Source: Fidelibacterota bacterium
Lineage (GTDB): Bacteria > Fidelibacterota > Marinisomatia > Marinisomatales > TCS55
Assembly (NCBI GenBank): GCA_045569015.1
Contig: JBJKZX010000002.1
Span: 301,962 to 365,961, forward strand
DNA length: 64,000 nt
Direction of reading: 5' to 3'
The stretch's first letter is position 1. Each line of letters starts with the position of its first letter. The position numbers were made by a program, and so were the translations under genes. Positions 1 through 64,000 of the stretch are shown here, piece after piece. The notes under the pieces are model-generated. The model saw only the letters and a program-made list of their open reading frames with translations. It did no database searches and was not told the DNA's origin.

Positions 1-463
1 TTTCAATTGCTTTAACGGTGAACTTAACATCTTTTCCCTCTATCTCAAGGATAAAATGATCTCCGACCTCTTTGCCTATCATCTCTTGAGCAAACGGAGA
101 ATGGTAGGTGACTATATTGGGATACGAATCTAACTCGAATTCAATAGGCCCTAGTAAATTATATATCTCTGACGCATCTTTTCCTTCTTCATGAACAGTG
201 ACCTTATTGCCAAAACCCACCTCATCCGTATCGATATCACCATCCTCTATAAAACGAAACGGTGCATGCGACTGCATTAATTGTTTTTTGTAGACTATAA
301 GACTCTGCTCTTCCCTAGCCGCATGGTACTCAGCATTTTCTTTTAAATCTCCATGGTCCGCAGCTTCTTTTATTCTTTTTGAGGTCTCACGCTTCAAGCG
401 GTCTATTGTTTTCATTTCTTCTTCTAGTAAACGATAGGTCTCACGTAATATCAAAGTTGCCAT
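1..463 (-). CDS. greA: Transcription elongation factor GreA (3' end cut by window edge)
   Basis: My translation from the ATG at 461-463 gives MATLILRETYRLLEEEMKTIDRLKRETSKRIKEAADHGDLKENAEYHAAREEQ..., the GreA coiled-coil signature, followed by a GreA C-terminal-like region. AAGGAAG lies 7 nt upstream. Not in the ORF track because no stop falls inside the window. Confidence 0.85.
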   Translation of the reverse strand, partial: MATLILRETYRLLEEEMKTIDRLKRETSKRIKEAADHGDLKENAEYHAAREEQSLIVYKKQLMQSHAPFRFIEDGDIDTDEVGFGNKVTVHEEGKDASEIYNLLGPIEFELDSYPNIVTYHSPFAQEMIGKEVGDHFILEIEGKDVKFTVKAIE

Positions 464-487
464 GCAAACTTCCTTATTTTTTAAACG

Positions 488-982
488 TCAATCTAATGAC
501 TGAGTTTTTTGATTTATAGTATCTGAAAAATAAAACTTTATCTTTAACTCATCTCCAACTCGAACAAGATATGCGCTTTCATGCCATTCATAATTAGATA
601 ATTCTTTTTTTCCATTGTTAAGAGAAACAAATCTCCCTTTATTTTTGAAATAGGCATGAGCAGAATTCTTATCGATTGATATTTTCATATCTGAGAGTGT
701 CCAATCGTCCTCAATAGTATTAAACGATTGAGCAAAAGCAATAAAATCATCCGCTGTCATGATTTCTCCCATTTCGTATAAAACGTAATCGTCGGTTACA
801 TGGTTTTTAAAGTTATTAATATTATCGCTCTCAACTGAAAATGAATCAAACATATTTAAAATAGTTTTTCGTACCTCTTCCTCCGTTATTGGCTTGCTTG
901 AATTATTGCAGCTAGTCAAAAAGAAAGAAAGCAAAATAATTAAAGTTGGAAAAATATTTTTCAAAGTACTACTCCTAAGCAT
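488..982 (-). CDS. Small lipoprotein, NTF2-like (SnoaL/DUF4440-like) fold suspected
   Basis: 164-aa ORF with a signal peptide and lipobox (LTSC). Size and pattern resemble NTF2-like proteins. The function call is weak. Confidence 0.6.
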   Translation of the reverse strand: MLRSSTLKNIFPTLIILLSFFLTSCNNSSKPITEEEVRKTILNMFDSFSVESDNINNFKNHVTDDYVLYEMGEIMTADDFIAFAQSFNTIEDDWTLSDMKISIDKNSAHAYFKNKGRFVSLNNGKKELSNYEWHESAYLVRVGDELKIKFYFSDTINQKTQSLD

Positions 983-1227
983 CTATAGTTTATTTAAATT
1001 TACTAAAGAGGGTGAGAATAAATTAAAATTATTTTATATTTAGAAATGGAATTTTTTAAAAAGTATATGTTCGCCCTTTCAGCGCCCATCGCTTTATATT
1101 TTTGGTTTTTGTATTTCCAAGGATTTTTAAACCTATATCCATGTATAGTTTTAACAGCCGTTGCTACGCTGTCATATGTTCGGCAAAATAAAGGAAGATT
1201 TTTCTAGTCACAAAGTTATCACAAGTG

Positions 1228-1316
1228 CGGAGGGGGAGGGATTCGAACCCCCGAACGCTTTAACACGTTGCTGGTTTTCAAGACCAGTGCAATCAGCCAG
1301 GCTCTGCCACCCCTCC
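1228..1316 (-). tRNA. tRNA-Ser (anticodon UGA), long variable arm
   Basis: Reverse complement reads GGAGGGGTGGCAGAGCCTGGCTGATTGCACTGGTCTTGAAAACCAG...GGGGGTTCGAATCCCTCCCCCTCCG. It has a 7-bp acceptor stem, anticodon loop CTTGAAA, a long extra arm and a TTCGAAT T-loop. Confidence 0.9.
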
Positions 1317-1387
1317 GATAAATTATTTATAAAAACTTATATACAAAATTTAAAGAGAATTTTTAAAAAATTATCTAAGAAATTCTT

Positions 1388-4051
1388 TTATTTTATTAAT
1401 GACATTTTTTCAGTTTTAACAAAACCTTTCGAAGAGAGTTGGTAGAAATAGGTTCCGCTTGGGAGACTGGACCCATCAAAAGCAATACTATAAGATCCGC
1501 TTTGTTTATATCCATTTTCTAGCGTTTGAACGATTTGACCAAGACTATTATAAACGACCAAGGAAATTTTACCGCTTTCCGATAGGGAGTAATTTATTTT
1601 TGTCTGAGGGTTAAAAGGATTTGGATAATTCTTTTCTAGCTCAAAAATACTGGGATTTGTATTGTCGTTTTTAACAGATAAGTCTTCCCCTTCGTTGATT
1701 TTTAATACAAACAGGCCCTCTTCAATTGAGCTCACAACAATCGTCTTGCTTTCAAAATATGGATAATTACTCCAAGATCCAATATAATCAAATTTGTCTC
1801 CTGCAGGGTACGTATCAAAATATGCAATCTCCTTTGGATTAATAGGGTCAGCAATGCTTAATACTCTCAGACCTGATGAATAATTTGATTGGTACAACAA
1901 TGTATCAATTATATAATTATTATGATCAATAGTTTTTAAGTCCGATTTAAATGTATTTGCTAAAATGGGTTTATCTAAATCTGTAATGTCAAATACTAGT
2001 GTAGTTTGATATGCATCAACACCACGTATCTCATTAAGCTCGTCATTGGTGTAAAAATATTTATGATTTTCAGATATCCAGCCTTGGTGTATATATCTAA
2101 AATTACTGGACTCATACTTAGAGATGATTTTAAGATTGGATTTATCTGTAACATCTGCAATACCTAAAGCAGTCTCGTTGCAAGTAAGCGCAATTTCTTT
2201 ACCGTAATAATCAGTGTCAGGGCCCTTGTAGATGATAAATTGGCCATCGTGCACATACCCATCTCCATATCTCCCAGTAGTTTCATCTTTTAAGCAACCA
2301 GAAAATTTAGGGTTCACTGGATCATTTATATCAATAATGTGAGCACCGCATATATATTTTGAATCTGAAGCGGTGCCAATACCAAATGCATACGCAAAAC
2401 CGGTTTCTTCGTTTATAGCAATGTTATGCACTTCTCCTACTTTATCGTAGTAAGCGGTTTTTTGAAATGTTGTGAAAGAGGATATATTTCGCAATTGCGT
2501 CAGATCAAATATCTGAATACCGTGATAGGAAGCATTATCCGCAACAATGTAAGCATGGTTTTTATAAACCTTGACATCTCTCCAGGAAGAGCTTCCAGCC
2601 TCAGTTGGAAGTATGCCAAGTACTATCGGCGCAGATGGATCAGATACATCAACAAAAGATACACCATTCAAAAGGCCAACAAGAGCAATCTCTTTTCCCG
2701 TTTGGGGATCAGTCCATCCCCAAATATCATTCAACTCTCTTCCTCCCATATCCTCAGCACTAACAAATGCATAAAAGTCAATTCCGGAACAAGGATATTT
2801 GCCGTTAGCTAACCCTCCTTTCTTGTAGTAATTAGACAAATTACCAACAGAGCATGGAGAATATGAATTCAAAATGCTTTCATTTCTATTTGAGCTAGAT
2901 AGCACCTCATTAATTTTCCAGTTTTGATCACCATTATTATTATAAACGTAAGCAATTTGCCCGTATGTCGCTCCAACCACCAATTTGTTCTCATCAAGAT
3001 AAAGAGATCTTCCAAATTTAGAGCCTGGGAAGTTTTGAGGAGAAAGAGTCTGTAAACTAACGTAGGATCCATTATTAGCTCCAAAGAGATTCACATTCTC
3101 ACCATTAAAACTACCGACAGCTAAATGATTGCCTTTGGCATTAACCGATGAACCGAAATAAGATTTTTCTTCAGCTGAATCATTAGTTATAATTTGTTGT
3201 TTGCTCCACGTACTTTCATCAAAACTATAAACATGCACTTCCCCTTTTTGATTGTAGCCCGGATATCCTATAAATGCTTTATTTTCTAGTAGCGCAACAG
3301 AATACCCAAACCTTCCTCCGCTTTGAAGCTTGAATGGAGTAAACGTGTGATTCTCAACCCAACCTAAAGAGGTTTCATCAAAAATATAATCAATTGCTAT
3401 ATTTCCATCCCTTGATCCAATTAATGCTCGATTTTCTTCGATATCTATCGCATGGCCAAACATTCCGTGAGAACCTATTTTTTCTGCTGAAATTGAACTT
3501 ATTGGAGTCCATTCTTTGATATTTTTATTATAGTATATTGCATAAACCATTCCATCTTCGTCGCGAGCGAGACGATCCCCTATTAAAATGAAATTTCCAT
3601 TGACAGCTACTGCTGAGCCAAAGTCTGTTGTCCATTCGTTCTTATTTGGAATTATTTCTTTTTCTGAAACCCACTTGTTATTTTGCGATCTTTTATAAAT
3701 AAAAGCACGACCTACACCATCACCCGATATACTTGGGGCACCAACTACCATAAAGTTTCCATCTACAGAAATAGAGTGGCCAAAATCGTATTTAACGGTA
3801 CCAGTAATGTTTGGAAAAATCTCTTCTTTGATTGTGTTGTTTTGATCTGAAAAATCATAAATATACACTGAACCATTATTAAGTGTTGATCTTGATTGCC
3901 CAACAAAAACCTGATCTCCATTAATAAATGTGGCACCCATAACTCCGAAACCAAGAGTGTGGTGGGGTCTGCTTTTTGGATCATCAGGGTGCAGTTTATT
4001 GTTTGAAAAAAGTAATGACGGGAGGAGGAGAAGAGATAAATATTTATTCAT
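1388..4051 (-). CDS. Secreted FG-GAP-repeat / LVIVD (choice-of-anchor-B-like) beta-propeller protein with T9SS C-terminal sorting domain
   Basis: 887 aa with an N-terminal signal peptide. At least 6 repeats of the FGxSxxxxGNxxxVGAP type (FG-GAP-like). The central NDIWGWTDPQTGKEIALVG...VDVSDPSAP segment is LVIVD-like. The C-terminus NYPNPFNPQTKINYSL...GTYFYQLSSKGFVKTEKMSLIK is a T9SS type-A CTD. Confidence 0.8.
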   Translation of the reverse strand: MNKYLSLLLLPSLLFSNNKLHPDDPKSRPHHTLGFGVMGATFINGDQVFVGQSRSTLNNGSVYIYDFSDQNNTIKEEIFPNITGTVKYDFGHSISVDGNFMVVGAPSISGDGVGRAFIYKRSQNNKWVSEKEIIPNKNEWTTDFGSAVAVNGNFILIGDRLARDEDGMVYAIYYNKNIKEWTPISSISAEKIGSHGMFGHAIDIEENRALIGSRDGNIAIDYIFDETSLGWVENHTFTPFKLQSGGRFGYSVALLENKAFIGYPGYNQKGEVHVYSFDESTWSKQQIITNDSAEEKSYFGSSVNAKGNHLAVGSFNGENVNLFGANNGSYVSLQTLSPQNFPGSKFGRSLYLDENKLVVGATYGQIAYVYNNNGDQNWKINEVLSSSNRNESILNSYSPCSVGNLSNYYKKGGLANGKYPCSGIDFYAFVSAEDMGGRELNDIWGWTDPQTGKEIALVGLLNGVSFVDVSDPSAPIVLGILPTEAGSSSWRDVKVYKNHAYIVADNASYHGIQIFDLTQLRNISSFTTFQKTAYYDKVGEVHNIAINEETGFAYAFGIGTASDSKYICGAHIIDINDPVNPKFSGCLKDETTGRYGDGYVHDGQFIIYKGPDTDYYGKEIALTCNETALGIADVTDKSNLKIISKYESSNFRYIHQGWISENHKYFYTNDELNEIRGVDAYQTTLVFDITDLDKPILANTFKSDLKTIDHNNYIIDTLLYQSNYSSGLRVLSIADPINPKEIAYFDTYPAGDKFDYIGSWSNYPYFESKTIVVSSIEEGLFVLKINEGEDLSVKNDNTNPSIFELEKNYPNPFNPQTKINYSLSESGKISLVVYNSLGQIVQTLENGYKQSGSYSIAFDGSSLPSGTYFYQLSSKGFVKTEKMSLIK

Positions 4052-4233
4052 AATAACCTTGGCTTGAGATTTAGTTTTTTAGTCTATAAGCATAAAGTAT
4101 AATACTTAATAATTTACAATAAGTTGCATAGCATTTTTTTAAAATGTGATAATTAAATAACTATAAATGAATTAAGTATTTTTATAAATTTTAATGTTTC
4201 ATCACGCCTAAATCGCCAATAAAGCAAACAAGA

Positions 4234-5064
4234 ATGAGTAATAAAATCATATATAAACTTGCATCATTTTCGCATCTGATGATAGCGAGCCTACTTCTAA
4301 CTAACTGTTCACAGATTAATCAGAATATTACCAGTTTCAACCTTTATTCAACAGAAGAAGAAATACAGTTTGGCTATAAAATTTCAAAACAATACGATCA
4401 ACAATTAACTCTAAATACCAACCCTGAAATTGTAAGCTATATTAATGATATTGGGCAAAAACTCGTAAAAGTATCAAAGCGAAGCTCTGTTCCATTTGTT
4501 TTTAAGGTTGTTGACGATCCATCTGTTAACGCGTTTGCTCTGCCTGGTGGATTCTGCTATATAAATACCGGGTTGATTCTTTTTGCTGATACAGAGTCAG
4601 AACTCGCCTCAGTTATTGGGCATGAAATTGCACATGTTGTAGGAGAGCACAGCATGAAGAGATTAAGCAAGACCCGCGCATTAAACAGTGTGCTTCAAGT
4701 TGGCAGCATACTGGGTTCAATTTTTATTGGTCAAGAGACCACTGAAAATGCTCTCATGATTGCAGATTTGGCAAGCACAGGTGTCCTATTAAATTATAGC
4801 AGAGGCGACGAGCTTGAAGCTGACAGACTAGGTCTTCAACAAATGCATGATGCAGGTTTAAACCCAATAGGATCGCAATCATTTTTTCAAAAATTATCAA
4901 AAAAAGATGGAGGCAATTCAGCTGGATTCTTCAGTACACATCCAGCAACAGATGATAGGTTTAAGCAGGCCAAGCGCCTAATAAATAATCTTCCAAAAAA
5001 GGATTATGAACCGCTTTCAAATTCAAGATTTGAAAAAGTTAAAAAAATTCTATCAAAGAAATAA
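4234..5064 (+). CDS. M48-family zinc metallopeptidase lipoprotein
   Basis: 276 aa with lipobox LLLTNCS, the HEIAHV (HExxH) motif, a downstream GDELEADRLG and NAFALPGG, all typical of M48/BepA-like peptidases. Confidence 0.85.
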   Translation: MSNKIIYKLASFSHLMIASLLLTNCSQINQNITSFNLYSTEEEIQFGYKISKQYDQQLTLNTNPEIVSYINDIGQKLVKVSKRSSVPFVFKVVDDPSVNAFALPGGFCYINTGLILFADTESELASVIGHEIAHVVGEHSMKRLSKTRALNSVLQVGSILGSIFIGQETTENALMIADLASTGVLLNYSRGDELEADRLGLQQMHDAGLNPIGSQSFFQKLSKKDGGNSAGFFSTHPATDDRFKQAKRLINNLPKKDYEPLSNSRFEKVKKILSKK

Positions 5065-5073
5065 TACTAGGTT

Positions 5074-6108
5074 TTATCTCAGGCTTGTATCGTTATCAAT
5101 TAACGACACTCCCATACCGTGTGTGCGAGGTAGGATTAATCTTCCATTGTCAACGGTAACTCCTTTATAGGGATCATTGTTAATTAATAAATTTCCATCT
5201 AAATCTGCATAGTCAACCAATGGGGAAATATGTGCGGCTGCAGTTATAGCAACTGAAGACTCAATCATACAGCCAAGCATTATTTGCATATCTCTTTCTC
5301 GAGCCATTTTTACCATTTTAATTGCTTCGAATAAACTGCCGCACTTCATCAGCTTTATATTTATTCCATCAAAAACGTTTTCAATTTTAGGAATATCAGA
5401 TGCATTTATACTATTCTCATCTGCAATGATTGGTAGGGGTGATTTAATTTTTAACTGAGCGGTGTCAGATAAGTTCGTTGATTTAAACGGCTGTTCAATA
5501 AACTCAATATTGTTGTCTGCGAGCCAAAATGACATTGATATGCCGGTTTCAAGATCCCAACCTTCGTTTGCATCAACGCGTATAGTTTTATCGGTTTCAC
5601 GCCGAATTTGCTCAATAATAGACTTATCATTATCTAAGCCTGTGCCAAGCTTTACTTTTAAAATATTGTACGGATCAGCCTCTTTTATTTTTTGAGGCAA
5701 AAGGTCCATATCTCCTATTGAAATTGTAAAAGAAGTTTGAGGTGATTTTTCTGGATCAGCGTTAAAATATTCATACAAGGGTTTTTGGTTTATTTGACAC
5801 CACAAATCAAGAGCTGCCATTGAAAATGCCACCTCAAGTGCCTTAATATTTTCACACTGGTTCGATAAATGGTTAGAAAACTCATGGATGTTGTCTATGT
5901 TTTCTGGAATAGTGATCCCTTTGTTTAAAATTGAGAGGATTCGTTCTGTGGATTCGTTGTAACGATTTGATGGAGCCGCTTCTCCTCTTCCCACCATACC
6001 ATTCAACTCTAGATACACAAAAACAATATCATAAAATGAATGAGTGCTCCGCGATATTCCAAATGGATGCGTGCATTCAATCCGATACGTTTCAAAGTAA
6101 AATTGCAT
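5074..6108 (-). CDS. Enolase-superfamily dipeptide (L-Ala-D/L-Glu-type) epimerase / N-acyl amino acid racemase homolog
   Basis: Motifs KVKLG, RVDANEGW, IEQPF, ADE and KLMKCGS fit the MLE-subgroup metal and base residues. I place the start at the ATG at 6106-6108 (MQFYFETYRIE), 2 nt after the GGT stop, rather than at 6141, which overlaps ggt. Confidence 0.8.
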   Translation of the reverse strand: MQFYFETYRIECTHPFGISRSTHSFYDIVFVYLELNGMVGRGEAAPSNRYNESTERILSILNKGITIPENIDNIHEFSNHLSNQCENIKALEVAFSMAALDLWCQINQKPLYEYFNADPEKSPQTSFTISIGDMDLLPQKIKEADPYNILKVKLGTGLDNDKSIIEQIRRETDKTIRVDANEGWDLETGISMSFWLADNNIEFIEQPFKSTNLSDTAQLKIKSPLPIIADENSINASDIPKIENVFDGINIKLMKCGSLFEAIKMVKMARERDMQIMLGCMIESSVAITAAAHISPLVDYADLDGNLLINNDPYKGVTVDNGRLILPRTHGMGVSLIDNDTSLR

Positions 6109-6110
6109 AT

Positions 6111-7742
6111 CTACTTTACAGCGCCACTGCTTCCTTGCCAATCAGGGTCCGAAACTGCAACCCAATCGTTACCTTCACGCATTATAGCATACACTCTACC
6201 AAAATTTGCCTTACCCTCTCTAAGCTTCATAGAATGGCCTAGTTGATTAAAAAAAAGAGTATCTTTTAAAGAGTAAACATAGTCCTCATTGTAGATACTT
6301 GCATTAGTAGAAACTGCTTCTATTTCCATGTTGTCGCTTGTCGGATGCACTCTCGGCAAAGCCATGGCATCGGCAAGAGAAAAGTTTTGATCTATAACTC
6401 TGCTTATAACAGCGACGATGGAAGAAGGTATGCGAGATCCACCTGCAGCGCCCAGAGCTAAAAAAGGTTTTCCTTCTCTTGAAACAATGATAGGTGATAT
6501 ATGTGACGGAGCCCTAACTCCAGGTTTTATTTCACCTAGATATCCACCCAATGTTTGAGCATACATGAATCCGAGACCAGGAGTGGCGACCTTGGAACCC
6601 ATTGTGGTGCCAATTGTCTGAGTTAAAGCAACAACCATGCCATTTTTGTCAGCAACAGTTAAGTGTGTAGTATGGCCGAGTAATGCAGTGTAAGAATCAG
6701 GAAGATCGGTTAGGCTGGAAAGATTTGCATTTTTGATGTCGTCAACACGCTTTTTTGCCCATGCTTTTGAGGTGAATCTTTTTGCATCGTCCAGTGTGAA
6801 TTGTACCCGTCTATCAAGATAGGCTGCATCAATAGCATCATGTACAGACTCTGCCCACTCGAATTTATTTGAGAGATCGCTTTCGAGTAACTCTAGTATA
6901 TGAAGAGCCTCTATAGTAATTGCGCCAAAGGCTGGCATCCACAGAGCATTTAAATCATAACCACGATAGTTTCCTGATACAATATGAGAGGTTTTTGCCT
7001 CATACGAAGCAAGAGCTTCCATGGATAGAACTCCACCGTTTTTTGTGTTATCTTCAATCATTTTCTCAGCAATCCATCCAGAATAAAATACGCTCGAACC
7101 TTGACTAGAAATAGCTTTAAGTACATTTGATAAATCTTTTTGTACTAGTAGTTTACCGGATAATAATGGAGAACCATCAGGGTTAGTAAAATACTGCTTA
7201 GTGCCACTAAATTCATTTAATTTTTCATTAACACCTTTAAGCCTTCTTGCTTCTCCTTCAATCAAAAAGTGTCCTTTTTCAGCGTGCGATATTGCGTCAA
7301 CCATAACATCTGAAAGTTGCATAGTTCCATATTCACTTAAACCTGTTGCTAGACCTTTCACTGTTCCAGGGATACCAATGCTAGGATATCCGTATGTTTT
7401 CTTTGGCGCATTTTCATAATCATAATCGTTGGGCGCAGCAGTAGTAGCATCTATTCCATGAAAACCAGATGCAGGAGAATAAATTAATATTTGTGTTCTT
7501 CCGCCAAGGCCATTCATTGTAGGCTCAACGACCGTTAGTGTAAATGCCGCGGCTACAGCTGCATCCATTGCATTCCCTCCTGCTGTGAGAATATCTACAG
7601 CTGCATTTGTAGCTAATGGATGTGCGGTAGAAACGGCGCCCTTGCTTGATATTGCAACCTTATTTTTAGATTCGCTGTATATCCCCTTATTCTGGCATGC
7701 AATAAATAAAAACGGTATAAATATATATCTTATTCGTATCAT
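6111..7742 (-). CDS. ggt: Gamma-glutamyltransferase / gamma-glutamyl hydrolase, exported
   Basis: 543 aa with a signal/lipobox-like N-terminus (FIACQ). It has the autoprocessing site LLGHTTHLTVADKNG, GGSRIPS and a PVHP-like motif. Its start overlaps the upstream gene stop as ATGA. Confidence 0.9.
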   Translation of the reverse strand: MIRIRYIFIPFLFIACQNKGIYSESKNKVAISSKGAVSTAHPLATNAAVDILTAGGNAMDAAVAAAFTLTVVEPTMNGLGGRTQILIYSPASGFHGIDATTAAPNDYDYENAPKKTYGYPSIGIPGTVKGLATGLSEYGTMQLSDVMVDAISHAEKGHFLIEGEARRLKGVNEKLNEFSGTKQYFTNPDGSPLLSGKLLVQKDLSNVLKAISSQGSSVFYSGWIAEKMIEDNTKNGGVLSMEALASYEAKTSHIVSGNYRGYDLNALWMPAFGAITIEALHILELLESDLSNKFEWAESVHDAIDAAYLDRRVQFTLDDAKRFTSKAWAKKRVDDIKNANLSSLTDLPDSYTALLGHTTHLTVADKNGMVVALTQTIGTTMGSKVATPGLGFMYAQTLGGYLGEIKPGVRAPSHISPIIVSREGKPFLALGAAGGSRIPSSIVAVISRVIDQNFSLADAMALPRVHPTSDNMEIEAVSTNASIYNEDYVYSLKDTLFFNQLGHSMKLREGKANFGRVYAIMREGNDWVAVSDPDWQGSSGAVK

Positions 7743-8776
7743 AATAGATCCTCAATCGCACTAATTAAACCTTTGTTTCCAAAGCGAACTAAATCTGTAG
7801 ATTCAATATTAAACTCCTTTTGAGATTCATTAATAACCTCGCGTGCTTTTTCTTCATCATAAGCGAAGGTTAATAAATTAATTCCTATGAACTTGGATTG
7901 CTTAAAAGACTTCATCAAATCTAGATGAAGATCCATAACGTGGCGCATTGATGTCATAGGGAATTCTGTAACATCAAGGTCTCGAGTTGGGTCATGGGTC
8001 ATCAGCATATAATCAGGCATAGCACCATGCATTAATCCAAGAGTTACTCCTGCGTAAAATTGATTGGTCAATGCACCTTGACCTTCAACGACAACAAGCT
8101 CTGTATCCTGAGGTGAATTATCTATAAGATGCTCTATCTCCCCAGCCATAAAATCTGATTTGACCGCATCAATAGGCACGCCGGATCCACTAAGCAGAAT
8201 GCCGGTCTGCCCTGTACCAATAAATTCCACTTTTTTACCTCTAGCCCTCAAGCGCTGAGTAACCTCCCAAGCTGTTGTCATTTTTCCTGTGTCACAATCC
8301 GTGCCAACAATCAATAATACAGGTACTTTTCTGCTTTGCCATGATCCTAATGGAAAATGGGGAGGATCAGGAGGCATTCTTAGGTCGACAAGCCTTACTT
8401 TCTTTTTTCCTGCTAATCTTTTTAGATCTTTATCATCATTTAAAAATTGATGCATTCCACTAATTACATCGCAACCCGCGTTTATTGCATTAACAATCTC
8501 CTGACGATATTCTTCAGTTATAAACCCACCTTGGGTCGCATTGCCAATAACTAGGGTATCGGGCTTTAGATGTAGCGTAGCGTTAAAATCAGGTAAAATG
8601 GGTGTATTACCTCCAACCCCTACCTCTTTTTCGCAACTACTGCCAACTTTTTCTTTATCAACTACAGCTACAACTTCATCAGGGCGATAGCGAATAAGCA
8701 TATTTCCAGTCTTGTTTTTAATATAGTTAAATGCCTCATGGCAGAGTACAACAAATCGTTTTTTTGGGCTATTCAT
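7739..8776 (-). CDS. DUF1611-family protein (DgcN-like putative D-glutamate N-acetyltransferase)
   Basis: 345 aa. The motif GTDCDTGKMTTAWE and the N-terminal KTGNMLIRYRPDEVVAVVD match what I remember of DUF1611. Confidence 0.75.
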   Translation of the reverse strand: MNSPKKRFVVLCHEAFNYIKNKTGNMLIRYRPDEVVAVVDKEKVGSSCEKEVGVGGNTPILPDFNATLHLKPDTLVIGNATQGGFITEEYRQEIVNAINAGCDVISGMHQFLNDDKDLKRLAGKKKVRLVDLRMPPDPPHFPLGSWQSRKVPVLLIVGTDCDTGKMTTAWEVTQRLRARGKKVEFIGTGQTGILLSGSGVPIDAVKSDFMAGEIEHLIDNSPQDTELVVVEGQGALTNQFYAGVTLGLMHGAMPDYMLMTHDPTRDLDVTEFPMTSMRHVMDLHLDLMKSFKQSKFIGINLLTFAYDEEKAREVINESQKEFNIESTDLVRFGNKGLISAIEDLL

Positions 8777-8860
8777 ATCTAAGTGTTTTGTTTTGTTACG
8801 CTAAATAATTTTACATTAACTTTTAATTGATAAATTAACGGATTCAAGGCACTCTTTCAC

Positions 8861-9775
8861 ATGAAAAATTATAATATTGTCTTTTTTTTAGTTCTGCTAT
8901 TTTTGACAAATTGCGAGGATTCTTCTGAAAAAAATGAGGAACCAGTGCCGTCTACTACTTTTTTAAAATACGGTAATGGCAAGTTTCCATTCAATCATTA
9001 TATGCCTCTAGCAGAAACGCCTATAAATATTTACACTTATCTACCTGTTGAGGGAGCAACAGATCTTCCGCTTATTTTTGTTATGCATGGTAATAGTAGA
9101 AATGTTATAAATAACTGCGGATATTGGGGTGAGTCTGCAAGAAAATATAAATTTATTGTTATCTGCCCAGAATTCAATGAAGCTGATTTCCCCGGAAGCG
9201 CAAACTATCAAAACGGCATGATGTTTACTGGTGGTCAATTTGCCGACTCTACAAAATGGACATACAATCTCATTGAAGAAATTTTTTCGTATCTAAAACA
9301 AAATAATGTCACAACTCATGAGACTTTTGGAGTATACGGTTTTTCAGCAGGTGGGCAATTTGTGCATAGATACGCATTGTATACAGATCCTAAACGTGCT
9401 TCAATAATTATTGCAGGAGGAAGCGGCTGGTACACACTTCCCAATTATACGGAAAACTATCCATATGGATTAAATAATTCACCCTTCATAGAGAGTAATT
9501 TGAATGAAAAGTTTCAACTGCCGCTGATTATTATGGTTGGGGAAAATGATACAGATCCAAACGATTCAGATCTTAGAAAAACTGTACAGGCATTGCGGCA
9601 AGGTCCGCATCGCTATGCTAGAGCAAAAAACTTTTATCAGCTAGGTGCAAACAAAGCAAATCAACTTGGAGTTAGTTTTGATTGGATATTTACAGACGTA
9701 CCAGGCGTTGGCCACTCTTCTGAGAGTATAGCCCCTGTTGCTGCGGAACTATTCTTTAATAGCCTACAGAACTAA
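8861..9775 (+). CDS. Alpha/beta-hydrolase lipoprotein (esterase/depolymerase-like)
   Basis: 304 aa with lipobox LTNC, nucleophile elbow GFSAGG, and candidate Asp (GENDTD) and His (GVGHS). Substrate unknown. Confidence 0.65.
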   Translation: MKNYNIVFFLVLLFLTNCEDSSEKNEEPVPSTTFLKYGNGKFPFNHYMPLAETPINIYTYLPVEGATDLPLIFVMHGNSRNVINNCGYWGESARKYKFIVICPEFNEADFPGSANYQNGMMFTGGQFADSTKWTYNLIEEIFSYLKQNNVTTHETFGVYGFSAGGQFVHRYALYTDPKRASIIIAGGSGWYTLPNYTENYPYGLNNSPFIESNLNEKFQLPLIIMVGENDTDPNDSDLRKTVQALRQGPHRYARAKNFYQLGANKANQLGVSFDWIFTDVPGVGHSSESIAPVAAELFFNSLQN

Positions 9776-10785
9776 TTTTTTATTCGTCTATTGATATGGC
9801 GAAAAAAATACTCATCAACTGCAATAGTGAATGCCTGAGCAAATTGCGACCAGGTGCTAACACTTTGACGTATACCTGGCTTGGGAGCTTCAATCTGAAT
9901 TGCGCTAATTGTTCCACCACCTCTTGAGCCGTGTCTAGCAGTGTTATAACCTCCAGAAAAATAACGAGACCCCATAGGCCCAGGATCATTCGTGCTCGGG
10001 ACAGATTTATAGCTTAAGCTATCTAATAATGCGCCAAAGCTATTTTTACCGCGCAAGACTTGGATAAAGTCAAACCTTGAAGTGTCTACTAAAGCCCTAA
10101 TACTTGTTTTATTGGCGTTTTCTCTTGTGTTAAGGACTGTATCAGCCTGATCCAGCACATCGCCAGGAACAAGGTACCCTAACCACGTTCTAAGATCATA
10201 AAAACCGTCTGGATTTACGCCGTGACCATGCATATCAAAGAAAAGACCGCTACTACCATCCGCTTCTATTTTATTTTTTGCAGTATTAATGTAATGGTGG
10301 TATTCTTGCCATGCGCGAATAGCATACCTATTACCCTGAGCAGCCTCTATACTGTCTCGATTCGCATCCAACTTTGTTCGTTTTAATCTGCACAGAATTA
10401 CATGCGGGGTTCCGCCAAAACGAATCTTCATGGTATCCATAACGACTTTTGTCAATTCGTATGTATTGTCATCTGTAACCGTAGTCCCGTACGTTCTATC
10501 AGGAATCTCATTAGGTGTGAGACGTCCTCCGTGGGGAGCTGATAAAATTATTGGAATATCTCCAGGATAATATTCAATATAGCTTTCACGCCCATAATAA
10601 ACAGAACCAACCTCGTATGGACCATCATGCCCTAGCTGTGGAAATACCTCAGGCTCAACTATGATTGGTGGCGTTGGGGTTGAAACCTCTTCAGCGCCCG
10701 TAGATTCTTCGCAACCTGAGATTGAAAAAGCTATGAATACCAACCATGGAGTGATCAGTTTTTTAAATATAGCTAATAAGTTCAT
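9772..10785 (-). CDS. N-formylglutamate amidohydrolase (FGase)-family-like lipoprotein
   Basis: 337 aa with lipobox SISGC. Motifs SAPHGG, LDANRD and FDMHGHG resemble the FGase metal-binding pattern. Family assignment is tentative. Its ATG overlaps the DASS transporter stop (ATGA). Confidence 0.5.
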   Translation of the reverse strand: MNLLAIFKKLITPWLVFIAFSISGCEESTGAEEVSTPTPPIIVEPEVFPQLGHDGPYEVGSVYYGRESYIEYYPGDIPIILSAPHGGRLTPNEIPDRTYGTTVTDDNTYELTKVVMDTMKIRFGGTPHVILCRLKRTKLDANRDSIEAAQGNRYAIRAWQEYHHYINTAKNKIEADGSSGLFFDMHGHGVNPDGFYDLRTWLGYLVPGDVLDQADTVLNTRENANKTSIRALVDTSRFDFIQVLRGKNSFGALLDSLSYKSVPSTNDPGPMGSRYFSGGYNTARHGSRGGGTISAIQIEAPKPGIRQSVSTWSQFAQAFTIAVDEYFFRHINRRIKN

Positions 10786-12122
10786 ACGAGAAACGATACC
10801 AGAATAAACACTACACCAATGGAAAAAATGTTGAGTATCATACCAGTTTTAAGCATTTGCTTTTGTTCTATATAACCTGTACCGTAGACCAATGCATTTG
10901 GAGGGGTAGCAATCGGTAGCATGAATGCGCAATTTGCTGCAAGGCCAATACCGAAAACCATTGCATAGGCAAATGCAGGGCTAAATTGATCTGATAGTGC
11001 AAACATGACCGGGACCAGAATAGCAGCAGAACCTGTATTAGATGATATTTCTGTTAAAAATACCATCATCGCTATAGATGTCATGAGAATAACCCATAAT
11101 GGAGCAGCGCTAATAGCATTAAAAATTGATGATGCTATCCATTCTGTTGTACCGGTTGTAGCTAAAACCGCAGAAAGACAAAGTCCTCCTCCAAAAATTA
11201 CCAAAATACCCCACCCTATTTTTTTCTCCAACTCTTTCCAACTTAAGAGACCAAAGGCAGGCGCTAAAGCTGTAATTAAAATTGCAATCATATGATCAAA
11301 TTTTTTCAAACCAAGATAGCTAGATATCTGACTAGAAAGTATCCAGCAAGTGACGGTGAATAAAAACAGTGCAATCGTGCCCTTTGCTGAAGGTGTCCAT
11401 CTAAAATTGCTGCTATCCACTCGATTAACATAGGCGTCGCTTTCAGGTTTTATTACATACCAAAGAGCAATAACAACCAAAGGAAACATTAATACCATTG
11501 TTGGGAAGCCTATCTTAAACCAATCAAAAAAACTTATATTTAATGCAGCTGCAGCAATTGCATTTGGTGGTGAGCCAACAACCGTACCATTGCCCCCAAT
11601 ATTGGCAGCATATGCTGTACCTAAAATCAACATAGTTCTCATTCGAGGAAACTTTTTATCAATTAATGACACTGCTATGGGAACCATCATCGCGGTCGTT
11701 GCGGTGTTGCTTATAAACATTGATAATAAACTAGTAATGGAATAAAATCCTATGACTGAGAGCCACAAGCTTCCTCTAGCAAGCCTAATTACCCGCTCAG
11801 CAAGCCACAGATCTATACCGTGCTTATTTAAAAGAGCAGCTAAAGTAAATCCACCCATAAATAAGAAAATAATTGTGTTGGAGAATGGCGCCATCGCAGC
11901 GACCGGGGAAAGAATTTTAAAAAAATATGCAAGAACGGGGACGAGCAAAGCTGTTACTGGAAGTGGTATTATTTCTGACATCCATAACCCAGCACACACC
12001 ATTAAGATAAACAAGCCATCTTGTATTGAACCAGTCTCGACAATTGATGAGCTAAATATATAGCTAGCTACTATCCAGCCCGATATTATAAATAATTTTC
12101 TTAAAAGCGGTAAATCAGCCAT
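10782..12122 (-). CDS. DASS/SLC13-family Na+-coupled di/tricarboxylate or sulfate symporter
   Basis: 446 aa and polytopic. It contains the hallmark SNTATTAMMVPIA and a second hairpin motif SSNTGSAAILVPV. Confidence 0.85.
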   Translation of the reverse strand: MADLPLLRKLFIISGWIVASYIFSSSIVETGSIQDGLFILMVCAGLWMSEIIPLPVTALLVPVLAYFFKILSPVAAMAPFSNTIIFLFMGGFTLAALLNKHGIDLWLAERVIRLARGSLWLSVIGFYSITSLLSMFISNTATTAMMVPIAVSLIDKKFPRMRTMLILGTAYAANIGGNGTVVGSPPNAIAAAALNISFFDWFKIGFPTMVLMFPLVVIALWYVIKPESDAYVNRVDSSNFRWTPSAKGTIALFLFTVTCWILSSQISSYLGLKKFDHMIAILITALAPAFGLLSWKELEKKIGWGILVIFGGGLCLSAVLATTGTTEWIASSIFNAISAAPLWVILMTSIAMMVFLTEISSNTGSAAILVPVMFALSDQFSPAFAYAMVFGIGLAANCAFMLPIATPPNALVYGTGYIEQKQMLKTGMILNIFSIGVVFILVSFLV

Positions 12123-12160
12123 AGTTTATAATTTGATAGGATTTAATATTAAAGAAAGTA

Positions 12161-12192
12161 AAAAGCCCCCACTAAAAAGTGGAGGCTTTTTT
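12161..12192 (-). terminator. Rho-independent terminator downstream of susD-like gene
   Basis: AAAAGCCCCCAC-TAAAAA-GTGGAGGCTTTTTT forms a GC-rich 8-bp stem with one mismatch. A T-run follows on the minus strand, in the 95-bp gap after the SusD stop. Confidence 0.6.
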
Positions 12193-12217
12193 ATAAACAA
12201 TTAACAAATACGATTTA

Positions 12218-13675
12218 TTATCTATTTACAGCGGTTTTAAAATATAGACCTGGATCTTCATCAACGGTAGAGTTAGACGTAATCTCATCCTGCGCCCACG
12301 GTAACCTTTCTACATGTTTTGTAGCAGATTGTGTATTTAAAGGAAATGGCGGTATAAGGTTAGTTTCTCCAGCGCCTCTAAGTCTACGATGGTCGTTAAA
12401 AGGCATATATGTACCAAAACCAGACACATATCGCTCTTCAATAATTTCTCTTAACAATGCTTGATCTTTTGTTAATCCATCGGAGTTCTCCATTCCACCA
12501 TTAACAAAATCAGCTTCAACGTACGCATCGTATTTATATTTAGTAGCATCACTATGGTTGGCATTTAATCTGCCACCTGCTGCTAACCATGTTCTGTATG
12601 AATTTAATGCGCTTAGTCCAGATGAAAAACCGGATGTTCTTGCAGAAGCCTCAGCTTTAATTAACTGGTTTTCCGTATAAGTAACCATTGGCTGGGGTTC
12701 AAACTGCTCAACAACGCCAGTATTTCCACTAGCAGAATTTTCATCAATTGAATAGTAGCCATAGCGTGCTTGTTCGTTGGTTTTTGCATTCCCACGATAA
12801 CTTGCATGCGCAGGATCCAGTATGTCAATCAAATAACTTCTGTTGCCAGCTTTTGCATTACCTAAATCGCCAGTTCGTGATCCATTTAGAATTTCCCAAT
12901 ATAGATTCTTATCGCCATTTGGGGTCGCAACATCACCTCTTGGAATGTACATCATATCACCAGCGGAAGAAGATATGCCTGTTCCGGCATTTGATAATGC
13001 AGAAGCATAATCTTTTTTAATTAAAGCAATTCTTGCTTTCAAAGTATATGCTGCAGCAATCCATTTATCTTTATCTCCACCATAATAGATATCGTAGGCT
13101 TCAGATCTGCTTGTTGCGCCAGTCAGAGTTGTAATTGCTTCAGATAGCAACGTAGAACATCCATCAAGAACAGTTTTCTGGTCATCGAATTTAGGTGCTT
13201 CGTTAGCTGTAACTACTTCTGAAAAGGGAACGTCGCCAGTTAAAATTGCAAGTGAACTTATTGCATGTGCTTCCAGCACTTGAGTTATTCCAACAAGAAG
13301 CTTATCGTCTGGTGCGCTGGCCTGAATATGTCTTGTATTGGCAACGACACCAATATAAGCTCTATTCCATTCGCCGTTCGACTCGACTGTTGATAGAGAA
13401 TAACCGTAGATATTAGAATATAGTGAGGTATATCCAATTAGCTGCCCAGAAAACATTCCAGATATTCTATTTAAATGGCTTACTTGAACAATTACATTTG
13501 CAAGTTGCGCTCCATTTAAAAATAGATTTGCATCAACATCTGTCACTGTAATCTCATTTGGGTTGTCATTTAAATCAGCAGGGATTTCACATGAAATAAT
13601 TACAAGTGAAACTGCTAATAAAGAAATTTTTGAAATCTTCTTCATAATCTTTAATCCTTTTAATTGTGTTTTCAT
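12218..13675 (-). CDS. susD: SusD/RagB-family nutrient-binding outer-membrane lipoprotein
   Basis: 485 aa with lipobox IISC. It lies directly downstream of the SusC-like gene and has TPR-like helical content typical of SusD-like_2/3. The start may be the internal MKKISK at 13645. Confidence 0.8.
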   Translation of the reverse strand: MKTQLKGLKIMKKISKISLLAVSLVIISCEIPADLNDNPNEITVTDVDANLFLNGAQLANVIVQVSHLNRISGMFSGQLIGYTSLYSNIYGYSLSTVESNGEWNRAYIGVVANTRHIQASAPDDKLLVGITQVLEAHAISSLAILTGDVPFSEVVTANEAPKFDDQKTVLDGCSTLLSEAITTLTGATSRSEAYDIYYGGDKDKWIAAAYTLKARIALIKKDYASALSNAGTGISSSAGDMMYIPRGDVATPNGDKNLYWEILNGSRTGDLGNAKAGNRSYLIDILDPAHASYRGNAKTNEQARYGYYSIDENSASGNTGVVEQFEPQPMVTYTENQLIKAEASARTSGFSSGLSALNSYRTWLAAGGRLNANHSDATKYKYDAYVEADFVNGGMENSDGLTKDQALLREIIEERYVSGFGTYMPFNDHRRLRGAGETNLIPPFPLNTQSATKHVERLPWAQDEITSNSTVDEDPGLYFKTAVNR

Positions 13676-13690
13676 TGTCTCACCCTCCTT

Positions 13691-16600
13691 TTAAAAGTTT
13701 GCCGTTAATGAGAAAAGATAAGATTTTGTACTTGGATTTGTAAAGTAATCCAAACCAAAACCACTCGAAACACCGCTTTGATTGACTGAGGGGTCTATGC
13801 CAACGAGCTCTTTATAATCAGCCCAGAGATTTCTACCTGTCCATCTTAAAGTAACAGAATTCAATCCCATTGCGCTTATCGCTGGATGCACGACATCATA
13901 TGCAACTGAAAGCTCTCTTAGGCGAGAGAATGTTGCATCTTTGACACCAAAGTTATAGGCTTGGTTATCACCAAATCCACCGCCAATTCCATGCCGATAC
14001 CATGCTTCATCGAGCAGAACTTCTCCACCGCCAAAATCATGAATACGTCCTCTAACTACAGATCCAGCTGCAACTGTATTTCCATCGTAGTTTACCATAT
14101 CCTCACCTAGAGTAACCTCATTAGCGGTTTCTGCTGTCGTACCAAATCTTCTTAACACCCATTGAGTTCGCGGAGAATAATCTCCACCTTGCGAATGCTC
14201 AAAAAGAACATTGACAGATACACCGTTCATCTTACCATTAATACCGAATGTTCCTCTCCAATCTGGGTTGGGATCGCCAAGAATCACTGGAAGTGAGGTA
14301 ATTTGAGGGAAGCCGTTGGCGTCTAAAATAAGCTTTCCATCATCGTCGGTCTGTGAACCAGTACCGTATAATGCACCAAGTGGCTGCGCTGTACCATTAA
14401 ATGAAGGATCGACTGCAACAGAACTAACTGAACCACCTACAAGAGTTAAGACATCGGTTCCTTCAGTTAGTTTTAGTACTTTATTCTTATTCGTTGCCCA
14501 ATTAAATGTGAAATCAACCATTTGATTTAACTTGAACGATCCATCAAGCTCAAGGCCTTTATTTTCCATCTCAGCTGCATTGGCATATTGTGTATCCGAC
14601 CCTGTGCTTGGTGCCTTAGAGACACTAATTAACATATCCACAATTTTGTTGGAATAGCTTGTGAGTCCAAAAGCAAATCTGTCATCTAGCATTCTAAAGT
14701 CAAAACCAAATTCGGTCTCTGTTTTTACTTCTGGTTTTAAATTTTCATTTCCTTTATCATCATCCACTCTATATCCACCACCAAACAATGCAACGTCCAC
14801 CGGGTCACTGTAAGAGCTGTACCCAAAACCAGATTCAGCAAGTGTTTGAAAGCGGTGAGCTGCAGGTCTAACTCCCACCTGACCCCAAGCAAAACGGGCT
14901 TTAGCAAATGAAAATGGAGCGGGAACATAATCAGTCAACTGAAGCGCTATATCCATCGCAGGATAGAAGTATGACTTACTTATGGTTGAATGATCTTCGA
15001 GCGCTCCTGATAGATTTACGAATATTTGATCAATTGCATCTATAGAAAGAAGGCCATATGCTCTTGTTGATCGGATAAATAAACGTCCATTATCAACAGT
15101 AGAATTTTCCGCAGCAGTATTAACATTGACAGTTTGCTTTTCTGTATTAACTAAAAAGCCTGTAATATTATAAGACGTTCTACTGTAGGTTCGGTCGTTC
15201 CAATTGTATCCTAAGGTTGCAACCATATTCAAGTCACTACCCAATCCAAAATTGTGGCGTCCAATTAAATCGTAATTTGTTTCTTTGTTCGTTATTACGT
15301 CCTGCGCAAAAACGCCTGTATTACGACTTCCTGCAGAACCAATAGGGAAAAACCAATCTCTATTATCTGTATAGGTGTCAATACCTGCTCTCAAAACAAC
15401 ATCGGTTCCTTCTCGAGGTGAATAATTCATTTCGTTGGACATAATTAAGCGATTAATGCCTGTAGTAGACTTTTGTTCTTTAATCGTCCAAATAGGATTA
15501 TTGTAAATAGGATTTGTGCTAGAACCTCCCAAGTATCTTCTGTAAGCACGGTGACGATCTCTGTATTCTGTTCCGCCACTTACATAGGTACCTTTATAAT
15601 GTGTATTATCAAAATCAGGAGCCGTTCGTAATAAGCCTAAAAGTAAACCAGCGGTATTTGAGCTTTGCTGAATTCGATTCGAATTACTATACGTGTAGCC
15701 AGCCTTAGAGGTCATAGTAATATTATCAGATAGTTTAAATTTTGTATTTAATCTAAAATTATCTCTATCATAAAAAGAGTCGCGAATAATACCAGTTTGA
15801 CGAAGTCTTCCGTAACTAAATAGATATGTTTTGGTTGCATCCCCACCTGAAACCTGGAAATCGTCCTGAGTAAACCTTCCCGTTTGGAAAACTGCATCCC
15901 AATTTTTATCAACATAGGTTTCTTTAGAGTTCTTTTCTGTGATCGTGTATTGCGTAAAAGTTCCATCCTCTGAAACAAAATAAGGCTTACTGGTATCAAC
16001 AACATCAGCTCCGCCGGTTCTTTCAGAAATTTTATCACCCCAAGACTCAGCTTGAGTACCCCATGACCCACTTCTACCTTGACCAAAAGTATCTTGCATT
16101 GGGATACGCTCATGAACTTCATCAAAAGATTCTGTGCGCTTGTAAGACATCTTCATTCCACCAGCAGAGGAACCATCTTTTGTTTTAATAACAACAACAC
16201 CGTTCGCAGCTCTAGATCCCCATAATGCTGCCGCAGAAGCGCCTTTTAAAACCTCGACAGATGCAATATCGTTAGCATTGATGTCATTTATTCTCGATTG
16301 CTGAGTAGAACCACCGGTTCTTCCACCAGTTATATTATTACCTCCACCATATGTTGTGGAGTTATTAATCGGCATTCCATCAACTATTATTAGCGGTTGA
16401 TTTGTACCAGAAATTGTATTTGCTCCTCGAATTTTAATTGAGGTAGAAGCACCTGGGTCCCCAGCCGAAGGATTCACAATTACGTTGGAAGCTTTAGCTG
16501 CCAAAGAATTTGCCACAAGCGACTCACCAGAACGATTCATGTCACCTGAATTAATTGATGAACTTGTAGATCCCTGCTTATCGCGATTAGCCTCAAAGCC

Positions 16601-16951
16601 CAAAGCCGTAACACTAATTGCTTGTAAACCAATCGCATCAACCTCTAAAGAAAAATTTTGTGTAACTGAACCGCTTTGAGGTATATCGACGTTTGCACTT
16701 TGACTCTTATAACCAATATAGGACACCTCAAGAGTAACGGTTTGACCTTCAACCGTACCGGATGGAATAATAATTTGATATGAGCCCTCAGCGTCAGATG
16801 CAGCACCAACTGATGTACCGCTAACTACAACGTTAGCGCCAGCCAACGGGTCACCGTTTTGATCAGAGACAGTTCCTTGCACTGAAGTTTGTGCATTTAA
16901 AAATCCAAATAAAAATGGGATAATAAATGAAATTCGAAGATTTTTCATCAT
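13691..16951 (-). CDS. susC: SusC/RagA-family TonB-linked outer-membrane transporter
   Basis: 1086 aa. It has an N-terminal carboxypeptidase-regulatory-like domain (VQGTVSDQNGDPLAGANVVVSGT), a plug region (IKIRGANTISG...PLIIVDGMP) and a C-terminal beta-barrel ending in F. Confidence 0.9.
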   Translation of the reverse strand: MMKNLRISFIIPFLFGFLNAQTSVQGTVSDQNGDPLAGANVVVSGTSVGAASDAEGSYQIIIPSGTVEGQTVTLEVSYIGYKSQSANVDIPQSGSVTQNFSLEVDAIGLQAISVTALGFEANRDKQGSTSSSINSGDMNRSGESLVANSLAAKASNVIVNPSAGDPGASTSIKIRGANTISGTNQPLIIVDGMPINNSTTYGGGNNITGGRTGGSTQQSRINDINANDIASVEVLKGASAAALWGSRAANGVVVIKTKDGSSAGGMKMSYKRTESFDEVHERIPMQDTFGQGRSGSWGTQAESWGDKISERTGGADVVDTSKPYFVSEDGTFTQYTITEKNSKETYVDKNWDAVFQTGRFTQDDFQVSGGDATKTYLFSYGRLRQTGIIRDSFYDRDNFRLNTKFKLSDNITMTSKAGYTYSNSNRIQQSSNTAGLLLGLLRTAPDFDNTHYKGTYVSGGTEYRDRHRAYRRYLGGSSTNPIYNNPIWTIKEQKSTTGINRLIMSNEMNYSPREGTDVVLRAGIDTYTDNRDWFFPIGSAGSRNTGVFAQDVITNKETNYDLIGRHNFGLGSDLNMVATLGYNWNDRTYSRTSYNITGFLVNTEKQTVNVNTAAENSTVDNGRLFIRSTRAYGLLSIDAIDQIFVNLSGALEDHSTISKSYFYPAMDIALQLTDYVPAPFSFAKARFAWGQVGVRPAAHRFQTLAESGFGYSSYSDPVDVALFGGGYRVDDDKGNENLKPEVKTETEFGFDFRMLDDRFAFGLTSYSNKIVDMLISVSKAPSTGSDTQYANAAEMENKGLELDGSFKLNQMVDFTFNWATNKNKVLKLTEGTDVLTLVGGSVSSVAVDPSFNGTAQPLGALYGTGSQTDDDGKLILDANGFPQITSLPVILGDPNPDWRGTFGINGKMNGVSVNVLFEHSQGGDYSPRTQWVLRRFGTTAETANEVTLGEDMVNYDGNTVAAGSVVRGRIHDFGGGEVLLDEAWYRHGIGGGFGDNQAYNFGVKDATFSRLRELSVAYDVVHPAISAMGLNSVTLRWTGRNLWADYKELVGIDPSVNQSGVSSGFGLDYFTNPSTKSYLFSLTANF

Positions 16952-17045
16952 GTTTACTCCTGCGTGTTTTTATCTGTTAAAGATTATGTAATAAATATTT
17001 AACAATAATTCTATACAATATAGTAAAGAGAAAGGCTTAGGTGCT

Positions 17046-17077
17046 AAAAAAAACGACCACATACGAAATGCGTAGTC
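17046..17077 (-). terminator. Putative terminator after nhaC
   Basis: On the minus strand GACTACGCATTTCGTATGTGGTC forms an imperfect hairpin followed by T8. The stem is weak. Confidence 0.4.
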
Positions 17078-17098
17078 ATGCAGTATTAAATAGAAGGG

Positions 17099-18541
17099 CT
17101 AAATTTTTTCAATTTTAAAATTAAAAAGTGCATAGCAAATCGCTACAAGAGGATTAATTAAATTAAAAAAACAAAACGGTAGATAACTAAAAGTTGCAAT
17201 GCCTAAGGAAGCAGCCATAAAAGCACCGCAAGTATTCCAAGGAACAAGTGGGGATGTCATGGTTGCTGAGTCTTCAAGTGTCCGCGATAAGTTTTTGGGA
17301 GCAAGTTTACGCCTTTTAAATTCAGCTTTAAACATTCTACCTGGCAATACAATTGCCATATATTGATCTGCGGTTACAATATTAATTCCTATGCATGTAC
17401 CAATAGTTGTAATTATAAGAGATGATGTTGATTTAGCGAAAGACAAAAGGACTTTTACTAAAGTATTTAAAAGTTTTGTTGTTTCTAAAACAGCTCCAAA
17501 AGTTAACGCGCTTATAACAAGCCATACTGTATTTAACATACTAGACATTCCACCGCGGGATAATAAATCATCAACTACCGCTACACCGCTTTCTATGGAA
17601 AAACCTGAATGAAGAGCTGTCCACACTCCAGATATACTAATCAAAAATCCTGGCAAATCTGACTGTCCTACAAAATTACTAACTACCTGAGGTTGCAGAA
17701 CTATAGCAAAGGCTCCTCCGATAAGAGCTCCGATAAGAACGGTTGGAAATGCTGGCATTTTTTTAAATGCCATTACAAAAACTATAATTAAAGGTATAAA
17801 CGATAATGCAGAAATATTAAAATTATTTATAATTGTAGACTGAATGAGCTCTAAGCCTTCTAGGTTCTGGGTATCTGACGCATTAAAACCCATAAAAAGA
17901 AATATACAGAGAGCGATCAATAAGCTTGGTCCGGTTGTCCATATCATATGATTTATATGGGTAAATAGATCGGTACCGGCAACCGCAGGTGCAAGATTTG
18001 TTGTATCTGATAGTGGAGACATTTTATCTCCAAAATAAGCGCCCGAAATAACAGCTCCAGCAGTAACCTCTGGTGAAAGACCTAAACCAGCAGCTATACC
18101 CATCAAAGCTGCTCCCAGAGTGCCAGCAACAGTCCACGAACTTCCAATGCTCAGGGCTGATAATGCACAAATTATACACGCTGCGAAATAAAAAATTGAT
18201 GGAGAAAGAATATTTAAACCGTAATAAATCATTGCAGGAACCAATCCAGACATAATCCAAGTTCCAATCATTGCCCCTACTGCAAGGAGTATGAGAATCG
18301 CCCCCATCGCTGTTGAAATACCTTTAATAATACCTGATTCAATCTCTTTCCAATCGTATCCATTTTTTATTCCTATGACGGATGCAATGCCAGCGCAGAC
18401 AATTAAGGCTATTTGATTACCACCATACGAAGAATCGTCTCCGTATATATAAACAGACGCAGAAAGCATGACTATAAGGCATAAGATTGGAAGCAGTGCT
18501 TCAATCAGTGAAGGAGTTTTTTTTGCAGCTCTTAATGCCAT
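17099..18541 (-). CDS. nhaC: NhaC-family Na+/H+ antiporter
   Basis: 480 aa with about 12 TM segments. The overall pattern is characteristic of NhaC (GYDWKEIE, SGAYFGDKMSPLSDTTNLA). Confidence 0.85.
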   Translation of the reverse strand: MALRAAKKTPSLIEALLPILCLIVMLSASVYIYGDDSSYGGNQIALIVCAGIASVIGIKNGYDWKEIESGIIKGISTAMGAILILLAVGAMIGTWIMSGLVPAMIYYGLNILSPSIFYFAACIICALSALSIGSSWTVAGTLGAALMGIAAGLGLSPEVTAGAVISGAYFGDKMSPLSDTTNLAPAVAGTDLFTHINHMIWTTGPSLLIALCIFLFMGFNASDTQNLEGLELIQSTIINNFNISALSFIPLIIVFVMAFKKMPAFPTVLIGALIGGAFAIVLQPQVVSNFVGQSDLPGFLISISGVWTALHSGFSIESGVAVVDDLLSRGGMSSMLNTVWLVISALTFGAVLETTKLLNTLVKVLLSFAKSTSSLIITTIGTCIGINIVTADQYMAIVLPGRMFKAEFKRRKLAPKNLSRTLEDSATMTSPLVPWNTCGAFMAASLGIATFSYLPFCFFNLINPLVAICYALFNFKIEKI

Positions 18542-18542
18542 C

Positions 18543-19313
18543 TTATCTAAAATCGGGTTTTCTTTTTTCTACAAAAGCAGATAAGCCTTCTTTTGTTTCA
18601 TCAGTTGAAAACAATTCACTAAACCTAGTTACTTCCATAGCAAGTCCCGACTCAAGGTCTAAACCAATACTGTCGTTAATACATTTGAGAGATTGCGCAA
18701 TCGCATTTGGTCCATTTTGTAATATTTCAGATGACACTTCTTGGCATTTATTAAGTAATTCAGGTAAAGCAACTACGTGATTAACAAGACCGATTCTATA
18801 CGCTTCTTTAGCATTAATCATTCTTCCTGTAGTTATCATTTCATTGGCAAGCCCGTAACCAATTATTCTAGGAAGCCTTTGCGTACCACCCCATCCTGGT
18901 AGTATGCCTAAAGATACCTCTGGTTGAGAAAATTTAGCATTATCGCTTGCAATTCGCATATGACAAGCAAGACTAATTTCACACCCACCTCCTAAAGCAA
19001 AACCATTGACCGCAGCAATTACAGGTTTGGGAGAATCTTCAATTATTTTTGTAAGTATTTGTCCTTTTTTTCCAAATTCTAAAGCTGAAGACTGATTCAT
19101 CGCTTGCATTGCCTTAATATCGGCTCCTGCTATAAATGATTTCTCTCCGGTTCCTGTGAGGATTATTACCCCTACTCTGTCGTTCTGAATCATTTCTTTG
19201 AAAGCAATAGTCAATTCGCCGATTACTTTTTCATTCAATGCATTTAACGCTTCTGGTCGATCAATTGTTATTGTTGCGATATGCTCTTCAATATTTTGTA
19301 AAATATATTTCAT
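18543..19313 (-). CDS. Enoyl-CoA hydratase/isomerase (crotonase) family protein
   Basis: 256 aa with ITIDRPEALNAL, FIAGADI, AAVNGFALGGGCE and PEVSLGILPGWGGTQRL, the classical crotonase oxyanion-hole motifs. Confidence 0.9.
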   Translation of the reverse strand: MKYILQNIEEHIATITIDRPEALNALNEKVIGELTIAFKEMIQNDRVGVIILTGTGEKSFIAGADIKAMQAMNQSSALEFGKKGQILTKIIEDSPKPVIAAVNGFALGGGCEISLACHMRIASDNAKFSQPEVSLGILPGWGGTQRLPRIIGYGLANEMITTGRMINAKEAYRIGLVNHVVALPELLNKCQEVSSEILQNGPNAIAQSLKCINDSIGLDLESGLAMEVTRFSELFSTDETKEGLSAFVEKRKPDFR

Positions 19314-19314
19314 G

Positions 19315-20784
19315 TTATTCTCGAAAGCTTCGTGTAAAAAGAACCAAAATAGTAAATATTTCCAACCTACCCAATAACATACAAAAACTTAACATCCATT
19401 TACCGATTGGGTTAAGCAATGCATAGTTATCAGTTGGTCCAAACTCTCCAAATGCAGGACCTACGTTTCCTATGGCAGATGCTGCAGCGCCAAAAGCTGA
19501 AATCAAATCTAAGTTGAACGCTGTTAATACCAATGCAGTCAAAACAAATATAGATAAATAAATCAAGAAAAATCCCAAGGTATTGCGGACAATGTCATCA
19601 TTAATAGACCTCTCTCCTATCCGAATGGGAATAATTGCTCTTGAATGAAGCATTCTTCTGGTTTCTGTAGCTGCATATTTAATTAATACAATTATCCTCG
19701 TTAACTTCATCCCGCCACTAGTTGAGCCACCCATTGCACCAAAAAACATCAAAATAAATAATGCCAATTGACAGAAATATGGCCACATCTCATAGTCGGC
19801 GTTTGCGTACCCTGTACCTGTCATAATTGCGATTGACTGAAAAAGCGAAACCATGAAACTTTGATGTGACCAATCTGAATTTGAAGCTGATAAACTTAAA
19901 AATATTACAAAAGTCGCAAATACAATAGTTGCGATATAAACTTTAAGCTCATAATCTTTAAATAGTGCCGTAAAATTCCCAGTAATTGTCCTGAAATGAA
20001 GAGTAAAATTGATTCCAGCTACAAACATAAAGAAGATGACTATATACTGAATTAAAGGACTATTGTAAGCCGCTATGCTGGCATTCTGAGTACTAAAACC
20101 TCCAGTTGGCATTGTGGTAAATGCATGACAAATAGAGTCAAATAGTGGCATTCCCGCCAGCCTTAAAAGAACCATTTGTAAAACGGTAAAGCCTACGTAA
20201 ACCATCCAAAGAATTTTAGCTGTTTCTTTGACCCTGGGTTTGATTTTATCTGCAACTGGCCCTGGAACCTCTGCTTTAAAAAGCTGAACACCACCAACGC
20301 CTAGAAGCGGTAAAATTGCAATAGTAAATACAATGATACCCATTCCGCCTATCCATTGCAAAAAAGATCTCCAAAATAAAATTCCTTTGGGTAAGCTTTC
20401 GATTCCATTTTCAAGATGCGGTAGTGTACTTACATTTCCAATTATTGTGGCACCAGTTGTAGTAACTCCTGACATAGCTTCAAACCACGCATCGGTAAAA
20501 TTTGGAATAGCTCCAGTAAAATAAAAGGGTAAGGATCCAGCAATCGCTACAACAATCCAAGCAAAAGCGACTAAAGCAAAACCATCCTTTATGGATAACT
20601 TTCGACTTCTTCTAGTTAAAAGCCAAACTGGAATAGAGACCGATAAACATCCAACCATTGAATACAGATATGCAAATAAATTAGTTTCACCATAGAAGAG
20701 ACCAACTAAGGCTGGAAATAACATCGATAAACCAATAATCGCTAACATCGCTGATAGGATATTGAGAATGGTCTTTATGTTCAA
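19315..20784 (-). CDS. trkH: TrkH-family K+ uptake membrane subunit
   Basis: 489 aa and polytopic, with repeated selectivity-filter-like motifs (VTTTGAT, TGGFS, MTGTGYA, GGSTSGG). It lies directly downstream of trkA. Confidence 0.88.
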   Translation of the reverse strand: MNIKTILNILSAMLAIIGLSMLFPALVGLFYGETNLFAYLYSMVGCLSVSIPVWLLTRRSRKLSIKDGFALVAFAWIVVAIAGSLPFYFTGAIPNFTDAWFEAMSGVTTTGATIIGNVSTLPHLENGIESLPKGILFWRSFLQWIGGMGIIVFTIAILPLLGVGGVQLFKAEVPGPVADKIKPRVKETAKILWMVYVGFTVLQMVLLRLAGMPLFDSICHAFTTMPTGGFSTQNASIAAYNSPLIQYIVIFFMFVAGINFTLHFRTITGNFTALFKDYELKVYIATIVFATFVIFLSLSASNSDWSHQSFMVSLFQSIAIMTGTGYANADYEMWPYFCQLALFILMFFGAMGGSTSGGMKLTRIIVLIKYAATETRRMLHSRAIIPIRIGERSINDDIVRNTLGFFLIYLSIFVLTALVLTAFNLDLISAFGAAASAIGNVGPAFGEFGPTDNYALLNPIGKWMLSFCMLLGRLEIFTILVLFTRSFRE

Positions 20785-22131
20785 TTAAGACTCAAACAAT
20801 TTTCTCAGTTTTGCTACAACATTAGACTTAGCAAAAACCAGAACGGTATCTTCATCGGTAAGCTGAGATTCGCCACGAGCAATAGAAAGCTGACCATGAT
20901 GATTGATAACGCCTACAATACTATCTTCTGGGAATTTGATATCTTTTAATTGAGATGTTGTAACTCTGCTTCCAGGTTCTGGGCTAAACTCCACAACATC
21001 AACATCGATTTCATCAAATGTAGTTACCGGAGATTCTGTTTTACTGCTTGATATAAATTTTAGAATCGAATTAACGGTGGACATATTTTTACTAATTACA
21101 GCTCCAAGTCCAATTTCTTGAACGATAGGCATGTATTCAGTTGTGCTTAAATGAATAACTGCTTGTTTTACTCCAAGATGATGGGCAAGCATTCCAGAAA
21201 GTAGATTGGTTTGCTCATTTTGAGTAACAGTTATAAAACTATCAGCCTCACCAATATTTTCAGCCTTCAATAGTTCAACATCGGTTCCATCGCCGTGCAA
21301 TATCATTGTTTGCTTTAAGTTTGAAGCAAGCCATTCAGCTTTTTCTCTATCGCTATCTATTAGACGTACATTTAATTCTTCCTCAAGCTCTTGAGCAATA
21401 CTTCTTCCTATTTTACTTCCGCCAAGAATAACAACTGAGTTTGTTTCGGTTGCTTCTTTGCCAAGCATGTACATCAACGAATTTAAACGTTCTTTTTTAA
21501 CAATAAAGTATGCAGTATCCGTATGCTTAAAAATAAAATCGGACCAAGGAACGTGTGATTCTCCATCTCTCAAAACTGTTACAATACCAAATCTAAAATC
21601 CCTATCTTCATCACAAATTTCACGTACAGTTTTGCCAATAATTGGAGATGATTCTTCGATTCTAATTCCAATCATTTGCATTCTACCGCCTTCAAATTCC
21701 CCAACCTGAGTTGCGTATGAATGGCGAACTAATTTGACAATTTCTTTAACTGCTTCTCTTTCAGGATGAATAACATGCTCGATGCCAAATTTCTCAGGCT
21801 TTATTATTGAATCGCGGGTTGTGTACTGCTGGTTACGAAGACGCGCAATAATCTTCTTTGCTCCCAGTTCATTTGCTTGCTGTGACGCTATAAGATTAAC
21901 CTCATCAACGCGAGTTAAGCATAAAACATAATCAGCATCTTGAACATTTGCTTCTGAGAGGTTGCGGGGACTTGCTCCATTGCCTTCAAGAACAATAACA
22001 TCTAAAGATTCAGATGCTCGTTTACATTTAACAGGATCAATATCAATTACAGTGATATCGTGGTCATCTTGACTTAATGCCTTTGCGACATGAAAGCCAA
22101 CTTCTCCTGCGCCAATAATTACAATCCGCAT
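20785..22131 (-). CDS. trkA: TrkA K+ uptake regulatory subunit (tandem RCK domains)
   Basis: 448 aa with two Rossmann motifs (IIGAGEVG and ILGGSKIG), each followed by a TrkA_C-like region. Confidence 0.9.
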   Translation of the reverse strand: MRIVIIGAGEVGFHVAKALSQDDHDITVIDIDPVKCKRASESLDVIVLEGNGASPRNLSEANVQDADYVLCLTRVDEVNLIASQQANELGAKKIIARLRNQQYTTRDSIIKPEKFGIEHVIHPEREAVKEIVKLVRHSYATQVGEFEGGRMQMIGIRIEESSPIIGKTVREICDEDRDFRFGIVTVLRDGESHVPWSDFIFKHTDTAYFIVKKERLNSLMYMLGKEATETNSVVILGGSKIGRSIAQELEEELNVRLIDSDREKAEWLASNLKQTMILHGDGTDVELLKAENIGEADSFITVTQNEQTNLLSGMLAHHLGVKQAVIHLSTTEYMPIVQEIGLGAVISKNMSTVNSILKFISSSKTESPVTTFDEIDVDVVEFSPEPGSRVTTSQLKDIKFPEDSIVGVINHHGQLSIARGESQLTDEDTVLVFAKSNVVAKLRKLFES

Positions 22132-22195
22132 AACATATTCTCAATCATGAGAGTAGTGATTTTAATCATAAAAAAATAAATATTCCCAACTTTAT

Positions 22196-23446
22196 TTATT
22201 CTTTTTCACGATGGATATCAGCGCCTAAAAGTCTAAATTTTTCCTCAATATTCTCGTATCCTCTGTCAATATGATAAATACGACTAATATCAGATCGCCC
22301 CTCAGCAATCAGTGCGGCAATAACCAATGAAGCACTAGCTCTTATATCTGTAGACATAACTTGAGCTCCAACGAGCTTGTCTCGCCCATGAATCGTTGCT
22401 GCATTTTTCTCAAGACTGATATTTGCTCCCAACCTCACCAATTCTGGTACATGCGAAAATCGATCTAAATATATAGATTCTGTAACCACTGATTTGCCAT
22501 TAGCAACTGACATTAATGCAATCCATTGAGCCTGTAAGTCTGTAGGAAACCCTGGATGGACATCTGTAATAACGTCAACGGGTTTGATTGTATCGGTTCT
22601 TTTAATTTTTATTGAATTAGAAGTTGATGAAATATCGCAACCAACTGCATCTAATTTTTCTAAAACTATTGAAAGATGGCTCGGGTCAACATTTTCAAGC
22701 TCAATATCTCCAAGAGTTGCTCCTGCCATTAAAAATGTTCCCGCCTCAATCATATCAGGAATAACGGTAATTTCTACAGGACTTAGTTTCTGAACACCGT
22801 CTATTATTAATTCGTTTGTTCCAATACCATCAATGTCAGCTCCCATTTTAACTAAAACATCGCAGAGCTGTACAATGTGAGGTTCAATGGCTGCGTTTGA
22901 AATTACTGTTTGGCCGTTTGCTAGTACTGCTGCCATCAAAATATTAGCTGTTGCTCCGACTGAAGCAATTTCAAAAGAAATGTTTCCGCCTTTCAAATTA
23001 TCTGATTGCGCCAAAATATAACCATGACTGAGATCAATTTTTGCTCCCAAGCACTCAAATCCTTTTAAATGATAATCAACGGGTCTTGGACCCCAGGCAC
23101 ACCCACCAGGAAGGGAAACTTTGGTTTCTCCAAACCTACCCAGAAGTGGACCCATTACATAAAATGAAGCTCTCATTGTCTTTACTAAATCGTAAGGAGC
23201 CTCTAAGGAGGTTATTGTAGTTGCGTCAATGGTAAGAGTAGAATTTTCAAAAGCACATTCCGCGCCCAACATACTTAAAAGCTCTATAAAGGTCCTAGTG
23301 TCTCTTAAATTAGGTACATTTTTTATAACTGTAATACCCTCAGCCAGCAGCGATGAGGCCATTATAGGCAAAACTGCGTTTTTTGCACCTGAGATTTTAA
23401 CCTTACCGCTTAGGGCCTTACCTCCGTTTACAACTAACTTATCCAT
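22196..23446 (-). CDS. murA: UDP-N-acetylglucosamine 1-carboxyvinyltransferase
   Basis: 416 aa with ISGAKNAVLPIMAS, the LPGGCAWGPRPVD active-site loop and a typical MurA C-terminus. Confidence 0.95.
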   Translation of the reverse strand: MDKLVVNGGKALSGKVKISGAKNAVLPIMASSLLAEGITVIKNVPNLRDTRTFIELLSMLGAECAFENSTLTIDATTITSLEAPYDLVKTMRASFYVMGPLLGRFGETKVSLPGGCAWGPRPVDYHLKGFECLGAKIDLSHGYILAQSDNLKGGNISFEIASVGATANILMAAVLANGQTVISNAAIEPHIVQLCDVLVKMGADIDGIGTNELIIDGVQKLSPVEITVIPDMIEAGTFLMAGATLGDIELENVDPSHLSIVLEKLDAVGCDISSTSNSIKIKRTDTIKPVDVITDVHPGFPTDLQAQWIALMSVANGKSVVTESIYLDRFSHVPELVRLGANISLEKNAATIHGRDKLVGAQVMSTDIRASASLVIAALIAEGRSDISRIYHIDRGYENIEEKFRLLGADIHREKE

Positions 23447-25085
23447 GCGCCCTTGTATCTAAGGTGTCTTTTTTATTAATTGCCCTTGCGGATGAATTTT
23501 CACCACTAAACAATTTAGCAACTGCAGAAATCTTTTGTTCTTCATTTAAGTATTGGGTTTCAACGTAGGTTTTGTTTTCAACAACTTTTTTACCAACAAA
23601 TAAGTGATTATCTGCTATAGATGCAATTTGAGGAAGATGCGTAATGCAGATAACCTGCTTTTTTTTGCTTAGAGCTTTTAGTGCTTTTGCAACTTTATCA
23701 GCTGCTTCACCAGAAATCCCCGAATCTATTTCATCAAAAATGAGCGTTTCAACAGGGTCACCCTCCTTTAATACAGATTTTATTGATAACATAATCCTGG
23801 AAACTTCACCGCCCGATGCAATTTTTGAAAGCGGTTTGATAGCTTCTCCTGGATTTGCGCTTAGATAAAATTCTACATCATCAAAACCCTTGGGTCCGTA
23901 TTTAACATTCACACCGTTATGCTTTACGGTGTCATCTTGACTGGTTTTTTGATGTAATTCAACTTTAAAAGTTGCGCCATCCATGTTCAATCTCTTCATA
24001 GCCATTTCAATTTGAGTTGATAGATTTTTTGATAATTCTGCACGGCTTTGGCTTAGCTCATTGGCTATGCTCGTATATCTTGAAATAAGATCTTTTAATT
24101 TATTTCTCAAATTCTTTATTGACGTATCAAGGCCCGATAGCTCTTCAAGTTCTATTTCAACTTTATCAACATAAGTAATAACCGATTCAATCGATCCGCC
24201 ATATTTTCTTTTAAGACTTTCAATCGACTGCAATCTATCATTTACTTCATTCAATTTTGAAGGATCGCTTTCTATTTGATCAAGGTACTCAATTAATCCC
24301 GAGGATGATTCTTGAATAGAAACAGAAGATTGCTTTAAAATTTCTAAAAAATGAGAAAGTTTTTTATCAAACCTCGAAAGGCCTTCGAGGTCATCAATAG
24401 CGGAGTACAATTGTCGGTAAATAGAATGATCGTGCTCAGTTAAGCTTTGATTAAGCTTTTGGATGGCATTTATAGTTTCTTCAGTGTTGTTTAGTCGCTT
24501 GAATTCATTGGTCAGTTCTACATCTTCATCAGGCTTAGGGCTAATTAATTCAATCTCTTTTAACTGAAATTCAAGTAGTTCTTTTTTGTCGTTTGACTGC
24601 TTTGATAGATCAAGCTTTTCTCTTAGCTCCTCTTTAACGCTTATCAGGTCATTGTATATTGTTTCAATACGTATAAGCTTTTTATCGTGCTTACAAAATC
24701 TGTCGAGAAAATCTATATGAGTACGGCTGTTCATAATTAATTGCTGCTCATTTTGACCATGAAAATCGGCTAAACTATAAACTAGGTCTCGGTAGGATTC
24801 TTCAGGTAATGGCTCTTCGTCAATATAAGATTTTATCCTACCGCCATTTGAAAGCAATCTGCGATAATTTTTTGAATTTGCTAGACTAACTTCTACCACG
24901 GCTCTGTCCTGACCACTTCTAACATCTGTTTTCTCTGCTTTTGCACCCAGAGCTAGAGAGAGCGCTTTTACAATTAATGATTTACCAGCACCGGTTTCAC
25001 CTGTAATGACAGTAAAGCCATCAAAAAAAGGCAACTCCAGCTCACGGACAATCGCATAGTCTTTTATATAAATTTTATTTATCAT
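23439..25085 (-). CDS. recN: DNA repair protein RecN
   Basis: 548 aa with a Walker A motif (GETGAGKS), a long coiled coil, the SGGE signature (ASGGEVSRIMLS) and Walker B (LIFDEIDSG). Confidence 0.93.
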   Translation of the reverse strand: MINKIYIKDYAIVRELELPFFDGFTVITGETGAGKSLIVKALSLALGAKAEKTDVRSGQDRAVVEVSLANSKNYRRLLSNGGRIKSYIDEEPLPEESYRDLVYSLADFHGQNEQQLIMNSRTHIDFLDRFCKHDKKLIRIETIYNDLISVKEELREKLDLSKQSNDKKELLEFQLKEIELISPKPDEDVELTNEFKRLNNTEETINAIQKLNQSLTEHDHSIYRQLYSAIDDLEGLSRFDKKLSHFLEILKQSSVSIQESSSGLIEYLDQIESDPSKLNEVNDRLQSIESLKRKYGGSIESVITYVDKVEIELEELSGLDTSIKNLRNKLKDLISRYTSIANELSQSRAELSKNLSTQIEMAMKRLNMDGATFKVELHQKTSQDDTVKHNGVNVKYGPKGFDDVEFYLSANPGEAIKPLSKIASGGEVSRIMLSIKSVLKEGDPVETLIFDEIDSGISGEAADKVAKALKALSKKKQVICITHLPQIASIADNHLFVGKKVVENKTYVETQYLNEEQKISAVAKLFSGENSSARAINKKDTLDTRAHG

Positions 25086-25425
25086 TTTGAGTAAAATAAA
25101 CTAAAAGTATTCCAACGCTAAAACCAAGCGTATCGCTTACGACATCATACCCACTTGAAAAACGACCTGCAATAAAAGATTGAAGGTATTCATCAAGCAT
25201 GCCAAAAATGACTCCACAGGGTATTAAAATACAAGCATTTCTAAAAGATATAATAGGCAGACTCTTGATGGCTAGAAAACCAAAAATAAAATATTCAAAA
25301 AAATGTATCACTTTATCGTATTGAAGCAGCCATGTTTTAGGTAAGTCACTACTTGGAGTTGATGAAACTATTAGTATTAATAGCGCATAAGAAATAAGCA
25401 AAATTCTATAAAATTTATAGCTCAT
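25075..25425 (-). CDS. VanZ-family membrane protein
   Basis: 116 aa with 4 TM segments and a DKVIHFFEY motif typical of VanZ-like proteins. Confidence 0.7.
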   Translation of the reverse strand: MSYKFYRILLISYALLILIVSSTPSSDLPKTWLLQYDKVIHFFEYFIFGFLAIKSLPIISFRNACILIPCGVIFGMLDEYLQSFIAGRFSSGYDVVSDTLGFSVGILLVYFTQNDK

Positions 25426-26938
25426 AATCAGAAAGTTTTTTTCCTATTTCAACTAACAAATCGCTAGCAATTATTCCTCGTTCGCTAATTTCTTTTGATT
25501 TTATATCTCCTACATATCCATGTATATAGCAACTTATAACTGTTGCCTCAATTAATTTATAGCCTTGCGCTATAAATGAAGTAATTATGCCGCTTAAAAT
25601 ATCTCCCGAGCCTGCGGTTGCAAGGCCTGGATTTCCAGTAGAATTTATAAAACCGTATTTGCCGTCCGATATTAAGGAGGGTGCTCCTTTTGCAACCAAA
25701 ACACCAACTCCAGATTGCGTTATTTTTTCAATACTCTGAATAAGGTCTTTTTTAATAACTTCACTAGGAACATTAATCAAATTACTTAATTCTCCTGCAT
25801 GAGGGGTTAATACGCATTTGTTTTTCAATCTTTTAATAAGTGTCCCATCTTTATAAAAAGCGCTAAATCCATCTGCATCTATCACCATTGGCTTGTTAAT
25901 AGATCTGTATAGCATTTTTAATAATTTCACGGTTTCACTATTTGTTCCTAAGCCTGGTCCTATCAGTACAGCATCTGCCCAATCAATATGTTCAGTAATT
26001 TGGCTATAATTGCGAGTAGTGAAATATCCAAGATCTCTGTCATTACACGCTATTGTCATTCCTTCAGTGATTTTCTTTTCATATATGTTTTTAAGTGATG
26101 ATGGGGCAAAAGTCTTTGTTATACCGCATCCAGATCTTAATGCTCCCATTGTAGATAAATATGCTGCCCCTGTCATGCCATCTGAACCTGCCAGAATTAG
26201 AACTTTTCCCTGTTTGTACTTATGGGTGTCTCTTTTCAAAGGCTTTAAAGTTTTTTTAATATATTTATCGGTTACAATTTTCCACTTTGTGCCATTTAAT
26301 TCTTTTATTTTTTTTGGAAATCCGATATCTACAGAAGCAATCAAACCACTAAAGCTTTTTCCTGGTTCAATGAGTGAGCCAATTTTTGGATATCCCATAG
26401 CAATCGTATAATTAGCTTTAATAGCATTTACGTCTACTTGACCGCTATTACTATCTACGCCTGTTGCTATATCACATGCTAAAATAGATGGGAATTTATT
26501 TATCCATAATGCCCACTGTCTAATGTCTTTTTTTAGCACTCCGTTAAAACCTATACCTAAAATCGCATCTACAGCTAAGTCTACCGGTTCATATTCTGAT
26601 GGTGGATTAGAATTGGTAATAATTGGAATATTGCTATTTATGCACTTTTTGTAAAAATAAAGGGCATCTTTCGATAGCTCATCAATGCTGTAAATTGAAA
26701 AAACGTTTATATTGTAATTGTAATTGTTGAGTTGAAGCGCTGCAGCAAAACCATCTCCACCGTTATTACCTTTGCCAGCTACGATAGCAATAGAGTGAAC
26801 ACTGGAAATGTTTTCATTAATAAAATCCGCTATTTTTCTACCGGCTTCCTGCATTAATATTCTACCGGAAACTCCCTGAATTTTAATAGCCATTCTATCT
26901 AAATCGTAAGCTTGATCTTTCATCAAAACATCGCTCAT
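25415..26938 (-). CDS. nnr: Bifunctional NAD(P)H-hydrate repair enzyme (epimerase + ADP-dependent dehydratase)
   Basis: 507 aa. The N-terminal YjeF_N has GKGNNGGDG. The C-terminal carbohydrate-kinase-like domain has GPGLG and GSGDILSG. Confidence 0.9.
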   Translation of the reverse strand: MSDVLMKDQAYDLDRMAIKIQGVSGRILMQEAGRKIADFINENISSVHSIAIVAGKGNNGGDGFAAALQLNNYNYNINVFSIYSIDELSKDALYFYKKCINSNIPIITNSNPPSEYEPVDLAVDAILGIGFNGVLKKDIRQWALWINKFPSILACDIATGVDSNSGQVDVNAIKANYTIAMGYPKIGSLIEPGKSFSGLIASVDIGFPKKIKELNGTKWKIVTDKYIKKTLKPLKRDTHKYKQGKVLILAGSDGMTGAAYLSTMGALRSGCGITKTFAPSSLKNIYEKKITEGMTIACNDRDLGYFTTRNYSQITEHIDWADAVLIGPGLGTNSETVKLLKMLYRSINKPMVIDADGFSAFYKDGTLIKRLKNKCVLTPHAGELSNLINVPSEVIKKDLIQSIEKITQSGVGVLVAKGAPSLISDGKYGFINSTGNPGLATAGSGDILSGIITSFIAQGYKLIEATVISCYIHGYVGDIKSKEISERGIIASDLLVEIGKKLSDYEL

Positions 26939-27282
26939 AGTAAAATTGCCGCCATTGCAATTGCAAAATCAGTTTCATGGGAAATTGAAATTTGAATTTC
27001 TTTTATAGCTAGATCTTTGATTTTTGAAATATATGGCGCACCGTCATCCCTGGATAGAACCTCTATCTGATTAAATTCAATCGCAGAAGTGACTGTGCTT
27101 GAGTAAAGACATTTTTTGATTGACTCTTTTGCTGCAAAACGTCCAGCAAGATGTATAGCGGGATTGGCTTTAGAAAAACAATATTCAGATTCATTTAAAG
27201 TGAAAACTTTATTGATGAATTTATCTTTTTGCTTATCTAGCAACTTTTGGATACGCTCTACCTGAACAATATCCGCTCCAAT
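26935..27282 (-). CDS. acpS: Holo-[acyl-carrier-protein] synthase, probably with a non-canonical (ATT) start
   Basis: The track ORF starts at a TTG (27243). The conserved AcpS N-terminus GADIVQVERI continues in frame upstream, up to an in-frame TAA at 27301-27303. FAAKES and ISISHE motifs are present. The only plausible initiator is the ATT at 27280-27282. Confidence 0.7.
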   Translation of the reverse strand: MGADIVQVERIQKLLDKQKDKFINKVFTLNESEYCFSKANPAIHLAGRFAAKESIKKCLYSSTVTSAIEFNQIEVLSRDDGAPYISKIKDLAIKEIQISISHETDFAIAMAAILL

Positions 27283-27289
27283 GAAGAAT

Positions 27290-27973
27290 TTAGACGTTGT
27301 TTAATTCCTTTATAATTCCTACAACTTCATAAATATCATTAACGTCCCAATCTGCCCCTGAGTCTTTTGTTCCAAAAGTATCACCATAGCGAGCGAAAAT
27401 AGTTTTCATACCTATTTGGCTTGCGCCAACAACGTCACGATCTGGCCAATCACCAATCATCAAAACCTCTTCAGGGTTAAGATTCATTTTTTCTAATGCC
27501 AGTTTAAATGGTTTTGGGGAAGGTTTTCGAACACCAGTATCATCAAATGTTAATACTGGATCAAAAACATGGTGTAAGTTTAAATAGTACAATCGCATCC
27601 AAGCTTCTCTGCTTGGAGCGTCAGAAACTACAGCAAGGCGAATTTGCTTTTTTAACAATTCTATGATTGTCTTATTAACATTAGGATAAACCAGCAAAGT
27701 CGCTTCACGTGCTCGCCGATACGCTACAACACCAGCCGCTAAAATTTTATTGCTTACCTCTCCTCTAGTTTGTTTGAGATAATCATCAAAAACAAGTTGA
27801 TTTTCCCAGCCAGTAGTCATGTACAAATCCATAATATCCTTGTATCCTTTTTCTTCGTCTACATTCAATCCAGCTTCATTCATTGCAGTTATGGATGCTT
27901 TCACGGCGAATTGCTTCATTTTGACAAAATCAAGAAGGGTGTTGTCTAAATCAAAAATTATTGCTTTAATCAT
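27290..27973 (-). CDS. HAD-superfamily hydrolase (phosphatase)
   Basis: 227 aa with motif I (IIFDLDNTL), motif II (VVSDA) and motif III/IV (K...GDWPDRDV). Confidence 0.8.
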   Translation of the reverse strand: MIKAIIFDLDNTLLDFVKMKQFAVKASITAMNEAGLNVDEEKGYKDIMDLYMTTGWENQLVFDDYLKQTRGEVSNKILAAGVVAYRRAREATLLVYPNVNKTIIELLKKQIRLAVVSDAPSREAWMRLYYLNLHHVFDPVLTFDDTGVRKPSPKPFKLALEKMNLNPEEVLMIGDWPDRDVVGASQIGMKTIFARYGDTFGTKDSGADWDVNDIYEVVGIIKELNNV

Positions 27974-27990
27974 AAAATCTGCGCGGTAAA

Positions 27991-29298
27991 CTATTTGACG
28001 TATTTTTGAGGGTTTTTAATTTTATCTATTTCATATTCAGCCATTTTCCTCCACGATCTGTCTCCCCTGGCTTTTTCAAAAGCATTTAATGCTCCAGCTT
28101 TATTTCCTGAACCGTTACACCACTCTGCTGTACCAAGCTCAAACCATGCTCCACCAAACCTATTTTTCAACTCAGTGCTCTTTCTTGCAGCATCCAAAGC
28201 TAATCCACAATCGCCATTCATATTATGAGCTCCAGAAAGTCGAAAATAACTCATGGAGTCTCTAGCATTTAATGCTACAGCCATTTCAAGGCTGGATATA
28301 GCCTGATTCCAATCTTCTTCCTCTGAAAAGATAACACCAAGATTTGCGTATCCTTTAGAGTAGTTAGGATTTACTGTAGTAGCCATCTTTAACGTTTGCT
28401 TTGCTTTTTCATAATCTTTTTGTTGAATATAAATATCTCCCATTGCGCCGTAGGCCTTATCGTAGCTGGGATTAATATCAATGGCAGATTGCAAGGCGTC
28501 TAATGCTCCAGCAGTATCGTTCGTAGAGTTTTTCGCCAACCCAAGAGCAAAATAAGCTTTGTAAAATTGAGGGTTGATTGCAATCGATTTTTCATATGAT
28601 TCAACAGCTCTACCTTTATTGCCCATCTTAGACTGAATCACTCCTACTTGGAAATGGGCTTGATAGAAAGTTTTATCAACACTCAATACTTCATCGTAAG
28701 ATGATAACGCACCTTCTAGGTCGCCTCTCTTGTAAAGCTGGTTGCCTTTATTAAAAAAGTTTTTGGCAACATTTTTGATTGCTGTAAGGGCATTTTTGTG
28801 GTCAGGATTAATCTCTATGGTTTTATTAAAGTAATTAACCGCTTCTGAAAAATCTTTATTTCTAAAATGAGTTAAGCCCATATTGAAAACAGATTCTGGG
28901 TATTGTGGAAATTTTTCATATGCTATCCTAAATGATTCAAAAGCATTATCAATATCACCATTTTTCATCGATCTAATTCCTTTGCCCATCAAAGTATTTA
29001 ATTCGCTGAGACGTTCAAATTCTTGACGAAACTCTTTATTTTCAGGGTCTGCGTCAATTGCCTCTTTGAGATAGGTATTTGATTGCTTTAAGTCTCCTTT
29101 TCGCATTGCGATTATAGCAAGACCAGCATACGCTGGGGCAAATGTAGGATCCATTTCAACGGCTCCCTTGTATTCATTTTCCGCTTTAACTAAATTTCCA
29201 GAATCCAGGTTTGATTTTGCTGAATTAAGTAATTCATCAGGGGATTGAGCAAAAACTACACTCATTATAAAAATTAAAGTTGATAATCGATTTGTCAT
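27991..29298 (-). CDS. Secreted tetratricopeptide-repeat protein
   Basis: About 12 TPR units (A..Y..A....P....A). I place the start at the ATG at 29296-29298 (MTNRLSTLIFIMSVVFAQ, a signal peptide), because the longer track ORF runs into the tRNA-Leu gene. Confidence 0.8.
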   Translation of the reverse strand: MTNRLSTLIFIMSVVFAQSPDELLNSAKSNLDSGNLVKAENEYKGAVEMDPTFAPAYAGLAIIAMRKGDLKQSNTYLKEAIDADPENKEFRQEFERLSELNTLMGKGIRSMKNGDIDNAFESFRIAYEKFPQYPESVFNMGLTHFRNKDFSEAVNYFNKTIEINPDHKNALTAIKNVAKNFFNKGNQLYKRGDLEGALSSYDEVLSVDKTFYQAHFQVGVIQSKMGNKGRAVESYEKSIAINPQFYKAYFALGLAKNSTNDTAGALDALQSAIDINPSYDKAYGAMGDIYIQQKDYEKAKQTLKMATTVNPNYSKGYANLGVIFSEEEDWNQAISSLEMAVALNARDSMSYFRLSGAHNMNGDCGLALDAARKSTELKNRFGGAWFELGTAEWCNGSGNKAGALNAFEKARGDRSWRKMAEYEIDKIKNPQKYVK

Positions 29299-29333
29299 TG
29301 CTATTTGATTCCTTATAGTTAAATATATATTTG

Positions 29334-29417
29334 TGCCGAAGGCCGGACTCGAACCGGCACGAGGTTTCCCCCACTGCCCCCTCAAGACAGCGTGTCTACC
29401 AGTTCCACCACTTCGGC
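29334..29417 (-). tRNA. tRNA-Leu (anticodon GAG)
   Basis: Reverse complement reads GCCGAAGTGGTGGAACTGGTAGACACGCTGTCTTGAGGGGGCAGTGGGGGAAACCTCGTGCCGGTTCGAGTCCGGCCTTCGGCA. It folds as a cloverleaf with a long variable arm and anticodon loop TTGAGGG. Confidence 0.9.
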
Positions 29418-29506
29418 TTGTTAAAATTTACATAAATTAAAAACTTTTTATCTACAGAACTTTAATACGTTTAATAATATTTTTGCAGTAAAAAAATTAC
29501 ACTTAT

Positions 29507-30232
29507 TTAATCAGTTTTTAAGCTAGATGCGTTTAAATATTCATAGTCTATCATACAGCGATCGTAGATACCATCCCATTTCGAATCCAGTTTAATATCT
29601 TGGTAGGAATAGGGCTGAAACTCCGTAGTTTTTTCAACTTCACTATACCAATGCGGAGCCCAAACTCCGTCTGTATCTCTTTTTCCTGGAGGCCAATTAA
29701 GCATTTTCTTATCAAAATCAATATTTAAAATATTGCACAATTTTTTAAGAATTTTTTCTGGATTCATGAGCACATCTTTTGCATTAATTACAACAGGATG
29801 ATCGCCGGTTGCATCTACAATAGTTTTGATAATTTGAACCTGCTGATTGTAGCCAAGCTGCAAATGATCAACTAGTTTGAATCGTTTTTGGTAGCTGACT
29901 ATAACCTCTTTTGGATTGCGAATAAGAAAAAGATTTATAACACTCTTTGTCCAATTCAAATCAGAGTAATCGAAAATATGGTGAGCCATATGTTTTTGAT
30001 ACCAAATTTGTTTTTGATTAGGGATAGCTCCTGTAAGCGTATTAGATACAGTCTCCCAACTTGAGGATTGGTCGTTTAAAATTTCTTCGCGGGCAGGGTG
30101 ATTTTCGCCGCTTTCCTTCAAAAAATAAGCATAAAAAGGTTCATCGGTAACATGCGTATCTGTTCGATTTTCAAATGATCGCATTAAAGCTGTTGAAATA
30201 TTTCTTGGGCCAGACCACATCGCTATTCTCAC
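29507..30232 (-). CDS. Sulfotransferase-fold (P-loop-like) protein, BCAT-like-protein N-domain family
   Basis: 241 aa. The N-terminus MRIAMWSGPRNISTALMRSFENRTDTHVTDEPFYAYFL matches a family I recall being annotated as sulfotransferase or branched-chain aminotransferase-like protein 2. It starts 3 nt after the upstream class IV aminotransferase. Confidence 0.55.
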   Translation of the reverse strand: MRIAMWSGPRNISTALMRSFENRTDTHVTDEPFYAYFLKESGENHPAREEILNDQSSSWETVSNTLTGAIPNQKQIWYQKHMAHHIFDYSDLNWTKSVINLFLIRNPKEVIVSYQKRFKLVDHLQLGYNQQVQIIKTIVDATGDHPVVINAKDVLMNPEKILKKLCNILNIDFDKKMLNWPPGKRDTDGVWAPHWYSEVEKTTEFQPYSYQDIKLDSKWDGIYDRCMIDYEYLNASSLKTD

Positions 30233-30235
30233 TGC

Positions 30236-31132
30236 TCAGGACTCCAGGTGTTTTCTGTAAAGCTTTTGCAGAAAAAGAGTTAATTCTCCTCTTGATCCAT
30301 TGCTAAACAAAACGTCATCTACGCTTATTACTGGTATAATTCCTGCAAATGTACCAGTAACAAAAACCTCATCTGCGGTATATACCTCCTCTATCGTAAA
30401 GTTTTTTTCAAATACTGGCACATCATTATGTTTGCATAAATCAATAACGGTTGATCGCGTTATTCCATGTAAACAATATCGACCCGAAGAAGTCCATACT
30501 TCATTGGAACGTATTATAAAAAAATTTGTTGAATTACAGGTAGAAACAAATCCCTCTGGGTCTAGCATCAGCCCTTCGTCAGCGCCCTTTTTTTCAGCTT
30601 CAATGCATGCAGCTATACAATTATGCTTACTAAGAGAGTTGATATTTGGATTCTGTACACGAAAATCTCGAATAGTATCTACTAAGGCAAGCTTTATTCC
30701 GTTTTCAAGTACTGATTTATCGGCAATTTTATATTCTGGGATAATCACAATTGTTGGATTGCCAACGGATGCTTTTGGATGCTGATAGGGTGTTTTTTTC
30801 AACCCCCTAGAAACAATAAGGCGAATATGAACATCCGAGCTCATTTTATTTATTTCCAATGTCTTAAATATCGCCACTTTTATCTCTTCGCGCGATAAAT
30901 GAATGCTTAGCGCAAGTGAGCTTGCTCCAGAAAATAATCTGTCTAAGTGTTTTTCAATGTGCAGTAAAGCGCCGTTATTTAGTCGAATACCTTCCCACAC
31001 TCCGTCGCCCAAAAGAAAACCGCTGTCAAGCACAGAAACTTTTGCTTCGTTGCGATCAAAAAATTCTCCATTGATATAAATTTTTACATCATCGTTTCGA
31101 GGATCTTCATAGTAATCGTGTGTTGTAGGCAT
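30236..31132 (-). CDS. Class IV (fold type IV) PLP aminotransferase, BCAT/D-amino-acid aminotransferase-like
   Basis: 298 aa with DSGFLLGDGVWEGIR, a conserved Lys region (SLSKHN), EG and GITR motifs. Confidence 0.8.
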   Translation of the reverse strand: MPTTHDYYEDPRNDDVKIYINGEFFDRNEAKVSVLDSGFLLGDGVWEGIRLNNGALLHIEKHLDRLFSGASSLALSIHLSREEIKVAIFKTLEINKMSSDVHIRLIVSRGLKKTPYQHPKASVGNPTIVIIPEYKIADKSVLENGIKLALVDTIRDFRVQNPNINSLSKHNCIAACIEAEKKGADEGLMLDPEGFVSTCNSTNFFIIRSNEVWTSSGRYCLHGITRSTVIDLCKHNDVPVFEKNFTIEEVYTADEVFVTGTFAGIIPVISVDDVLFSNGSRGELTLFLQKLYRKHLES

Positions 31133-31154
31133 GAAATTTAAATGAGCTTAATAA

Positions 31155-31502
31155 TTAATCTTTCACCTTATCTTCCTGCAGTGGAACTGTGGGAAGAGAT
31201 AGATTTTCTGTAGCTGGCGCTAGAGAGCCATCTTGCTGCGCATCTTCAACAACAGAACCCGATGTACCAGAGCCCGGAGAAGAAATTAAGCTTATCAATA
31301 AAGCCAGACCCATAAAGAGACCTGCAAGATACGTAGTCAGCTTGCTTAAAGCATTTCCTGCGCTTCTACCTCCAAATATTGCATTAGTAGTTTGACCTCC
31401 AGAAAGACCTGAAAGGCCACCACCCTGACTTGCTTGCATTAAAACAACTACAATTAGCAAAAGACTGATAATTGCGTGTAAGGTTATTAAAAAACCAATC
31501 AT
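31155..31502 (-). CDS. secG: Preprotein translocase subunit SecG
   Basis: 115 aa. The first TM is followed by LLIVVVLMQASQGGGLSG, the SecG signature. Confidence 0.85.
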   Translation of the reverse strand: MIGFLITLHAIISLLLIVVVLMQASQGGGLSGLSGGQTTNAIFGGRSAGNALSKLTTYLAGLFMGLALLISLISSPGSGTSGSVVEDAQQDGSLAPATENLSLPTVPLQEDKVKD

Positions 31503-32254
31503 AAAGACCTCTTAATATTTTTAGTTACGTTTTGAATTATTTGACAAAAACTTTTTGCATTTAAACTGGCTCCGCCAATTAGAAAGCCGTCAACATTTTC
31601 AACGGCGTACAATTCTGATGCATTTTCAGCATTCACTGAACCGCCATAAAGTATCGGTATATGTTTTTCAAACAAAGCATTTAAAGTTGCGTTGATATAT
31701 TTATGCGCATCGTGCACTTGGTCTGTACTCGCTGACTTTCCGGTACCTATTGCCCATACTGGCTCATAGGCCACAATGAATTTTTCTGGCTCAGGACCAA
31801 TATCTTTGCAGGCAGAAACTAATTGTTTTTTTAATACCTCGAAAGTTTTTCCTGTCTCTCTCTGCTCAAGAGTCTCACCAATACAAACTATTGGACAAAG
31901 ACCTTGGTTAAGGGCATTTTGAGTTTTTCCATTTATCTGAATATCTGTTTCCAAAAAATAATGCCTTCTTTCAGAGTGCCCAATAATAGCATATTCAACA
32001 GCTAAAGATTGTAGCATCTGAGCAGAAATTTCACCGGTAAAAGCTCCACTTTCTTTATGGTGAATATTTTGTACCCCCACACCGTATCCCGTATTTTTAA
32101 GTTTATTACTAACCGATCCAAGCGCAATAGATGTAGGGAAAAAAATAATTTCAGAATCATCGGGAGATGAGCAATCCAAAACTTCATCAATTAAAACTAA
32201 ACCTTTATCAATTGTTAGGTTCATCTTCCAGTTAGCTGCTATTATAGGATTCAT
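31499..32254 (-). CDS. tpiA: Triosephosphate isomerase
   Basis: Motifs AANWKMN, IGHSERR, AYEPVWAIGTG and YGGS. I chose the start at MNPIIAANWKMN, 4 nt after the pgk stop; the longer track ORF overlaps pgk. Confidence 0.93.
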   Translation of the reverse strand: MNPIIAANWKMNLTIDKGLVLIDEVLDCSSPDDSEIIFFPTSIALGSVSNKLKNTGYGVGVQNIHHKESGAFTGEISAQMLQSLAVEYAIIGHSERRHYFLETDIQINGKTQNALNQGLCPIVCIGETLEQRETGKTFEVLKKQLVSACKDIGPEPEKFIVAYEPVWAIGTGKSASTDQVHDAHKYINATLNALFEKHIPILYGGSVNAENASELYAVENVDGFLIGGASLNAKSFCQIIQNVTKNIKRSL

Positions 32255-32258
32255 TGAA

Positions 32259-33440
32259 TTAAACCTCCAAGGCAAACATTGCCGGTAATTTTTTTCCCGA
32301 TAAAAGTGCGATTGATGCACCTCCACCAGTTGATAAATGCGACATTTTATTTTCTAATTTAAATTTTCTTAACGCAGATGCAGTATCACCGCCACCCATA
32401 ATACTTATTAAGCCCTCTTTAGTGCAAGACGCTATGTGCTCTGCTATTGATTTTGTTCCATTATGAAAAACATCGGATTCAAAAACACCCATTGGACCAT
32501 TCCATATAACTGTTTCTGAATCCGAAATATGTTTTGAAAAAGATTCAATGGTTTTGGGTCCAATATCTAATCCCATCTGAGCGGTAGGTATTTTGGTTAT
32601 ATCGTAAGTTTTTCCTGCATCATTTTCAATGGAACTTGAGCAAATAACATCCTTTGGAAGAAAAAGATTTTTCCTAGACTTGGCTTTGTTAATTAATTGA
32701 GCCGCTGAAGACACTTTTGATTTATTTACGATCGACCTGCCAACATTAATACCGCGAGCCTCAAGCAAGGTAAATGCCATTCCTCCGCCAATTAGGATTT
32801 TATCAGCAATACCAATATAATGATCGATCAAATCAATCTTAGAATCTATTTTAGCGCCGCCTAAGACTAGGGTTAGCGGTCGAGCTGGTTTTGATAATAT
32901 CTTAGATAAAAAGTTCAATTCGTTTTCTATTAAAAACCCAATACCTTTTCTAGAGAAGTGTTTCGCTATACCAACATTGGAAGCGTGAGATCTGTGAGCA
33001 GTGCCAAAAGCATCGTTAATAAAAATATCACCATGTTTGGCTAGCTGAACACTAAAATCATGATCATTTTTTACCTCATCTTCATAAAATCTTAGGTTTT
33101 CAAGCATATGTATCTCTCCAGGCTTAAGGCCAAGAGTTACATCGTGGGAATCTTCAGAAATACAATTACTGGAAAATTTAATAGGCATTTCAAGGAGATC
33201 AGCAAGGGCTTCACCTATCGGCATAAGACTTAATTTTTGATCAGGCTTACCTTTTGGGCGCCCCAAGTGGGACATAATTACAAGTTTTGCACCAGACTCA
33301 AGGCAATATTGTATTGTTGGAAGAGTTTGCTTAATACGAAAATCATCAATAACCTTTTCATCGTCAAGCGGAACATTGTAGTCTACCCTAAGGAGTACCG
33401 TTTTATTCTTTAGGTCAAAAGTTTTTAATGTTTTTATCAT
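32259..33440 (-). CDS. pgk: Phosphoglycerate kinase
   Basis: 393 aa with RVDYNVPL, SHLGRPKG, FGTAHR, GGAKIDSKI and STGGGASI. Confidence 0.95.
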   Translation of the reverse strand: MIKTLKTFDLKNKTVLLRVDYNVPLDDEKVIDDFRIKQTLPTIQYCLESGAKLVIMSHLGRPKGKPDQKLSLMPIGEALADLLEMPIKFSSNCISEDSHDVTLGLKPGEIHMLENLRFYEDEVKNDHDFSVQLAKHGDIFINDAFGTAHRSHASNVGIAKHFSRKGIGFLIENELNFLSKILSKPARPLTLVLGGAKIDSKIDLIDHYIGIADKILIGGGMAFTLLEARGINVGRSIVNKSKVSSAAQLINKAKSRKNLFLPKDVICSSSIENDAGKTYDITKIPTAQMGLDIGPKTIESFSKHISDSETVIWNGPMGVFESDVFHNGTKSIAEHIASCTKEGLISIMGGGDTASALRKFKLENKMSHLSTGGGASIALLSGKKLPAMFALEV

Positions 33441-33556
33441 CGATTTTACAAATAGAGATAGACTGCCTAAGCAAAAGTATTATTATAGGTTTTAAACAGC
33501 TTACAATTTACACATAAATATATACAACAGGGTAAAAATGAACCTAAATTTTCAGT

Positions 33557-36544
33557 ATGCCACTTGATACAAAAGGATCAATTAATTTTCAAGATTTGAT
33601 GCTACATAGAATTCATGAGATTCTGCTTGTTGCAAGTCCATATGATGCATTCATCTTAGAGGAAGATGGACGATTAACCCAGCAGATTTTATACGAATAC
33701 TTAGGGATGAATTTGTCTTATGCACCGCGAGTATGGCATGCAAAAGATGCAAAAACAGGCTTAAAACAACTCGCTGATAGAAGCTATGATCTAGTAATCG
33801 TTATGATGAGAATTGCCGATATGGACCCTATAACTTTCGGAGAAAGAGTAAAAAAAACGTATCCCGATAAACCGGTAATTCTACTCGCTTTTGATGAATC
33901 TGAGATTTCTATGCTTCCCCAAAAACGACTCGCAAAAACTATAGATAGGGTTTATATCTGGTCTGGAAATGCAAATGTTTTTCCTGCAATTATAAAAAAT
34001 ATTGAAGATAAAATGAATATTGAGCGTGATTATAGAATTGCTGGTATTCGATCAATAGTAATGGTTGAAGACAATCCAAGGTATTATTCAATAGTTTTAC
34101 CATTAATTTACAGAACAGCATTAAGCCATGCGCGAAGCTTAATCAATAGAAGTTTATCAGATACAGATCGCTTGCTATTATTTAGAGCAAGACCGAAAAT
34201 ACTTTTGGCTTCAAACTATGAAGAAGCAATAGATATATATGAAAACTACCGTCATAATATTTTAGGTTTTATATCAGATATTCAATTTCCAAAAAATGGA
34301 AAACTAAATCAGAGTTCTGGGCTAGATCTTGCCAGATATATAAGAGAGAATGATTCGGATATGCCTATTGTTCTTCAATCAACTAATCCAGAACACAGTC
34401 AAGCAGCTGAGAGCACAAATACAACTTTCATTTACAAAAAATCATCATCATTAATACAGGAACTGAAAAGCTTTATTGTAAATAATTTTGGTTTTGGTGA
34501 TTTTGTATTTCGGTATAAAACTGGAAAAGAAATCACCCGAGCAACAAATATGGCCGAATTCCAAAAACAACTTAAAACCTTACCAGAAAAATCATTGCAA
34601 TACCATGCATCAAAAAATCACTTTTCAAATTGGATAGCAGTAAGAGGGGAGTTTGAGCTTGCATCAAATCTTAGAAGAATTAAAAGTAGCAATTACAGTA
34701 ATTTAGAAGATTTACGCAAAGTATTACTTGATAATATTAATTTACAAATAGATGAAAAAAAGGATGGTAAAATTGTTCAATTTGCACCTAAAACATCAAG
34801 CAAAGACCTAAGCTTTGTACGGATATCTACCGGGTCACTTGGCGGTAAAGCTAGAGGCTTAGCATTTGCAAATAATATTCTTAAGAAATCGGATTTAGAG
34901 TCTAAATATCCAAATACAATTGTTCGCGTACCCAAAATTGCTGTAATAGGTACCGATGAATTTGATGATTTCATGATTACAAATAATCTTTGGAAAATTG
35001 CTTTTGATAAAAAGAAGTCCGATAGGTCAATTATCAGAGCTTTTTTAAAAGGGTCTTTATCTAAAAATTTGAGATCGACTCTTAAAAATTACCTTGGTAG
35101 TATAAAATTTCCTATAGCAGTGCGATCTTCTAGCTTGCTTGAAGACTCACAATACCAACCCCTTGCTGGTATGTATTCCACCTATATGCTTCCGAACAAA
35201 AATAAATCCAAATCCCACAGACTTGAAGAGCTTGAAAAAGCTATTAAGCTCGTTTATGCCTCAACTTTTTTAAATGAACCGAAAACGCTTATTGAGGCTT
35301 CTGTGCATCATCACGAAGAAGAAAAGATGGCTGTAATTATAATGGAGCTTGTTGGGAAGAAACATGGCGATATTTTTTATCCTAGCGCAAGTGGATTAGC
35401 CCAAAGCTTTAATTACTACCCCACTTCCTACATGAAAAGAAATGAAGGGGTAGCATACCTAGCGCTTGGCCTAGGTAGAACAATTGCTGAAGGAGAAAAA
35501 TCTTTAAGATTTGCCCCAAAATATCCAGGTCTAATACCACAATATTACTCTGTAAGGTCAACAGTAGATAATTCTCAAAATCAATTTTATGCTCTTGACT
35601 TAAATAAAGGAGGAGACTTACTTAAGAACAGTCAATTTGAAAACACATCATTGTATGACTTGAGTACAGCAGAAAACGATGGTGAGCTTTTTTGGTCAGG
35701 AAGCGTTGTTTCGAATTCTGATAATACAATTCGCGACAATCTTAAAGATGCGGGTACTAGGGTAATTACTTTCCCCTCTGTCCTTAAATGGAACAGTGCG
35801 CCGGTCATGGAATTAATTATAGACTTATTAAAAATTGGTGAAAACGCTTTAGGCTGCCCTGTTGAAATTGAATTCGCAATTAACCTTAACAAGGACGATC
35901 AGAAAAAACATGAATTCTGCCTTCTTCAAATCAAACCTATGGTTGTTGGTGGAATGGATAAAGTTGAAGATGAAAAAAAACTTTCTAGAAGTGAGCTATT
36001 TTGTTCGAGTTCGATTGCACTTGGGAATGGAATAATAAAAGATATCAAAAATTTTATTTTTGTTAATCCCAAAAAATTTGATTCATCGAAAACAAGATAT
36101 ATAGCAAAGGAAATTGAAAAAATAAATTATGCTATCCCAGAAGGTGAAAAATTTATGCTAATTGGACCTGGAAGGTGGGGTTCTTCCGATCCATGGCTTG
36201 GTATTCCCGTTGAATGGTCTCAGATATCCAAAGCAAAAGTAATTGTTGAATATGGAATGGATTCATTCCCTGTAGACCCATCCTTTGGAAGTCATTTTTT
36301 TCAAAATGTTACCTCTATGCGCATAGGCTACTTTACAATTGATCATAAGAATACAGAAGATTTCATCGATTTAAACTGGATTAAAAACCAGAAACCCAAA
36401 AAAACATCCAAATACATTGATTGGTTTGAGCTTGAAAATAAATTATTAGTTTCAATTGATGGTCAAAGCGGTCAGGGTAAAATAATTAAACCCAAGAAAA
36501 GTCAAAAAGAAGAAATGGACGAACAAGAGACATCCGGTATATAA
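33557..36544 (+). CDS. Receiver-domain protein fused to a PpsA/PPDK N-terminal (ATP-grasp, PEP/pyruvate-binding) domain, with no phosphohistidine swivel domain
   Basis: 995 aa. It begins with a degenerate receiver-like domain (ILLVASPYD, DLVIVMMRIADMD). A canonical receiver follows (MVEDNP, GFISDIQFP, IVLQSTN). Next come GGKARGLAF and IAVRSSSLLEDS, typical of the PpsA/PPDK nucleotide-binding domain. I saw no GGxTSH swivel motif. Confidence 0.7.
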   Translation: MPLDTKGSINFQDLMLHRIHEILLVASPYDAFILEEDGRLTQQILYEYLGMNLSYAPRVWHAKDAKTGLKQLADRSYDLVIVMMRIADMDPITFGERVKKTYPDKPVILLAFDESEISMLPQKRLAKTIDRVYIWSGNANVFPAIIKNIEDKMNIERDYRIAGIRSIVMVEDNPRYYSIVLPLIYRTALSHARSLINRSLSDTDRLLLFRARPKILLASNYEEAIDIYENYRHNILGFISDIQFPKNGKLNQSSGLDLARYIRENDSDMPIVLQSTNPEHSQAAESTNTTFIYKKSSSLIQELKSFIVNNFGFGDFVFRYKTGKEITRATNMAEFQKQLKTLPEKSLQYHASKNHFSNWIAVRGEFELASNLRRIKSSNYSNLEDLRKVLLDNINLQIDEKKDGKIVQFAPKTSSKDLSFVRISTGSLGGKARGLAFANNILKKSDLESKYPNTIVRVPKIAVIGTDEFDDFMITNNLWKIAFDKKKSDRSIIRAFLKGSLSKNLRSTLKNYLGSIKFPIAVRSSSLLEDSQYQPLAGMYSTYMLPNKNKSKSHRLEELEKAIKLVYASTFLNEPKTLIEASVHHHEEEKMAVIIMELVGKKHGDIFYPSASGLAQSFNYYPTSYMKRNEGVAYLALGLGRTIAEGEKSLRFAPKYPGLIPQYYSVRSTVDNSQNQFYALDLNKGGDLLKNSQFENTSLYDLSTAENDGELFWSGSVVSNSDNTIRDNLKDAGTRVITFPSVLKWNSAPVMELIIDLLKIGENALGCPVEIEFAINLNKDDQKKHEFCLLQIKPMVVGGMDKVEDEKKLSRSELFCSSSIALGNGIIKDIKNFIFVNPKKFDSSKTRYIAKEIEKINYAIPEGEKFMLIGPGRWGSSDPWLGIPVEWSQISKAKVIVEYGMDSFPVDPSFGSHFFQNVTSMRIGYFTIDHKNTEDFIDLNWIKNQKPKKTSKYIDWFELENKLLVSIDGQSGQGKIIKPKKSQKEEMDEQETSGI

Positions 36545-36553
36545 GCTATTTCC

Positions 36554-37909
<1,356 letters not shown>

Positions 37910-38032
37910 TTAAAAAAAAATAAATATAAAAATCGGCTGAAGTTAAAAAGAATATTTTGATAAAAATCATATAATGTTTGAAGAAATTGAAATAAATAAA
38001 GTAATTTTAGATAATATCTTTGATGGTATTAT

Positions 38033-38106
38033 GGCGGAGTAGCTCAGATGGTTAGAGCAGTGGAATCATAATCCAAAGGTCGGGGGTTCGATCCCCTCCT
38101 CCGCTA
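38033..38106 (+). tRNA. tRNA with CAU anticodon (elongator Met, or Ile2 if lysidine-modified)
   Basis: GGCGGAGTAGCTCAGATGGTTAGAGCAGTGGAATCATAATCCAAAGGTCGGGGGTTCGATCCCCTCCTCCGCTA. It folds as a cloverleaf with anticodon loop TCATAAT. It lacks the three consecutive anticodon-stem G-C pairs and C1:A72 mismatch typical of bacterial initiator tRNA. Confidence 0.85.
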
Positions 38107-38134
38107 CTATCTTTTTCTTGATAAGAAATCATAT

Positions 38135-38812
38135 TTAATTTTTTGAGCTTAGCTGTTCAATTAAATCATTTACATCATTTAAAATATTTTTACATAAAAA
38201 CTCGAGAATACTGTGTGTGCTTTTATTTGCAGCTAAATAATTTTGGAATACCTGATTATCGATAATATTTTTTCTTGCTAAGTTGTTTGAATAGTCAAGA
38301 TTCCACATTCTTGTTTTTTTTGACATGACAAAGTTTTCTAAAATTACCTCATCCATTTGTTGGATAGTGTGCAAATGATAATCAGTTATTTCTTTCAAAA
38401 ATACATATCTCTTTTGATATAAATTTAAAATTCCGTTCCTTAAAGAATCGTCTTCAATCTTGTATATCAGCCCCAGACTTTCCAATGAATTAAAAATAGT
38501 GTTATCTAACCGTATCCCTGCATTGGTTGTTGTATTCTCAAAAGCTATTCTAAGTCTTTCATCAGATGAAAATTTTACTGAATCATTATTTTGAATATAT
38601 TCAAAGTGTACAATTTTTTTCTTATAATTATCTATATAACTCTCTAGTGCTGTTTTATCAGATTTAAGAGTTTCGCTTAAAGCATGGAGTGAGCGCTCAA
38701 TTTGATAGTTTAACTCACGAAAATCTTTATTGTTATCAATCCAAAGCGATCCACTAATTCCCAATAAAACTGCAATAAACTCTACCCCGCCCCTAGCTAA
38801 AATTTTATTCAT
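38135..38812 (-). CDS. ARGG-EF anchor family paralog 1 (single-pass membrane protein, DUF6090-like architecture)
   Basis: 225 aa. N-terminus MNKILARGGVEFIAVLLGISGSLWID, then a helical ectodomain carrying the shared central motif (..LYQKRY..). Its ATG overlaps the stop of paralog 2 (ATGA). Confidence 0.8.
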   Translation of the reverse strand: MNKILARGGVEFIAVLLGISGSLWIDNNKDFRELNYQIERSLHALSETLKSDKTALESYIDNYKKKIVHFEYIQNNDSVKFSSDERLRIAFENTTTNAGIRLDNTIFNSLESLGLIYKIEDDSLRNGILNLYQKRYVFLKEITDYHLHTIQQMDEVILENFVMSKKTRMWNLDYSNNLARKNIIDNQVFQNYLAANKSTHSILEFLCKNILNDVNDLIEQLSSKN

Positions 38813-39498
38813 CTATTTTTTTTTAATTTAGTATTTAGCTCATCATCAAGCTGTTTCTGTGTTTTGATCATCTCTTTTTTAGTTTCCTTCATCAGATCTA
38901 TAAAATAATTAAACATAAATTCATTTTTAATAACCCAATTATAAAATTCAGAACTATTTATAGCATTTAATACCTCATCAATATTGTATATAAAGCCTCT
39001 CGTCGAGTTGCTTAAATACCATGTCCAGTGATCGTCTCTCAATGTTATATCATCCATATATTTATTATTTGCATCCATTCTCACATAGGTCTGATCATAC
39101 AACCTGGTTAAAGAGTGAACAATTTTAAGGTTACTTGTGCGATTAAAATTTCCTGCTGATTTTGATGATAGATATGCAGATTTCTTTCCAAAAAAAGATC
39201 TATTTCCAAGTGGCTCTTTAAATATTGCTATTGTATCAAGCGCCTCTTTTCCGATTTTTGATTTTTCAAAAATTGTTAGAAATTCTCTAATCTCTGTTAA
39301 TTTGTTTTCATTATATTTAATTTTTTCAGAAACGACGCTTAAGTCATCTATTAGCTCATTGTTTATGGCAATTAAATCTTGATAAAGCTCTTTTCTTTGA
39401 GCATTATCATTGCTAACGCCATCAATCCATAAAGATCCGGATAAGCCTAATAAAACTGCAATAAACTCAATACCGCCTCTGGCCAAAATATTTTTCAA
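38809..39498 (-). CDS. ARGG-EF anchor family paralog 2
   Basis: The TTG at 39496-39498 gives MKNILARGGIEFIAVLLGLSGSLWID, aligned residue for residue with the other seven paralogs. AAGGA lies upstream. The longer track ORF (to 39546) would overlap the preceding microprotein ORF. Confidence 0.75.
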   Translation of the reverse strand: MKNILARGGIEFIAVLLGLSGSLWIDGVSNDNAQRKELYQDLIAINNELIDDLSVVSEKIKYNENKLTEIREFLTIFEKSKIGKEALDTIAIFKEPLGNRSFFGKKSAYLSSKSAGNFNRTSNLKIVHSLTRLYDQTYVRMDANNKYMDDITLRDDHWTWYLSNSTRGFIYNIDEVLNAINSSEFYNWVIKNEFMFNYFIDLMKETKKEMIKTQKQLDDELNTKLKKNR

Positions 39499-39502
39499 TT
39501 TA

Positions 39503-39700
39503 TTATCCTTTATTTTGAATATGAAGAGTGCCCGGAAGTGTGCCAATAAATATTATTAATGTGCCCCAATAATCAAATCCGATTGAAATACCAGAAAAAT
39601 AGTCCTTAATACCCAACCCAGAAAATATAATTAACATAAAGAGGTGGATAAAAAGTAAAGATTTCCTGATTCTTTTCTTTGTCATATTCTTTATAAACAT
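39503..39700 (-). CDS. Two-TM microprotein (65 aa; 60 aa if the start is MTKKRIRK)
   Basis: MFIKNMTKKRIRKSLLFIHLFMLIIFSGLGIKDYFSGISIGFDYWGTLIIFIGTLPG... has a basic N-terminus and two hydrophobic helices. It aligns with the 56-aa ORF at 41416-41586. It sits between paralogs 3 and 2 with gaps of 6 and 4 nt. Confidence 0.6.
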   Translation of the reverse strand: MFIKNMTKKRIRKSLLFIHLFMLIIFSGLGIKDYFSGISIGFDYWGTLIIFIGTLPGTLHIQNKG

Positions 39701-39706
39701 TGCATT

Positions 39707-40378
39707 TTATAGCTCTTTGATTTTGTTATTCAACATTATATCAACTTTCTTCATTTGATTTAATGCGCTTTCAGCTTTTATAATGTAAAAACGCTGTATT
39801 TCATCTATAAAAGTTTGGAGTGCGCCTAAATAATCATTAGAAAATATTTTTTTTAAATTTGTTTTTTTAACTTCTAATTCAAATGGGTCAGAACCAAAAT
39901 ATTTTATTCCAAAATCCGCAGAATACCAGAATGCGTCTAATTGCTCGCCATTCAAATCCATTCGAGAGTAAAAATGACCATAAATGATTCCGATTTCATT
40001 AGCTATTTCATCGTTGCCAAAGTAAGTAAGGCGACCACTTGAAACTGAAGCATCATATGCGGAAGAAGTGCCAAAAAAAGTTCCACTGTTCCAAACATTG
40101 CTAAGATTTATGATAAATTTTTCATAATCAAACTTTTCTTTATTTTTAATCATTTCTAAAGCCTTTAATCCGCTTTCAAATGATTCTTTTTGAACAGCTA
40201 TAACTCTCTCTAATAAAATTATATCCTTTCTTAAATCTTTTTGAATATTTATGTAATCTGATTTTAGTCGTTTTTCAATTTCTTTGTCTTGCTTCCATTC
40301 ATCAACATTAAAAGACATAGTGATGCCTAGCAACACTGCTAAAAATTCGATTCCTCCTCTCGCAAATATATTTTTCAC
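39707..40378 (-). CDS. ARGG-EF anchor family paralog 3
   Basis: 223 aa, GTG start, MKNIFARGGIEFLAVLLGITMSFNVDEWKQD. Central motif TFFGTSSAYDASVSSGRLTYF...IYGHFYSR. Confidence 0.8.
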   Translation of the reverse strand: MKNIFARGGIEFLAVLLGITMSFNVDEWKQDKEIEKRLKSDYINIQKDLRKDIILLERVIAVQKESFESGLKALEMIKNKEKFDYEKFIINLSNVWNSGTFFGTSSAYDASVSSGRLTYFGNDEIANEIGIIYGHFYSRMDLNGEQLDAFWYSADFGIKYFGSDPFELEVKKTNLKKIFSNDYLGALQTFIDEIQRFYIIKAESALNQMKKVDIMLNNKIKEL

Positions 40379-40405
40379 GATTCTCTCAATCTTTTACTAT
40401 CATAG

Positions 40406-41419
40406 TTAATTATTAATAACTTTAAAAATATTTCCGCTTTTTCCAACAGCAAAGCCCACCCTGCTGTTTTTTGGAAATGCTATCGCAGTTAGGTTTTTTA
40501 TCCTACGATTTTCAATCATCCAATTCTTGCCGTTATCTTTTGATATATCTATACCTGTTGGACCAACTGCAATAAAAGTATTCCCTCTGATATGCGTAAC
40601 ACATTCACGGTATTCATCTAATTTATTTTCTGGTAAATGCCAAGTTTCACCTCCATCTTCAGTATATATCATCGTGTTTGAAATATTTTGATCTGTATAA
40701 TCGCCGCCCACAGCAACGCCTACTTTTCTATTTCTAAAAGCTACTGAATAAATACCTGTACTTTGGCCTCCATGAACAAGAGGTGTCTCTACGACAGTCC
40801 AATTTATCCCGCCATTAGTGCTTTTAAATACCCTAGACTTTAATCCACCCATACCAAGCCATGCTGTTTTATTTCCCCATACCGGTAGGCCCGTTCCGCT
40901 TGCAGCAAAACCATACTCAACATCAAGTTTGTCAGGTATTCCATCGGATGATATTTCCTGCCAAGTCTCTCCGCCATCATTGGTTTTAATTAAGTAATGT
41001 TTCCCATTAATAGGGTCACTGAATGCGATACCTCTCTTTTTACTCCAAAATGACATTCCATCAAAAAAAATATCTTTATGATCATTAAAATAAACTAGAT
41101 CCCAGTTCTTACCGCCATTTTTAGTTTTATAAAATCTAGCAGGACTAGAAATCCCCATAACAATAGCTGTATTTTTATCAAAAACCTCTATATCTCTAAA
41201 ATCAACAGTGCTGCTATTAGGAACCGATATATTTTCCCATGTATTGCCGCCATCATTGGTTTTTAAAACCGTTCCCCCTGTTCCGCTTACCCAGGCTATT
41301 TTTCTACTTATTACATCTAAGCCGCGGAAAGAAACCTCAACATCGCTATTGAGTTTTTCAAATGAAAGGCTTTGCCCTAGAGCAGGCAGTACAAATAATG
41401 TGAACCAGAAAGATTTCAT
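40406..41419 (-). CDS. Secreted BNR/Asp-box repeat beta-propeller (Ycf48-like)
   Basis: 337 aa with a signal peptide and six Asp-box-like motifs (TNDGGNTW, TKNGGKNW, TNDGGETW, STNGGINW, TEDGGETW, SKDNGKNW). Confidence 0.8.
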   Translation of the reverse strand: MKSFWFTLFVLPALGQSLSFEKLNSDVEVSFRGLDVISRKIAWVSGTGGTVLKTNDGGNTWENISVPNSSTVDFRDIEVFDKNTAIVMGISSPARFYKTKNGGKNWDLVYFNDHKDIFFDGMSFWSKKRGIAFSDPINGKHYLIKTNDGGETWQEISSDGIPDKLDVEYGFAASGTGLPVWGNKTAWLGMGGLKSRVFKSTNGGINWTVVETPLVHGGQSTGIYSVAFRNRKVGVAVGGDYTDQNISNTMIYTEDGGETWHLPENKLDEYRECVTHIRGNTFIAVGPTGIDISKDNGKNWMIENRRIKNLTAIAFPKNSRVGFAVGKSGNIFKVINN

Positions 41420-41586
41420 TTATTCACTGTCTTAATTAACTTAAACAACCAATATAGATAAGGAAGAACTAGGGGTATTATCAGTAGACCTACATCTATA
41501 TAATCTAAAGAACCTAAAATTAAAGTAGTTAGAACTACCGCAGTTGTAATAACAAATAAGGTTCGATTGTATATTATTTTTTTCAT
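41416..41586 (-). CDS. Two-TM microprotein (56 aa), not in the ORF track
   Basis: My translation is MKKIIYNRTLFVITTAVVLTTLILGSLDYIDVGLLIIPLVLPYLYWLFKLIKTVNK. Its TGA overlaps the ATG of the BNR gene (ATGA). It is homologous in outline to the ORF at 39503-39700. Confidence 0.55.
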   Translation of the reverse strand: MKKIIYNRTLFVITTAVVLTTLILGSLDYIDVGLLIIPLVLPYLYWLFKLIKTVNK

Positions 41587-41614
41587 TTTATTCTCTCTGT
41601 TTTAAAAAATACGT

Positions 41615-42289
41615 TTAATTATTCTCTATGTAATCTTCAAGCTTATCCTTGACGCTATGCAATTGATCTTTCGTCTCCTGAAGTCTCGATATATAATTCC
41701 CAACACGTCCCCTAAAAGTTAAAACCTCATTTATAAAAACTTTTTCTGAAAAGAATTGCTCTAATTCTTTTTTATCATAATCAAAGCCGTTTCTAGCGTA
41801 TGCTATATTTTTACTCACGTACCTATCAAAAAATCGCAAAGACACCTGATCATAAATATCGCTATTTATTTTTAGACGTTCATAATAGTGATCATAAAGT
41901 CGTGATATTTCAGATATTAAAGTGTCATCACCGTAAAGGTTAAGTCTGCCTGTAGAATAAGAAAGCTTGTAAGATTTCGTGATTCCAAAAAATGTAGGAT
42001 ACCCCAATGAGGATAAATGTATTAGTAACGAATCCACATTTATTAAAGAGATGTCTTTAACGTTTCTCAAAATCGCATTACATGATTTTAAATCATCTTT
42101 ATTGCTTTCTATTACATTGTTTATTGTGCCTATATCTTCGTTGACATCAAGCAAGATATTTTTACAGTCTTTATTTAGAAGGTCTTTCTGCTTATTAGTG
42201 TCTTGCCACTCTTCTACATAGAATGAAAGGGCTATACCAAGGAATACAGCTATGAACTCTATCCCTCCTCTGGCTAATGTATTTTTCAT
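41615..42289 (-). CDS. ARGG-EF anchor family paralog 4
   Basis: 224 aa, MKNTLARGGIEFIAVFLGIALSFYVEEWQD. Central motif PTFFGITKSYKLSYSTGRLNLY...LYDHYYERL. Confidence 0.8.
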   Translation of the reverse strand: MKNTLARGGIEFIAVFLGIALSFYVEEWQDTNKQKDLLNKDCKNILLDVNEDIGTINNVIESNKDDLKSCNAILRNVKDISLINVDSLLIHLSSLGYPTFFGITKSYKLSYSTGRLNLYGDDTLISEISRLYDHYYERLKINSDIYDQVSLRFFDRYVSKNIAYARNGFDYDKKELEQFFSEKVFINEVLTFRGRVGNYISRLQETKDQLHSVKDKLEDYIENN

Positions 42290-42368
42290 AATCCTGCTAA
42301 ATTTTTCATAAAAAATATAAACAACATATTGGTTACTATGAACAAGGGTTTTACGTTAAATTTTATTA

Positions 42369-42722
42369 ATGGATAATCGCCTTGAACATATAAAACTACT
42401 TGAAAGATCTCTTTTAAATGATACTAGGGGTGTTTCAAAGGGAGAGGTTGAGTTAATATCGAAGGTAATAGATGTGCTCCAATTCGTTTCTAACTCAGAA
42501 TACCAACAGCTGTACAACGCCTTTAAAGAAAAAGATAAAGAAAGCTTTATGGTTGAGCTTACCGAATTCTTAATTAATGATAAGAGGTGGTCAAAAATTT
42601 CAAACAAAAGACGTAAAGAATTTGAAGAATTAAAGAAGATCTATGTTCAAAGAGAAAATAGAGACTTTAAAGTTGATGAATATATGCATTTACTTGAGTC
42701 AGCTATCATCAAACAAAATTAG
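42369..42722 (+). CDS. Hypothetical small charged helical protein
   Basis: 117 aa, K/E-rich, with plausible composition. The antisense ORF 42356-42607 is S/L-rich and looks spurious. Confidence 0.55.
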   Translation: MDNRLEHIKLLERSLLNDTRGVSKGEVELISKVIDVLQFVSNSEYQQLYNAFKEKDKESFMVELTEFLINDKRWSKISNKRRKEFEELKKIYVQRENRDFKVDEYMHLLESAIIKQN

Positions 42723-42742
42723 CTTTCAAGTCTTAACAAACA

Positions 42743-43063
42743 CTAATTAAACCAAACTCCATAACCCATCTTTCGCAAGTCATTACCTAGCATTTCTTCT
42801 ATCTCCTCTGCATCTTTTCTTGTTGGTATAGGATTGTACTTTTCGTAAAGATCCGGTCTAAGTTTAAGTCCATATTTTTTTGCATATACGTTCGCTTTAT
42901 AGCCTTCCTTGTGCTGCTCAAATCTTACGTAAGGCTTTTTAGATGACTGGCCTACATAAACGCACGGAACGCCTTTAAAATATTTCGGATTTTTATCTCG
43001 AAATTTTTTGATATCTAACACCGAAAGGTCTAATTCAATAACATATACAAAGTATTGTTTCAT
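42743..43063 (-). CDS. Stand-alone GIY-YIG-domain protein
   Basis: 106 aa with FVYVIEL (GIY-like), VYVGQS (YIG-like), RFEQHKEG (conserved Arg/His region) and a downstream acidic AEEIEE. Confidence 0.65.
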   Translation of the reverse strand: MKQYFVYVIELDLSVLDIKKFRDKNPKYFKGVPCVYVGQSSKKPYVRFEQHKEGYKANVYAKKYGLKLRPDLYEKYNPIPTRKDAEEIEEMLGNDLRKMGYGVWFN

Positions 43064-43095
43064 GTATTAAATCCAGCGATAAGTTTTTGATTAGC

Positions 43096-43770
43096 TTAAA
43101 CGCTCGGCCATTCAGGAGGATTATCAAATGGTTCAGATCCAGATGAAGTATCTCCATCAATTATTCCGTACGCAATGATTAATCCTAATATTACCAATAA
43201 TGCTCTCAGTCTATTCGACTGAAGCGATTGATTCTTTGCTATGCTTTTAAATTTTCCCTTAGGTGGTTTTACTTCGAGTGCTTTCCAGGTATGCATTCGC
43301 ATTGAAAGTATCATCTCATCAACATCCACTGTTTTTAAATTCATTCTTACAGACTTGACTTTATTTTTATTGAGTTCTCCTGATTCAGGAAAAGAATAGC
43401 GTATAAAATTTCCCGTATACTTATTACCAGATTTTTTTAAAGACCAAAACATAAAATTTTCAACTTTTAGAGTTTCGGATAGCTGTTTTAAGCATTTTTC
43501 TTCAAGGCATTCCTTGTATTCAAATTTTTCAAGTTGCTTATTTGAAACGGATTTAAAGATTAGCGTCTGGTTTATCTCATCTTTAATATATTGGCCGATA
43601 ACTTCCGACTCCATTTTGCTAAGACCAATAATACCCTGATTTATCACAACAATATCAATCGGTGATATTTCCATAAAAGTGGAGTCACGATCTATATTTT
43701 CTTGAGCCAATCCAATAGTGCTTAAAGCTAAAAAAAGTGTGTTTATAGCTATAGTTTGCAGATACTTCAT
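43096..43770 (-). CDS. Exported protein with C-terminal TM anchor, unknown function
   Basis: 224 aa with a signal peptide, a CLEEKC pair and a C-terminal hydrophobic helix (ALLVILGLIIAYGII). It starts 2 nt after the 1534-aa gene. Confidence 0.6.
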   Translation of the reverse strand: MKYLQTIAINTLFLALSTIGLAQENIDRDSTFMEISPIDIVVINQGIIGLSKMESEVIGQYIKDEINQTLIFKSVSNKQLEKFEYKECLEEKCLKQLSETLKVENFMFWSLKKSGNKYTGNFIRYSFPESGELNKNKVKSVRMNLKTVDVDEMILSMRMHTWKALEVKPPKGKFKSIAKNQSLQSNRLRALLVILGLIIAYGIIDGDTSSGSEPFDNPPEWPSV

Positions 43771-43772
43771 CG

Positions 43773-46700
43773 CTACTTCAATAAAATCATTTTATTAGTT
43801 TTAACATGCATATCCGTACTTAACCGGTAAAAATAAACACCCGCTGAAACCTTGTGACCGTTAGCGTCTCTACCGTTCCAAATAACTGAATATGTGCCTG
43901 GAATATGAAAGCTATTCGTAAGCGTTCTAATATTTCTCCCTAAAACATCATAAATATGTATTTGAGCCAACCCTTGAATAGGGATATCGTATACTATGGT
44001 AGTTGCCGGGTTAAAGGGATTTGGATAGTTTTGATGTAAACTAAATTCAGTAGGTATATTAAGATCATAGCTTAATATTTTTTCTGAAATGAATTTTTCG
44101 ATACCCGCAATAACAACAAAAGATATGCTTTTGGATTGACCGGTATTGACAACAAATGATTTATCGAGAGAATACACTTTATTTTCATTTTGATTGATAA
44201 TCACAGCTTTCCATCCATTTGGAAAAGGCTTAATTGTACTCGGTTTAACTGTAATCTTTTGTGACTTATCAGCGATAGAAAGTTTAGCCACCCACTCTTG
44301 ACCTTCACCCGAAATTTTAAAATGCCTAGATACGAGTTTTTTGTCAGTATCAATAAATGAAAATTGGGTTCTAGGTACAATATTTGGTGGCTCAGGCTGT
44401 GACATTCTCGCTTTGAAGCTTGGCGATTCGACTATGCCAAAAATGTTATTTTCTTCAACTATTTCATCAGAGAGGATTTGTAGATCAATGGAACCTATAT
44501 TTTCCGGCAAAAAAGCGTTTCGCTTAGAAAGATTGAGAGTTTTAACATCTCTATTATAGTTTTTAACTTTATACTGAATTATTTCTTTGGTAGAATTATA
44601 AACAGCATAAGATTTGAATGGAGATAGGCGAATTGGATAGTCAGACGCCCACCCTTTCTCTTCATTTAAAAACTCATACGGTCCAATTAAACTGTCCTGG
44701 TCAAAAATAATTTTTAGCGGAAAATTGTATGGCGTACCAATCATATTCCAACCTGGTCTTAATAAAAATTCAAATTTATTTAAGTCTACACTCTTCCCTG
44801 AACTTAAATCGAGAGATGTAGGTAATTTTTTTCTATGATTGAACCAATATCCAGAACCAGGCTTTATATCGACCGCATCAATCCACTCAACGCCGCTCCA
44901 TGTATACAGCTTCCAAAGTTTATCGTAATCCTCAATAATAAAATCTGAAAGAGTTAAAATAGAGTCAGTTGAATTAAGGGTTAATTCTCCAGGAAAAGAT
45001 ATCATTCTCCAGCTATCTTCTATAACTCCATCTGGATAACCTGAAAAGATATTAGCAGATGTTACAGACCCTTCCTCAAAAGCAATGGACACTTGCTTTT
45101 CTCCTAACGGATGAAGTGTATTCATTTGATCGGTGAGAAAAATTTGATAGCTAATACCTTTATTGGTCACTTCATTTTGAGGAATAACTACTGAATAATC
45201 GGTTAAATTACCTTCACTGGTCATTGGAACAATCTTTAAGCTATCATCTCCACCAATCGCATAATGCAGTTCTGCTTTTTTAGGATTTACGTAAGGACTT
45301 GCTTTAAGGTCAATTGAAATTTGCTTATTTTCATTTAACGAGGCGGAATCTGAAAGCGCAATATTGACATGATAAGAAATCGACTGCGTGTTTATCAAAA
45401 CATAATCCGGAGGTACATCACGACCCCCATCAGAAACGTTCAACGAAAAAATAAATTCCGCTGAGTCTAAAATAACCGGGGCAAAAAATGATGGCCTTGA
45501 AGAAAACGGGTTGAAGAGCTTTATTGCTTCTGGCGCAACCCATCTAAAAGACAACGAGTCACCATCGGTATCGTATGATTTTGTTCCATCTAACTGAACC
45601 AGGGATCCAGAAATAACCACGCGATCGATCCCTGCATCAACTACAGGACTAATATTGTTAGAAATAAATATTTGCAGGGTGTCTTTTCGAGAATTAAAGG
45701 TTCCATCGTTAACAACTAAAAAGACTATTAAAGTAGAATCGCTTATTATTTCGGGAGCGACAAAATAAGGTGATGGACTGGTATTTGAATTTGCTCTGAC
45801 ATTTTCAGGAAACTCCCATACATATGTCAACAAAGAACCATCAGGGTCCGTGCTTTTATTCCCATTCAAATATACTTTTTGACCTTCTTTAACTGATATG
45901 TCATTGCCAGCATTTGCAATAGGGATTTGATTGTTTGTAACCGATACGTTTATAGTGTCTTTAGAGAACTTTTGGCCATCACCAACGGTTAATTCAAGGA
46001 TAAATACTTCACCGTCACCAACAACATAGGGAGTCTGTATACTTACTTTAGATTTAGTGGGGCTTGATACAATTTGAAAGGAATCATCAAGATTTGTATT
46101 TTTTGATAACCTACCAATTGTGCCCGACAAAACCTTCCATTCAAATGATAAATTTGGGTTATCTAAATCAAAGGATTCGGACGCATCGAGGGTTATTATA
46201 CTGCCCTCAACAGCATTAGTATCATTTCCTGCATGTGCATGAGGAGGATAATTTTCAACTATCGAAACATTGATAAAATCTTCAATTGATGATTTTTCAA
46301 GCCCAAACACTGTAAGAGAAAATTCTAAAGTTGAATCCTGTCCATAATCAGGAGCAATAAATAATAACGTGTCATCAAAAAAACTATTCGGTGAAATCTC
46401 AGTTACAGTGCTCCATTCATGAGAAAGAAAAGAAGCAGAATTATCCGGGTCATAAGATTTGCTTCCATCCAGTATTACAGTATTACCTGGCTTGACGATT
46501 TGGTCGGTACCTGCTTTTGCAATAGGAGGTAAATCAGCTAAAACAAAAATTTGAACCGTATCAGGGTTCGATTCATATAAATAATCCTTTACTTTAAGTA
46601 TAGCTGTATAAGTACTATCATAAGGGATGTTAGGAGAAACAAATTTAGGATTAGCTGCGGTAGAATCATCAAGCCTTATCTCGGGTGGAGTCGACCACAT

Positions 46701-48377
46701 ATATTGCAAAGAATCCTTTTCAAGGTCAAAGGATTTATCGCCAAATAAAAAGGTCTCTGTATTTTTTTTAATATAAAGATCGCTCCCAGCGCTTGCAATA
46801 GGAGGTACGTTTTTTAGAACAGTGATATTTACGTTGTCCCTGTCTTTCTCAACACCATCAGAAACAATTAGTTCATAAGAATAATCCTCTTTTAAAGAGT
46901 TTATAACAGGTAATTCAAAGTACGGGTTTTTACCCTCAAGATTAGGGAGTGAGCTACCAACAGACTTCCAAGTATAACTTAACTCTCTTCCGTCTGGGTC
47001 TACAGAGTAATAAGCATCTAATTCTACTCTTTTTCCTTCTCGAGATGTGAATCCTCTACCTGCGCTTGCAATCGGCGGGTTATTATTTCTAGCTAATATT
47101 TTTATGGTATCAATATTCCCCAGCTTTCCATCCCAAGCTCCAAAAAGAATCTGAAAATTGATATCCGCATCAAGAGGAGGAATTACAAAAAAAGTTGAAT
47201 TTTTAGTTGTATCATCCAGAGTAATAAAATTTGGGTATTTCCAGGCATACTGAAGCACATCTCCATCTTTATCCATTGTTTTAGTTCCATCTAAAAAAAC
47301 TGTATCACCCTCAATAACTTCCTTAGGATATGTCATGCTTACCTGCGGAGCTGTGTTATCGGACACCATCACTAAAACACTGTCAGCATTAGACATAAGC
47401 TCATAGTCACTAACATTTAGTATTATTGCTATCACCTCATCTTTTGAGTTAGCTGGCGCCGTGAATGTTGGTCTTTCTATAGTTTCCGATGAAAGGGCAA
47501 TTTGTTGAGAAACAGACCATTTAAATGATAGCGAGTCATTTTCTGGATCATACGATTCCGATCCATCTAGAACAATCGTTGAATTTGGAAATATATATTT
47601 AACTTTTGAATCTGTAAAGCCAAACGATGTTACGGCCTTAGTTGATTGAGATAAATCTGCTTTGGCGATAGCAAAAGGCTTGAGATTATTCTTAACAGTA
47701 ATACTCAATGTATCAAAAGCAGATTTCAAGCTCGGAGCTGTAACCTTTAAAAACACAGAAAGTACCGTATCTCTTTCAATCTTAGGTGCAATAAACACTG
47801 TTTTTGACTGCAGAGGAGTTTCGATGCTAATCAAGGGATCAAATATCCATTCATAACTAAGACTATCCCCAAGCGAAGACCACGATAAGCTGCCATCAAA
47901 GAGCCCGCTTTTTTCTTCTCGAATAACTTGATCCTCACCAGCAATAGCTACTGGAGGCATATTCAAATTTTCTGCTTCAAAAATAAATGGATTTTGAGGA
48001 TCGCCAAAAGAAAGGCTAGGTACAAAGAATATAGTTTGACTCACATCCAATATCGTATCGTTTATCGCTTCATATGCTTTAAAGGTTATATCTCCATCTC
48101 CATTGTTACCATAAACTTGAAGGAAATGATAGGTTCGGTCATTAATTATTTCTGTTTTAGAAATTCCTCTCACTTCGCCATTGTGAAATGCAGCTACTAC
48201 ATTAGACTGATTTTTTACTTCAGTAATATTGACCTTCAATACTGCAGTGAATGTCATAAAATGTTCGTAGTTAGATGCATTTACAGACCAATCAGCTGGA
48301 GCCTGTCCTTTGACCAGTGAAAGTCCAAAGAAAAGATATATAAAAAGTGTCTGCTTCATAGTGTTGAGATTTTTCAT
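43773..48377 (-). CDS. Giant T9SS cargo: nine PKD-like repeats plus C-terminal sorting domain
   Basis: 1534 aa with a signal peptide and nine units of PPIAxAGxDxxVxxGxxVxLDGSxSxDPDGDxLxYxW. The C-terminus QNYPNPFNPATTIVYDI...GVYFYRLSTDMHVKTNKMILLK is a T9SS CTD. Confidence 0.88.
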   Translation of the reverse strand: MKNLNTMKQTLFIYLFFGLSLVKGQAPADWSVNASNYEHFMTFTAVLKVNITEVKNQSNVVAAFHNGEVRGISKTEIINDRTYHFLQVYGNNGDGDITFKAYEAINDTILDVSQTIFFVPSLSFGDPQNPFIFEAENLNMPPVAIAGEDQVIREEKSGLFDGSLSWSSLGDSLSYEWIFDPLISIETPLQSKTVFIAPKIERDTVLSVFLKVTAPSLKSAFDTLSITVKNNLKPFAIAKADLSQSTKAVTSFGFTDSKVKYIFPNSTIVLDGSESYDPENDSLSFKWSVSQQIALSSETIERPTFTAPANSKDEVIAIILNVSDYELMSNADSVLVMVSDNTAPQVSMTYPKEVIEGDTVFLDGTKTMDKDGDVLQYAWKYPNFITLDDTTKNSTFFVIPPLDADINFQILFGAWDGKLGNIDTIKILARNNNPPIASAGRGFTSREGKRVELDAYYSVDPDGRELSYTWKSVGSSLPNLEGKNPYFELPVINSLKEDYSYELIVSDGVEKDRDNVNITVLKNVPPIASAGSDLYIKKNTETFLFGDKSFDLEKDSLQYMWSTPPEIRLDDSTAANPKFVSPNIPYDSTYTAILKVKDYLYESNPDTVQIFVLADLPPIAKAGTDQIVKPGNTVILDGSKSYDPDNSASFLSHEWSTVTEISPNSFFDDTLLFIAPDYGQDSTLEFSLTVFGLEKSSIEDFINVSIVENYPPHAHAGNDTNAVEGSIITLDASESFDLDNPNLSFEWKVLSGTIGRLSKNTNLDDSFQIVSSPTKSKVSIQTPYVVGDGEVFILELTVGDGQKFSKDTINVSVTNNQIPIANAGNDISVKEGQKVYLNGNKSTDPDGSLLTYVWEFPENVRANSNTSPSPYFVAPEIISDSTLIVFLVVNDGTFNSRKDTLQIFISNNISPVVDAGIDRVVISGSLVQLDGTKSYDTDGDSLSFRWVAPEAIKLFNPFSSRPSFFAPVILDSAEFIFSLNVSDGGRDVPPDYVLINTQSISYHVNIALSDSASLNENKQISIDLKASPYVNPKKAELHYAIGGDDSLKIVPMTSEGNLTDYSVVIPQNEVTNKGISYQIFLTDQMNTLHPLGEKQVSIAFEEGSVTSANIFSGYPDGVIEDSWRMISFPGELTLNSTDSILTLSDFIIEDYDKLWKLYTWSGVEWIDAVDIKPGSGYWFNHRKKLPTSLDLSSGKSVDLNKFEFLLRPGWNMIGTPYNFPLKIIFDQDSLIGPYEFLNEEKGWASDYPIRLSPFKSYAVYNSTKEIIQYKVKNYNRDVKTLNLSKRNAFLPENIGSIDLQILSDEIVEENNIFGIVESPSFKARMSQPEPPNIVPRTQFSFIDTDKKLVSRHFKISGEGQEWVAKLSIADKSQKITVKPSTIKPFPNGWKAVIINQNENKVYSLDKSFVVNTGQSKSISFVVIAGIEKFISEKILSYDLNIPTEFSLHQNYPNPFNPATTIVYDIPIQGLAQIHIYDVLGRNIRTLTNSFHIPGTYSVIWNGRDANGHKVSAGVYFYRLSTDMHVKTNKMILLK
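45387..47957 (-). repeat. Array of 9 diverged tandem PKD-like coding repeats (about 92-107 aa each)
   Basis: Repeat units start near residues 141, 233, 343, 434, 525, 617, 711, 818 and 910 of the 1534-aa protein. They are diverged at the nucleotide level. Confidence 0.8.
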
Positions 48378-48417
48378 GAAAGATAAATCAGCAAGAATTG
48401 ACCGACAAACTATAATG

Positions 48418-51400
48418 CTATTTCAGAAGAATCATTTTTTTAGTTTGCATGAAAGATCCTGATCTCATTAGCACAAAATATACACCTGAGGGAACCCTAT
48501 CTCCATTTACCGCTCTGGCGTTCCACATAATTGTTTGATATCCAGCACGCATGAACTGGTCATTAATGAGTGTGTGAATCTCTTCTCCTAAAATATTATA
48601 AATTGAGAGAGATATGTGAGAATCTTCAGGAACGCCAAACCCAATACTTGTCGTAGGGTTGAATGGATTTGGATAATTTTGATCGAGTACATACTTATCT
48701 GGAACAAATCCCCTATCCCCTTTTGTAAGCGGTTTCAATGAAAGTACCCATGGGTCAATAGCGCCACCAATCATATCATTGTTTGTAAAAGAAAGGTTCT
48801 CTTTCGATGAATAAATAATATCTTTATCAGCATCCCAGAATTTTAATTCGATCAATTCTCCAGTAGGTGAATTACTAAAAATGGTCATAAACAGTCTATA
48901 GGAATCTAAACCTTCTATAAACTCAGGACGGGTAAACCCTCGTATCTCGCCATTACTTATCGCTACTACTACATCTTCAGGAGAGTTCATTTGTTCTGCA
49001 ATATTGTTATCAATAACCGCAGTTACATTCATTGAATTCTTATAATTCCTCCACAAAACCGTATCCCAAGGCGCTTCAGGAAAAATTATTTCCTTGTCAA
49101 GGGTTTTTGCTGACTGACCGCTCATGATATAGGGATAGGTAAGCGTGTCTGCGTTAGCCATTTGAATTTTATACCCTTCACTCGGTTTTAGGCGCTTTAG
49201 GTTACCGACCCATCCAACATCGGAAACGTATTGAGCAAATTGTGTTTGGCTTTTGATTAAGTCATTTTGATCCGGTGAAAGTGTTTTTAGGGCATTTCCA
49301 AGATCTGAATTAAAGCTCGGCAAATACGATAACCAATTCCACCCTTGTTCGAGCTGTATTGGGATTGTATCCGCACCAACGCGAACTCCAATAAAATCAG
49401 TAGAATCTTTAGAAGACAGATTAACCATAAACATTTCGCGTTTGTTTAGAGGCTCATCAGCCAATGTACCTATCCAACCGGTAGCATCAGAATACTGTGC
49501 AAAACCATCTTGGCCAATAATTCGATCACCAAAAGAAGGGTCTAAATCTGAAAATATATCATCGATAAGCATTTCATTGGATTCCAAGTTAAAGGACATC
49601 CAGTCCCAACCAATAGGAAACATAAACTCTTGCGCAACTTCACCTGTTGCATTAATCGCCAAGGGTTCGTTAGGAGCTCCGGAAGAGCCATCAGCATTAA
49701 ATGCAATCGTTTGATCTGTTTTCCACCATTCCACACAATTAGACCTATCCCAAATATGAAATTCTACTAACTCGCCACTACTTGCATTGGAGTACACAGT
49801 AAGATAGGCGCGGTATTCTTTTAAATCTGTATCATAAACAAGGTCAGCATAGCCCCTGTACTCGCCATCAACAACGGCTGCAACGCGATCGTATTTATCT
49901 TCAGAAATTGTCCCTAATACGCCAATTTTACCAACCACGTTCATTGTATATTGATATGATGCAGGGTCGATATCCCAATTCGGATATTCGCACATCGATG
50001 CAACTTTGAATGCCAGCGGCTCATTTCCTTCTGGAGTTTCTGCGAAAACGGTGTCAACAAAATCGCCAACATTAATATCGGGAGAAATTCTAAAATCAAT
50101 TTCCCAATTTCCGCCTGGATTCAATGTTCCTTCTGGGGTAGCTACTGTTAACCAATTCGGTAGACCTGTAACAGAAAATTCTTTCGCATTGGAGCCAATA
50201 TTATTCAGTTCTACGGTTTGTATTGTTGGTTCACCAATAATGGCAACCGTTGAAATCTCAGGCGTTGACCAACTAATAGGGTTTCTATCTACGGTAAATG
50301 AATGTGTTACCGTATCTCCCACATTCCCATAAATATCAGTATATCCAAAAAACCTGATGTCAATATTATGATTTTCTATTTCACGATTTGCAAGCGTAAA
50401 GTCTGCTGTTACTCTGTTTTCATTTGCGCTAAACTCAAATGCGGTAATTTCTCCAACACCGTAGGGATCATTAATCTCAAAATTAATTTGTGATATAGAT
50501 GCTGCACTTAAATCTTCGTTAAAATTAAAAGCTATTTCGTCGTTCTGATTTAACACTTTATCGATAGGCTCGGCATTTCCTAACAGCACAGGTATCTCCC
50601 TATCAATTATACCTCTTTTTGGTTGCATTAGGTTAACTAGAGCACCGTTTAAACATACTGTTTTAAATCTAAGATCGTAGGTACCGTCTTTAAGTGTAGA
50701 AAGGTCCCAATAAGTTGTTTCATATTGACGGTTATCCGTTCTTAGAGAATCTGTAACTATCATCGCCTCAGGGATAGAATACCATTTGGACTCCTCAAGT
50801 GGGCTGAACTGAAGCTCTATTTGCTCAAAATAAGATTGGGTTAAATCGTACCCGGTAAACGTAACAGCCAAGGTATCGTTAAATGTTGAATTAACGACCC
50901 AGTCATCCGCGATATTATAAAAGTCAACTTTGGAGCACGGTCTAGCGAAATTCGCTGTAAAGGATGCTTGATATCCTTGGGTTACACCAGCATAATTAGT
51001 CTCACATTCGGGTGCAAACTTTAACCTTAAATCTTTAAACTCGTAAAAATCGGTATCCTGCGGTCTACGAACTGTTACGGTTGCAGTATCGGTTTCTAAA
51101 TAATCTAATGTAAATGGAATAATACCGATTGCTCCATTAATTAAAATCTCAGCTCCTCTTGGATTAGATGCTAAAACTGAAGATAAGCTGTAAGTCCTTG
51201 TAGTTTGGCTTTTCGATTCATTGCGAAGCAACACTCTGTATTCTGCGGTTCCGTCAGGTAGTACGTTGGTTGCAGTACTCGCTGATTGAAATTGCATGAA
51301 TGGTTCATCCTGAGGGTTTGTGACAACTACACCATCAGCATTGGTCCATTCTTCATAAGGACACGAAGAGTTACCTGCAACAACCTCAAAAACAGGAGTT

Positions 51401-54400
51401 CCATATACTTTATCTGTTTTAATCTTTACACTGTAGTCATCCGCCTCGTCGTCATCTGCAAGAGTATATTCTATCGTTGTGGTATTTGTTTTTGAGCTAG
51501 AAACTGAACTACCCAAACTCATTCCAAAGCTCACCGTAGATGTACTACCGATACCTACACCCATCACCTCAACACCCACTGCAGTTGCAATGGAGGTTTC
51601 GATTTCCATATCAACTTCAAGACTTAACGCTTCGGTAGATGAGGCTGAGGATGAGCTGGTGTACGAACCTGCGCCCCCATCAAATGACCTATTTTCAACA
51701 AAACTTGCATCTTTCGCAAGATTATCTGCATACACAAGAATCTCACTCCATCTGTCTACATCTTTTTGCTTTGTCGAATCAATAAGAGACAGGCGTTTTA
51801 ATTCTGGTAAAAGTGTATTTTCTATATAGGTTCGTGAATACTGGAAAGTAGTTGCAAATCCTTTTGGTAAAAATAAAATGTCACGCTTAACTGAATAATC
51901 CCAAACCTTATTTTCATCTTCTTCCAAAGACAAGATGTCAGTAGTTCCATAGAGGATATTCATAGCACCTCCGACAAATATATCACTACCTGCCGTACTA
52001 AAAGATTCTGACGATGTGTATTCCCATGATGTTTCGTAAGCAGAAGTTACCGATCCGCTAATACTTGAAGTATTTGTTACAGAGGCTTCCGCACTTATAT
52101 CAAACGCAGTTCCGATTCCCATAGGCGCAATCATTGTCGTGGTTTCTACTCCGGCGCTAATTGATGTTTCCTGTTCAAATCCAGCAGATGCCCCCATACT
52201 AAAGCCTAACGAAAAGCTTGAGGAGGATTCTGTAGTAAACGTTGATGAAGAACCATCGCCTGGTGGCTGGCGTAATATTAAAAAAGGTACGGATGGGGCT
52301 GTTGTTGTAAAATCTACAGAAACAGGTTTGTGCCCAAGAACCGATGCCCATTCATTAATGGTTGTTTGGCGCTGCTCAGAAGAGTCTGAGGCCAATACTT
52401 CAAATTTCTTTTTATAGGGAAATGCTCCATCTGGTGATGTATTTGGGACGCCGGGCATTATAGGGTAGCGAGCAATTCCCAGAGTGTCTAGGCTAAAGAT
52501 AAGCGTGTCTGACTCAACGCCACTATACCTATCCCCAACATAATCTCTGATTTTAATAAATCCACCCGTGAGAGCGCATTCTTTATCGTTGTAATAGCCT
52601 TCATAGACCGCTACATCAACCGTATCGCTTTTGTTTTGCTTGAAAGAGTAATCACCTACAATATTCCTTTTAAACCCTGCTGTGAACTTGGCAGCCACAG
52701 GCGCAAAATATGAAAAGTCAACCGTATCTTTATCTCCGTACCACGTTGAATCGGCATTATCGAAAGCCTTCTGCATATCATGAGTGCGTCCGTTATTTTT
52801 AAAATAAGTACCTATGTCTAATAGGTTGGGAACCTTAGGCGCATACTGCCTTGTAGTGTTAACGTCTATAGATATGTTGTATGCCATAATTGGCATATTT
52901 CTAAACTTATAATTTCCTCCAGCGTCAACAGTTGTGGTATCTGAAAAACAGCCATTCGCTGAAGTAGCAATTACTTTAGAAAAACCCTCAGGTCCTAATG
53001 CTAATTGGCAAGTACCCCCAGCAATCTTCCCCACGAGGTCACGCTTAAACGTATCAATAAAATCACGTGACTTGGGTTTTACAACATTGGTGTACGATGC
53101 AGAATACGGTCTATAATCTGTAGAGTCTCTGTCTGGCATGTCTGGCATTATTCTCATATCGCCACCCGGCTCTACTTCTACGAGATAGTATCCTTCATCG
53201 TTCGTTATTGTTCCTAAAAATTCACCATTTTGAAGAATCTTCACCTTTGGTATACCGCAATTTTTCCCTCTACAGTTTTGAGGATCAAAACGCACATAGC
53301 CCGATATTGACTGAAGATTTGTTACTTTAAAATTAACATTGTTTCGGACAGGATTTGAGTCACTCAAATACGTTTGATTCGAAGAAGGACTAAAAACATG
53401 AAAGGGTTTTGAAGGTGTTACGGTTATATTTGTTCCGCTACCATAATTAACATTTACAATCTCGTAAGCGCCTTCAAGGTCAGTAAAAGCTGATGCATAG
53501 GCGGGGGCATCTGAAACGTGCCAGTAACTATTATCCGATTCTCCAGCTAAAGAACCTTTTAAGGACTGATTAACTGCGTTTGTAATTGAATTGCCAGAAC
53601 CTACATCCATATTATTATAATGGAGAAGAGTTGGCTGGGCTACTTTACCACCTACCCTATAAGGAAGATAAACATTAAAATATTTTTTTATAACCGTGGA
53701 ATCAACGTTGTCTTTTATCTCATCAGGTCTTAGTGCGAGGTTTGCGTTCCTTGTTTCACCCCAAATTCTAAATTCATCTATGTTGCCTCTGAAAAAGTTG
53801 CCCGAAGCATCTTTACCTATTAAGAGTGCATCGCTTGTTGCAGCTTTGGTTGCTACCTCAACGACATCCTTGCCTGTGTTAAATAAAATTTTTGATCCAT
53901 TTACATAAAAACGGTACTCTGCTTTTTCAGCAGCTTTTTTTGTCTTAACAATTGAGACATGATTCCATGCGTTTGTGCTAATTGACTTATCGCTGACCAT
54001 CACCTCAGCACCATTCTGATGATAGACCAGCTTATTATAGGATCCGTCTTTTTTTAGCGCAAGTTTCCATGCAGACCCTTTACTTAAAATGACCTGTGTG
54101 CCTTCGACATCCGGAGTATTGAACCAAATCTCCGTTGTAAGGGTATCGCCTTTGTCGCTTGCAGCTAAATTAAATGCGGGATCTGTAGAGAATGAAGCGT
54201 AATCATCGTTACCATCTAAAAACAGTGAATTACCCCAATTTGGAGTAGCAACCATTCGTACAAACGGAATATCGGTACCTAAGGATGTTTGAACAAAACC
54301 TGTAATTGTACCGTTTGAAGATGTTTTACCGACGTAGGAATCACCTGTAACGTCAAAACCAAAAGCATTAGAGCCTTTAACGGTGTACGTATATTCTGTT

Positions 54401-54876
54401 CCAGGTGTTAACGCCACACCGGAGTTATTTTCATTATCTGTATATGAAGAACTGTTGAAATCAAACTTCGCGCGCACCTTTTGATTTCCTCTGTAAATAT
54501 CGTGTCCGTTTCCAGAAAGCATTGCTTGCGGCGTGTTCGGATCGTAACTCCAATCAAGAACAACTTTATCAGGAAAATAATCGTAGGTTGCTTTTAGCTT
54601 TATATTTTCAGGTTGTCTTTTAAATATATTCCAGTAACCAAGCTCAACCTGTTGGTTGGTGCCCACCATTGGTTTATCGGTTGTTTGAATGATTTGACCC
54701 ACAACAATACTAACGGTACCTTTTAACGCCTCTTGACCAGCAACTGCGCTAATAGTACCCTCTTGATTGCCTACTGCGCCACTAATGATCTTATATTCAA
54801 CCGAATTGCTGCTGTTTGAGACAGAGGTCTGCCCAACTAGCTGAGCAATAAATATTAAGGAATAAAGTTTTTTCAT
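48418..54876 (-). CDS. Giant multidomain T9SS cargo (Fn3-like, LamG-like, CarboxypepD_reg-like and unknown central region)
   Basis: 2152 aa with a signal peptide. The LamG/ConA-like block reads LFLDGNDDYASFS...WNHVSIVK...YRFYVNG...GNIDEFRIWG. The C-terminus QNYPNPFNPTTSIGFGV...GVYFVLMRSGSFMQTKKMILLK is a T9SS CTD. Confidence 0.88.
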   Translation of the reverse strand: MKKLYSLIFIAQLVGQTSVSNSSNSVEYKIISGAVGNQEGTISAVAGQEALKGTVSIVVGQIIQTTDKPMVGTNQQVELGYWNIFKRQPENIKLKATYDYFPDKVVLDWSYDPNTPQAMLSGNGHDIYRGNQKVRAKFDFNSSSYTDNENNSGVALTPGTEYTYTVKGSNAFGFDVTGDSYVGKTSSNGTITGFVQTSLGTDIPFVRMVATPNWGNSLFLDGNDDYASFSTDPAFNLAASDKGDTLTTEIWFNTPDVEGTQVILSKGSAWKLALKKDGSYNKLVYHQNGAEVMVSDKSISTNAWNHVSIVKTKKAAEKAEYRFYVNGSKILFNTGKDVVEVATKAATSDALLIGKDASGNFFRGNIDEFRIWGETRNANLALRPDEIKDNVDSTVIKKYFNVYLPYRVGGKVAQPTLLHYNNMDVGSGNSITNAVNQSLKGSLAGESDNSYWHVSDAPAYASAFTDLEGAYEIVNVNYGSGTNITVTPSKPFHVFSPSSNQTYLSDSNPVRNNVNFKVTNLQSISGYVRFDPQNCRGKNCGIPKVKILQNGEFLGTITNDEGYYLVEVEPGGDMRIMPDMPDRDSTDYRPYSASYTNVVKPKSRDFIDTFKRDLVGKIAGGTCQLALGPEGFSKVIATSANGCFSDTTTVDAGGNYKFRNMPIMAYNISIDVNTTRQYAPKVPNLLDIGTYFKNNGRTHDMQKAFDNADSTWYGDKDTVDFSYFAPVAAKFTAGFKRNIVGDYSFKQNKSDTVDVAVYEGYYNDKECALTGGFIKIRDYVGDRYSGVESDTLIFSLDTLGIARYPIMPGVPNTSPDGAFPYKKKFEVLASDSSEQRQTTINEWASVLGHKPVSVDFTTTAPSVPFLILRQPPGDGSSSTFTTESSSSFSLGFSMGASAGFEQETSISAGVETTTMIAPMGIGTAFDISAEASVTNTSSISGSVTSAYETSWEYTSSESFSTAGSDIFVGGAMNILYGTTDILSLEEDENKVWDYSVKRDILFLPKGFATTFQYSRTYIENTLLPELKRLSLIDSTKQKDVDRWSEILVYADNLAKDASFVENRSFDGGAGSYTSSSSASSTEALSLEVDMEIETSIATAVGVEVMGVGIGSTSTVSFGMSLGSSVSSSKTNTTTIEYTLADDDEADDYSVKIKTDKVYGTPVFEVVAGNSSCPYEEWTNADGVVVTNPQDEPFMQFQSASTATNVLPDGTAEYRVLLRNESKSQTTRTYSLSSVLASNPRGAEILINGAIGIIPFTLDYLETDTATVTVRRPQDTDFYEFKDLRLKFAPECETNYAGVTQGYQASFTANFARPCSKVDFYNIADDWVVNSTFNDTLAVTFTGYDLTQSYFEQIELQFSPLEESKWYSIPEAMIVTDSLRTDNRQYETTYWDLSTLKDGTYDLRFKTVCLNGALVNLMQPKRGIIDREIPVLLGNAEPIDKVLNQNDEIAFNFNEDLSAASISQINFEINDPYGVGEITAFEFSANENRVTADFTLANREIENHNIDIRFFGYTDIYGNVGDTVTHSFTVDRNPISWSTPEISTVAIIGEPTIQTVELNNIGSNAKEFSVTGLPNWLTVATPEGTLNPGGNWEIDFRISPDINVGDFVDTVFAETPEGNEPLAFKVASMCEYPNWDIDPASYQYTMNVVGKIGVLGTISEDKYDRVAAVVDGEYRGYADLVYDTDLKEYRAYLTVYSNASSGELVEFHIWDRSNCVEWWKTDQTIAFNADGSSGAPNEPLAINATGEVAQEFMFPIGWDWMSFNLESNEMLIDDIFSDLDPSFGDRIIGQDGFAQYSDATGWIGTLADEPLNKREMFMVNLSSKDSTDFIGVRVGADTIPIQLEQGWNWLSYLPSFNSDLGNALKTLSPDQNDLIKSQTQFAQYVSDVGWVGNLKRLKPSEGYKIQMANADTLTYPYIMSGQSAKTLDKEIIFPEAPWDTVLWRNYKNSMNVTAVIDNNIAEQMNSPEDVVVAISNGEIRGFTRPEFIEGLDSYRLFMTIFSNSPTGELIELKFWDADKDIIYSSKENLSFTNNDMIGGAIDPWVLSLKPLTKGDRGFVPDKYVLDQNYPNPFNPTTSIGFGVPEDSHISLSIYNILGEEIHTLINDQFMRAGYQTIMWNARAVNGDRVPSGVYFVLMRSGSFMQTKKMILLK

Positions 54877-54897
54877 TTTTACAAAGGTTTCAATCGA

Positions 54898-56280
54898 TTA
54901 ATAGGGAACTGCATAGACTGTTGCTTCACCCCTACTCCAATTAATCTGTGTGCTGATAAGTTTAATGGATGTTACATTTGTTCCATTTCCAAACCGACCA
55001 TAACTATTACAGTTAACAGGATTTGTAGCTGAGTTGCCAATTTTACCATTAATACTCGCCCCATTACCATCGGGGTACCGCTGTATCGTAACCTCGCCAC
55101 TTACCCAGCCACCTTGATTCCATCCTTGGCGCCCTAAATTCACACCTAAGTTACCGACATTGTTATGGCCCCAGCCACCACTCCAAAACTTGCATTCAGA
55201 TTCTCCTCTATGAACATTGTTCGCCGTATTATTATTTAGGCGAATGTAAAAATGAGAGTCATTTTTTCCGCTAGCGTAAACAGTAAAAAATAATTTATAT
55301 CTTTTATGTTTATCCAAGTTTAGACCTGTGAATTCAATCACTTTATTACTGAAGTTACTGCTAGACTTTTTATCAACGATATACATGATATTAGGTGCTT
55401 CAAAATTATTGGTGGTATATACTTTATTTCCAGGCTTTGCATCAATGCGAACATCGCCAAGCATTCCCTTTATGTACATAACGGTACTATTTTTGGTTAA
55501 CCATCCAAACACGCCTTGAGCTCCTTGGCTTGTACCTTTGGGCATAAGATGTATTTTTGAATGGTCATCACCTACAATAGTTAATCCAGTACCGTTTTGA
55601 TCTATTCTCACTTTACCGTCAACGTGAAGCTTGTCAGTTGGAGCACCAGTACCTACGCCCAAACGACCATCCTGCCTTAGAGTAATACCCTTACTCCATT
55701 CATCTTTACCATTTATTTTAGGGGCAATGTATAGCTTGTCATAATTCGCATTACTTCTTGGATGAATAGTATAGCCTGTTTGAGAATCATCGTGCTCTAA
55801 GCGAAGGTTGCTCTCAATCTTAACTTCACCTTTAACATGAAGTTCTCTGTCAGGGCTTGTGGTTCCAAATCCTACATTCCCAGAAGCAGGAATAACATTG
55901 GTAGCACCATCGAGTTGCGCCATGATTGCATACGGGGTCATAGTTAATGGAGATCTTGGAGACAGCTCACCGTTTGAGCCAATTTCTAAACTTAAAAAGA
56001 ACTTATCGTTAAAATTTAACGATGCCATTGATGTTTCAGAGCCCAAATTCGTTGAAAAAACACCGTTAACCACTTTCAAGGTCTGCGCTTCACTCCAAAC
56101 AGCATTTCCTCCTGAAAGAGCCTTGTAGAGCCTAAACGTAATGGTATGATCACCATCTTTAAGCGATGCGCCTGAATTGTCTCTTGCAATTCCTTGAATG
56201 CTGATAAGCTGCGCGAATGCTACGTTTAAAATAAATAGTAGTGAAATAATCTTTTTTGAAAGGTTCATAACTTTTTCCAT
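54898..56280 (-). CDS. Secreted tail-fibre-like protein with unassigned G/N/W-rich C-terminal domain
   Basis: 460 aa with a signal peptide. The N-terminus IQGIARDNSGASLKDGDHTITFRLY...VWSE...NGVFS resembles the tail-fiber-domain proteins of Bacteroidota. It also has GNVGFGTTSPDRELHVKG and RLGVGTGAPTDKLHVDG repeats, and no T9SS CTD. Confidence 0.65.
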   Translation of the reverse strand: MEKVMNLSKKIISLLFILNVAFAQLISIQGIARDNSGASLKDGDHTITFRLYKALSGGNAVWSEAQTLKVVNGVFSTNLGSETSMASLNFNDKFFLSLEIGSNGELSPRSPLTMTPYAIMAQLDGATNVIPASGNVGFGTTSPDRELHVKGEVKIESNLRLEHDDSQTGYTIHPRSNANYDKLYIAPKINGKDEWSKGITLRQDGRLGVGTGAPTDKLHVDGKVRIDQNGTGLTIVGDDHSKIHLMPKGTSQGAQGVFGWLTKNSTVMYIKGMLGDVRIDAKPGNKVYTTNNFEAPNIMYIVDKKSSSNFSNKVIEFTGLNLDKHKRYKLFFTVYASGKNDSHFYIRLNNNTANNVHRGESECKFWSGGWGHNNVGNLGVNLGRQGWNQGGWVSGEVTIQRYPDGNGASINGKIGNSATNPVNCNSYGRFGNGTNVTSIKLISTQINWSRGEATVYAVPY

Positions 56281-56374
56281 AATTAAAATGTTAAGATTTT
56301 ATGCAAATGAGTACTATTAAAGTAGAGACGTGCTTACAAAGAATAAAGTGTTTAAAAACAATTTTAATAAAAAA

Positions 56375-57577
56375 TTACAGGATTTTATTAAAATCGCTAC
56401 CAGAAGGATGCTGGAACACTTTTAAGTCAAATTCTGGAACTACAGCAAGCAGGTGATCAAAGATATCAGATTGAATTGATTCATAATTAATCCAGTCGGT
56501 ATCATTTGCGAAAACATATATCTCAATCGGTAGTCCGCTAGATGAAGGTGAGAGCTGCCTTACCAAGAATGTCATTTCATCATGTATCTTGTTGTGATTA
56601 CGAAGATACCCTTCAATATACGCGCGAAACGTTCCAATGTTTGTTAAAGACCTGCCATTGATTTGACCATCGTCCACAACATTATTTTCAGTATTGAACT
56701 TCTCAATTTCAGATAATTTTTGATTAATATATCTTCCAATTACTTTAAACTTTCTAAACCTTTCAGTCATCTCATTGCTGCAAAATTTGATGCTATTCAT
56801 ATCAATATTAATGGAGCGCTTGATTCTTCTCCCGCCACTTTCAGACATGCCCCTCCAATTTTTAAACGAAGAATCTAACAGTTTATTAGTGGGAATAATG
56901 CTAATAGTCTTATCCCAGTTTTGAATCTTTATCGAATGCAGGGCAATATCGATCACATCGCCATCCGCGCCAAACTGAGGAGCTTCTATCCAATCCCCTA
57001 CTTTAAACAAGTCATTTGAGCTGATTTGAACGCTAGAAACAAGAGATAGGATAGTGTCTTTGAATACCAGAAGTAGAACCGCAGTTAAGGCTCCAATACC
57101 GCTTAAAAAGTAAACCGGTGACCTACCTGTTAGAAGTGCAATAACAATGATAAAGCCAAATATTCCGACCAGAAGCTTTGCTACCTGCACATAGCTTTTT
57201 ATACTAAATTTTTGTGAAAAACTGCTCTTTGCATGCATTTGATTCAGTGCATTTAAAAACGCATTTAAAAATGAAATAAAAATAACCGCAATCATTGAAA
57301 ATAGCACCCTGTCAAAAATGTCGGGCCATGCTAGAATATTTTTAAAATTGTAAATAAATATTAACGGGATTAATAATGGCAATCTGTTGAATACCTTTTT
57401 TTCTATGAGAACGTCGTCAAATTCTGTTGAGGTTTTTTGAAAGAACATTGAAATTGCTCTTAGAATTACGCGGCTGGAAATTAGATATAAAAGTGCGCTA
57501 AAAATTATCACCACAGCATACAAGGTATACCAGCGGTCATCTGTGATTGATAAGATTAGGTTTTGAATACTTTGCAT
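56375..57577 (-). CDS. MscS-family mechanosensitive channel
   Basis: 400 aa with N-terminal TM helices, then DLFKVGDWIE...GDVIDIALHSIKIQNWDKTISIIPTNKL, the MscS beta-domain pattern. Confidence 0.85.
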   Translation of the reverse strand: MQSIQNLILSITDDRWYTLYAVVIIFSALLYLISSRVILRAISMFFQKTSTEFDDVLIEKKVFNRLPLLIPLIFIYNFKNILAWPDIFDRVLFSMIAVIFISFLNAFLNALNQMHAKSSFSQKFSIKSYVQVAKLLVGIFGFIIVIALLTGRSPVYFLSGIGALTAVLLLVFKDTILSLVSSVQISSNDLFKVGDWIEAPQFGADGDVIDIALHSIKIQNWDKTISIIPTNKLLDSSFKNWRGMSESGGRRIKRSINIDMNSIKFCSNEMTERFRKFKVIGRYINQKLSEIEKFNTENNVVDDGQINGRSLTNIGTFRAYIEGYLRNHNKIHDEMTFLVRQLSPSSSGLPIEIYVFANDTDWINYESIQSDIFDHLLAVVPEFDLKVFQHPSGSDFNKIL

Positions 57578-57580
57578 GAA

Positions 57581-58261
57581 TTAATTCCCTGTCTGTTTTA
57601 AGTGTTTATCTATTGAAATCTTGGTATTGATCATCTGAATACGCGTATCGCTCAATCTATTGGTATAAAAATTCTCAACATAATCTAAAATCCAATACAT
57701 CGCATTTTCCATTTTATCGGAAAGGAATATTGATCGAGTATTTTCATTGAATACATTTTTACCATGGATCAAGCTATAAAAATCTATAAAATAATCCCTC
57801 TTAAGTATTTGCAATCTTTGATCGTAAATCTCACTATTTGTATCGAGCCGTTTATAAAAATGTTCGTACAGAAGAGATATCTCGTTACTAATATTCTGTT
57901 CAGTGGAAAAATTTAATCTGCCGCTAGACACCGATGCCTTGTAGGCTGTTAACGATCCAAAAAATGTTGGAGCTGTAACTTCCTGAAGTGAAGTAAGAAT
58001 TTTTTCTTCTTCAAAATTCAATTCTTTATTACTGTATTTGATTAATGTTTTTAACAGTTCAGACTGCTTATCAACCGAAGCAATAATCCTATCGATGTTT
58101 TTAATATCTATTTCAATCTCATCGCGAATATTGATATAGTCTTCAAGAATCTTATCTTGAATATCTCTATCCTGTCTCCAGTCTTCGACCCAAAGTGATA
58201 TAGTTATGCCAAATAGTACGGCTAAAAACTCAACTCCTCCTCTGGCTAAAGTATTTTTCAT
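57581..58261 (-). CDS. ARGG-EF anchor family paralog 5
   Basis: 226 aa, MKNTLARGGVEFLAVLFGITISLWVEDWRQD. Central motif PTFFGSLTAYKASVSSGRLNF...LYEHFYKRL. Its ATG overlaps the paralog 6 stop. Confidence 0.8.
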   Translation of the reverse strand: MKNTLARGGVEFLAVLFGITISLWVEDWRQDRDIQDKILEDYINIRDEIEIDIKNIDRIIASVDKQSELLKTLIKYSNKELNFEEEKILTSLQEVTAPTFFGSLTAYKASVSSGRLNFSTEQNISNEISLLYEHFYKRLDTNSEIYDQRLQILKRDYFIDFYSLIHGKNVFNENTRSIFLSDKMENAMYWILDYVENFYTNRLSDTRIQMINTKISIDKHLKQTGN

Positions 58262-58950
58262 TTATTTAGCTCTTCATTAATAAGCTCATTCACAGCATTC
58301 ATGGATTCTACAATTTTTTGAAGCATATGATGCACAACCCTTGTCATGGAAATTGTTTTCATAATTTCTTTTTGCATACTATTATTGCAAAAAACTTCTT
58401 CATTCATTAAAAAATGTTTTTCAACAATCTGAAAATCTTTATCTCGGTAGTATGAAAAATTTTCTACAAGAAATTCAGCCAAACCGTACTGATAGAGATT
58501 GGTTATAATGGGATCAACATTTTCATATCTTTTAAACTTAAAATCATATAAATCAATTAATTTGTCTTTTAATTGCTGATTCTCGATATACTTCATTTCG
58601 CTATTTGAAACAAGCGATCTGTAAACACCGTATCGTGGAAAAAGACTGTTGCTGCCTTTAAAAACTGATACAAGTAGAGTCATTAGCTCTTTTGGTTTTA
58701 TATTTTTCGCATCAGAGCAATCAAGGTTTATCAATATCTCCTGCGAATCAATAGACCCAAGCATGTCTTTTAGTACAAGCTGTGCATAATCCATGTCTTG
58801 ATTAAGGCTTACTTGCAAGTCAGATAAAAGACTTTTTTCGGTTTTTAGCATCGATGATTCTTCTATCTGTTTATCAATGTATAAGGATAGTGTTATGCCT
58901 AAAAGCACCGCGATAAACTCAACCCCTCCCCTTGCAAGCGTATTTTTCAT
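58258..58950 (-). CDS. ARGG-EF anchor family paralog 6
   Basis: 230 aa, MKNTLARGGVEFIAVLLGITLSLYID. ATGA overlap with paralog 7. Confidence 0.8.
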   Translation of the reverse strand: MKNTLARGGVEFIAVLLGITLSLYIDKQIEESSMLKTEKSLLSDLQVSLNQDMDYAQLVLKDMLGSIDSQEILINLDCSDAKNIKPKELMTLLVSVFKGSNSLFPRYGVYRSLVSNSEMKYIENQQLKDKLIDLYDFKFKRYENVDPIITNLYQYGLAEFLVENFSYYRDKDFQIVEKHFLMNEEVFCNNSMQKEIMKTISMTRVVHHMLQKIVESMNAVNELINEELNK

Positions 58951-59711
58951 TGAGCAGGTGCTATCTTTAGCTCTTCTTCAACTAATATTTTAAGATCGGA
59001 AAGAGTTTGTTTAAAGTTTCTTATAAATAACATTACAAAGTACCTATGTCTGTTTTTTAAGTTGATGTAGGTACGAACATAATCTTTTGTTAGAAAATAT
59101 TTGAGCTGCTCTATTTGATCATCGTAATTGTCTACGTTATCTCGAAAACGGTTTCTCAAGGTTAGTTGAGAAATAGATAGCAGTTCAGCTAATTTCGGGT
59201 CATTTTGATTAATCAAAGTATTCCTAAAATCAATTTGCATATCTATCTCAGTTTGAACATTCTTCAAAACAAACTCTAAGTCTGTTTTGACTAGTTCATT
59301 AATTTTCTTTCTGATTTCCATATTTTGAATTTCTTTCAAAGATCCATCTTGCATAATCAATTCAATTGATGAAATGGGAGGATGAAATTCACGAAAGTCT
59401 AAAAAAGTGTTATGAAAACTACCTCTTGTACCATTTTTGCTTAACGCTACAGCTGCCGAATCAATATTCATAGTGTCCCAATTATTGGCAAAATAATCCA
59501 TCCACGTGCTGTCTAATTGAAAGGCGGGGTCTCTTCTCTCTTTTATGAAATTTTCGGTTTGAACGATATCTTCGTAGACGGCCTCAAGTATCATAACTTG
59601 TTTTTCATTTAAATCGCGAGCTTTTCTGTTTTCATCTATCCAAAGTGAGCTAGTGATGCCTAAAAGAACAGCAATGAACTCAATACCTCCTCTTGCTAAG
59701 ATATTTTTCAC
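58947..59711 (-). CDS. ARGG-EF anchor family paralog 7
   Basis: 254 aa, GTG start, MKNILARGGIEFIAVLLGITSSLWIDEN. GTGA overlap with paralog 8. Confidence 0.8.
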   Translation of the reverse strand: MKNILARGGIEFIAVLLGITSSLWIDENRKARDLNEKQVMILEAVYEDIVQTENFIKERRDPAFQLDSTWMDYFANNWDTMNIDSAAVALSKNGTRGSFHNTFLDFREFHPPISSIELIMQDGSLKEIQNMEIRKKINELVKTDLEFVLKNVQTEIDMQIDFRNTLINQNDPKLAELLSISQLTLRNRFRDNVDNYDDQIEQLKYFLTKDYVRTYINLKNRHRYFVMLFIRNFKQTLSDLKILVEEELKIAPAQ

Positions 59712-60412
59712 AGTTCTAATTCATTTCGTAATAATTCGCGTATAGCAATTACCTTTGCAACCTGAACTTCGTATTGTTGTTTTGCAAATTTTTGCCAGGT
59801 AAGCATATTGGATGCAAAAAACCGTATTTTATTTATATCGGGCATTTTATACAGACTAACTTTTGGAAAATTCTTGTATACTTTATTTTTAGAATTATTT
59901 TTGTCGTAAAGGTTCTCATTTGCAAAGTCGGATAAATATGGAATAATTTGATTTTGGACGAAGTTATTTTGGTAATGATCCAGTGTTTTTATAAATCCAA
60001 TATCTGTATAATATCTATGAAGTTCTATTACCAGGTCTTCATTTGATATTAAATCAGTTCTTCCAGAATTTTTTAATGCCATATATTCTTCATCATTATG
60101 AACAAAAATGGTTGCAATCATCATCGCAGATAGGTCCTTCTCAAAATCGTTATTGATACTTTCAAGCGTTGGATTGCTATCGCACCACTTAATAACGTTT
60201 GTTGAGCCCTGAATACCTCTTTCGTATGCATTGATATTCCATGATCCATCTGAGGAGTCAGCAACCAGATTATCGTATAATCTTCTAAGTATTTTTGTAT
60301 TTTGCTCTTTCTGGTCCTTTTCTTTTACGATACTATCAATTGAAAGAGATCCGCTAAGGCCTAATAAAACAGCTAAAAATTCAATCCCTCCTCTTGCAAA
60401 TGCATTCTTCAA
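59708..60412 (-). CDS. ARGG-EF anchor family paralog 8
   Basis: 234 aa, TTG start, MKNAFARGGIEFLAVLLGLSGSLSID. TTGA overlap with the SixA-like gene stop. Confidence 0.78.
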   Translation of the reverse strand: MKNAFARGGIEFLAVLLGLSGSLSIDSIVKEKDQKEQNTKILRRLYDNLVADSSDGSWNINAYERGIQGSTNVIKWCDSNPTLESINNDFEKDLSAMMIATIFVHNDEEYMALKNSGRTDLISNEDLVIELHRYYTDIGFIKTLDHYQNNFVQNQIIPYLSDFANENLYDKNNSKNKVYKNFPKVSLYKMPDINKIRFFASNMLTWQKFAKQQYEVQVAKVIAIRELLRNELEL

Positions 60413-60909
60413 TGGGATAACTCAAGGTTTTTAGGTTGCTGATGCCATTCTAGCTCACCATTAAAAAATTGTACCTGTGTCCATAGACCAACATTGAAAT
60501 TTACTTTTGCCATATTTGCAGTAGTAAAGTTGATATAGTTTTTGTTTGTAGCTTTTGAAATGAAAGATGAAAAATTGGGTTCATGCCCAACAAGGCAAAT
60601 TGAATTATAAATATTATCCTGACTATGAATTAGTCCTAGCAAATAATCTGGTGAACCACCATATATACCTCTTTCTAGAATTAGTCTTGATTTCCATTGT
60701 GCATTATCGATCGCTAATTGGACTGTAGTGTGGGCACGGACCGCTGTTGAAGAAATAATAAGTTCAGGAACTTGGTTTTTATCTGCTAAAAATTTTCCCA
60801 TTTTTTTAGCAGCTCTAATTCCTCTTTTATTTAAAGGCCTATCGTGATCAGTTCCATAGCTTGCACTCCAATCGGATTTACCATGTCTAAATAAAGTAAC
60901 TGATTTCAT
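60409..60909 (-). CDS. Histidine phosphatase superfamily protein (SixA-like)
   Basis: 166 aa with LFRHGKS (the RHG catalytic motif), a second His in LVGHEPN, and a size typical of SixA. Confidence 0.75.
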   Translation of the reverse strand: MKSVTLFRHGKSDWSASYGTDHDRPLNKRGIRAAKKMGKFLADKNQVPELIISSTAVRAHTTVQLAIDNAQWKSRLILERGIYGGSPDYLLGLIHSQDNIYNSICLVGHEPNFSSFISKATNKNYINFTTANMAKVNFNVGLWTQVQFFNGELEWHQQPKNLELSH

Positions 60910-60995
60910 GATATTAAAGTAATAATAAAATTAGCTAGATAAGAAATCCTTAGTTTGGTTAGTATATATATTTATTTTTAATTTTACATATACCA

Positions 60996-61001
60996 AAGGA
61001 G
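60996..61001 (+). promoter_or_regulatory. Shine-Dalgarno-like site (AAGGAG) for the OMP gene
   Basis: AAGGAG lies 6 nt upstream of the ATG at 61008. A similar AAGGAAG precedes greA. Confidence 0.5.
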
Positions 61002-61007
61002 TTAATT

Positions 61008-61610
61008 ATGAAAAAACTTAGTTTAATATTTTTATTATTTATTTCAACGGCATTTTCACAGCTAAGAGTTGGTCTGGATGTTTCTCGAACCTCAGATATT
61101 TCGGTTAAATGGATGGGTATGGAAGAGGGAGAAAAAGGTTCGCCTGATGGAATGGGCCTTACTCTTGGTTACGAAAAAACACTTCTTCTTAGCTTAATCG
61201 GAGTTGGGGCTGAATACAATCTATCCGTTGGAGGAGGTGATGATCACGCTGATGAAGGTGACGATCATGATCATGATCACGGAGACGGTGATGATCACGA
61301 CGATGAAGGCGGAGTCGGTGGTCCAGGTAATTTTGCTTTTGTCTATGGTGTTGCAAAGCTTCCTGTCGGTTTTCCGATGGTTCGCGGTATTGTTCGTTTG
61401 GGAACCACTCTAGCGCATCAAGAAGAGGGACTTAAGGGCGGTTTATCTTACGGTTTAGGTGTAAGAGTTAAGCCTCCAATATTACCCGTAGGAGTTGAAG
61501 CGCACTATACTATGCACAACTTTGAACCTGACAATACAGATTTTCCATCAGGTGCAGAAGTATCAGCGAGCTATAGCTCTGTAAATCTAACTGTGACATA
61601 CAAATTCTAG
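61008..61610 (+). CDS. Small outer-membrane beta-barrel protein with His/Asp-rich loop
   Basis: 200 aa with a signal peptide (AFSQ), alternating-hydrophobic beta strands and a C-terminal ...NLTVTYKF. The insert GGGDDHADEGDDHDHDHGDGDDHDDEGG lies at residues 76-102. Confidence 0.7.
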   Translation: MKKLSLIFLLFISTAFSQLRVGLDVSRTSDISVKWMGMEEGEKGSPDGMGLTLGYEKTLLLSLIGVGAEYNLSVGGGDDHADEGDDHDHDHGDGDDHDDEGGVGGPGNFAFVYGVAKLPVGFPMVRGIVRLGTTLAHQEEGLKGGLSYGLGVRVKPPILPVGVEAHYTMHNFEPDNTDFPSGAEVSASYSSVNLTVTYKF

Positions 61611-61628
61611 TATAATTTATATAGAAAT

Positions 61629-61664
61629 AAAAAACCCAACTCAATCTAATTAGTTGGGTTTTTT
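61629..61664. terminator. Bidirectional rho-independent terminator between convergent genes
   Basis: AAAAAACCCAACT-(10-nt loop)-AGTTGGGTTTTTT is a perfect 13-bp stem including the flanking A/T runs. The right arm also encodes the last residues (KNPTN) of the minus-strand gene. Confidence 0.75.
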
Positions 61665-62404
61665 ATTTCTACCTTTTCTGCTATCAATTGGCATTTTTCC
61701 GCATCAGTTTTTTCTACCATTCCAAGAAATACCTTCTTCCCTTTCTCGTCTTTGCGATCATACCGTCTATACAGTCCTTTTGGAGAAACGCCTGTTAGGG
61801 CTTTTAGAAATACGCAAGATGCTAAATATACCCCAACCGGAGATGGGTGTTTATTGTCGCTTGTAAATAATGAAATACTCGGGTATTCCTTTTGAAATAA
61901 TCGAAAGGCTGTACCTACCGGCACTACAATAATATCTTCAGACACTAAAGGGTTTAAGGCTTCTTGAATTGGATCTATACCTGGGTATTGCTTTCCATCC
62001 ATTAGTGGGACTGGCCATGTCCCATATAGATATACCTCAACGTCTTTTTTCTTTAATAGTTTAATAAATTTTTTAAAATAGCTCAATGACTCTTCTGTTT
62101 TCATTACAGGATTTGTACTGTAATCCTGTAACACAACTTTAGAAAATGATTTTTTTTGAATTAAAGATCGCGTCGAAAGCTTTCTCTTTCCGCTCCAATG
62201 ATCCTTTAAGCTCGCGCCCCCTGCAGTGGATTGAGAGACATCTAAAGGAATGCCTTTTTCTTTAGCCATTGATTCAACGACTAAAGGCAGATTGAAATAA
62301 AATGTAAAACTGTTTCCTATAAACAATACTTCTTCGGGTTCGCTCTTTTGCGCATTAACAAGAATGAATAGAAATAAAAACCCTATATAGCGAATGTGTT
62401 TCAT
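61646..62404 (-). CDS. SGNH/GDSL-like hydrolase (DUF4886-like), secreted
   Basis: 252 aa with a signal peptide and VLFIGNSFTFY (block I Ser) followed by GGASLKDHW. The family call is from memory. Confidence 0.55.
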   Translation of the reverse strand: MKHIRYIGFLFLFILVNAQKSEPEEVLFIGNSFTFYFNLPLVVESMAKEKGIPLDVSQSTAGGASLKDHWSGKRKLSTRSLIQKKSFSKVVLQDYSTNPVMKTEESLSYFKKFIKLLKKKDVEVYLYGTWPVPLMDGKQYPGIDPIQEALNPLVSEDIIVVPVGTAFRLFQKEYPSISLFTSDNKHPSPVGVYLASCVFLKALTGVSPKGLYRRYDRKDEKGKKVFLGMVEKTDAEKCQLIAEKVEIKNPTN

Positions 62405-62460
62405 GATTATTTTCTTTCACACAATTTATAAATTTGAATAATAAAAACTAGGCAAACATA

Positions 62461-64000
62461 ATGAAAAAAATTATAGCTATATCACTTTTTTCTTTTTTAA
62501 TCAGCTGCACAACTGACGCCAGTAAAACGTTTAAGATTGATTATGAGATGTTTGAACTTGATAATGGACTTACCGTAATCATGCACCAAGATAAATCAGA
62601 CCCTTTGGTTGCTATGGCAACCGTTGTTCATGTTGGTTCGAACAGAGAAAAACCAGGAAGAACTGGTTTTGCGCATTTCTTTGAGCATGTTTCCTTCACA
62701 GCTTCTGAAAATACTCCAAGAGGCGCTCATAGATTATTGATACCCACATGGGGCGGTCAAAGAAACGGTGGTACTAGTTTTGATTTTACTTATTATTATG
62801 GAGTTGTACCCAAAGATGCCATGGAAAAACTAGCATGGGTAACCTCTGATATGCTGGGGTTTGTTCTAAATACCGTTGACGAGCAAACTCTTGAGGGTGA
62901 AAAACAGGTTGTAAAGAATGAGAAGCGTCAGCGAGTCGACAATCAACCCTATGGCCATAGCAGGGGAATTATTCTTAAGGCAATGTATCCCAAGGGGCAT
63001 CCGTACAGTTGGTCTGTAATTGGCGATTTAGAAGATTTACAAGCAGCTACAATAGATGATGTTAAAGAATTTTATAATGAGTTTTATGGGCCAAGCAATA
63101 CCACCTTAGTTATAGCCGGCGATATCGAATTCAAAGAAACTAAACAAGTTGTTGAAAGATGGTTTGGGGAAATTAAACCATCGATGAATCTGACCGATGA
63201 TCCGAAGCCGCAATTAGTAACATTAGAAAAATCAAAAAAATTATACCATCTAGATAAATTTGCAAAACTTCCAGAACTGCGGATAGTATACCCAACGATT
63301 CAGAATTATCATCCTGATGCCTATGCACTTAATACATTAGCCGACCTGCTATCTGATGGCAAAAATTCACCATTTTACAAAGAAATTGTTGAGAATCAAA
63401 AAATAGCCCCTTCAGCTTCAGCCTCGAACTATTCTTCTGAGATTTCTGGAGAATTCACTATGCGAGTCAGAACAAATCCAAATGTAAGTCTTGATGCAGT
63501 TTATAAAGCAATTAATACGGCTTTGGAAAACTTTGAAAATAACGGCATCAATGATAATGATTTACTGAGGATCAAGGCAGGTCAGGAAACTGCATTCTAT
63601 AATGGAATTTCAACTAATTTAAATAAAGCACTTCAGCTTGGACTTTACAATGAATATGCTGGCGATCCGGGATTTATTGGTCAAGACATAAAAAACATAC
63701 TCAATGTTTCAAAACAAGATGTCCAACGTGTTTATAATAAATATATAAAAAACAAAAACGCTATCTATCTTAGTGTCGTGCCTGAAAATCAATTAGAGTT
63801 AATATTGTCAGGATCGGAGGAAGCATACATTAAAGAAGAGAAAGTTGTTCAAGGCGCTGAAAAACAATTTCAAATGAAATACGGAGAAGAAAGTGCAGAC
63901 TTTGATAAAACTCCTACTATTTATGATCGCTCAGAGCCAGAATTAGGCGAACTACCTCTTCTTGAAGTTCCTGAAGTATGGAGAAGCAGTCTGTCAAACG
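62461..64000 (+). CDS. M16-family (pitrilysin/insulinase) zinc peptidase lipoprotein, 3' end beyond window
   Basis: My translation is MKKIIAISLFSFLISCTTD...GFAHFFEHVSF (inverted HxxEH zinc motif)...VVKNEKRQR. The frame stays open to the window end. Confidence 0.85.
   Translation, partial: MKKIIAISLFSFLISCTTDASKTFKIDYEMFELDNGLTVIMHQDKSDPLVAMATVVHVGSNREKPGRTGFAHFFEHVSFTASENTPRGAHRLLIPTWGGQRNGGTSFDFTYYYGVVPKDAMEKLAWVTSDMLGFVLNTVDEQTLEGEKQVVKNEKRQRVDNQPYGHSRGIILKAMYPKGHPYSWSVIGDLEDLQAATIDDVKEFYNEFYGPSNTTLVIAGDIEFKETKQVVERWFGEIKPSMNLTDDPKPQLVTLEKSKKLYHLDKFAKLPELRIVYPTIQNYHPDAYALNTLADLLSDGKNSPFYKEIVENQKIAPSASASNYSSEISGEFTMRVRTNPNVSLDAVYKAINTALENFENNGINDNDLLRIKAGQETAFYNGISTNLNKALQLGLYNEYAGDPGFIGQDIKNILNVSKQDVQRVYNKYIKNKNAIYLSVVPENQLELILSGSEEAYIKEEKVVQGAEKQFQMKYGEESADFDKTPTIYDRSEPELGELPLLEVPEVWRSSLSN

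What the first reader, a model, noticed from the sequence alone, without database searches (positions are those of the whole stretch)
38135..60412. Eight divergent paralogs of a membrane-anchored protein family, in two coupled arrays, bracket a T9SS cargo cluster
Eight ORFs of 223-254 aa share one architecture. They lie at 38135-38812, 38809-39498, 39707-40378, 41615-42289, 57581-58261, 58258-58950, 58947-59711 and 59708-60412. Each has a 7-residue basic N-terminus, one TM helix, then a ~200-aa helical ectodomain. The first ~24 residues are nearly invariant. The rest is strongly diverged apart from one central motif (TFFGxxxAYxxSxSSGRLxxx....LYxHxYxR). Four copies form a back-to-back array with ATGA/GTGA/TTGA overlaps. 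The other four are interleaved with two microproteins and a BNR propeller. The genes between the arrays are two giant T9SS substrates, a tail-fibre-like protein, an MscS channel and a GIY-YIG protein. Length and anchor shape remind me of Pfam DUF6090, an uncharacterised Bacteroidota family. A constant membrane anchor with diversified ectodomains, amplified eightfold beside cell-surface giants, suggests a sensing, docking or surface-assembly role that nothing here explains.
Basis: partly seen in the sequence, partly recalled or inferred. Interest (0 to 1): 0.75.

Follow-up and report, generated by a model that had tools for sequence, protein, structure and literature searches.

The report
Eight DUF6090 membrane-anchored paralogs
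Eight old, divergent copies of an uncharacterised single-pass membrane protein (Pfam DUF6090) sit in a variable genomic island of a marine Marinimicrobia bacterium. The secreted giant proteins between them are an optional insertion, not a functional partner.

Summary
Eight intact minus-strand genes share a strongly conserved 24-residue N-terminus (74% pairwise identity) and very divergent bodies (17%). Pfam DUF6090 passes its cutoff for three of them. AlphaFold models of B1 and of the most divergent copy, B3, give the same plan: an anchor helix running into a periplasmic three-helix bundle with a membrane-distal cap. No solved or viral structure matches either model.

The link to T9SS cargo fails. 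In a contig from the same population the 13.3-kb cargo block is absent, and MscS abuts GIY-YIG. In related genomes the SixA-to-tRNA-Met interval holds between one and at least seven copies. T9SS sorting domains are no more common next to family genes than in control genes.

Tandem amplification with a constant anchor is typical of the family. It has 5,846 clusters at 50% identity, and Winogradskyella carries 22 tandem copies in 20.7 kb. Scrambled synonymous sites show that selection on the peptide, not gene conversion, keeps the anchor constant. dN/dS of 0.03-0.10 argues against an arms race.

My best model is inferred, not shown. The anchor, with an invariant Glu aligned with Ala/Gly/Ser on one helix face, docks into a shared membrane partner or co-assembles the paralogs. 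The bundles then supply different periplasmic surfaces. Function remains unknown.

The parts
38135..38812 (-). Paralog A1 (225 aa). It has the family anchor and a very divergent periplasmic domain.
   Evidence: No Pfam hit. Weak collinear profile links to B2 (82%) and B1 (73%).
38809..39498 (-). Paralog A2 (229 aa, TTG start). It overlaps A1 by ATGA.
   Evidence: DUF6090 is subthreshold at 12.1 bits. Its ectodomain is homologous to A3, A4 and B1 at 98% or higher hhalign probability.
39503..39700 (-). Small protein mp65 (65 aa) with two hydrophobic segments, lying between A3 and A2.
   Evidence: Sequence. It is conserved at 62% in the same position in L003.
39707..40378 (-). Paralog A3 (223 aa, GTG start), a DUF6090 member.
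   Evidence: DUF6090 at 45.7 bits. Orthologs are 92% identical in L003 and 84% in L023.
40406..41419 (-). BNR/Asp-box beta-propeller protein (337 aa) with an N-terminal signal-like segment, interleaved in array A.
   Evidence: PSII_BNR 3.5e-17 and BNR repeats.
41416..41586 (-). Small protein mp56 (56 aa) with two hydrophobic segments. It overlaps the BNR start by ATGA.
   Evidence: No homolog was found in the other loci.
41615..42289 (-). Paralog A4 (224 aa), a DUF6090 member.
   Evidence: DUF6090 at 39.6 bits. The top-scoring hit of the paralog-profile search, P0270 (224 aa, on the same 1.245-Mb contig), is named 'DUF6090 family protein' by NCBI and matches A4 by length and contig. The same gene is present in L072.
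43067..56368 (-). Optional 13.3-kb cassette. It holds a 224-aa protein, a 1534-aa PKD/T9SS-CTD protein, a 2152-aa LamG/T9SS-CTD protein and a 460-aa exported protein. It is not part of the family system.
   Evidence: Absent in L072, where window 56369 joins 43066. Absent in L003. Domains.
42743..43063 (-). Small GIY-YIG protein. In cassette-free variants it lies 13 nt after the MscS stop.
56375..57577 (-). MscS-family channel (400 aa), starting 3 nt after B1.
   Evidence: MS_channel_2nd 3.9e-16. It is adjacent to a family member in 7 Marinimicrobia loci, in two different gene orders.
57581..58261 (-). Paralog B1 (226 aa), a DUF6090 member and the ancestral copy at this locus.
   Evidence: DUF6090 at 36.2 bits. 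The only or SixA-adjacent copy in L050, L055 and L023 is its ortholog at 78%, 67% and 70%. Model pLDDT is 94.2.
58258..58950 (-). Paralog B2 (230 aa), with the family anchor and a divergent body.
   Evidence: Ortholog is 94% identical in L003.
58947..59711 (-). Paralog B3 (254 aa, GTG start), the most divergent body. It has the same fold plus a membrane-proximal insertion.
   Evidence: Model pLDDT 90.5, pTM 0.85. Orthologs at 61-73% lie in other arrays or loci. It is absent from L003.
59708..60412 (-). Paralog B4 (234 aa, TTG start). It overlaps the SixA-like stop by TTGA.
   Evidence: Orthologs are found in L003 (88%), L046 (71%) and L034 (67%).
60409..60909 (-). SixA-like histidine phosphatase, the first gene of the operon and the fixed left border of the variable interval.
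   Evidence: His_Phos_1 3.7e-11. It is immediately upstream of the family gene in L003, L023, L050, L055 and L070-L077.
38033..38107 (+). tRNA-Met, the fixed right border of the variable interval.
   Evidence: The same tRNA lies between the last family gene and GDH in L050 and L023.

Best explanation
What it is (high confidence, about 0.9). The eight genes are ancient paralogs of DUF6090. This is a very large family found in the FCB group (Marinimicrobia, Bacteroidota and some other MAGs). Its members are bitopic inner-membrane proteins with N-in/C-out topology.

Each protein has a short basic tail and one TM helix. An invariant Glu (E11) lines up with Ala14, Gly18 and Ser22 on a single face of that helix. 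The helix continues as the first strand of a periplasmic three-helix bundle of about 45 residues per helix, roughly 65 Å long. The bundle carries a small cap at its membrane-distal end, and this cap holds the family's only other conserved residues.

The genes lie in a flexible interval between a SixA-like gene and tRNA-Met. That interval gains and loses family copies and unrelated cassettes. The T9SS cargo block is one such cassette.

How it works (inferred, about 0.4). The anchor is the functional constant. Its Glu-bearing small-residue face packs against other TM helices. That partner is either a shared membrane complex, as in TonB/TolA or ExbD/TolR docking into ExbB/TolQ, or the anchors of sister paralogs, giving mixed oligomers. 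Each divergent bundle would then offer a different periplasmic binding surface, held at a fixed distance from the membrane. Translational coupling inside the arrays fits co-assembly in fixed proportions.

Shown: architecture, fold, selection regime, family size and island dynamics. Inferred: topology (from charge distribution) and helix-helix packing through the conserved face. Speculative: the identity of the partner and of the periplasmic targets.
For: Family membership:
- DUF6090 is above its cutoff for A3, A4 and B1.
- NCBI uses the DUF6090 name for the exact B1 and A4 proteins.
- A profile of the eight paralogs hits 5,846 clusters at 50% identity.

Fold:
- B1 model: pLDDT 94.2, pTM 0.84, helices 2-77, 122-166 and 182-223 with a cap at 78-121.
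- B3 model: pLDDT 90.5, same plan.

The anchor is constrained at the peptide level:
- Anchor identity is 74% against 17% for the body.
- Codon position 3 identity is 41% in the anchor codons.
- The same holds in 22 Winogradskyella paralogs, where position 2 is 98% and position 3 is 53% identical.

A single conserved helix face:
- Family-wide conservation is E11 99%, G18 98% and S22 90%.
- Helical-wheel angles are E11 20°, A14 320°, G18 0° and S22 40°. The pattern A-x3-G-x3-S is a small-xxx-small packing motif by established knowledge.

Old, individually conserved paralogs under purifying selection:
- Orthologs of single paralogs are 55-78% identical across genera, similar to SixA and MscS.
- dN/dS is 0.03-0.10, against 0.04-0.10 for the neighbours.

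Operon coupling: 4-nt overlaps run from SixA to B1, and B1 ends 3 nt before MscS. 106 of 123 adjacent genes are on the same strand.

Island dynamics: the SixA-to-tRNA-Met interval holds 1 copy in L050, 3 in L023, at least 7 in L003, 8 in the window and 9 in L070.
Against: - No partner has been identified. No gene family is consistently linked to DUF6090.
- ExbB/TolQ-like genes are not enriched nearby. There is one weak MotA_ExbB hit 6 kb from an array in L067.
- The acidic residue is Glu, not the Asp found in ExbD, TolR and MotB.
- The AlphaFold models are monomers, so they say nothing about packing.
- The B3 model used an alignment dominated by other subfamilies and may lean towards the family fold.
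- A strongly conserved anchor could equally be a sorting or processing signal, or a self-assembling pore.
- The conserved cap residues could be purely structural.
Confidence: 0.4

Rival explanations
1. The paralogs would serve the neighbouring T9SS substrates, by docking, sorting or helping to assemble the giant surface proteins.
For: In this window the two arrays flank two Por_Secre_tail giants. The family and T9SS are both found in the FCB group.
Against: The cargo block is absent in L072, which has an identical B1, and in L003. There MscS directly abuts GIY-YIG. Por_Secre_tail occurs in 3 of 115 adjacent genes and 4 of 115 control genes. L050 keeps one family copy with no cargo at all. The roughly 65-Å periplasmic bundle on the inner membrane cannot reach the cell surface.
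Confidence: 0.04
2. The anchors self-assemble into a small ion-conducting or membrane-perturbing oligomer, with a ring of Glu residues at the cytoplasmic mouth. The periplasmic bundle gates or senses, possibly working with the co-transcribed mechanosensitive channel in osmotic homeostasis.
For: The pattern A-x3-G-x3-S with Glu on the same face matches the glycine-zipper pattern common in channel-forming helices (the pattern itself is established knowledge). B1 is coupled to MscS with a 3-nt gap. MscS is adjacent to a family member in 7 loci, in two gene orders and with two paralog types. MscL or MscS-like genes lie within 6-8 kb in two Flavobacteria loci.
Against: MscS adjacency is limited to one Marinimicrobia clade, which amounts to two independent arrangements. 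More than 50 loci lack it. The Flavobacteria mechanosensitive genes are not adjacent to the arrays. One polar residue is thin evidence for a pore.
Confidence: 0.12
3. The constant N-terminus is a sorting or processing signal, recognised by a dedicated insertase, an intramembrane protease or a prepilin-type peptidase. The paralogs would then be a set of cargo proteins, or pilin-like subunits, sharing one export route.
For: A constant N-terminal hydrophobic segment, variable bodies and coupled tandem genes are also the pattern of pilin and pseudopilin operons (established knowledge). The Marinimicrobia type reads R-G-G-I-E-F, and the Flavobacteria type A-I-G-E-I. One JGI record names a member 'pseudopilin PulG'.
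Against: No N_methyl or prepilin model hits any of the eight proteins at E<=1, or P0441 at E<=0.5. Gly before the Glu is not conserved across the family, with examples such as KKYFIELM, RFALEFT and SIIIEIV. The Glu would be at +1 to +3, not +5. The fold is all-helical with no beta-sheet head. No pilus or T2SS genes occur in the window or in the sampled loci.
Confidence: 0.08
4. The arrays are a protective repertoire. They would be immunity proteins against periplasm-acting toxins, or blockers of phage DNA entry, with one paralog per threat.
For: The genes form tandem arrays of divergent membrane-anchored periplasmic proteins in a flexible island next to a tRNA gene. In L068 and L069 the family sits among HigB toxins, transposases and PycTM. 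A small neighbour has a borderline VgrG3_C-like hit of 26.9 bits against a cutoff of 27.
Against: No PADLOC hit. No PHROG, viral-contig or phage-genome homolog. No toxin genes are paired with the family. dN/dS is 0.03-0.10, and orthologs are conserved across genera at the same rate as housekeeping neighbours, which does not look like an arms race. Many copies are singletons inside ordinary enzyme operons.
Confidence: 0.08
5. The paralogs are membrane tethers or escorts for co-transcribed exported enzymes such as peptidases, esterases and beta-lactamase-fold hydrolases.
For: Immediately adjacent same-strand genes include:
- M28 and M20 peptidases, alpha/beta hydrolases, S9 peptidase and DUF885;
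- GH16 with a T9SS C-terminal domain, which lies 377 nt downstream of the family gene in L016;
- an FGE-sulfatase/hydrolase fusion, overlapping the extra paralog of L070 by 4 nt, and a PF00144 beta-lactamase overlapping a family gene in L065.
PF00144 lies within 5 kb of the family in 3 of 8 sampled Flavobacteria contexts.
Against: With a crude signal-peptide test, exported or membrane proteins make up 54% of downstream neighbours against 43% of controls, p = 0.14. The counts are inflated by orthologous synteny. Arrays of 22 copies have no interleaved enzymes.
Confidence: 0.12

Closest known systems
Pfam PF19578 (DUF6090), named 'DUF6090 family protein' by NCBI
   Same: A3, A4 and B1 pass the curated cutoff. 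All eight share the family's anchor (E-x6-G-x3-S/A), its length of about 225-255 aa, and, for the two copies modelled, its helical plan. The exact B1 and A4 sequences already carry the name in NCBI.
   Different: A1, B2, B3 and B4 get no Pfam hit, and A2 is subthreshold. The Marinimicrobia type has a 7-residue tail (MKNxLARGG) in place of the roughly 25-residue basic tail of the Flavobacteria type (MIKFFRKIRxxL...KYxKYAIG). The family has no assigned function. No paper in the searched library mentions it.
TonB/TolA-type and ExbD/TolR/MotB-type anchors of proton-driven 5:2 motors (design analogy only)
   Same: Both have N-in/C-out single-pass topology with a short cytoplasmic tail. Conserved polar or small residues lie on one face of the TM helix. 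A carboxylate sits near the cytoplasmic end of the helix, as in ExbD, TolR and MotB. TolA also has a helical periplasmic arm. The logic is the same: a constant anchor with varied periplasmic domains, as in multiple TonB paralogs.
   Different: No sequence or fold similarity was detected. The residue is Glu, not Asp. There is no SHLS motif, no peptidoglycan-binding or TonB_C domain, and no linkage to exbB, tolQ or motA.
Type IV pilins and T2SS pseudopilins
   Same: Both have a short basic leader followed by a strongly conserved hydrophobic helix containing a Glu, with variable C-terminal bodies. Both occur as several translationally coupled paralogs in a row.
   Different: No prepilin cleavage or methylation motif hits. 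Gly at -1 is not conserved in the family. The Glu is not at +5. The body is an all-helical bundle, not an alpha-beta pilin head. No assembly genes are nearby.
Elongated three-helix-bundle receptor and surface families (trypanosome HpHbR, Borrelia OspC and PFam12 BBH37)
   Same: These are among the best, non-significant, Foldseek neighbours. They are long helical bundles anchored at one end with a membrane-distal head, and they occur as multigene families.
   Different: Foldseek E-values are 0.07 or higher and TM-scores are 0.45 or lower. They come from different organisms, use a different anchoring mode (GPI or lipid) and sit in a different compartment (cell surface versus periplasm). This is a generic helical resemblance only.

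Membership tests
Pfam DUF6090 (PF19578) | Score at or above the curated gathering cutoff of 23.5 bits | tested here: inconclusive
   Met by A3 (45.7), A4 (39.6) and B1 (36.2). A2 scores 12.1. A1, B2, B3 and B4 have no hit at E<=1.
Pfam DUF6090 (PF19578) | N-terminal TM helix with the family's conserved Glu, Gly and Ser/Ala, followed by a helical domain of about 200 aa | tested here: met
   E11, G18 and S22 are invariant in all eight copies and 90-99% conserved in 98 diverse members. The B1 and B3 models share the three-helix-bundle plan.
Pfam DUF6090 (PF19578) | Ectodomain homology independent of the anchor | tested here: inconclusive
   A2, A3, A4 and B1 give 98-99.8% hhalign probability with each other. 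A1, B2 and B4 give only 61-82% to some member. B3 gives 40% or lower.
Type IV pilin / pseudopilin | Prepilin-type N-terminal cleavage and methylation motif (Pfam N_methyl, NCBIfam TIGR02532) | tested here: not met
   No hit for the eight proteins at E<=1 in Pfam or NCBIfam. No hit for the JGI 'PulG'-named member P0441 at E<=0.5.
Type IV pilin / pseudopilin | Alpha-beta head domain packed on the C-terminal half of helix 1 | tested here: not met
   DSSP on both models shows helices only and no strands.
T9SS machinery or cargo | Por_Secre_tail CTD, or homology to Por/Gld components, or conserved linkage to cargo | tested here: not met
   No such Pfam hit in the eight proteins. The cargo block is dispensable. 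There is no CTD enrichment among neighbours.
ExbD/TolR/MotB or TonB/TolA | Sequence or fold homology to these families, and linkage to an ExbB/TolQ/MotA gene | tested here: not met
   No Pfam, NCBIfam or PDB sequence hit. Foldseek probability for TolQRA and ExbBD chains is 0.18 or lower. No MotA_ExbB appears among the top neighbour families. Functional analogy was not tested.
Known anti-phage defence or phage proteins | Match to PADLOC or PHROGs models, or presence in viral genomes | tested here: not met
   PADLOC gave none. PHROGs gave only two marginal anchor-only hits at E about 2e-3 to 4e-3. IMG/VR gave none. Phage tblastn gave none.

The most novel reading that the evidence does not exclude
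DUF6090 proteins would be a previously unrecognised class of interchangeable periplasmic 'arms'. Their invariant Glu-bearing anchor would plug into a common energised or signalling membrane complex of FCB bacteria, in a role like that of TonB or TolA. Alternatively, the anchors would co-assemble into combinatorial hetero-oligomers. Arrays of 8 to more than 22 paralogs would then supply a repertoire of periplasmic specificities. That would define a new envelope system spanning thousands of marine Bacteroidota and Marinimicrobia lineages.
Probability: 0.15. Interest if true: 0.75.

Novelty: new member of a known kind. Interest (0 to 1): 0.4.

Why it matters
DUF6090 is large, with 5,846 clusters at 50% identity. 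It is found in abundant marine heterotrophs, and it is kept in many copies even in small Marinimicrobia genomes. Yet no paper in the searched library mentions it.

This analysis gives the family a confident structural plan. It identifies the anchor, rather than the variable domain, as the most constrained part. It shows that constant-anchor tandem arrays recur in two phyla. It also removes a tempting but false association with T9SS cargo.

That turns a vague 'DUF' into a testable problem. What does a membrane-embedded Glu on a small-residue helix face bind, and why do cells need many versions of the periplasmic bundle? The locus is also a clean example of a flexible genomic island, with fixed borders at SixA and tRNA-Met, in an uncultured marine lineage.

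Tried and rejected
- Gene conversion or a recombination cassette as the cause of the constant N-terminus. Rejected: synonymous sites are scrambled in the window and in Winogradskyella.
- Prepilin-like processing. Rejected: no motif hits, Gly is not conserved, and the fold is all-helical.
- Fold identification. Foldseek against PDB for two models and against BFVD for one gave nothing at E<1e-3, only generic helical bundles. PDB sequence profiles gave only coiled-coil noise.
- Phage or defence origin. PADLOC, PHROGs, IMG/VR and phage tblastn were all negative.
- Conserved gene neighbour. Clustering neighbours across 64 loci found none in more than 7 loci.
- Enrichment of T9SS CTD among neighbours. 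None was found.
- Enrichment of signal-peptide-like neighbours. Not significant: 54% against 43%, p = 0.14, with a crude classifier.
- Sigma-70 promoter and terminator scans were at chance level and uninformative. FCB promoters also differ from that consensus.
- The apparent 'different cargo' in L071 turned out to be the same DNA as the window, with a broken gene call.
- The 79-nt overlap of BLAST segments at the L070 insertion reflects about 80% similarity of the anchor-coding 5' ends. I do not claim it proves recombination at the anchor.
- A look-up of the window's MscS protein by exact sequence found nothing.
- A literature search for DUF6090 and PF19578 gave 0 papers.

Full report
OBSERVATION

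All eight ORFs are present on the minus strand at the stated coordinates. I call them:
- A1: 38135-38812
- A2: 38809-39498
- A3: 39707-40378
- A4: 41615-42289
- B1: 57581-58261
- B2: 58258-58950
- B3: 58947-59711
- B4: 59708-60412

Their alignment has 11 invariant columns, all in the first 22 residues: M1 A6 R7 G8 G9 E11 F12 A14 V15 G18 S22. Pairwise identity is 74% over columns 1-24 and 17% over the rest.

The 4-nt start/stop overlaps are real: SixA/B4 TTGA, B4/B3 GTGA, B3/B2 ATGA, B2/B1 ATGA, A2/A1 ATGA and mp56/BNR ATGA. B1 ends 3 nt before MscS.

They are a BNR propeller, a small GIY-YIG protein, MscS, a His_Phos_1 (SixA-like) protein and two giants with T9SS C-terminal sorting domains. 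The exception is the 'tail-fibre-like' label for 54898-56280, which has no family match.

The first 24 codons are only 41% identical at third positions, against 91% at second positions. The constant N-terminus is therefore maintained by selection on the peptide, not by recent duplication or gene conversion.

WHAT THE PROTEINS ARE

Pfam DUF6090 (PF19578) passes its curated cutoff for A3, A4 and B1. It is subthreshold for A2 and silent for A1, B2, B3 and B4. NCBIfam, PADLOC and PHROGs give nothing useful.

The exact B1 sequence is on record as 'MAG: DUF6090 family protein [Candidatus Neomarinimicrobiota bacterium]' on a 1.245-Mb contig. A 224-aa protein on the same contig, which matches A4 by length and rank, carries the same name. 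A2 is on record as 'hypothetical protein'. The window therefore comes from a marine Marinimicrobia (SAR406-type) MAG.

A profile of the eight paralogs finds 5,846 clusters at 50% identity with E<=1e-3. These include the classical Flavobacteria type, whose N-terminus reads MIKFFRKIRxxL...KYxKYAIGEIxLVVIGILIALQINNWNE.

Across 98 diverse members the conserved positions, in B1 numbering, are as follows:
- In the TM helix: E11 (99%), G18 (98%) and S22 (90%).
- Further along: D52, F100, Y107, S112, G114 (95%) and Y132 (93%).

The RGG of the Marinimicrobia type is not conserved across the family.

With the anchor removed, A2, A3, A4 and B1 are clearly homologous to each other, with hhalign probabilities of 98-99.8%. 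A1, B2 and B4 link only weakly (61-82%, collinear alignments). B3 does not link at all. The 'one central motif' therefore holds for about half of the copies.

STRUCTURE

The AlphaFold2 model of B1 has pLDDT 94.2 and pTM 0.84. One continuous helix, residues 2-77, forms the anchor and then the stalk. A cap of short helices at 78-121 carries the TFFG...SSGRL motif. Two further long helices span 122-166 and 182-223. Together they form a three-helix bundle of about 45 residues per helix, with the conserved cap and the C-terminus at the membrane-distal end.

B3 is the most divergent copy. Its model has pLDDT 90.5 and pTM 0.85 and the same plan, with extra short helices at 172-206. One caveat applies: the B3 alignment is dominated by other subfamilies.

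Foldseek finds nothing below E = 1e-3 in PDB for either model, or in BFVD for B1. The best neighbours are designed bundles, the trypanosome HpHbR, Borrelia OspC and BBH37, BAR domains, TorS and ClyA-type toxins, all with TM-scores of 0.45 or lower. PDB sequence profiles return only coiled-coil noise.

The charge distribution points to N-in/C-out topology. K2 and R7 precede the helix, and the Flavobacteria type has a strongly basic 25-residue tail. The 'ectodomain' is therefore periplasmic and about 65 Å long (45 residues at 1.5 Å each). This is inference from the sequence.

On a helical wheel E11, A14, G18 and S22 lie at 20°, 320°, 0° and 40°. That is one face, with the small-xxx-small (A-x3-G-x3-S) pattern typical of tight helix-helix packing. 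The pattern itself is established knowledge.

CONTEXT: THE T9SS LINK FAILS

A scan of 185,579 species genomes found 63 loci, almost all in Marinimicrobia MAGs and SAGs. Most have one copy within ±10 kb. Some have arrays: L003 has 7, L001 has 5, L020 has 4, and L005 and L023 have 3 each. Single genomes carry several loci.

Synteny is decisive. The gene order DUF4886 - p200 - SixA ... tRNA-Met - GDH - PPDK/REC is fixed, and what lies between SixA and tRNA-Met varies:
- L050: one copy, the B1 ortholog at 78%.
- L055: B1, MscS and an M1 peptidase.
- L023: B1, MscS, an M1 peptidase, an ABC-2 transporter, A3 and one more copy.
- L003: B4, B2, B1, MscS, GIY-YIG, p117, an FGE-sulfatase/hydrolase gene, A3, mp65, A2 and two more copies. 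There is no B3 and no T9SS cargo.

Contigs that encode an identical B1 protein also differ among themselves:
- L072 joins window position 56369 directly to 43066. The 13.3-kb block holding both giants (43067-56368) is absent, and 13 nt separate the MscS stop from the GIY-YIG start.
- L070 carries an extra 3 kb between B4 and B3. It holds a ninth paralog and a 790-aa FGE-sulfatase/alpha-beta-hydrolase protein that overlaps it by 4 nt.

Among 115 genes immediately adjacent to family members, 3 carry Por_Secre_tail, against 4 of 115 control genes at least four genes away. No neighbour family occurs in more than 7 of 64 loci.

The arrays therefore do not 'bracket' the cargo in any functional sense. 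The cargo is an optional cassette in a flexible island.

OTHER CONTEXT LEADS

MscS is next to a family member in 7 loci. There are two gene orders, involving two different paralog types. This is the best specific association, but it is confined to one clade.

SixA is coupled upstream of the family gene in all variants of this locus.

Adjacent genes are often hydrolases such as M28, M20, S9, alpha/beta hydrolases, DUF885 and GH16. PF00144 beta-lactamase-fold genes lie within 5 kb of the family in 3 of 8 sampled Flavobacteria contexts, and in L065 the gene overlaps a family member. However, the counts are inflated by shared ancestry. A crude signal-peptide test gives 54% against 43% in controls, p = 0.14. 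I treat this as a lead, not a finding.

THE PATTERN IS GENERAL

In Winogradskyella maritima, 22 family ORFs fill 20.7 kb on one strand, and many overlap their neighbour. All share an almost invariant anchor region of about 47 residues with divergent bodies. Their anchor codons are 98% identical at position 2 but only 53% at position 3. Other Flavobacteria loci have 1 to 4 copies.

'Constant anchor, divergent bundle, tandem amplification' is therefore a signature of DUF6090 in at least two phyla.

SELECTION

Individual paralog types have orthologs at 55-78% identity in other genera. That is the same range as SixA (70-75%) and MscS (67-70%) in the same genomes.

Between the window and L003, dN/dS is 0.03-0.10 for five paralogs. 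It is 0.04 for MscS, 0.10 for SixA and 0.03 for GIY-YIG. The paralogs are old, each is individually constrained, and they are not in an arms race. Array composition, in contrast, is fluid. B3 and B4 orthologs sit in quite different loci elsewhere.

MECHANISM

Shown: the architecture, the fold, a family-wide invariant Glu on a small-residue helix face, purifying selection on the whole protein with extreme constraint on the anchor, operon coupling, and the absence of a fixed genomic partner.

Inferred: the anchor is an interaction module. It packs against a common membrane partner or against sister anchors. The divergent bundles provide distinct periplasmic surfaces at a set distance from the membrane. 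The nearest design analogies are the TonB/TolA and ExbD/TolR/MotB anchors. There is no homology to them, and the acidic residue here is Glu rather than Asp.

I give this model about 0.4. The rivals are:
- tether or escort for co-transcribed enzymes: about 0.12
- self-assembling pore or MscS accessory: about 0.12
- sorting or processing signal, including the pilin-like idea: about 0.08
- immunity or exclusion repertoire: about 0.08
- T9SS coupling: about 0.04

The pilin idea deserved a test because of the R-G-G-I-E-F and A-I-G-E-I starts and one JGI 'PulG' label. It fails on motif models, on Gly conservation and on fold.

NOVELTY AND VERDICT

The proteins are members of a catalogued family of unknown function. 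Several of them are too divergent for the Pfam model. The eightfold array is one instance of a family-wide habit.

What remains interesting is the family itself. It is very large, it lacks any literature in the searched library, it has a confident but unmatched fold, and it has an unusually constrained Glu-bearing anchor. Interest is moderate at 0.4.

Noticed in passing
window 38033-60909; L050, L023, L003, L055, L070, L072: The interval between the SixA-like gene and tRNA-Met is a flexible genomic island with fixed borders. It holds 1 gene (about 0.75 kb) in L050 and about 22 kb in this window. Its G+C drops to 0.30-0.33 at 38-44 kb, against about 0.37 elsewhere.
   Followed up: yes
window 56369-61171 and 41615-43066, compared with L003: Synonymous divergence between the window and L003 is mosaic along adjacent genes. 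dS is 0.33-0.36 for B2 and B1, 0.56-1.0 for A3, A2 and MscS, and 1.9-3.0 for SixA, B4 and GIY-YIG. This suggests recombination between lineages inside the island.
   Followed up: partly
L064 (Winogradskyella maritima GCA_042650215.1, JBHSAT010000004.1, 1535858-1556574): 22 tandem DUF6090 ORFs lie within 20.7 kb, and the array runs off the locus start. This is one of the largest single-family tandem arrays I have seen in a flavobacterial chromosome.
   Followed up: partly
L064 298-1059; L068 10888-11640; L069 5150-5902: A DUF3667 membrane protein (PF12412) lies immediately next to DUF6090 genes in two unrelated Flavobacteria contexts. It is a possible candidate partner. It was not seen in the Marinimicrobia loci.
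   Followed up: no
window 61008-61610 (+): A 200-aa exported protein carries an extreme Asp/His/Gly-rich stretch (DDHADEGDDHDHDHGDGDDHDDEGG). It ends in alternating hydrophobic residues and a C-terminal Phe, like an outer-membrane beta-barrel. It might bind metal. It is conserved at about 40% next to SixA in L003, L023, L050 and L055.
   Followed up: no
window 33557-36544 (+): A 995-aa protein combines response-regulator receiver domains, DUF5752 and a PPDK_N (PEP-utilising, ATP-grasp) domain. This is an unusual signalling and phosphotransfer fusion. It is conserved at 73-77% in L023 and L050.
   Followed up: no
window 42369-42722 (+): A 117-aa helical protein has a borderline T6SS_VgrG3-like_C hit of 26.9 bits against a cutoff of 27. 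It is conserved at 77% in L003 and present in L072. The hit is probably spurious, but it sits at the junction of the two arrays.
   Followed up: no
window 39503-39700 and 41416-41586 (-): Two small ORFs, each with two hydrophobic segments, are interleaved in array A. mp65 is conserved at 62% in the same position in L003, so it is probably a real gene. mp56 has no homolog in the fetched loci.
   Followed up: partly
L071 10493-16983, compared with window 48300-54876: The 2152-aa LamG/T9SS gene is called as three shorter genes in L071, although the DNA is 99.5% identical. A small indel near window 49633-49645 breaks the frame. This may be an assembly error or a natural pseudogene.
   Followed up: partly
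window 29333-29417 and 27991-29385 (-): The tRNA-Leu (gag) overlaps the 5' end of the 464-aa ORF as listed from its TTG start. The real start of that gene must lie further downstream.
   Followed up: no
window 12218-16951 (-) and 1388-4051 (-): A SusC/SusD-like pair and a further FG-GAP T9SS cargo gene lie elsewhere in the window. T9SS substrates are common in this genome, which helps explain the chance adjacency to the arrays.
   Followed up: no
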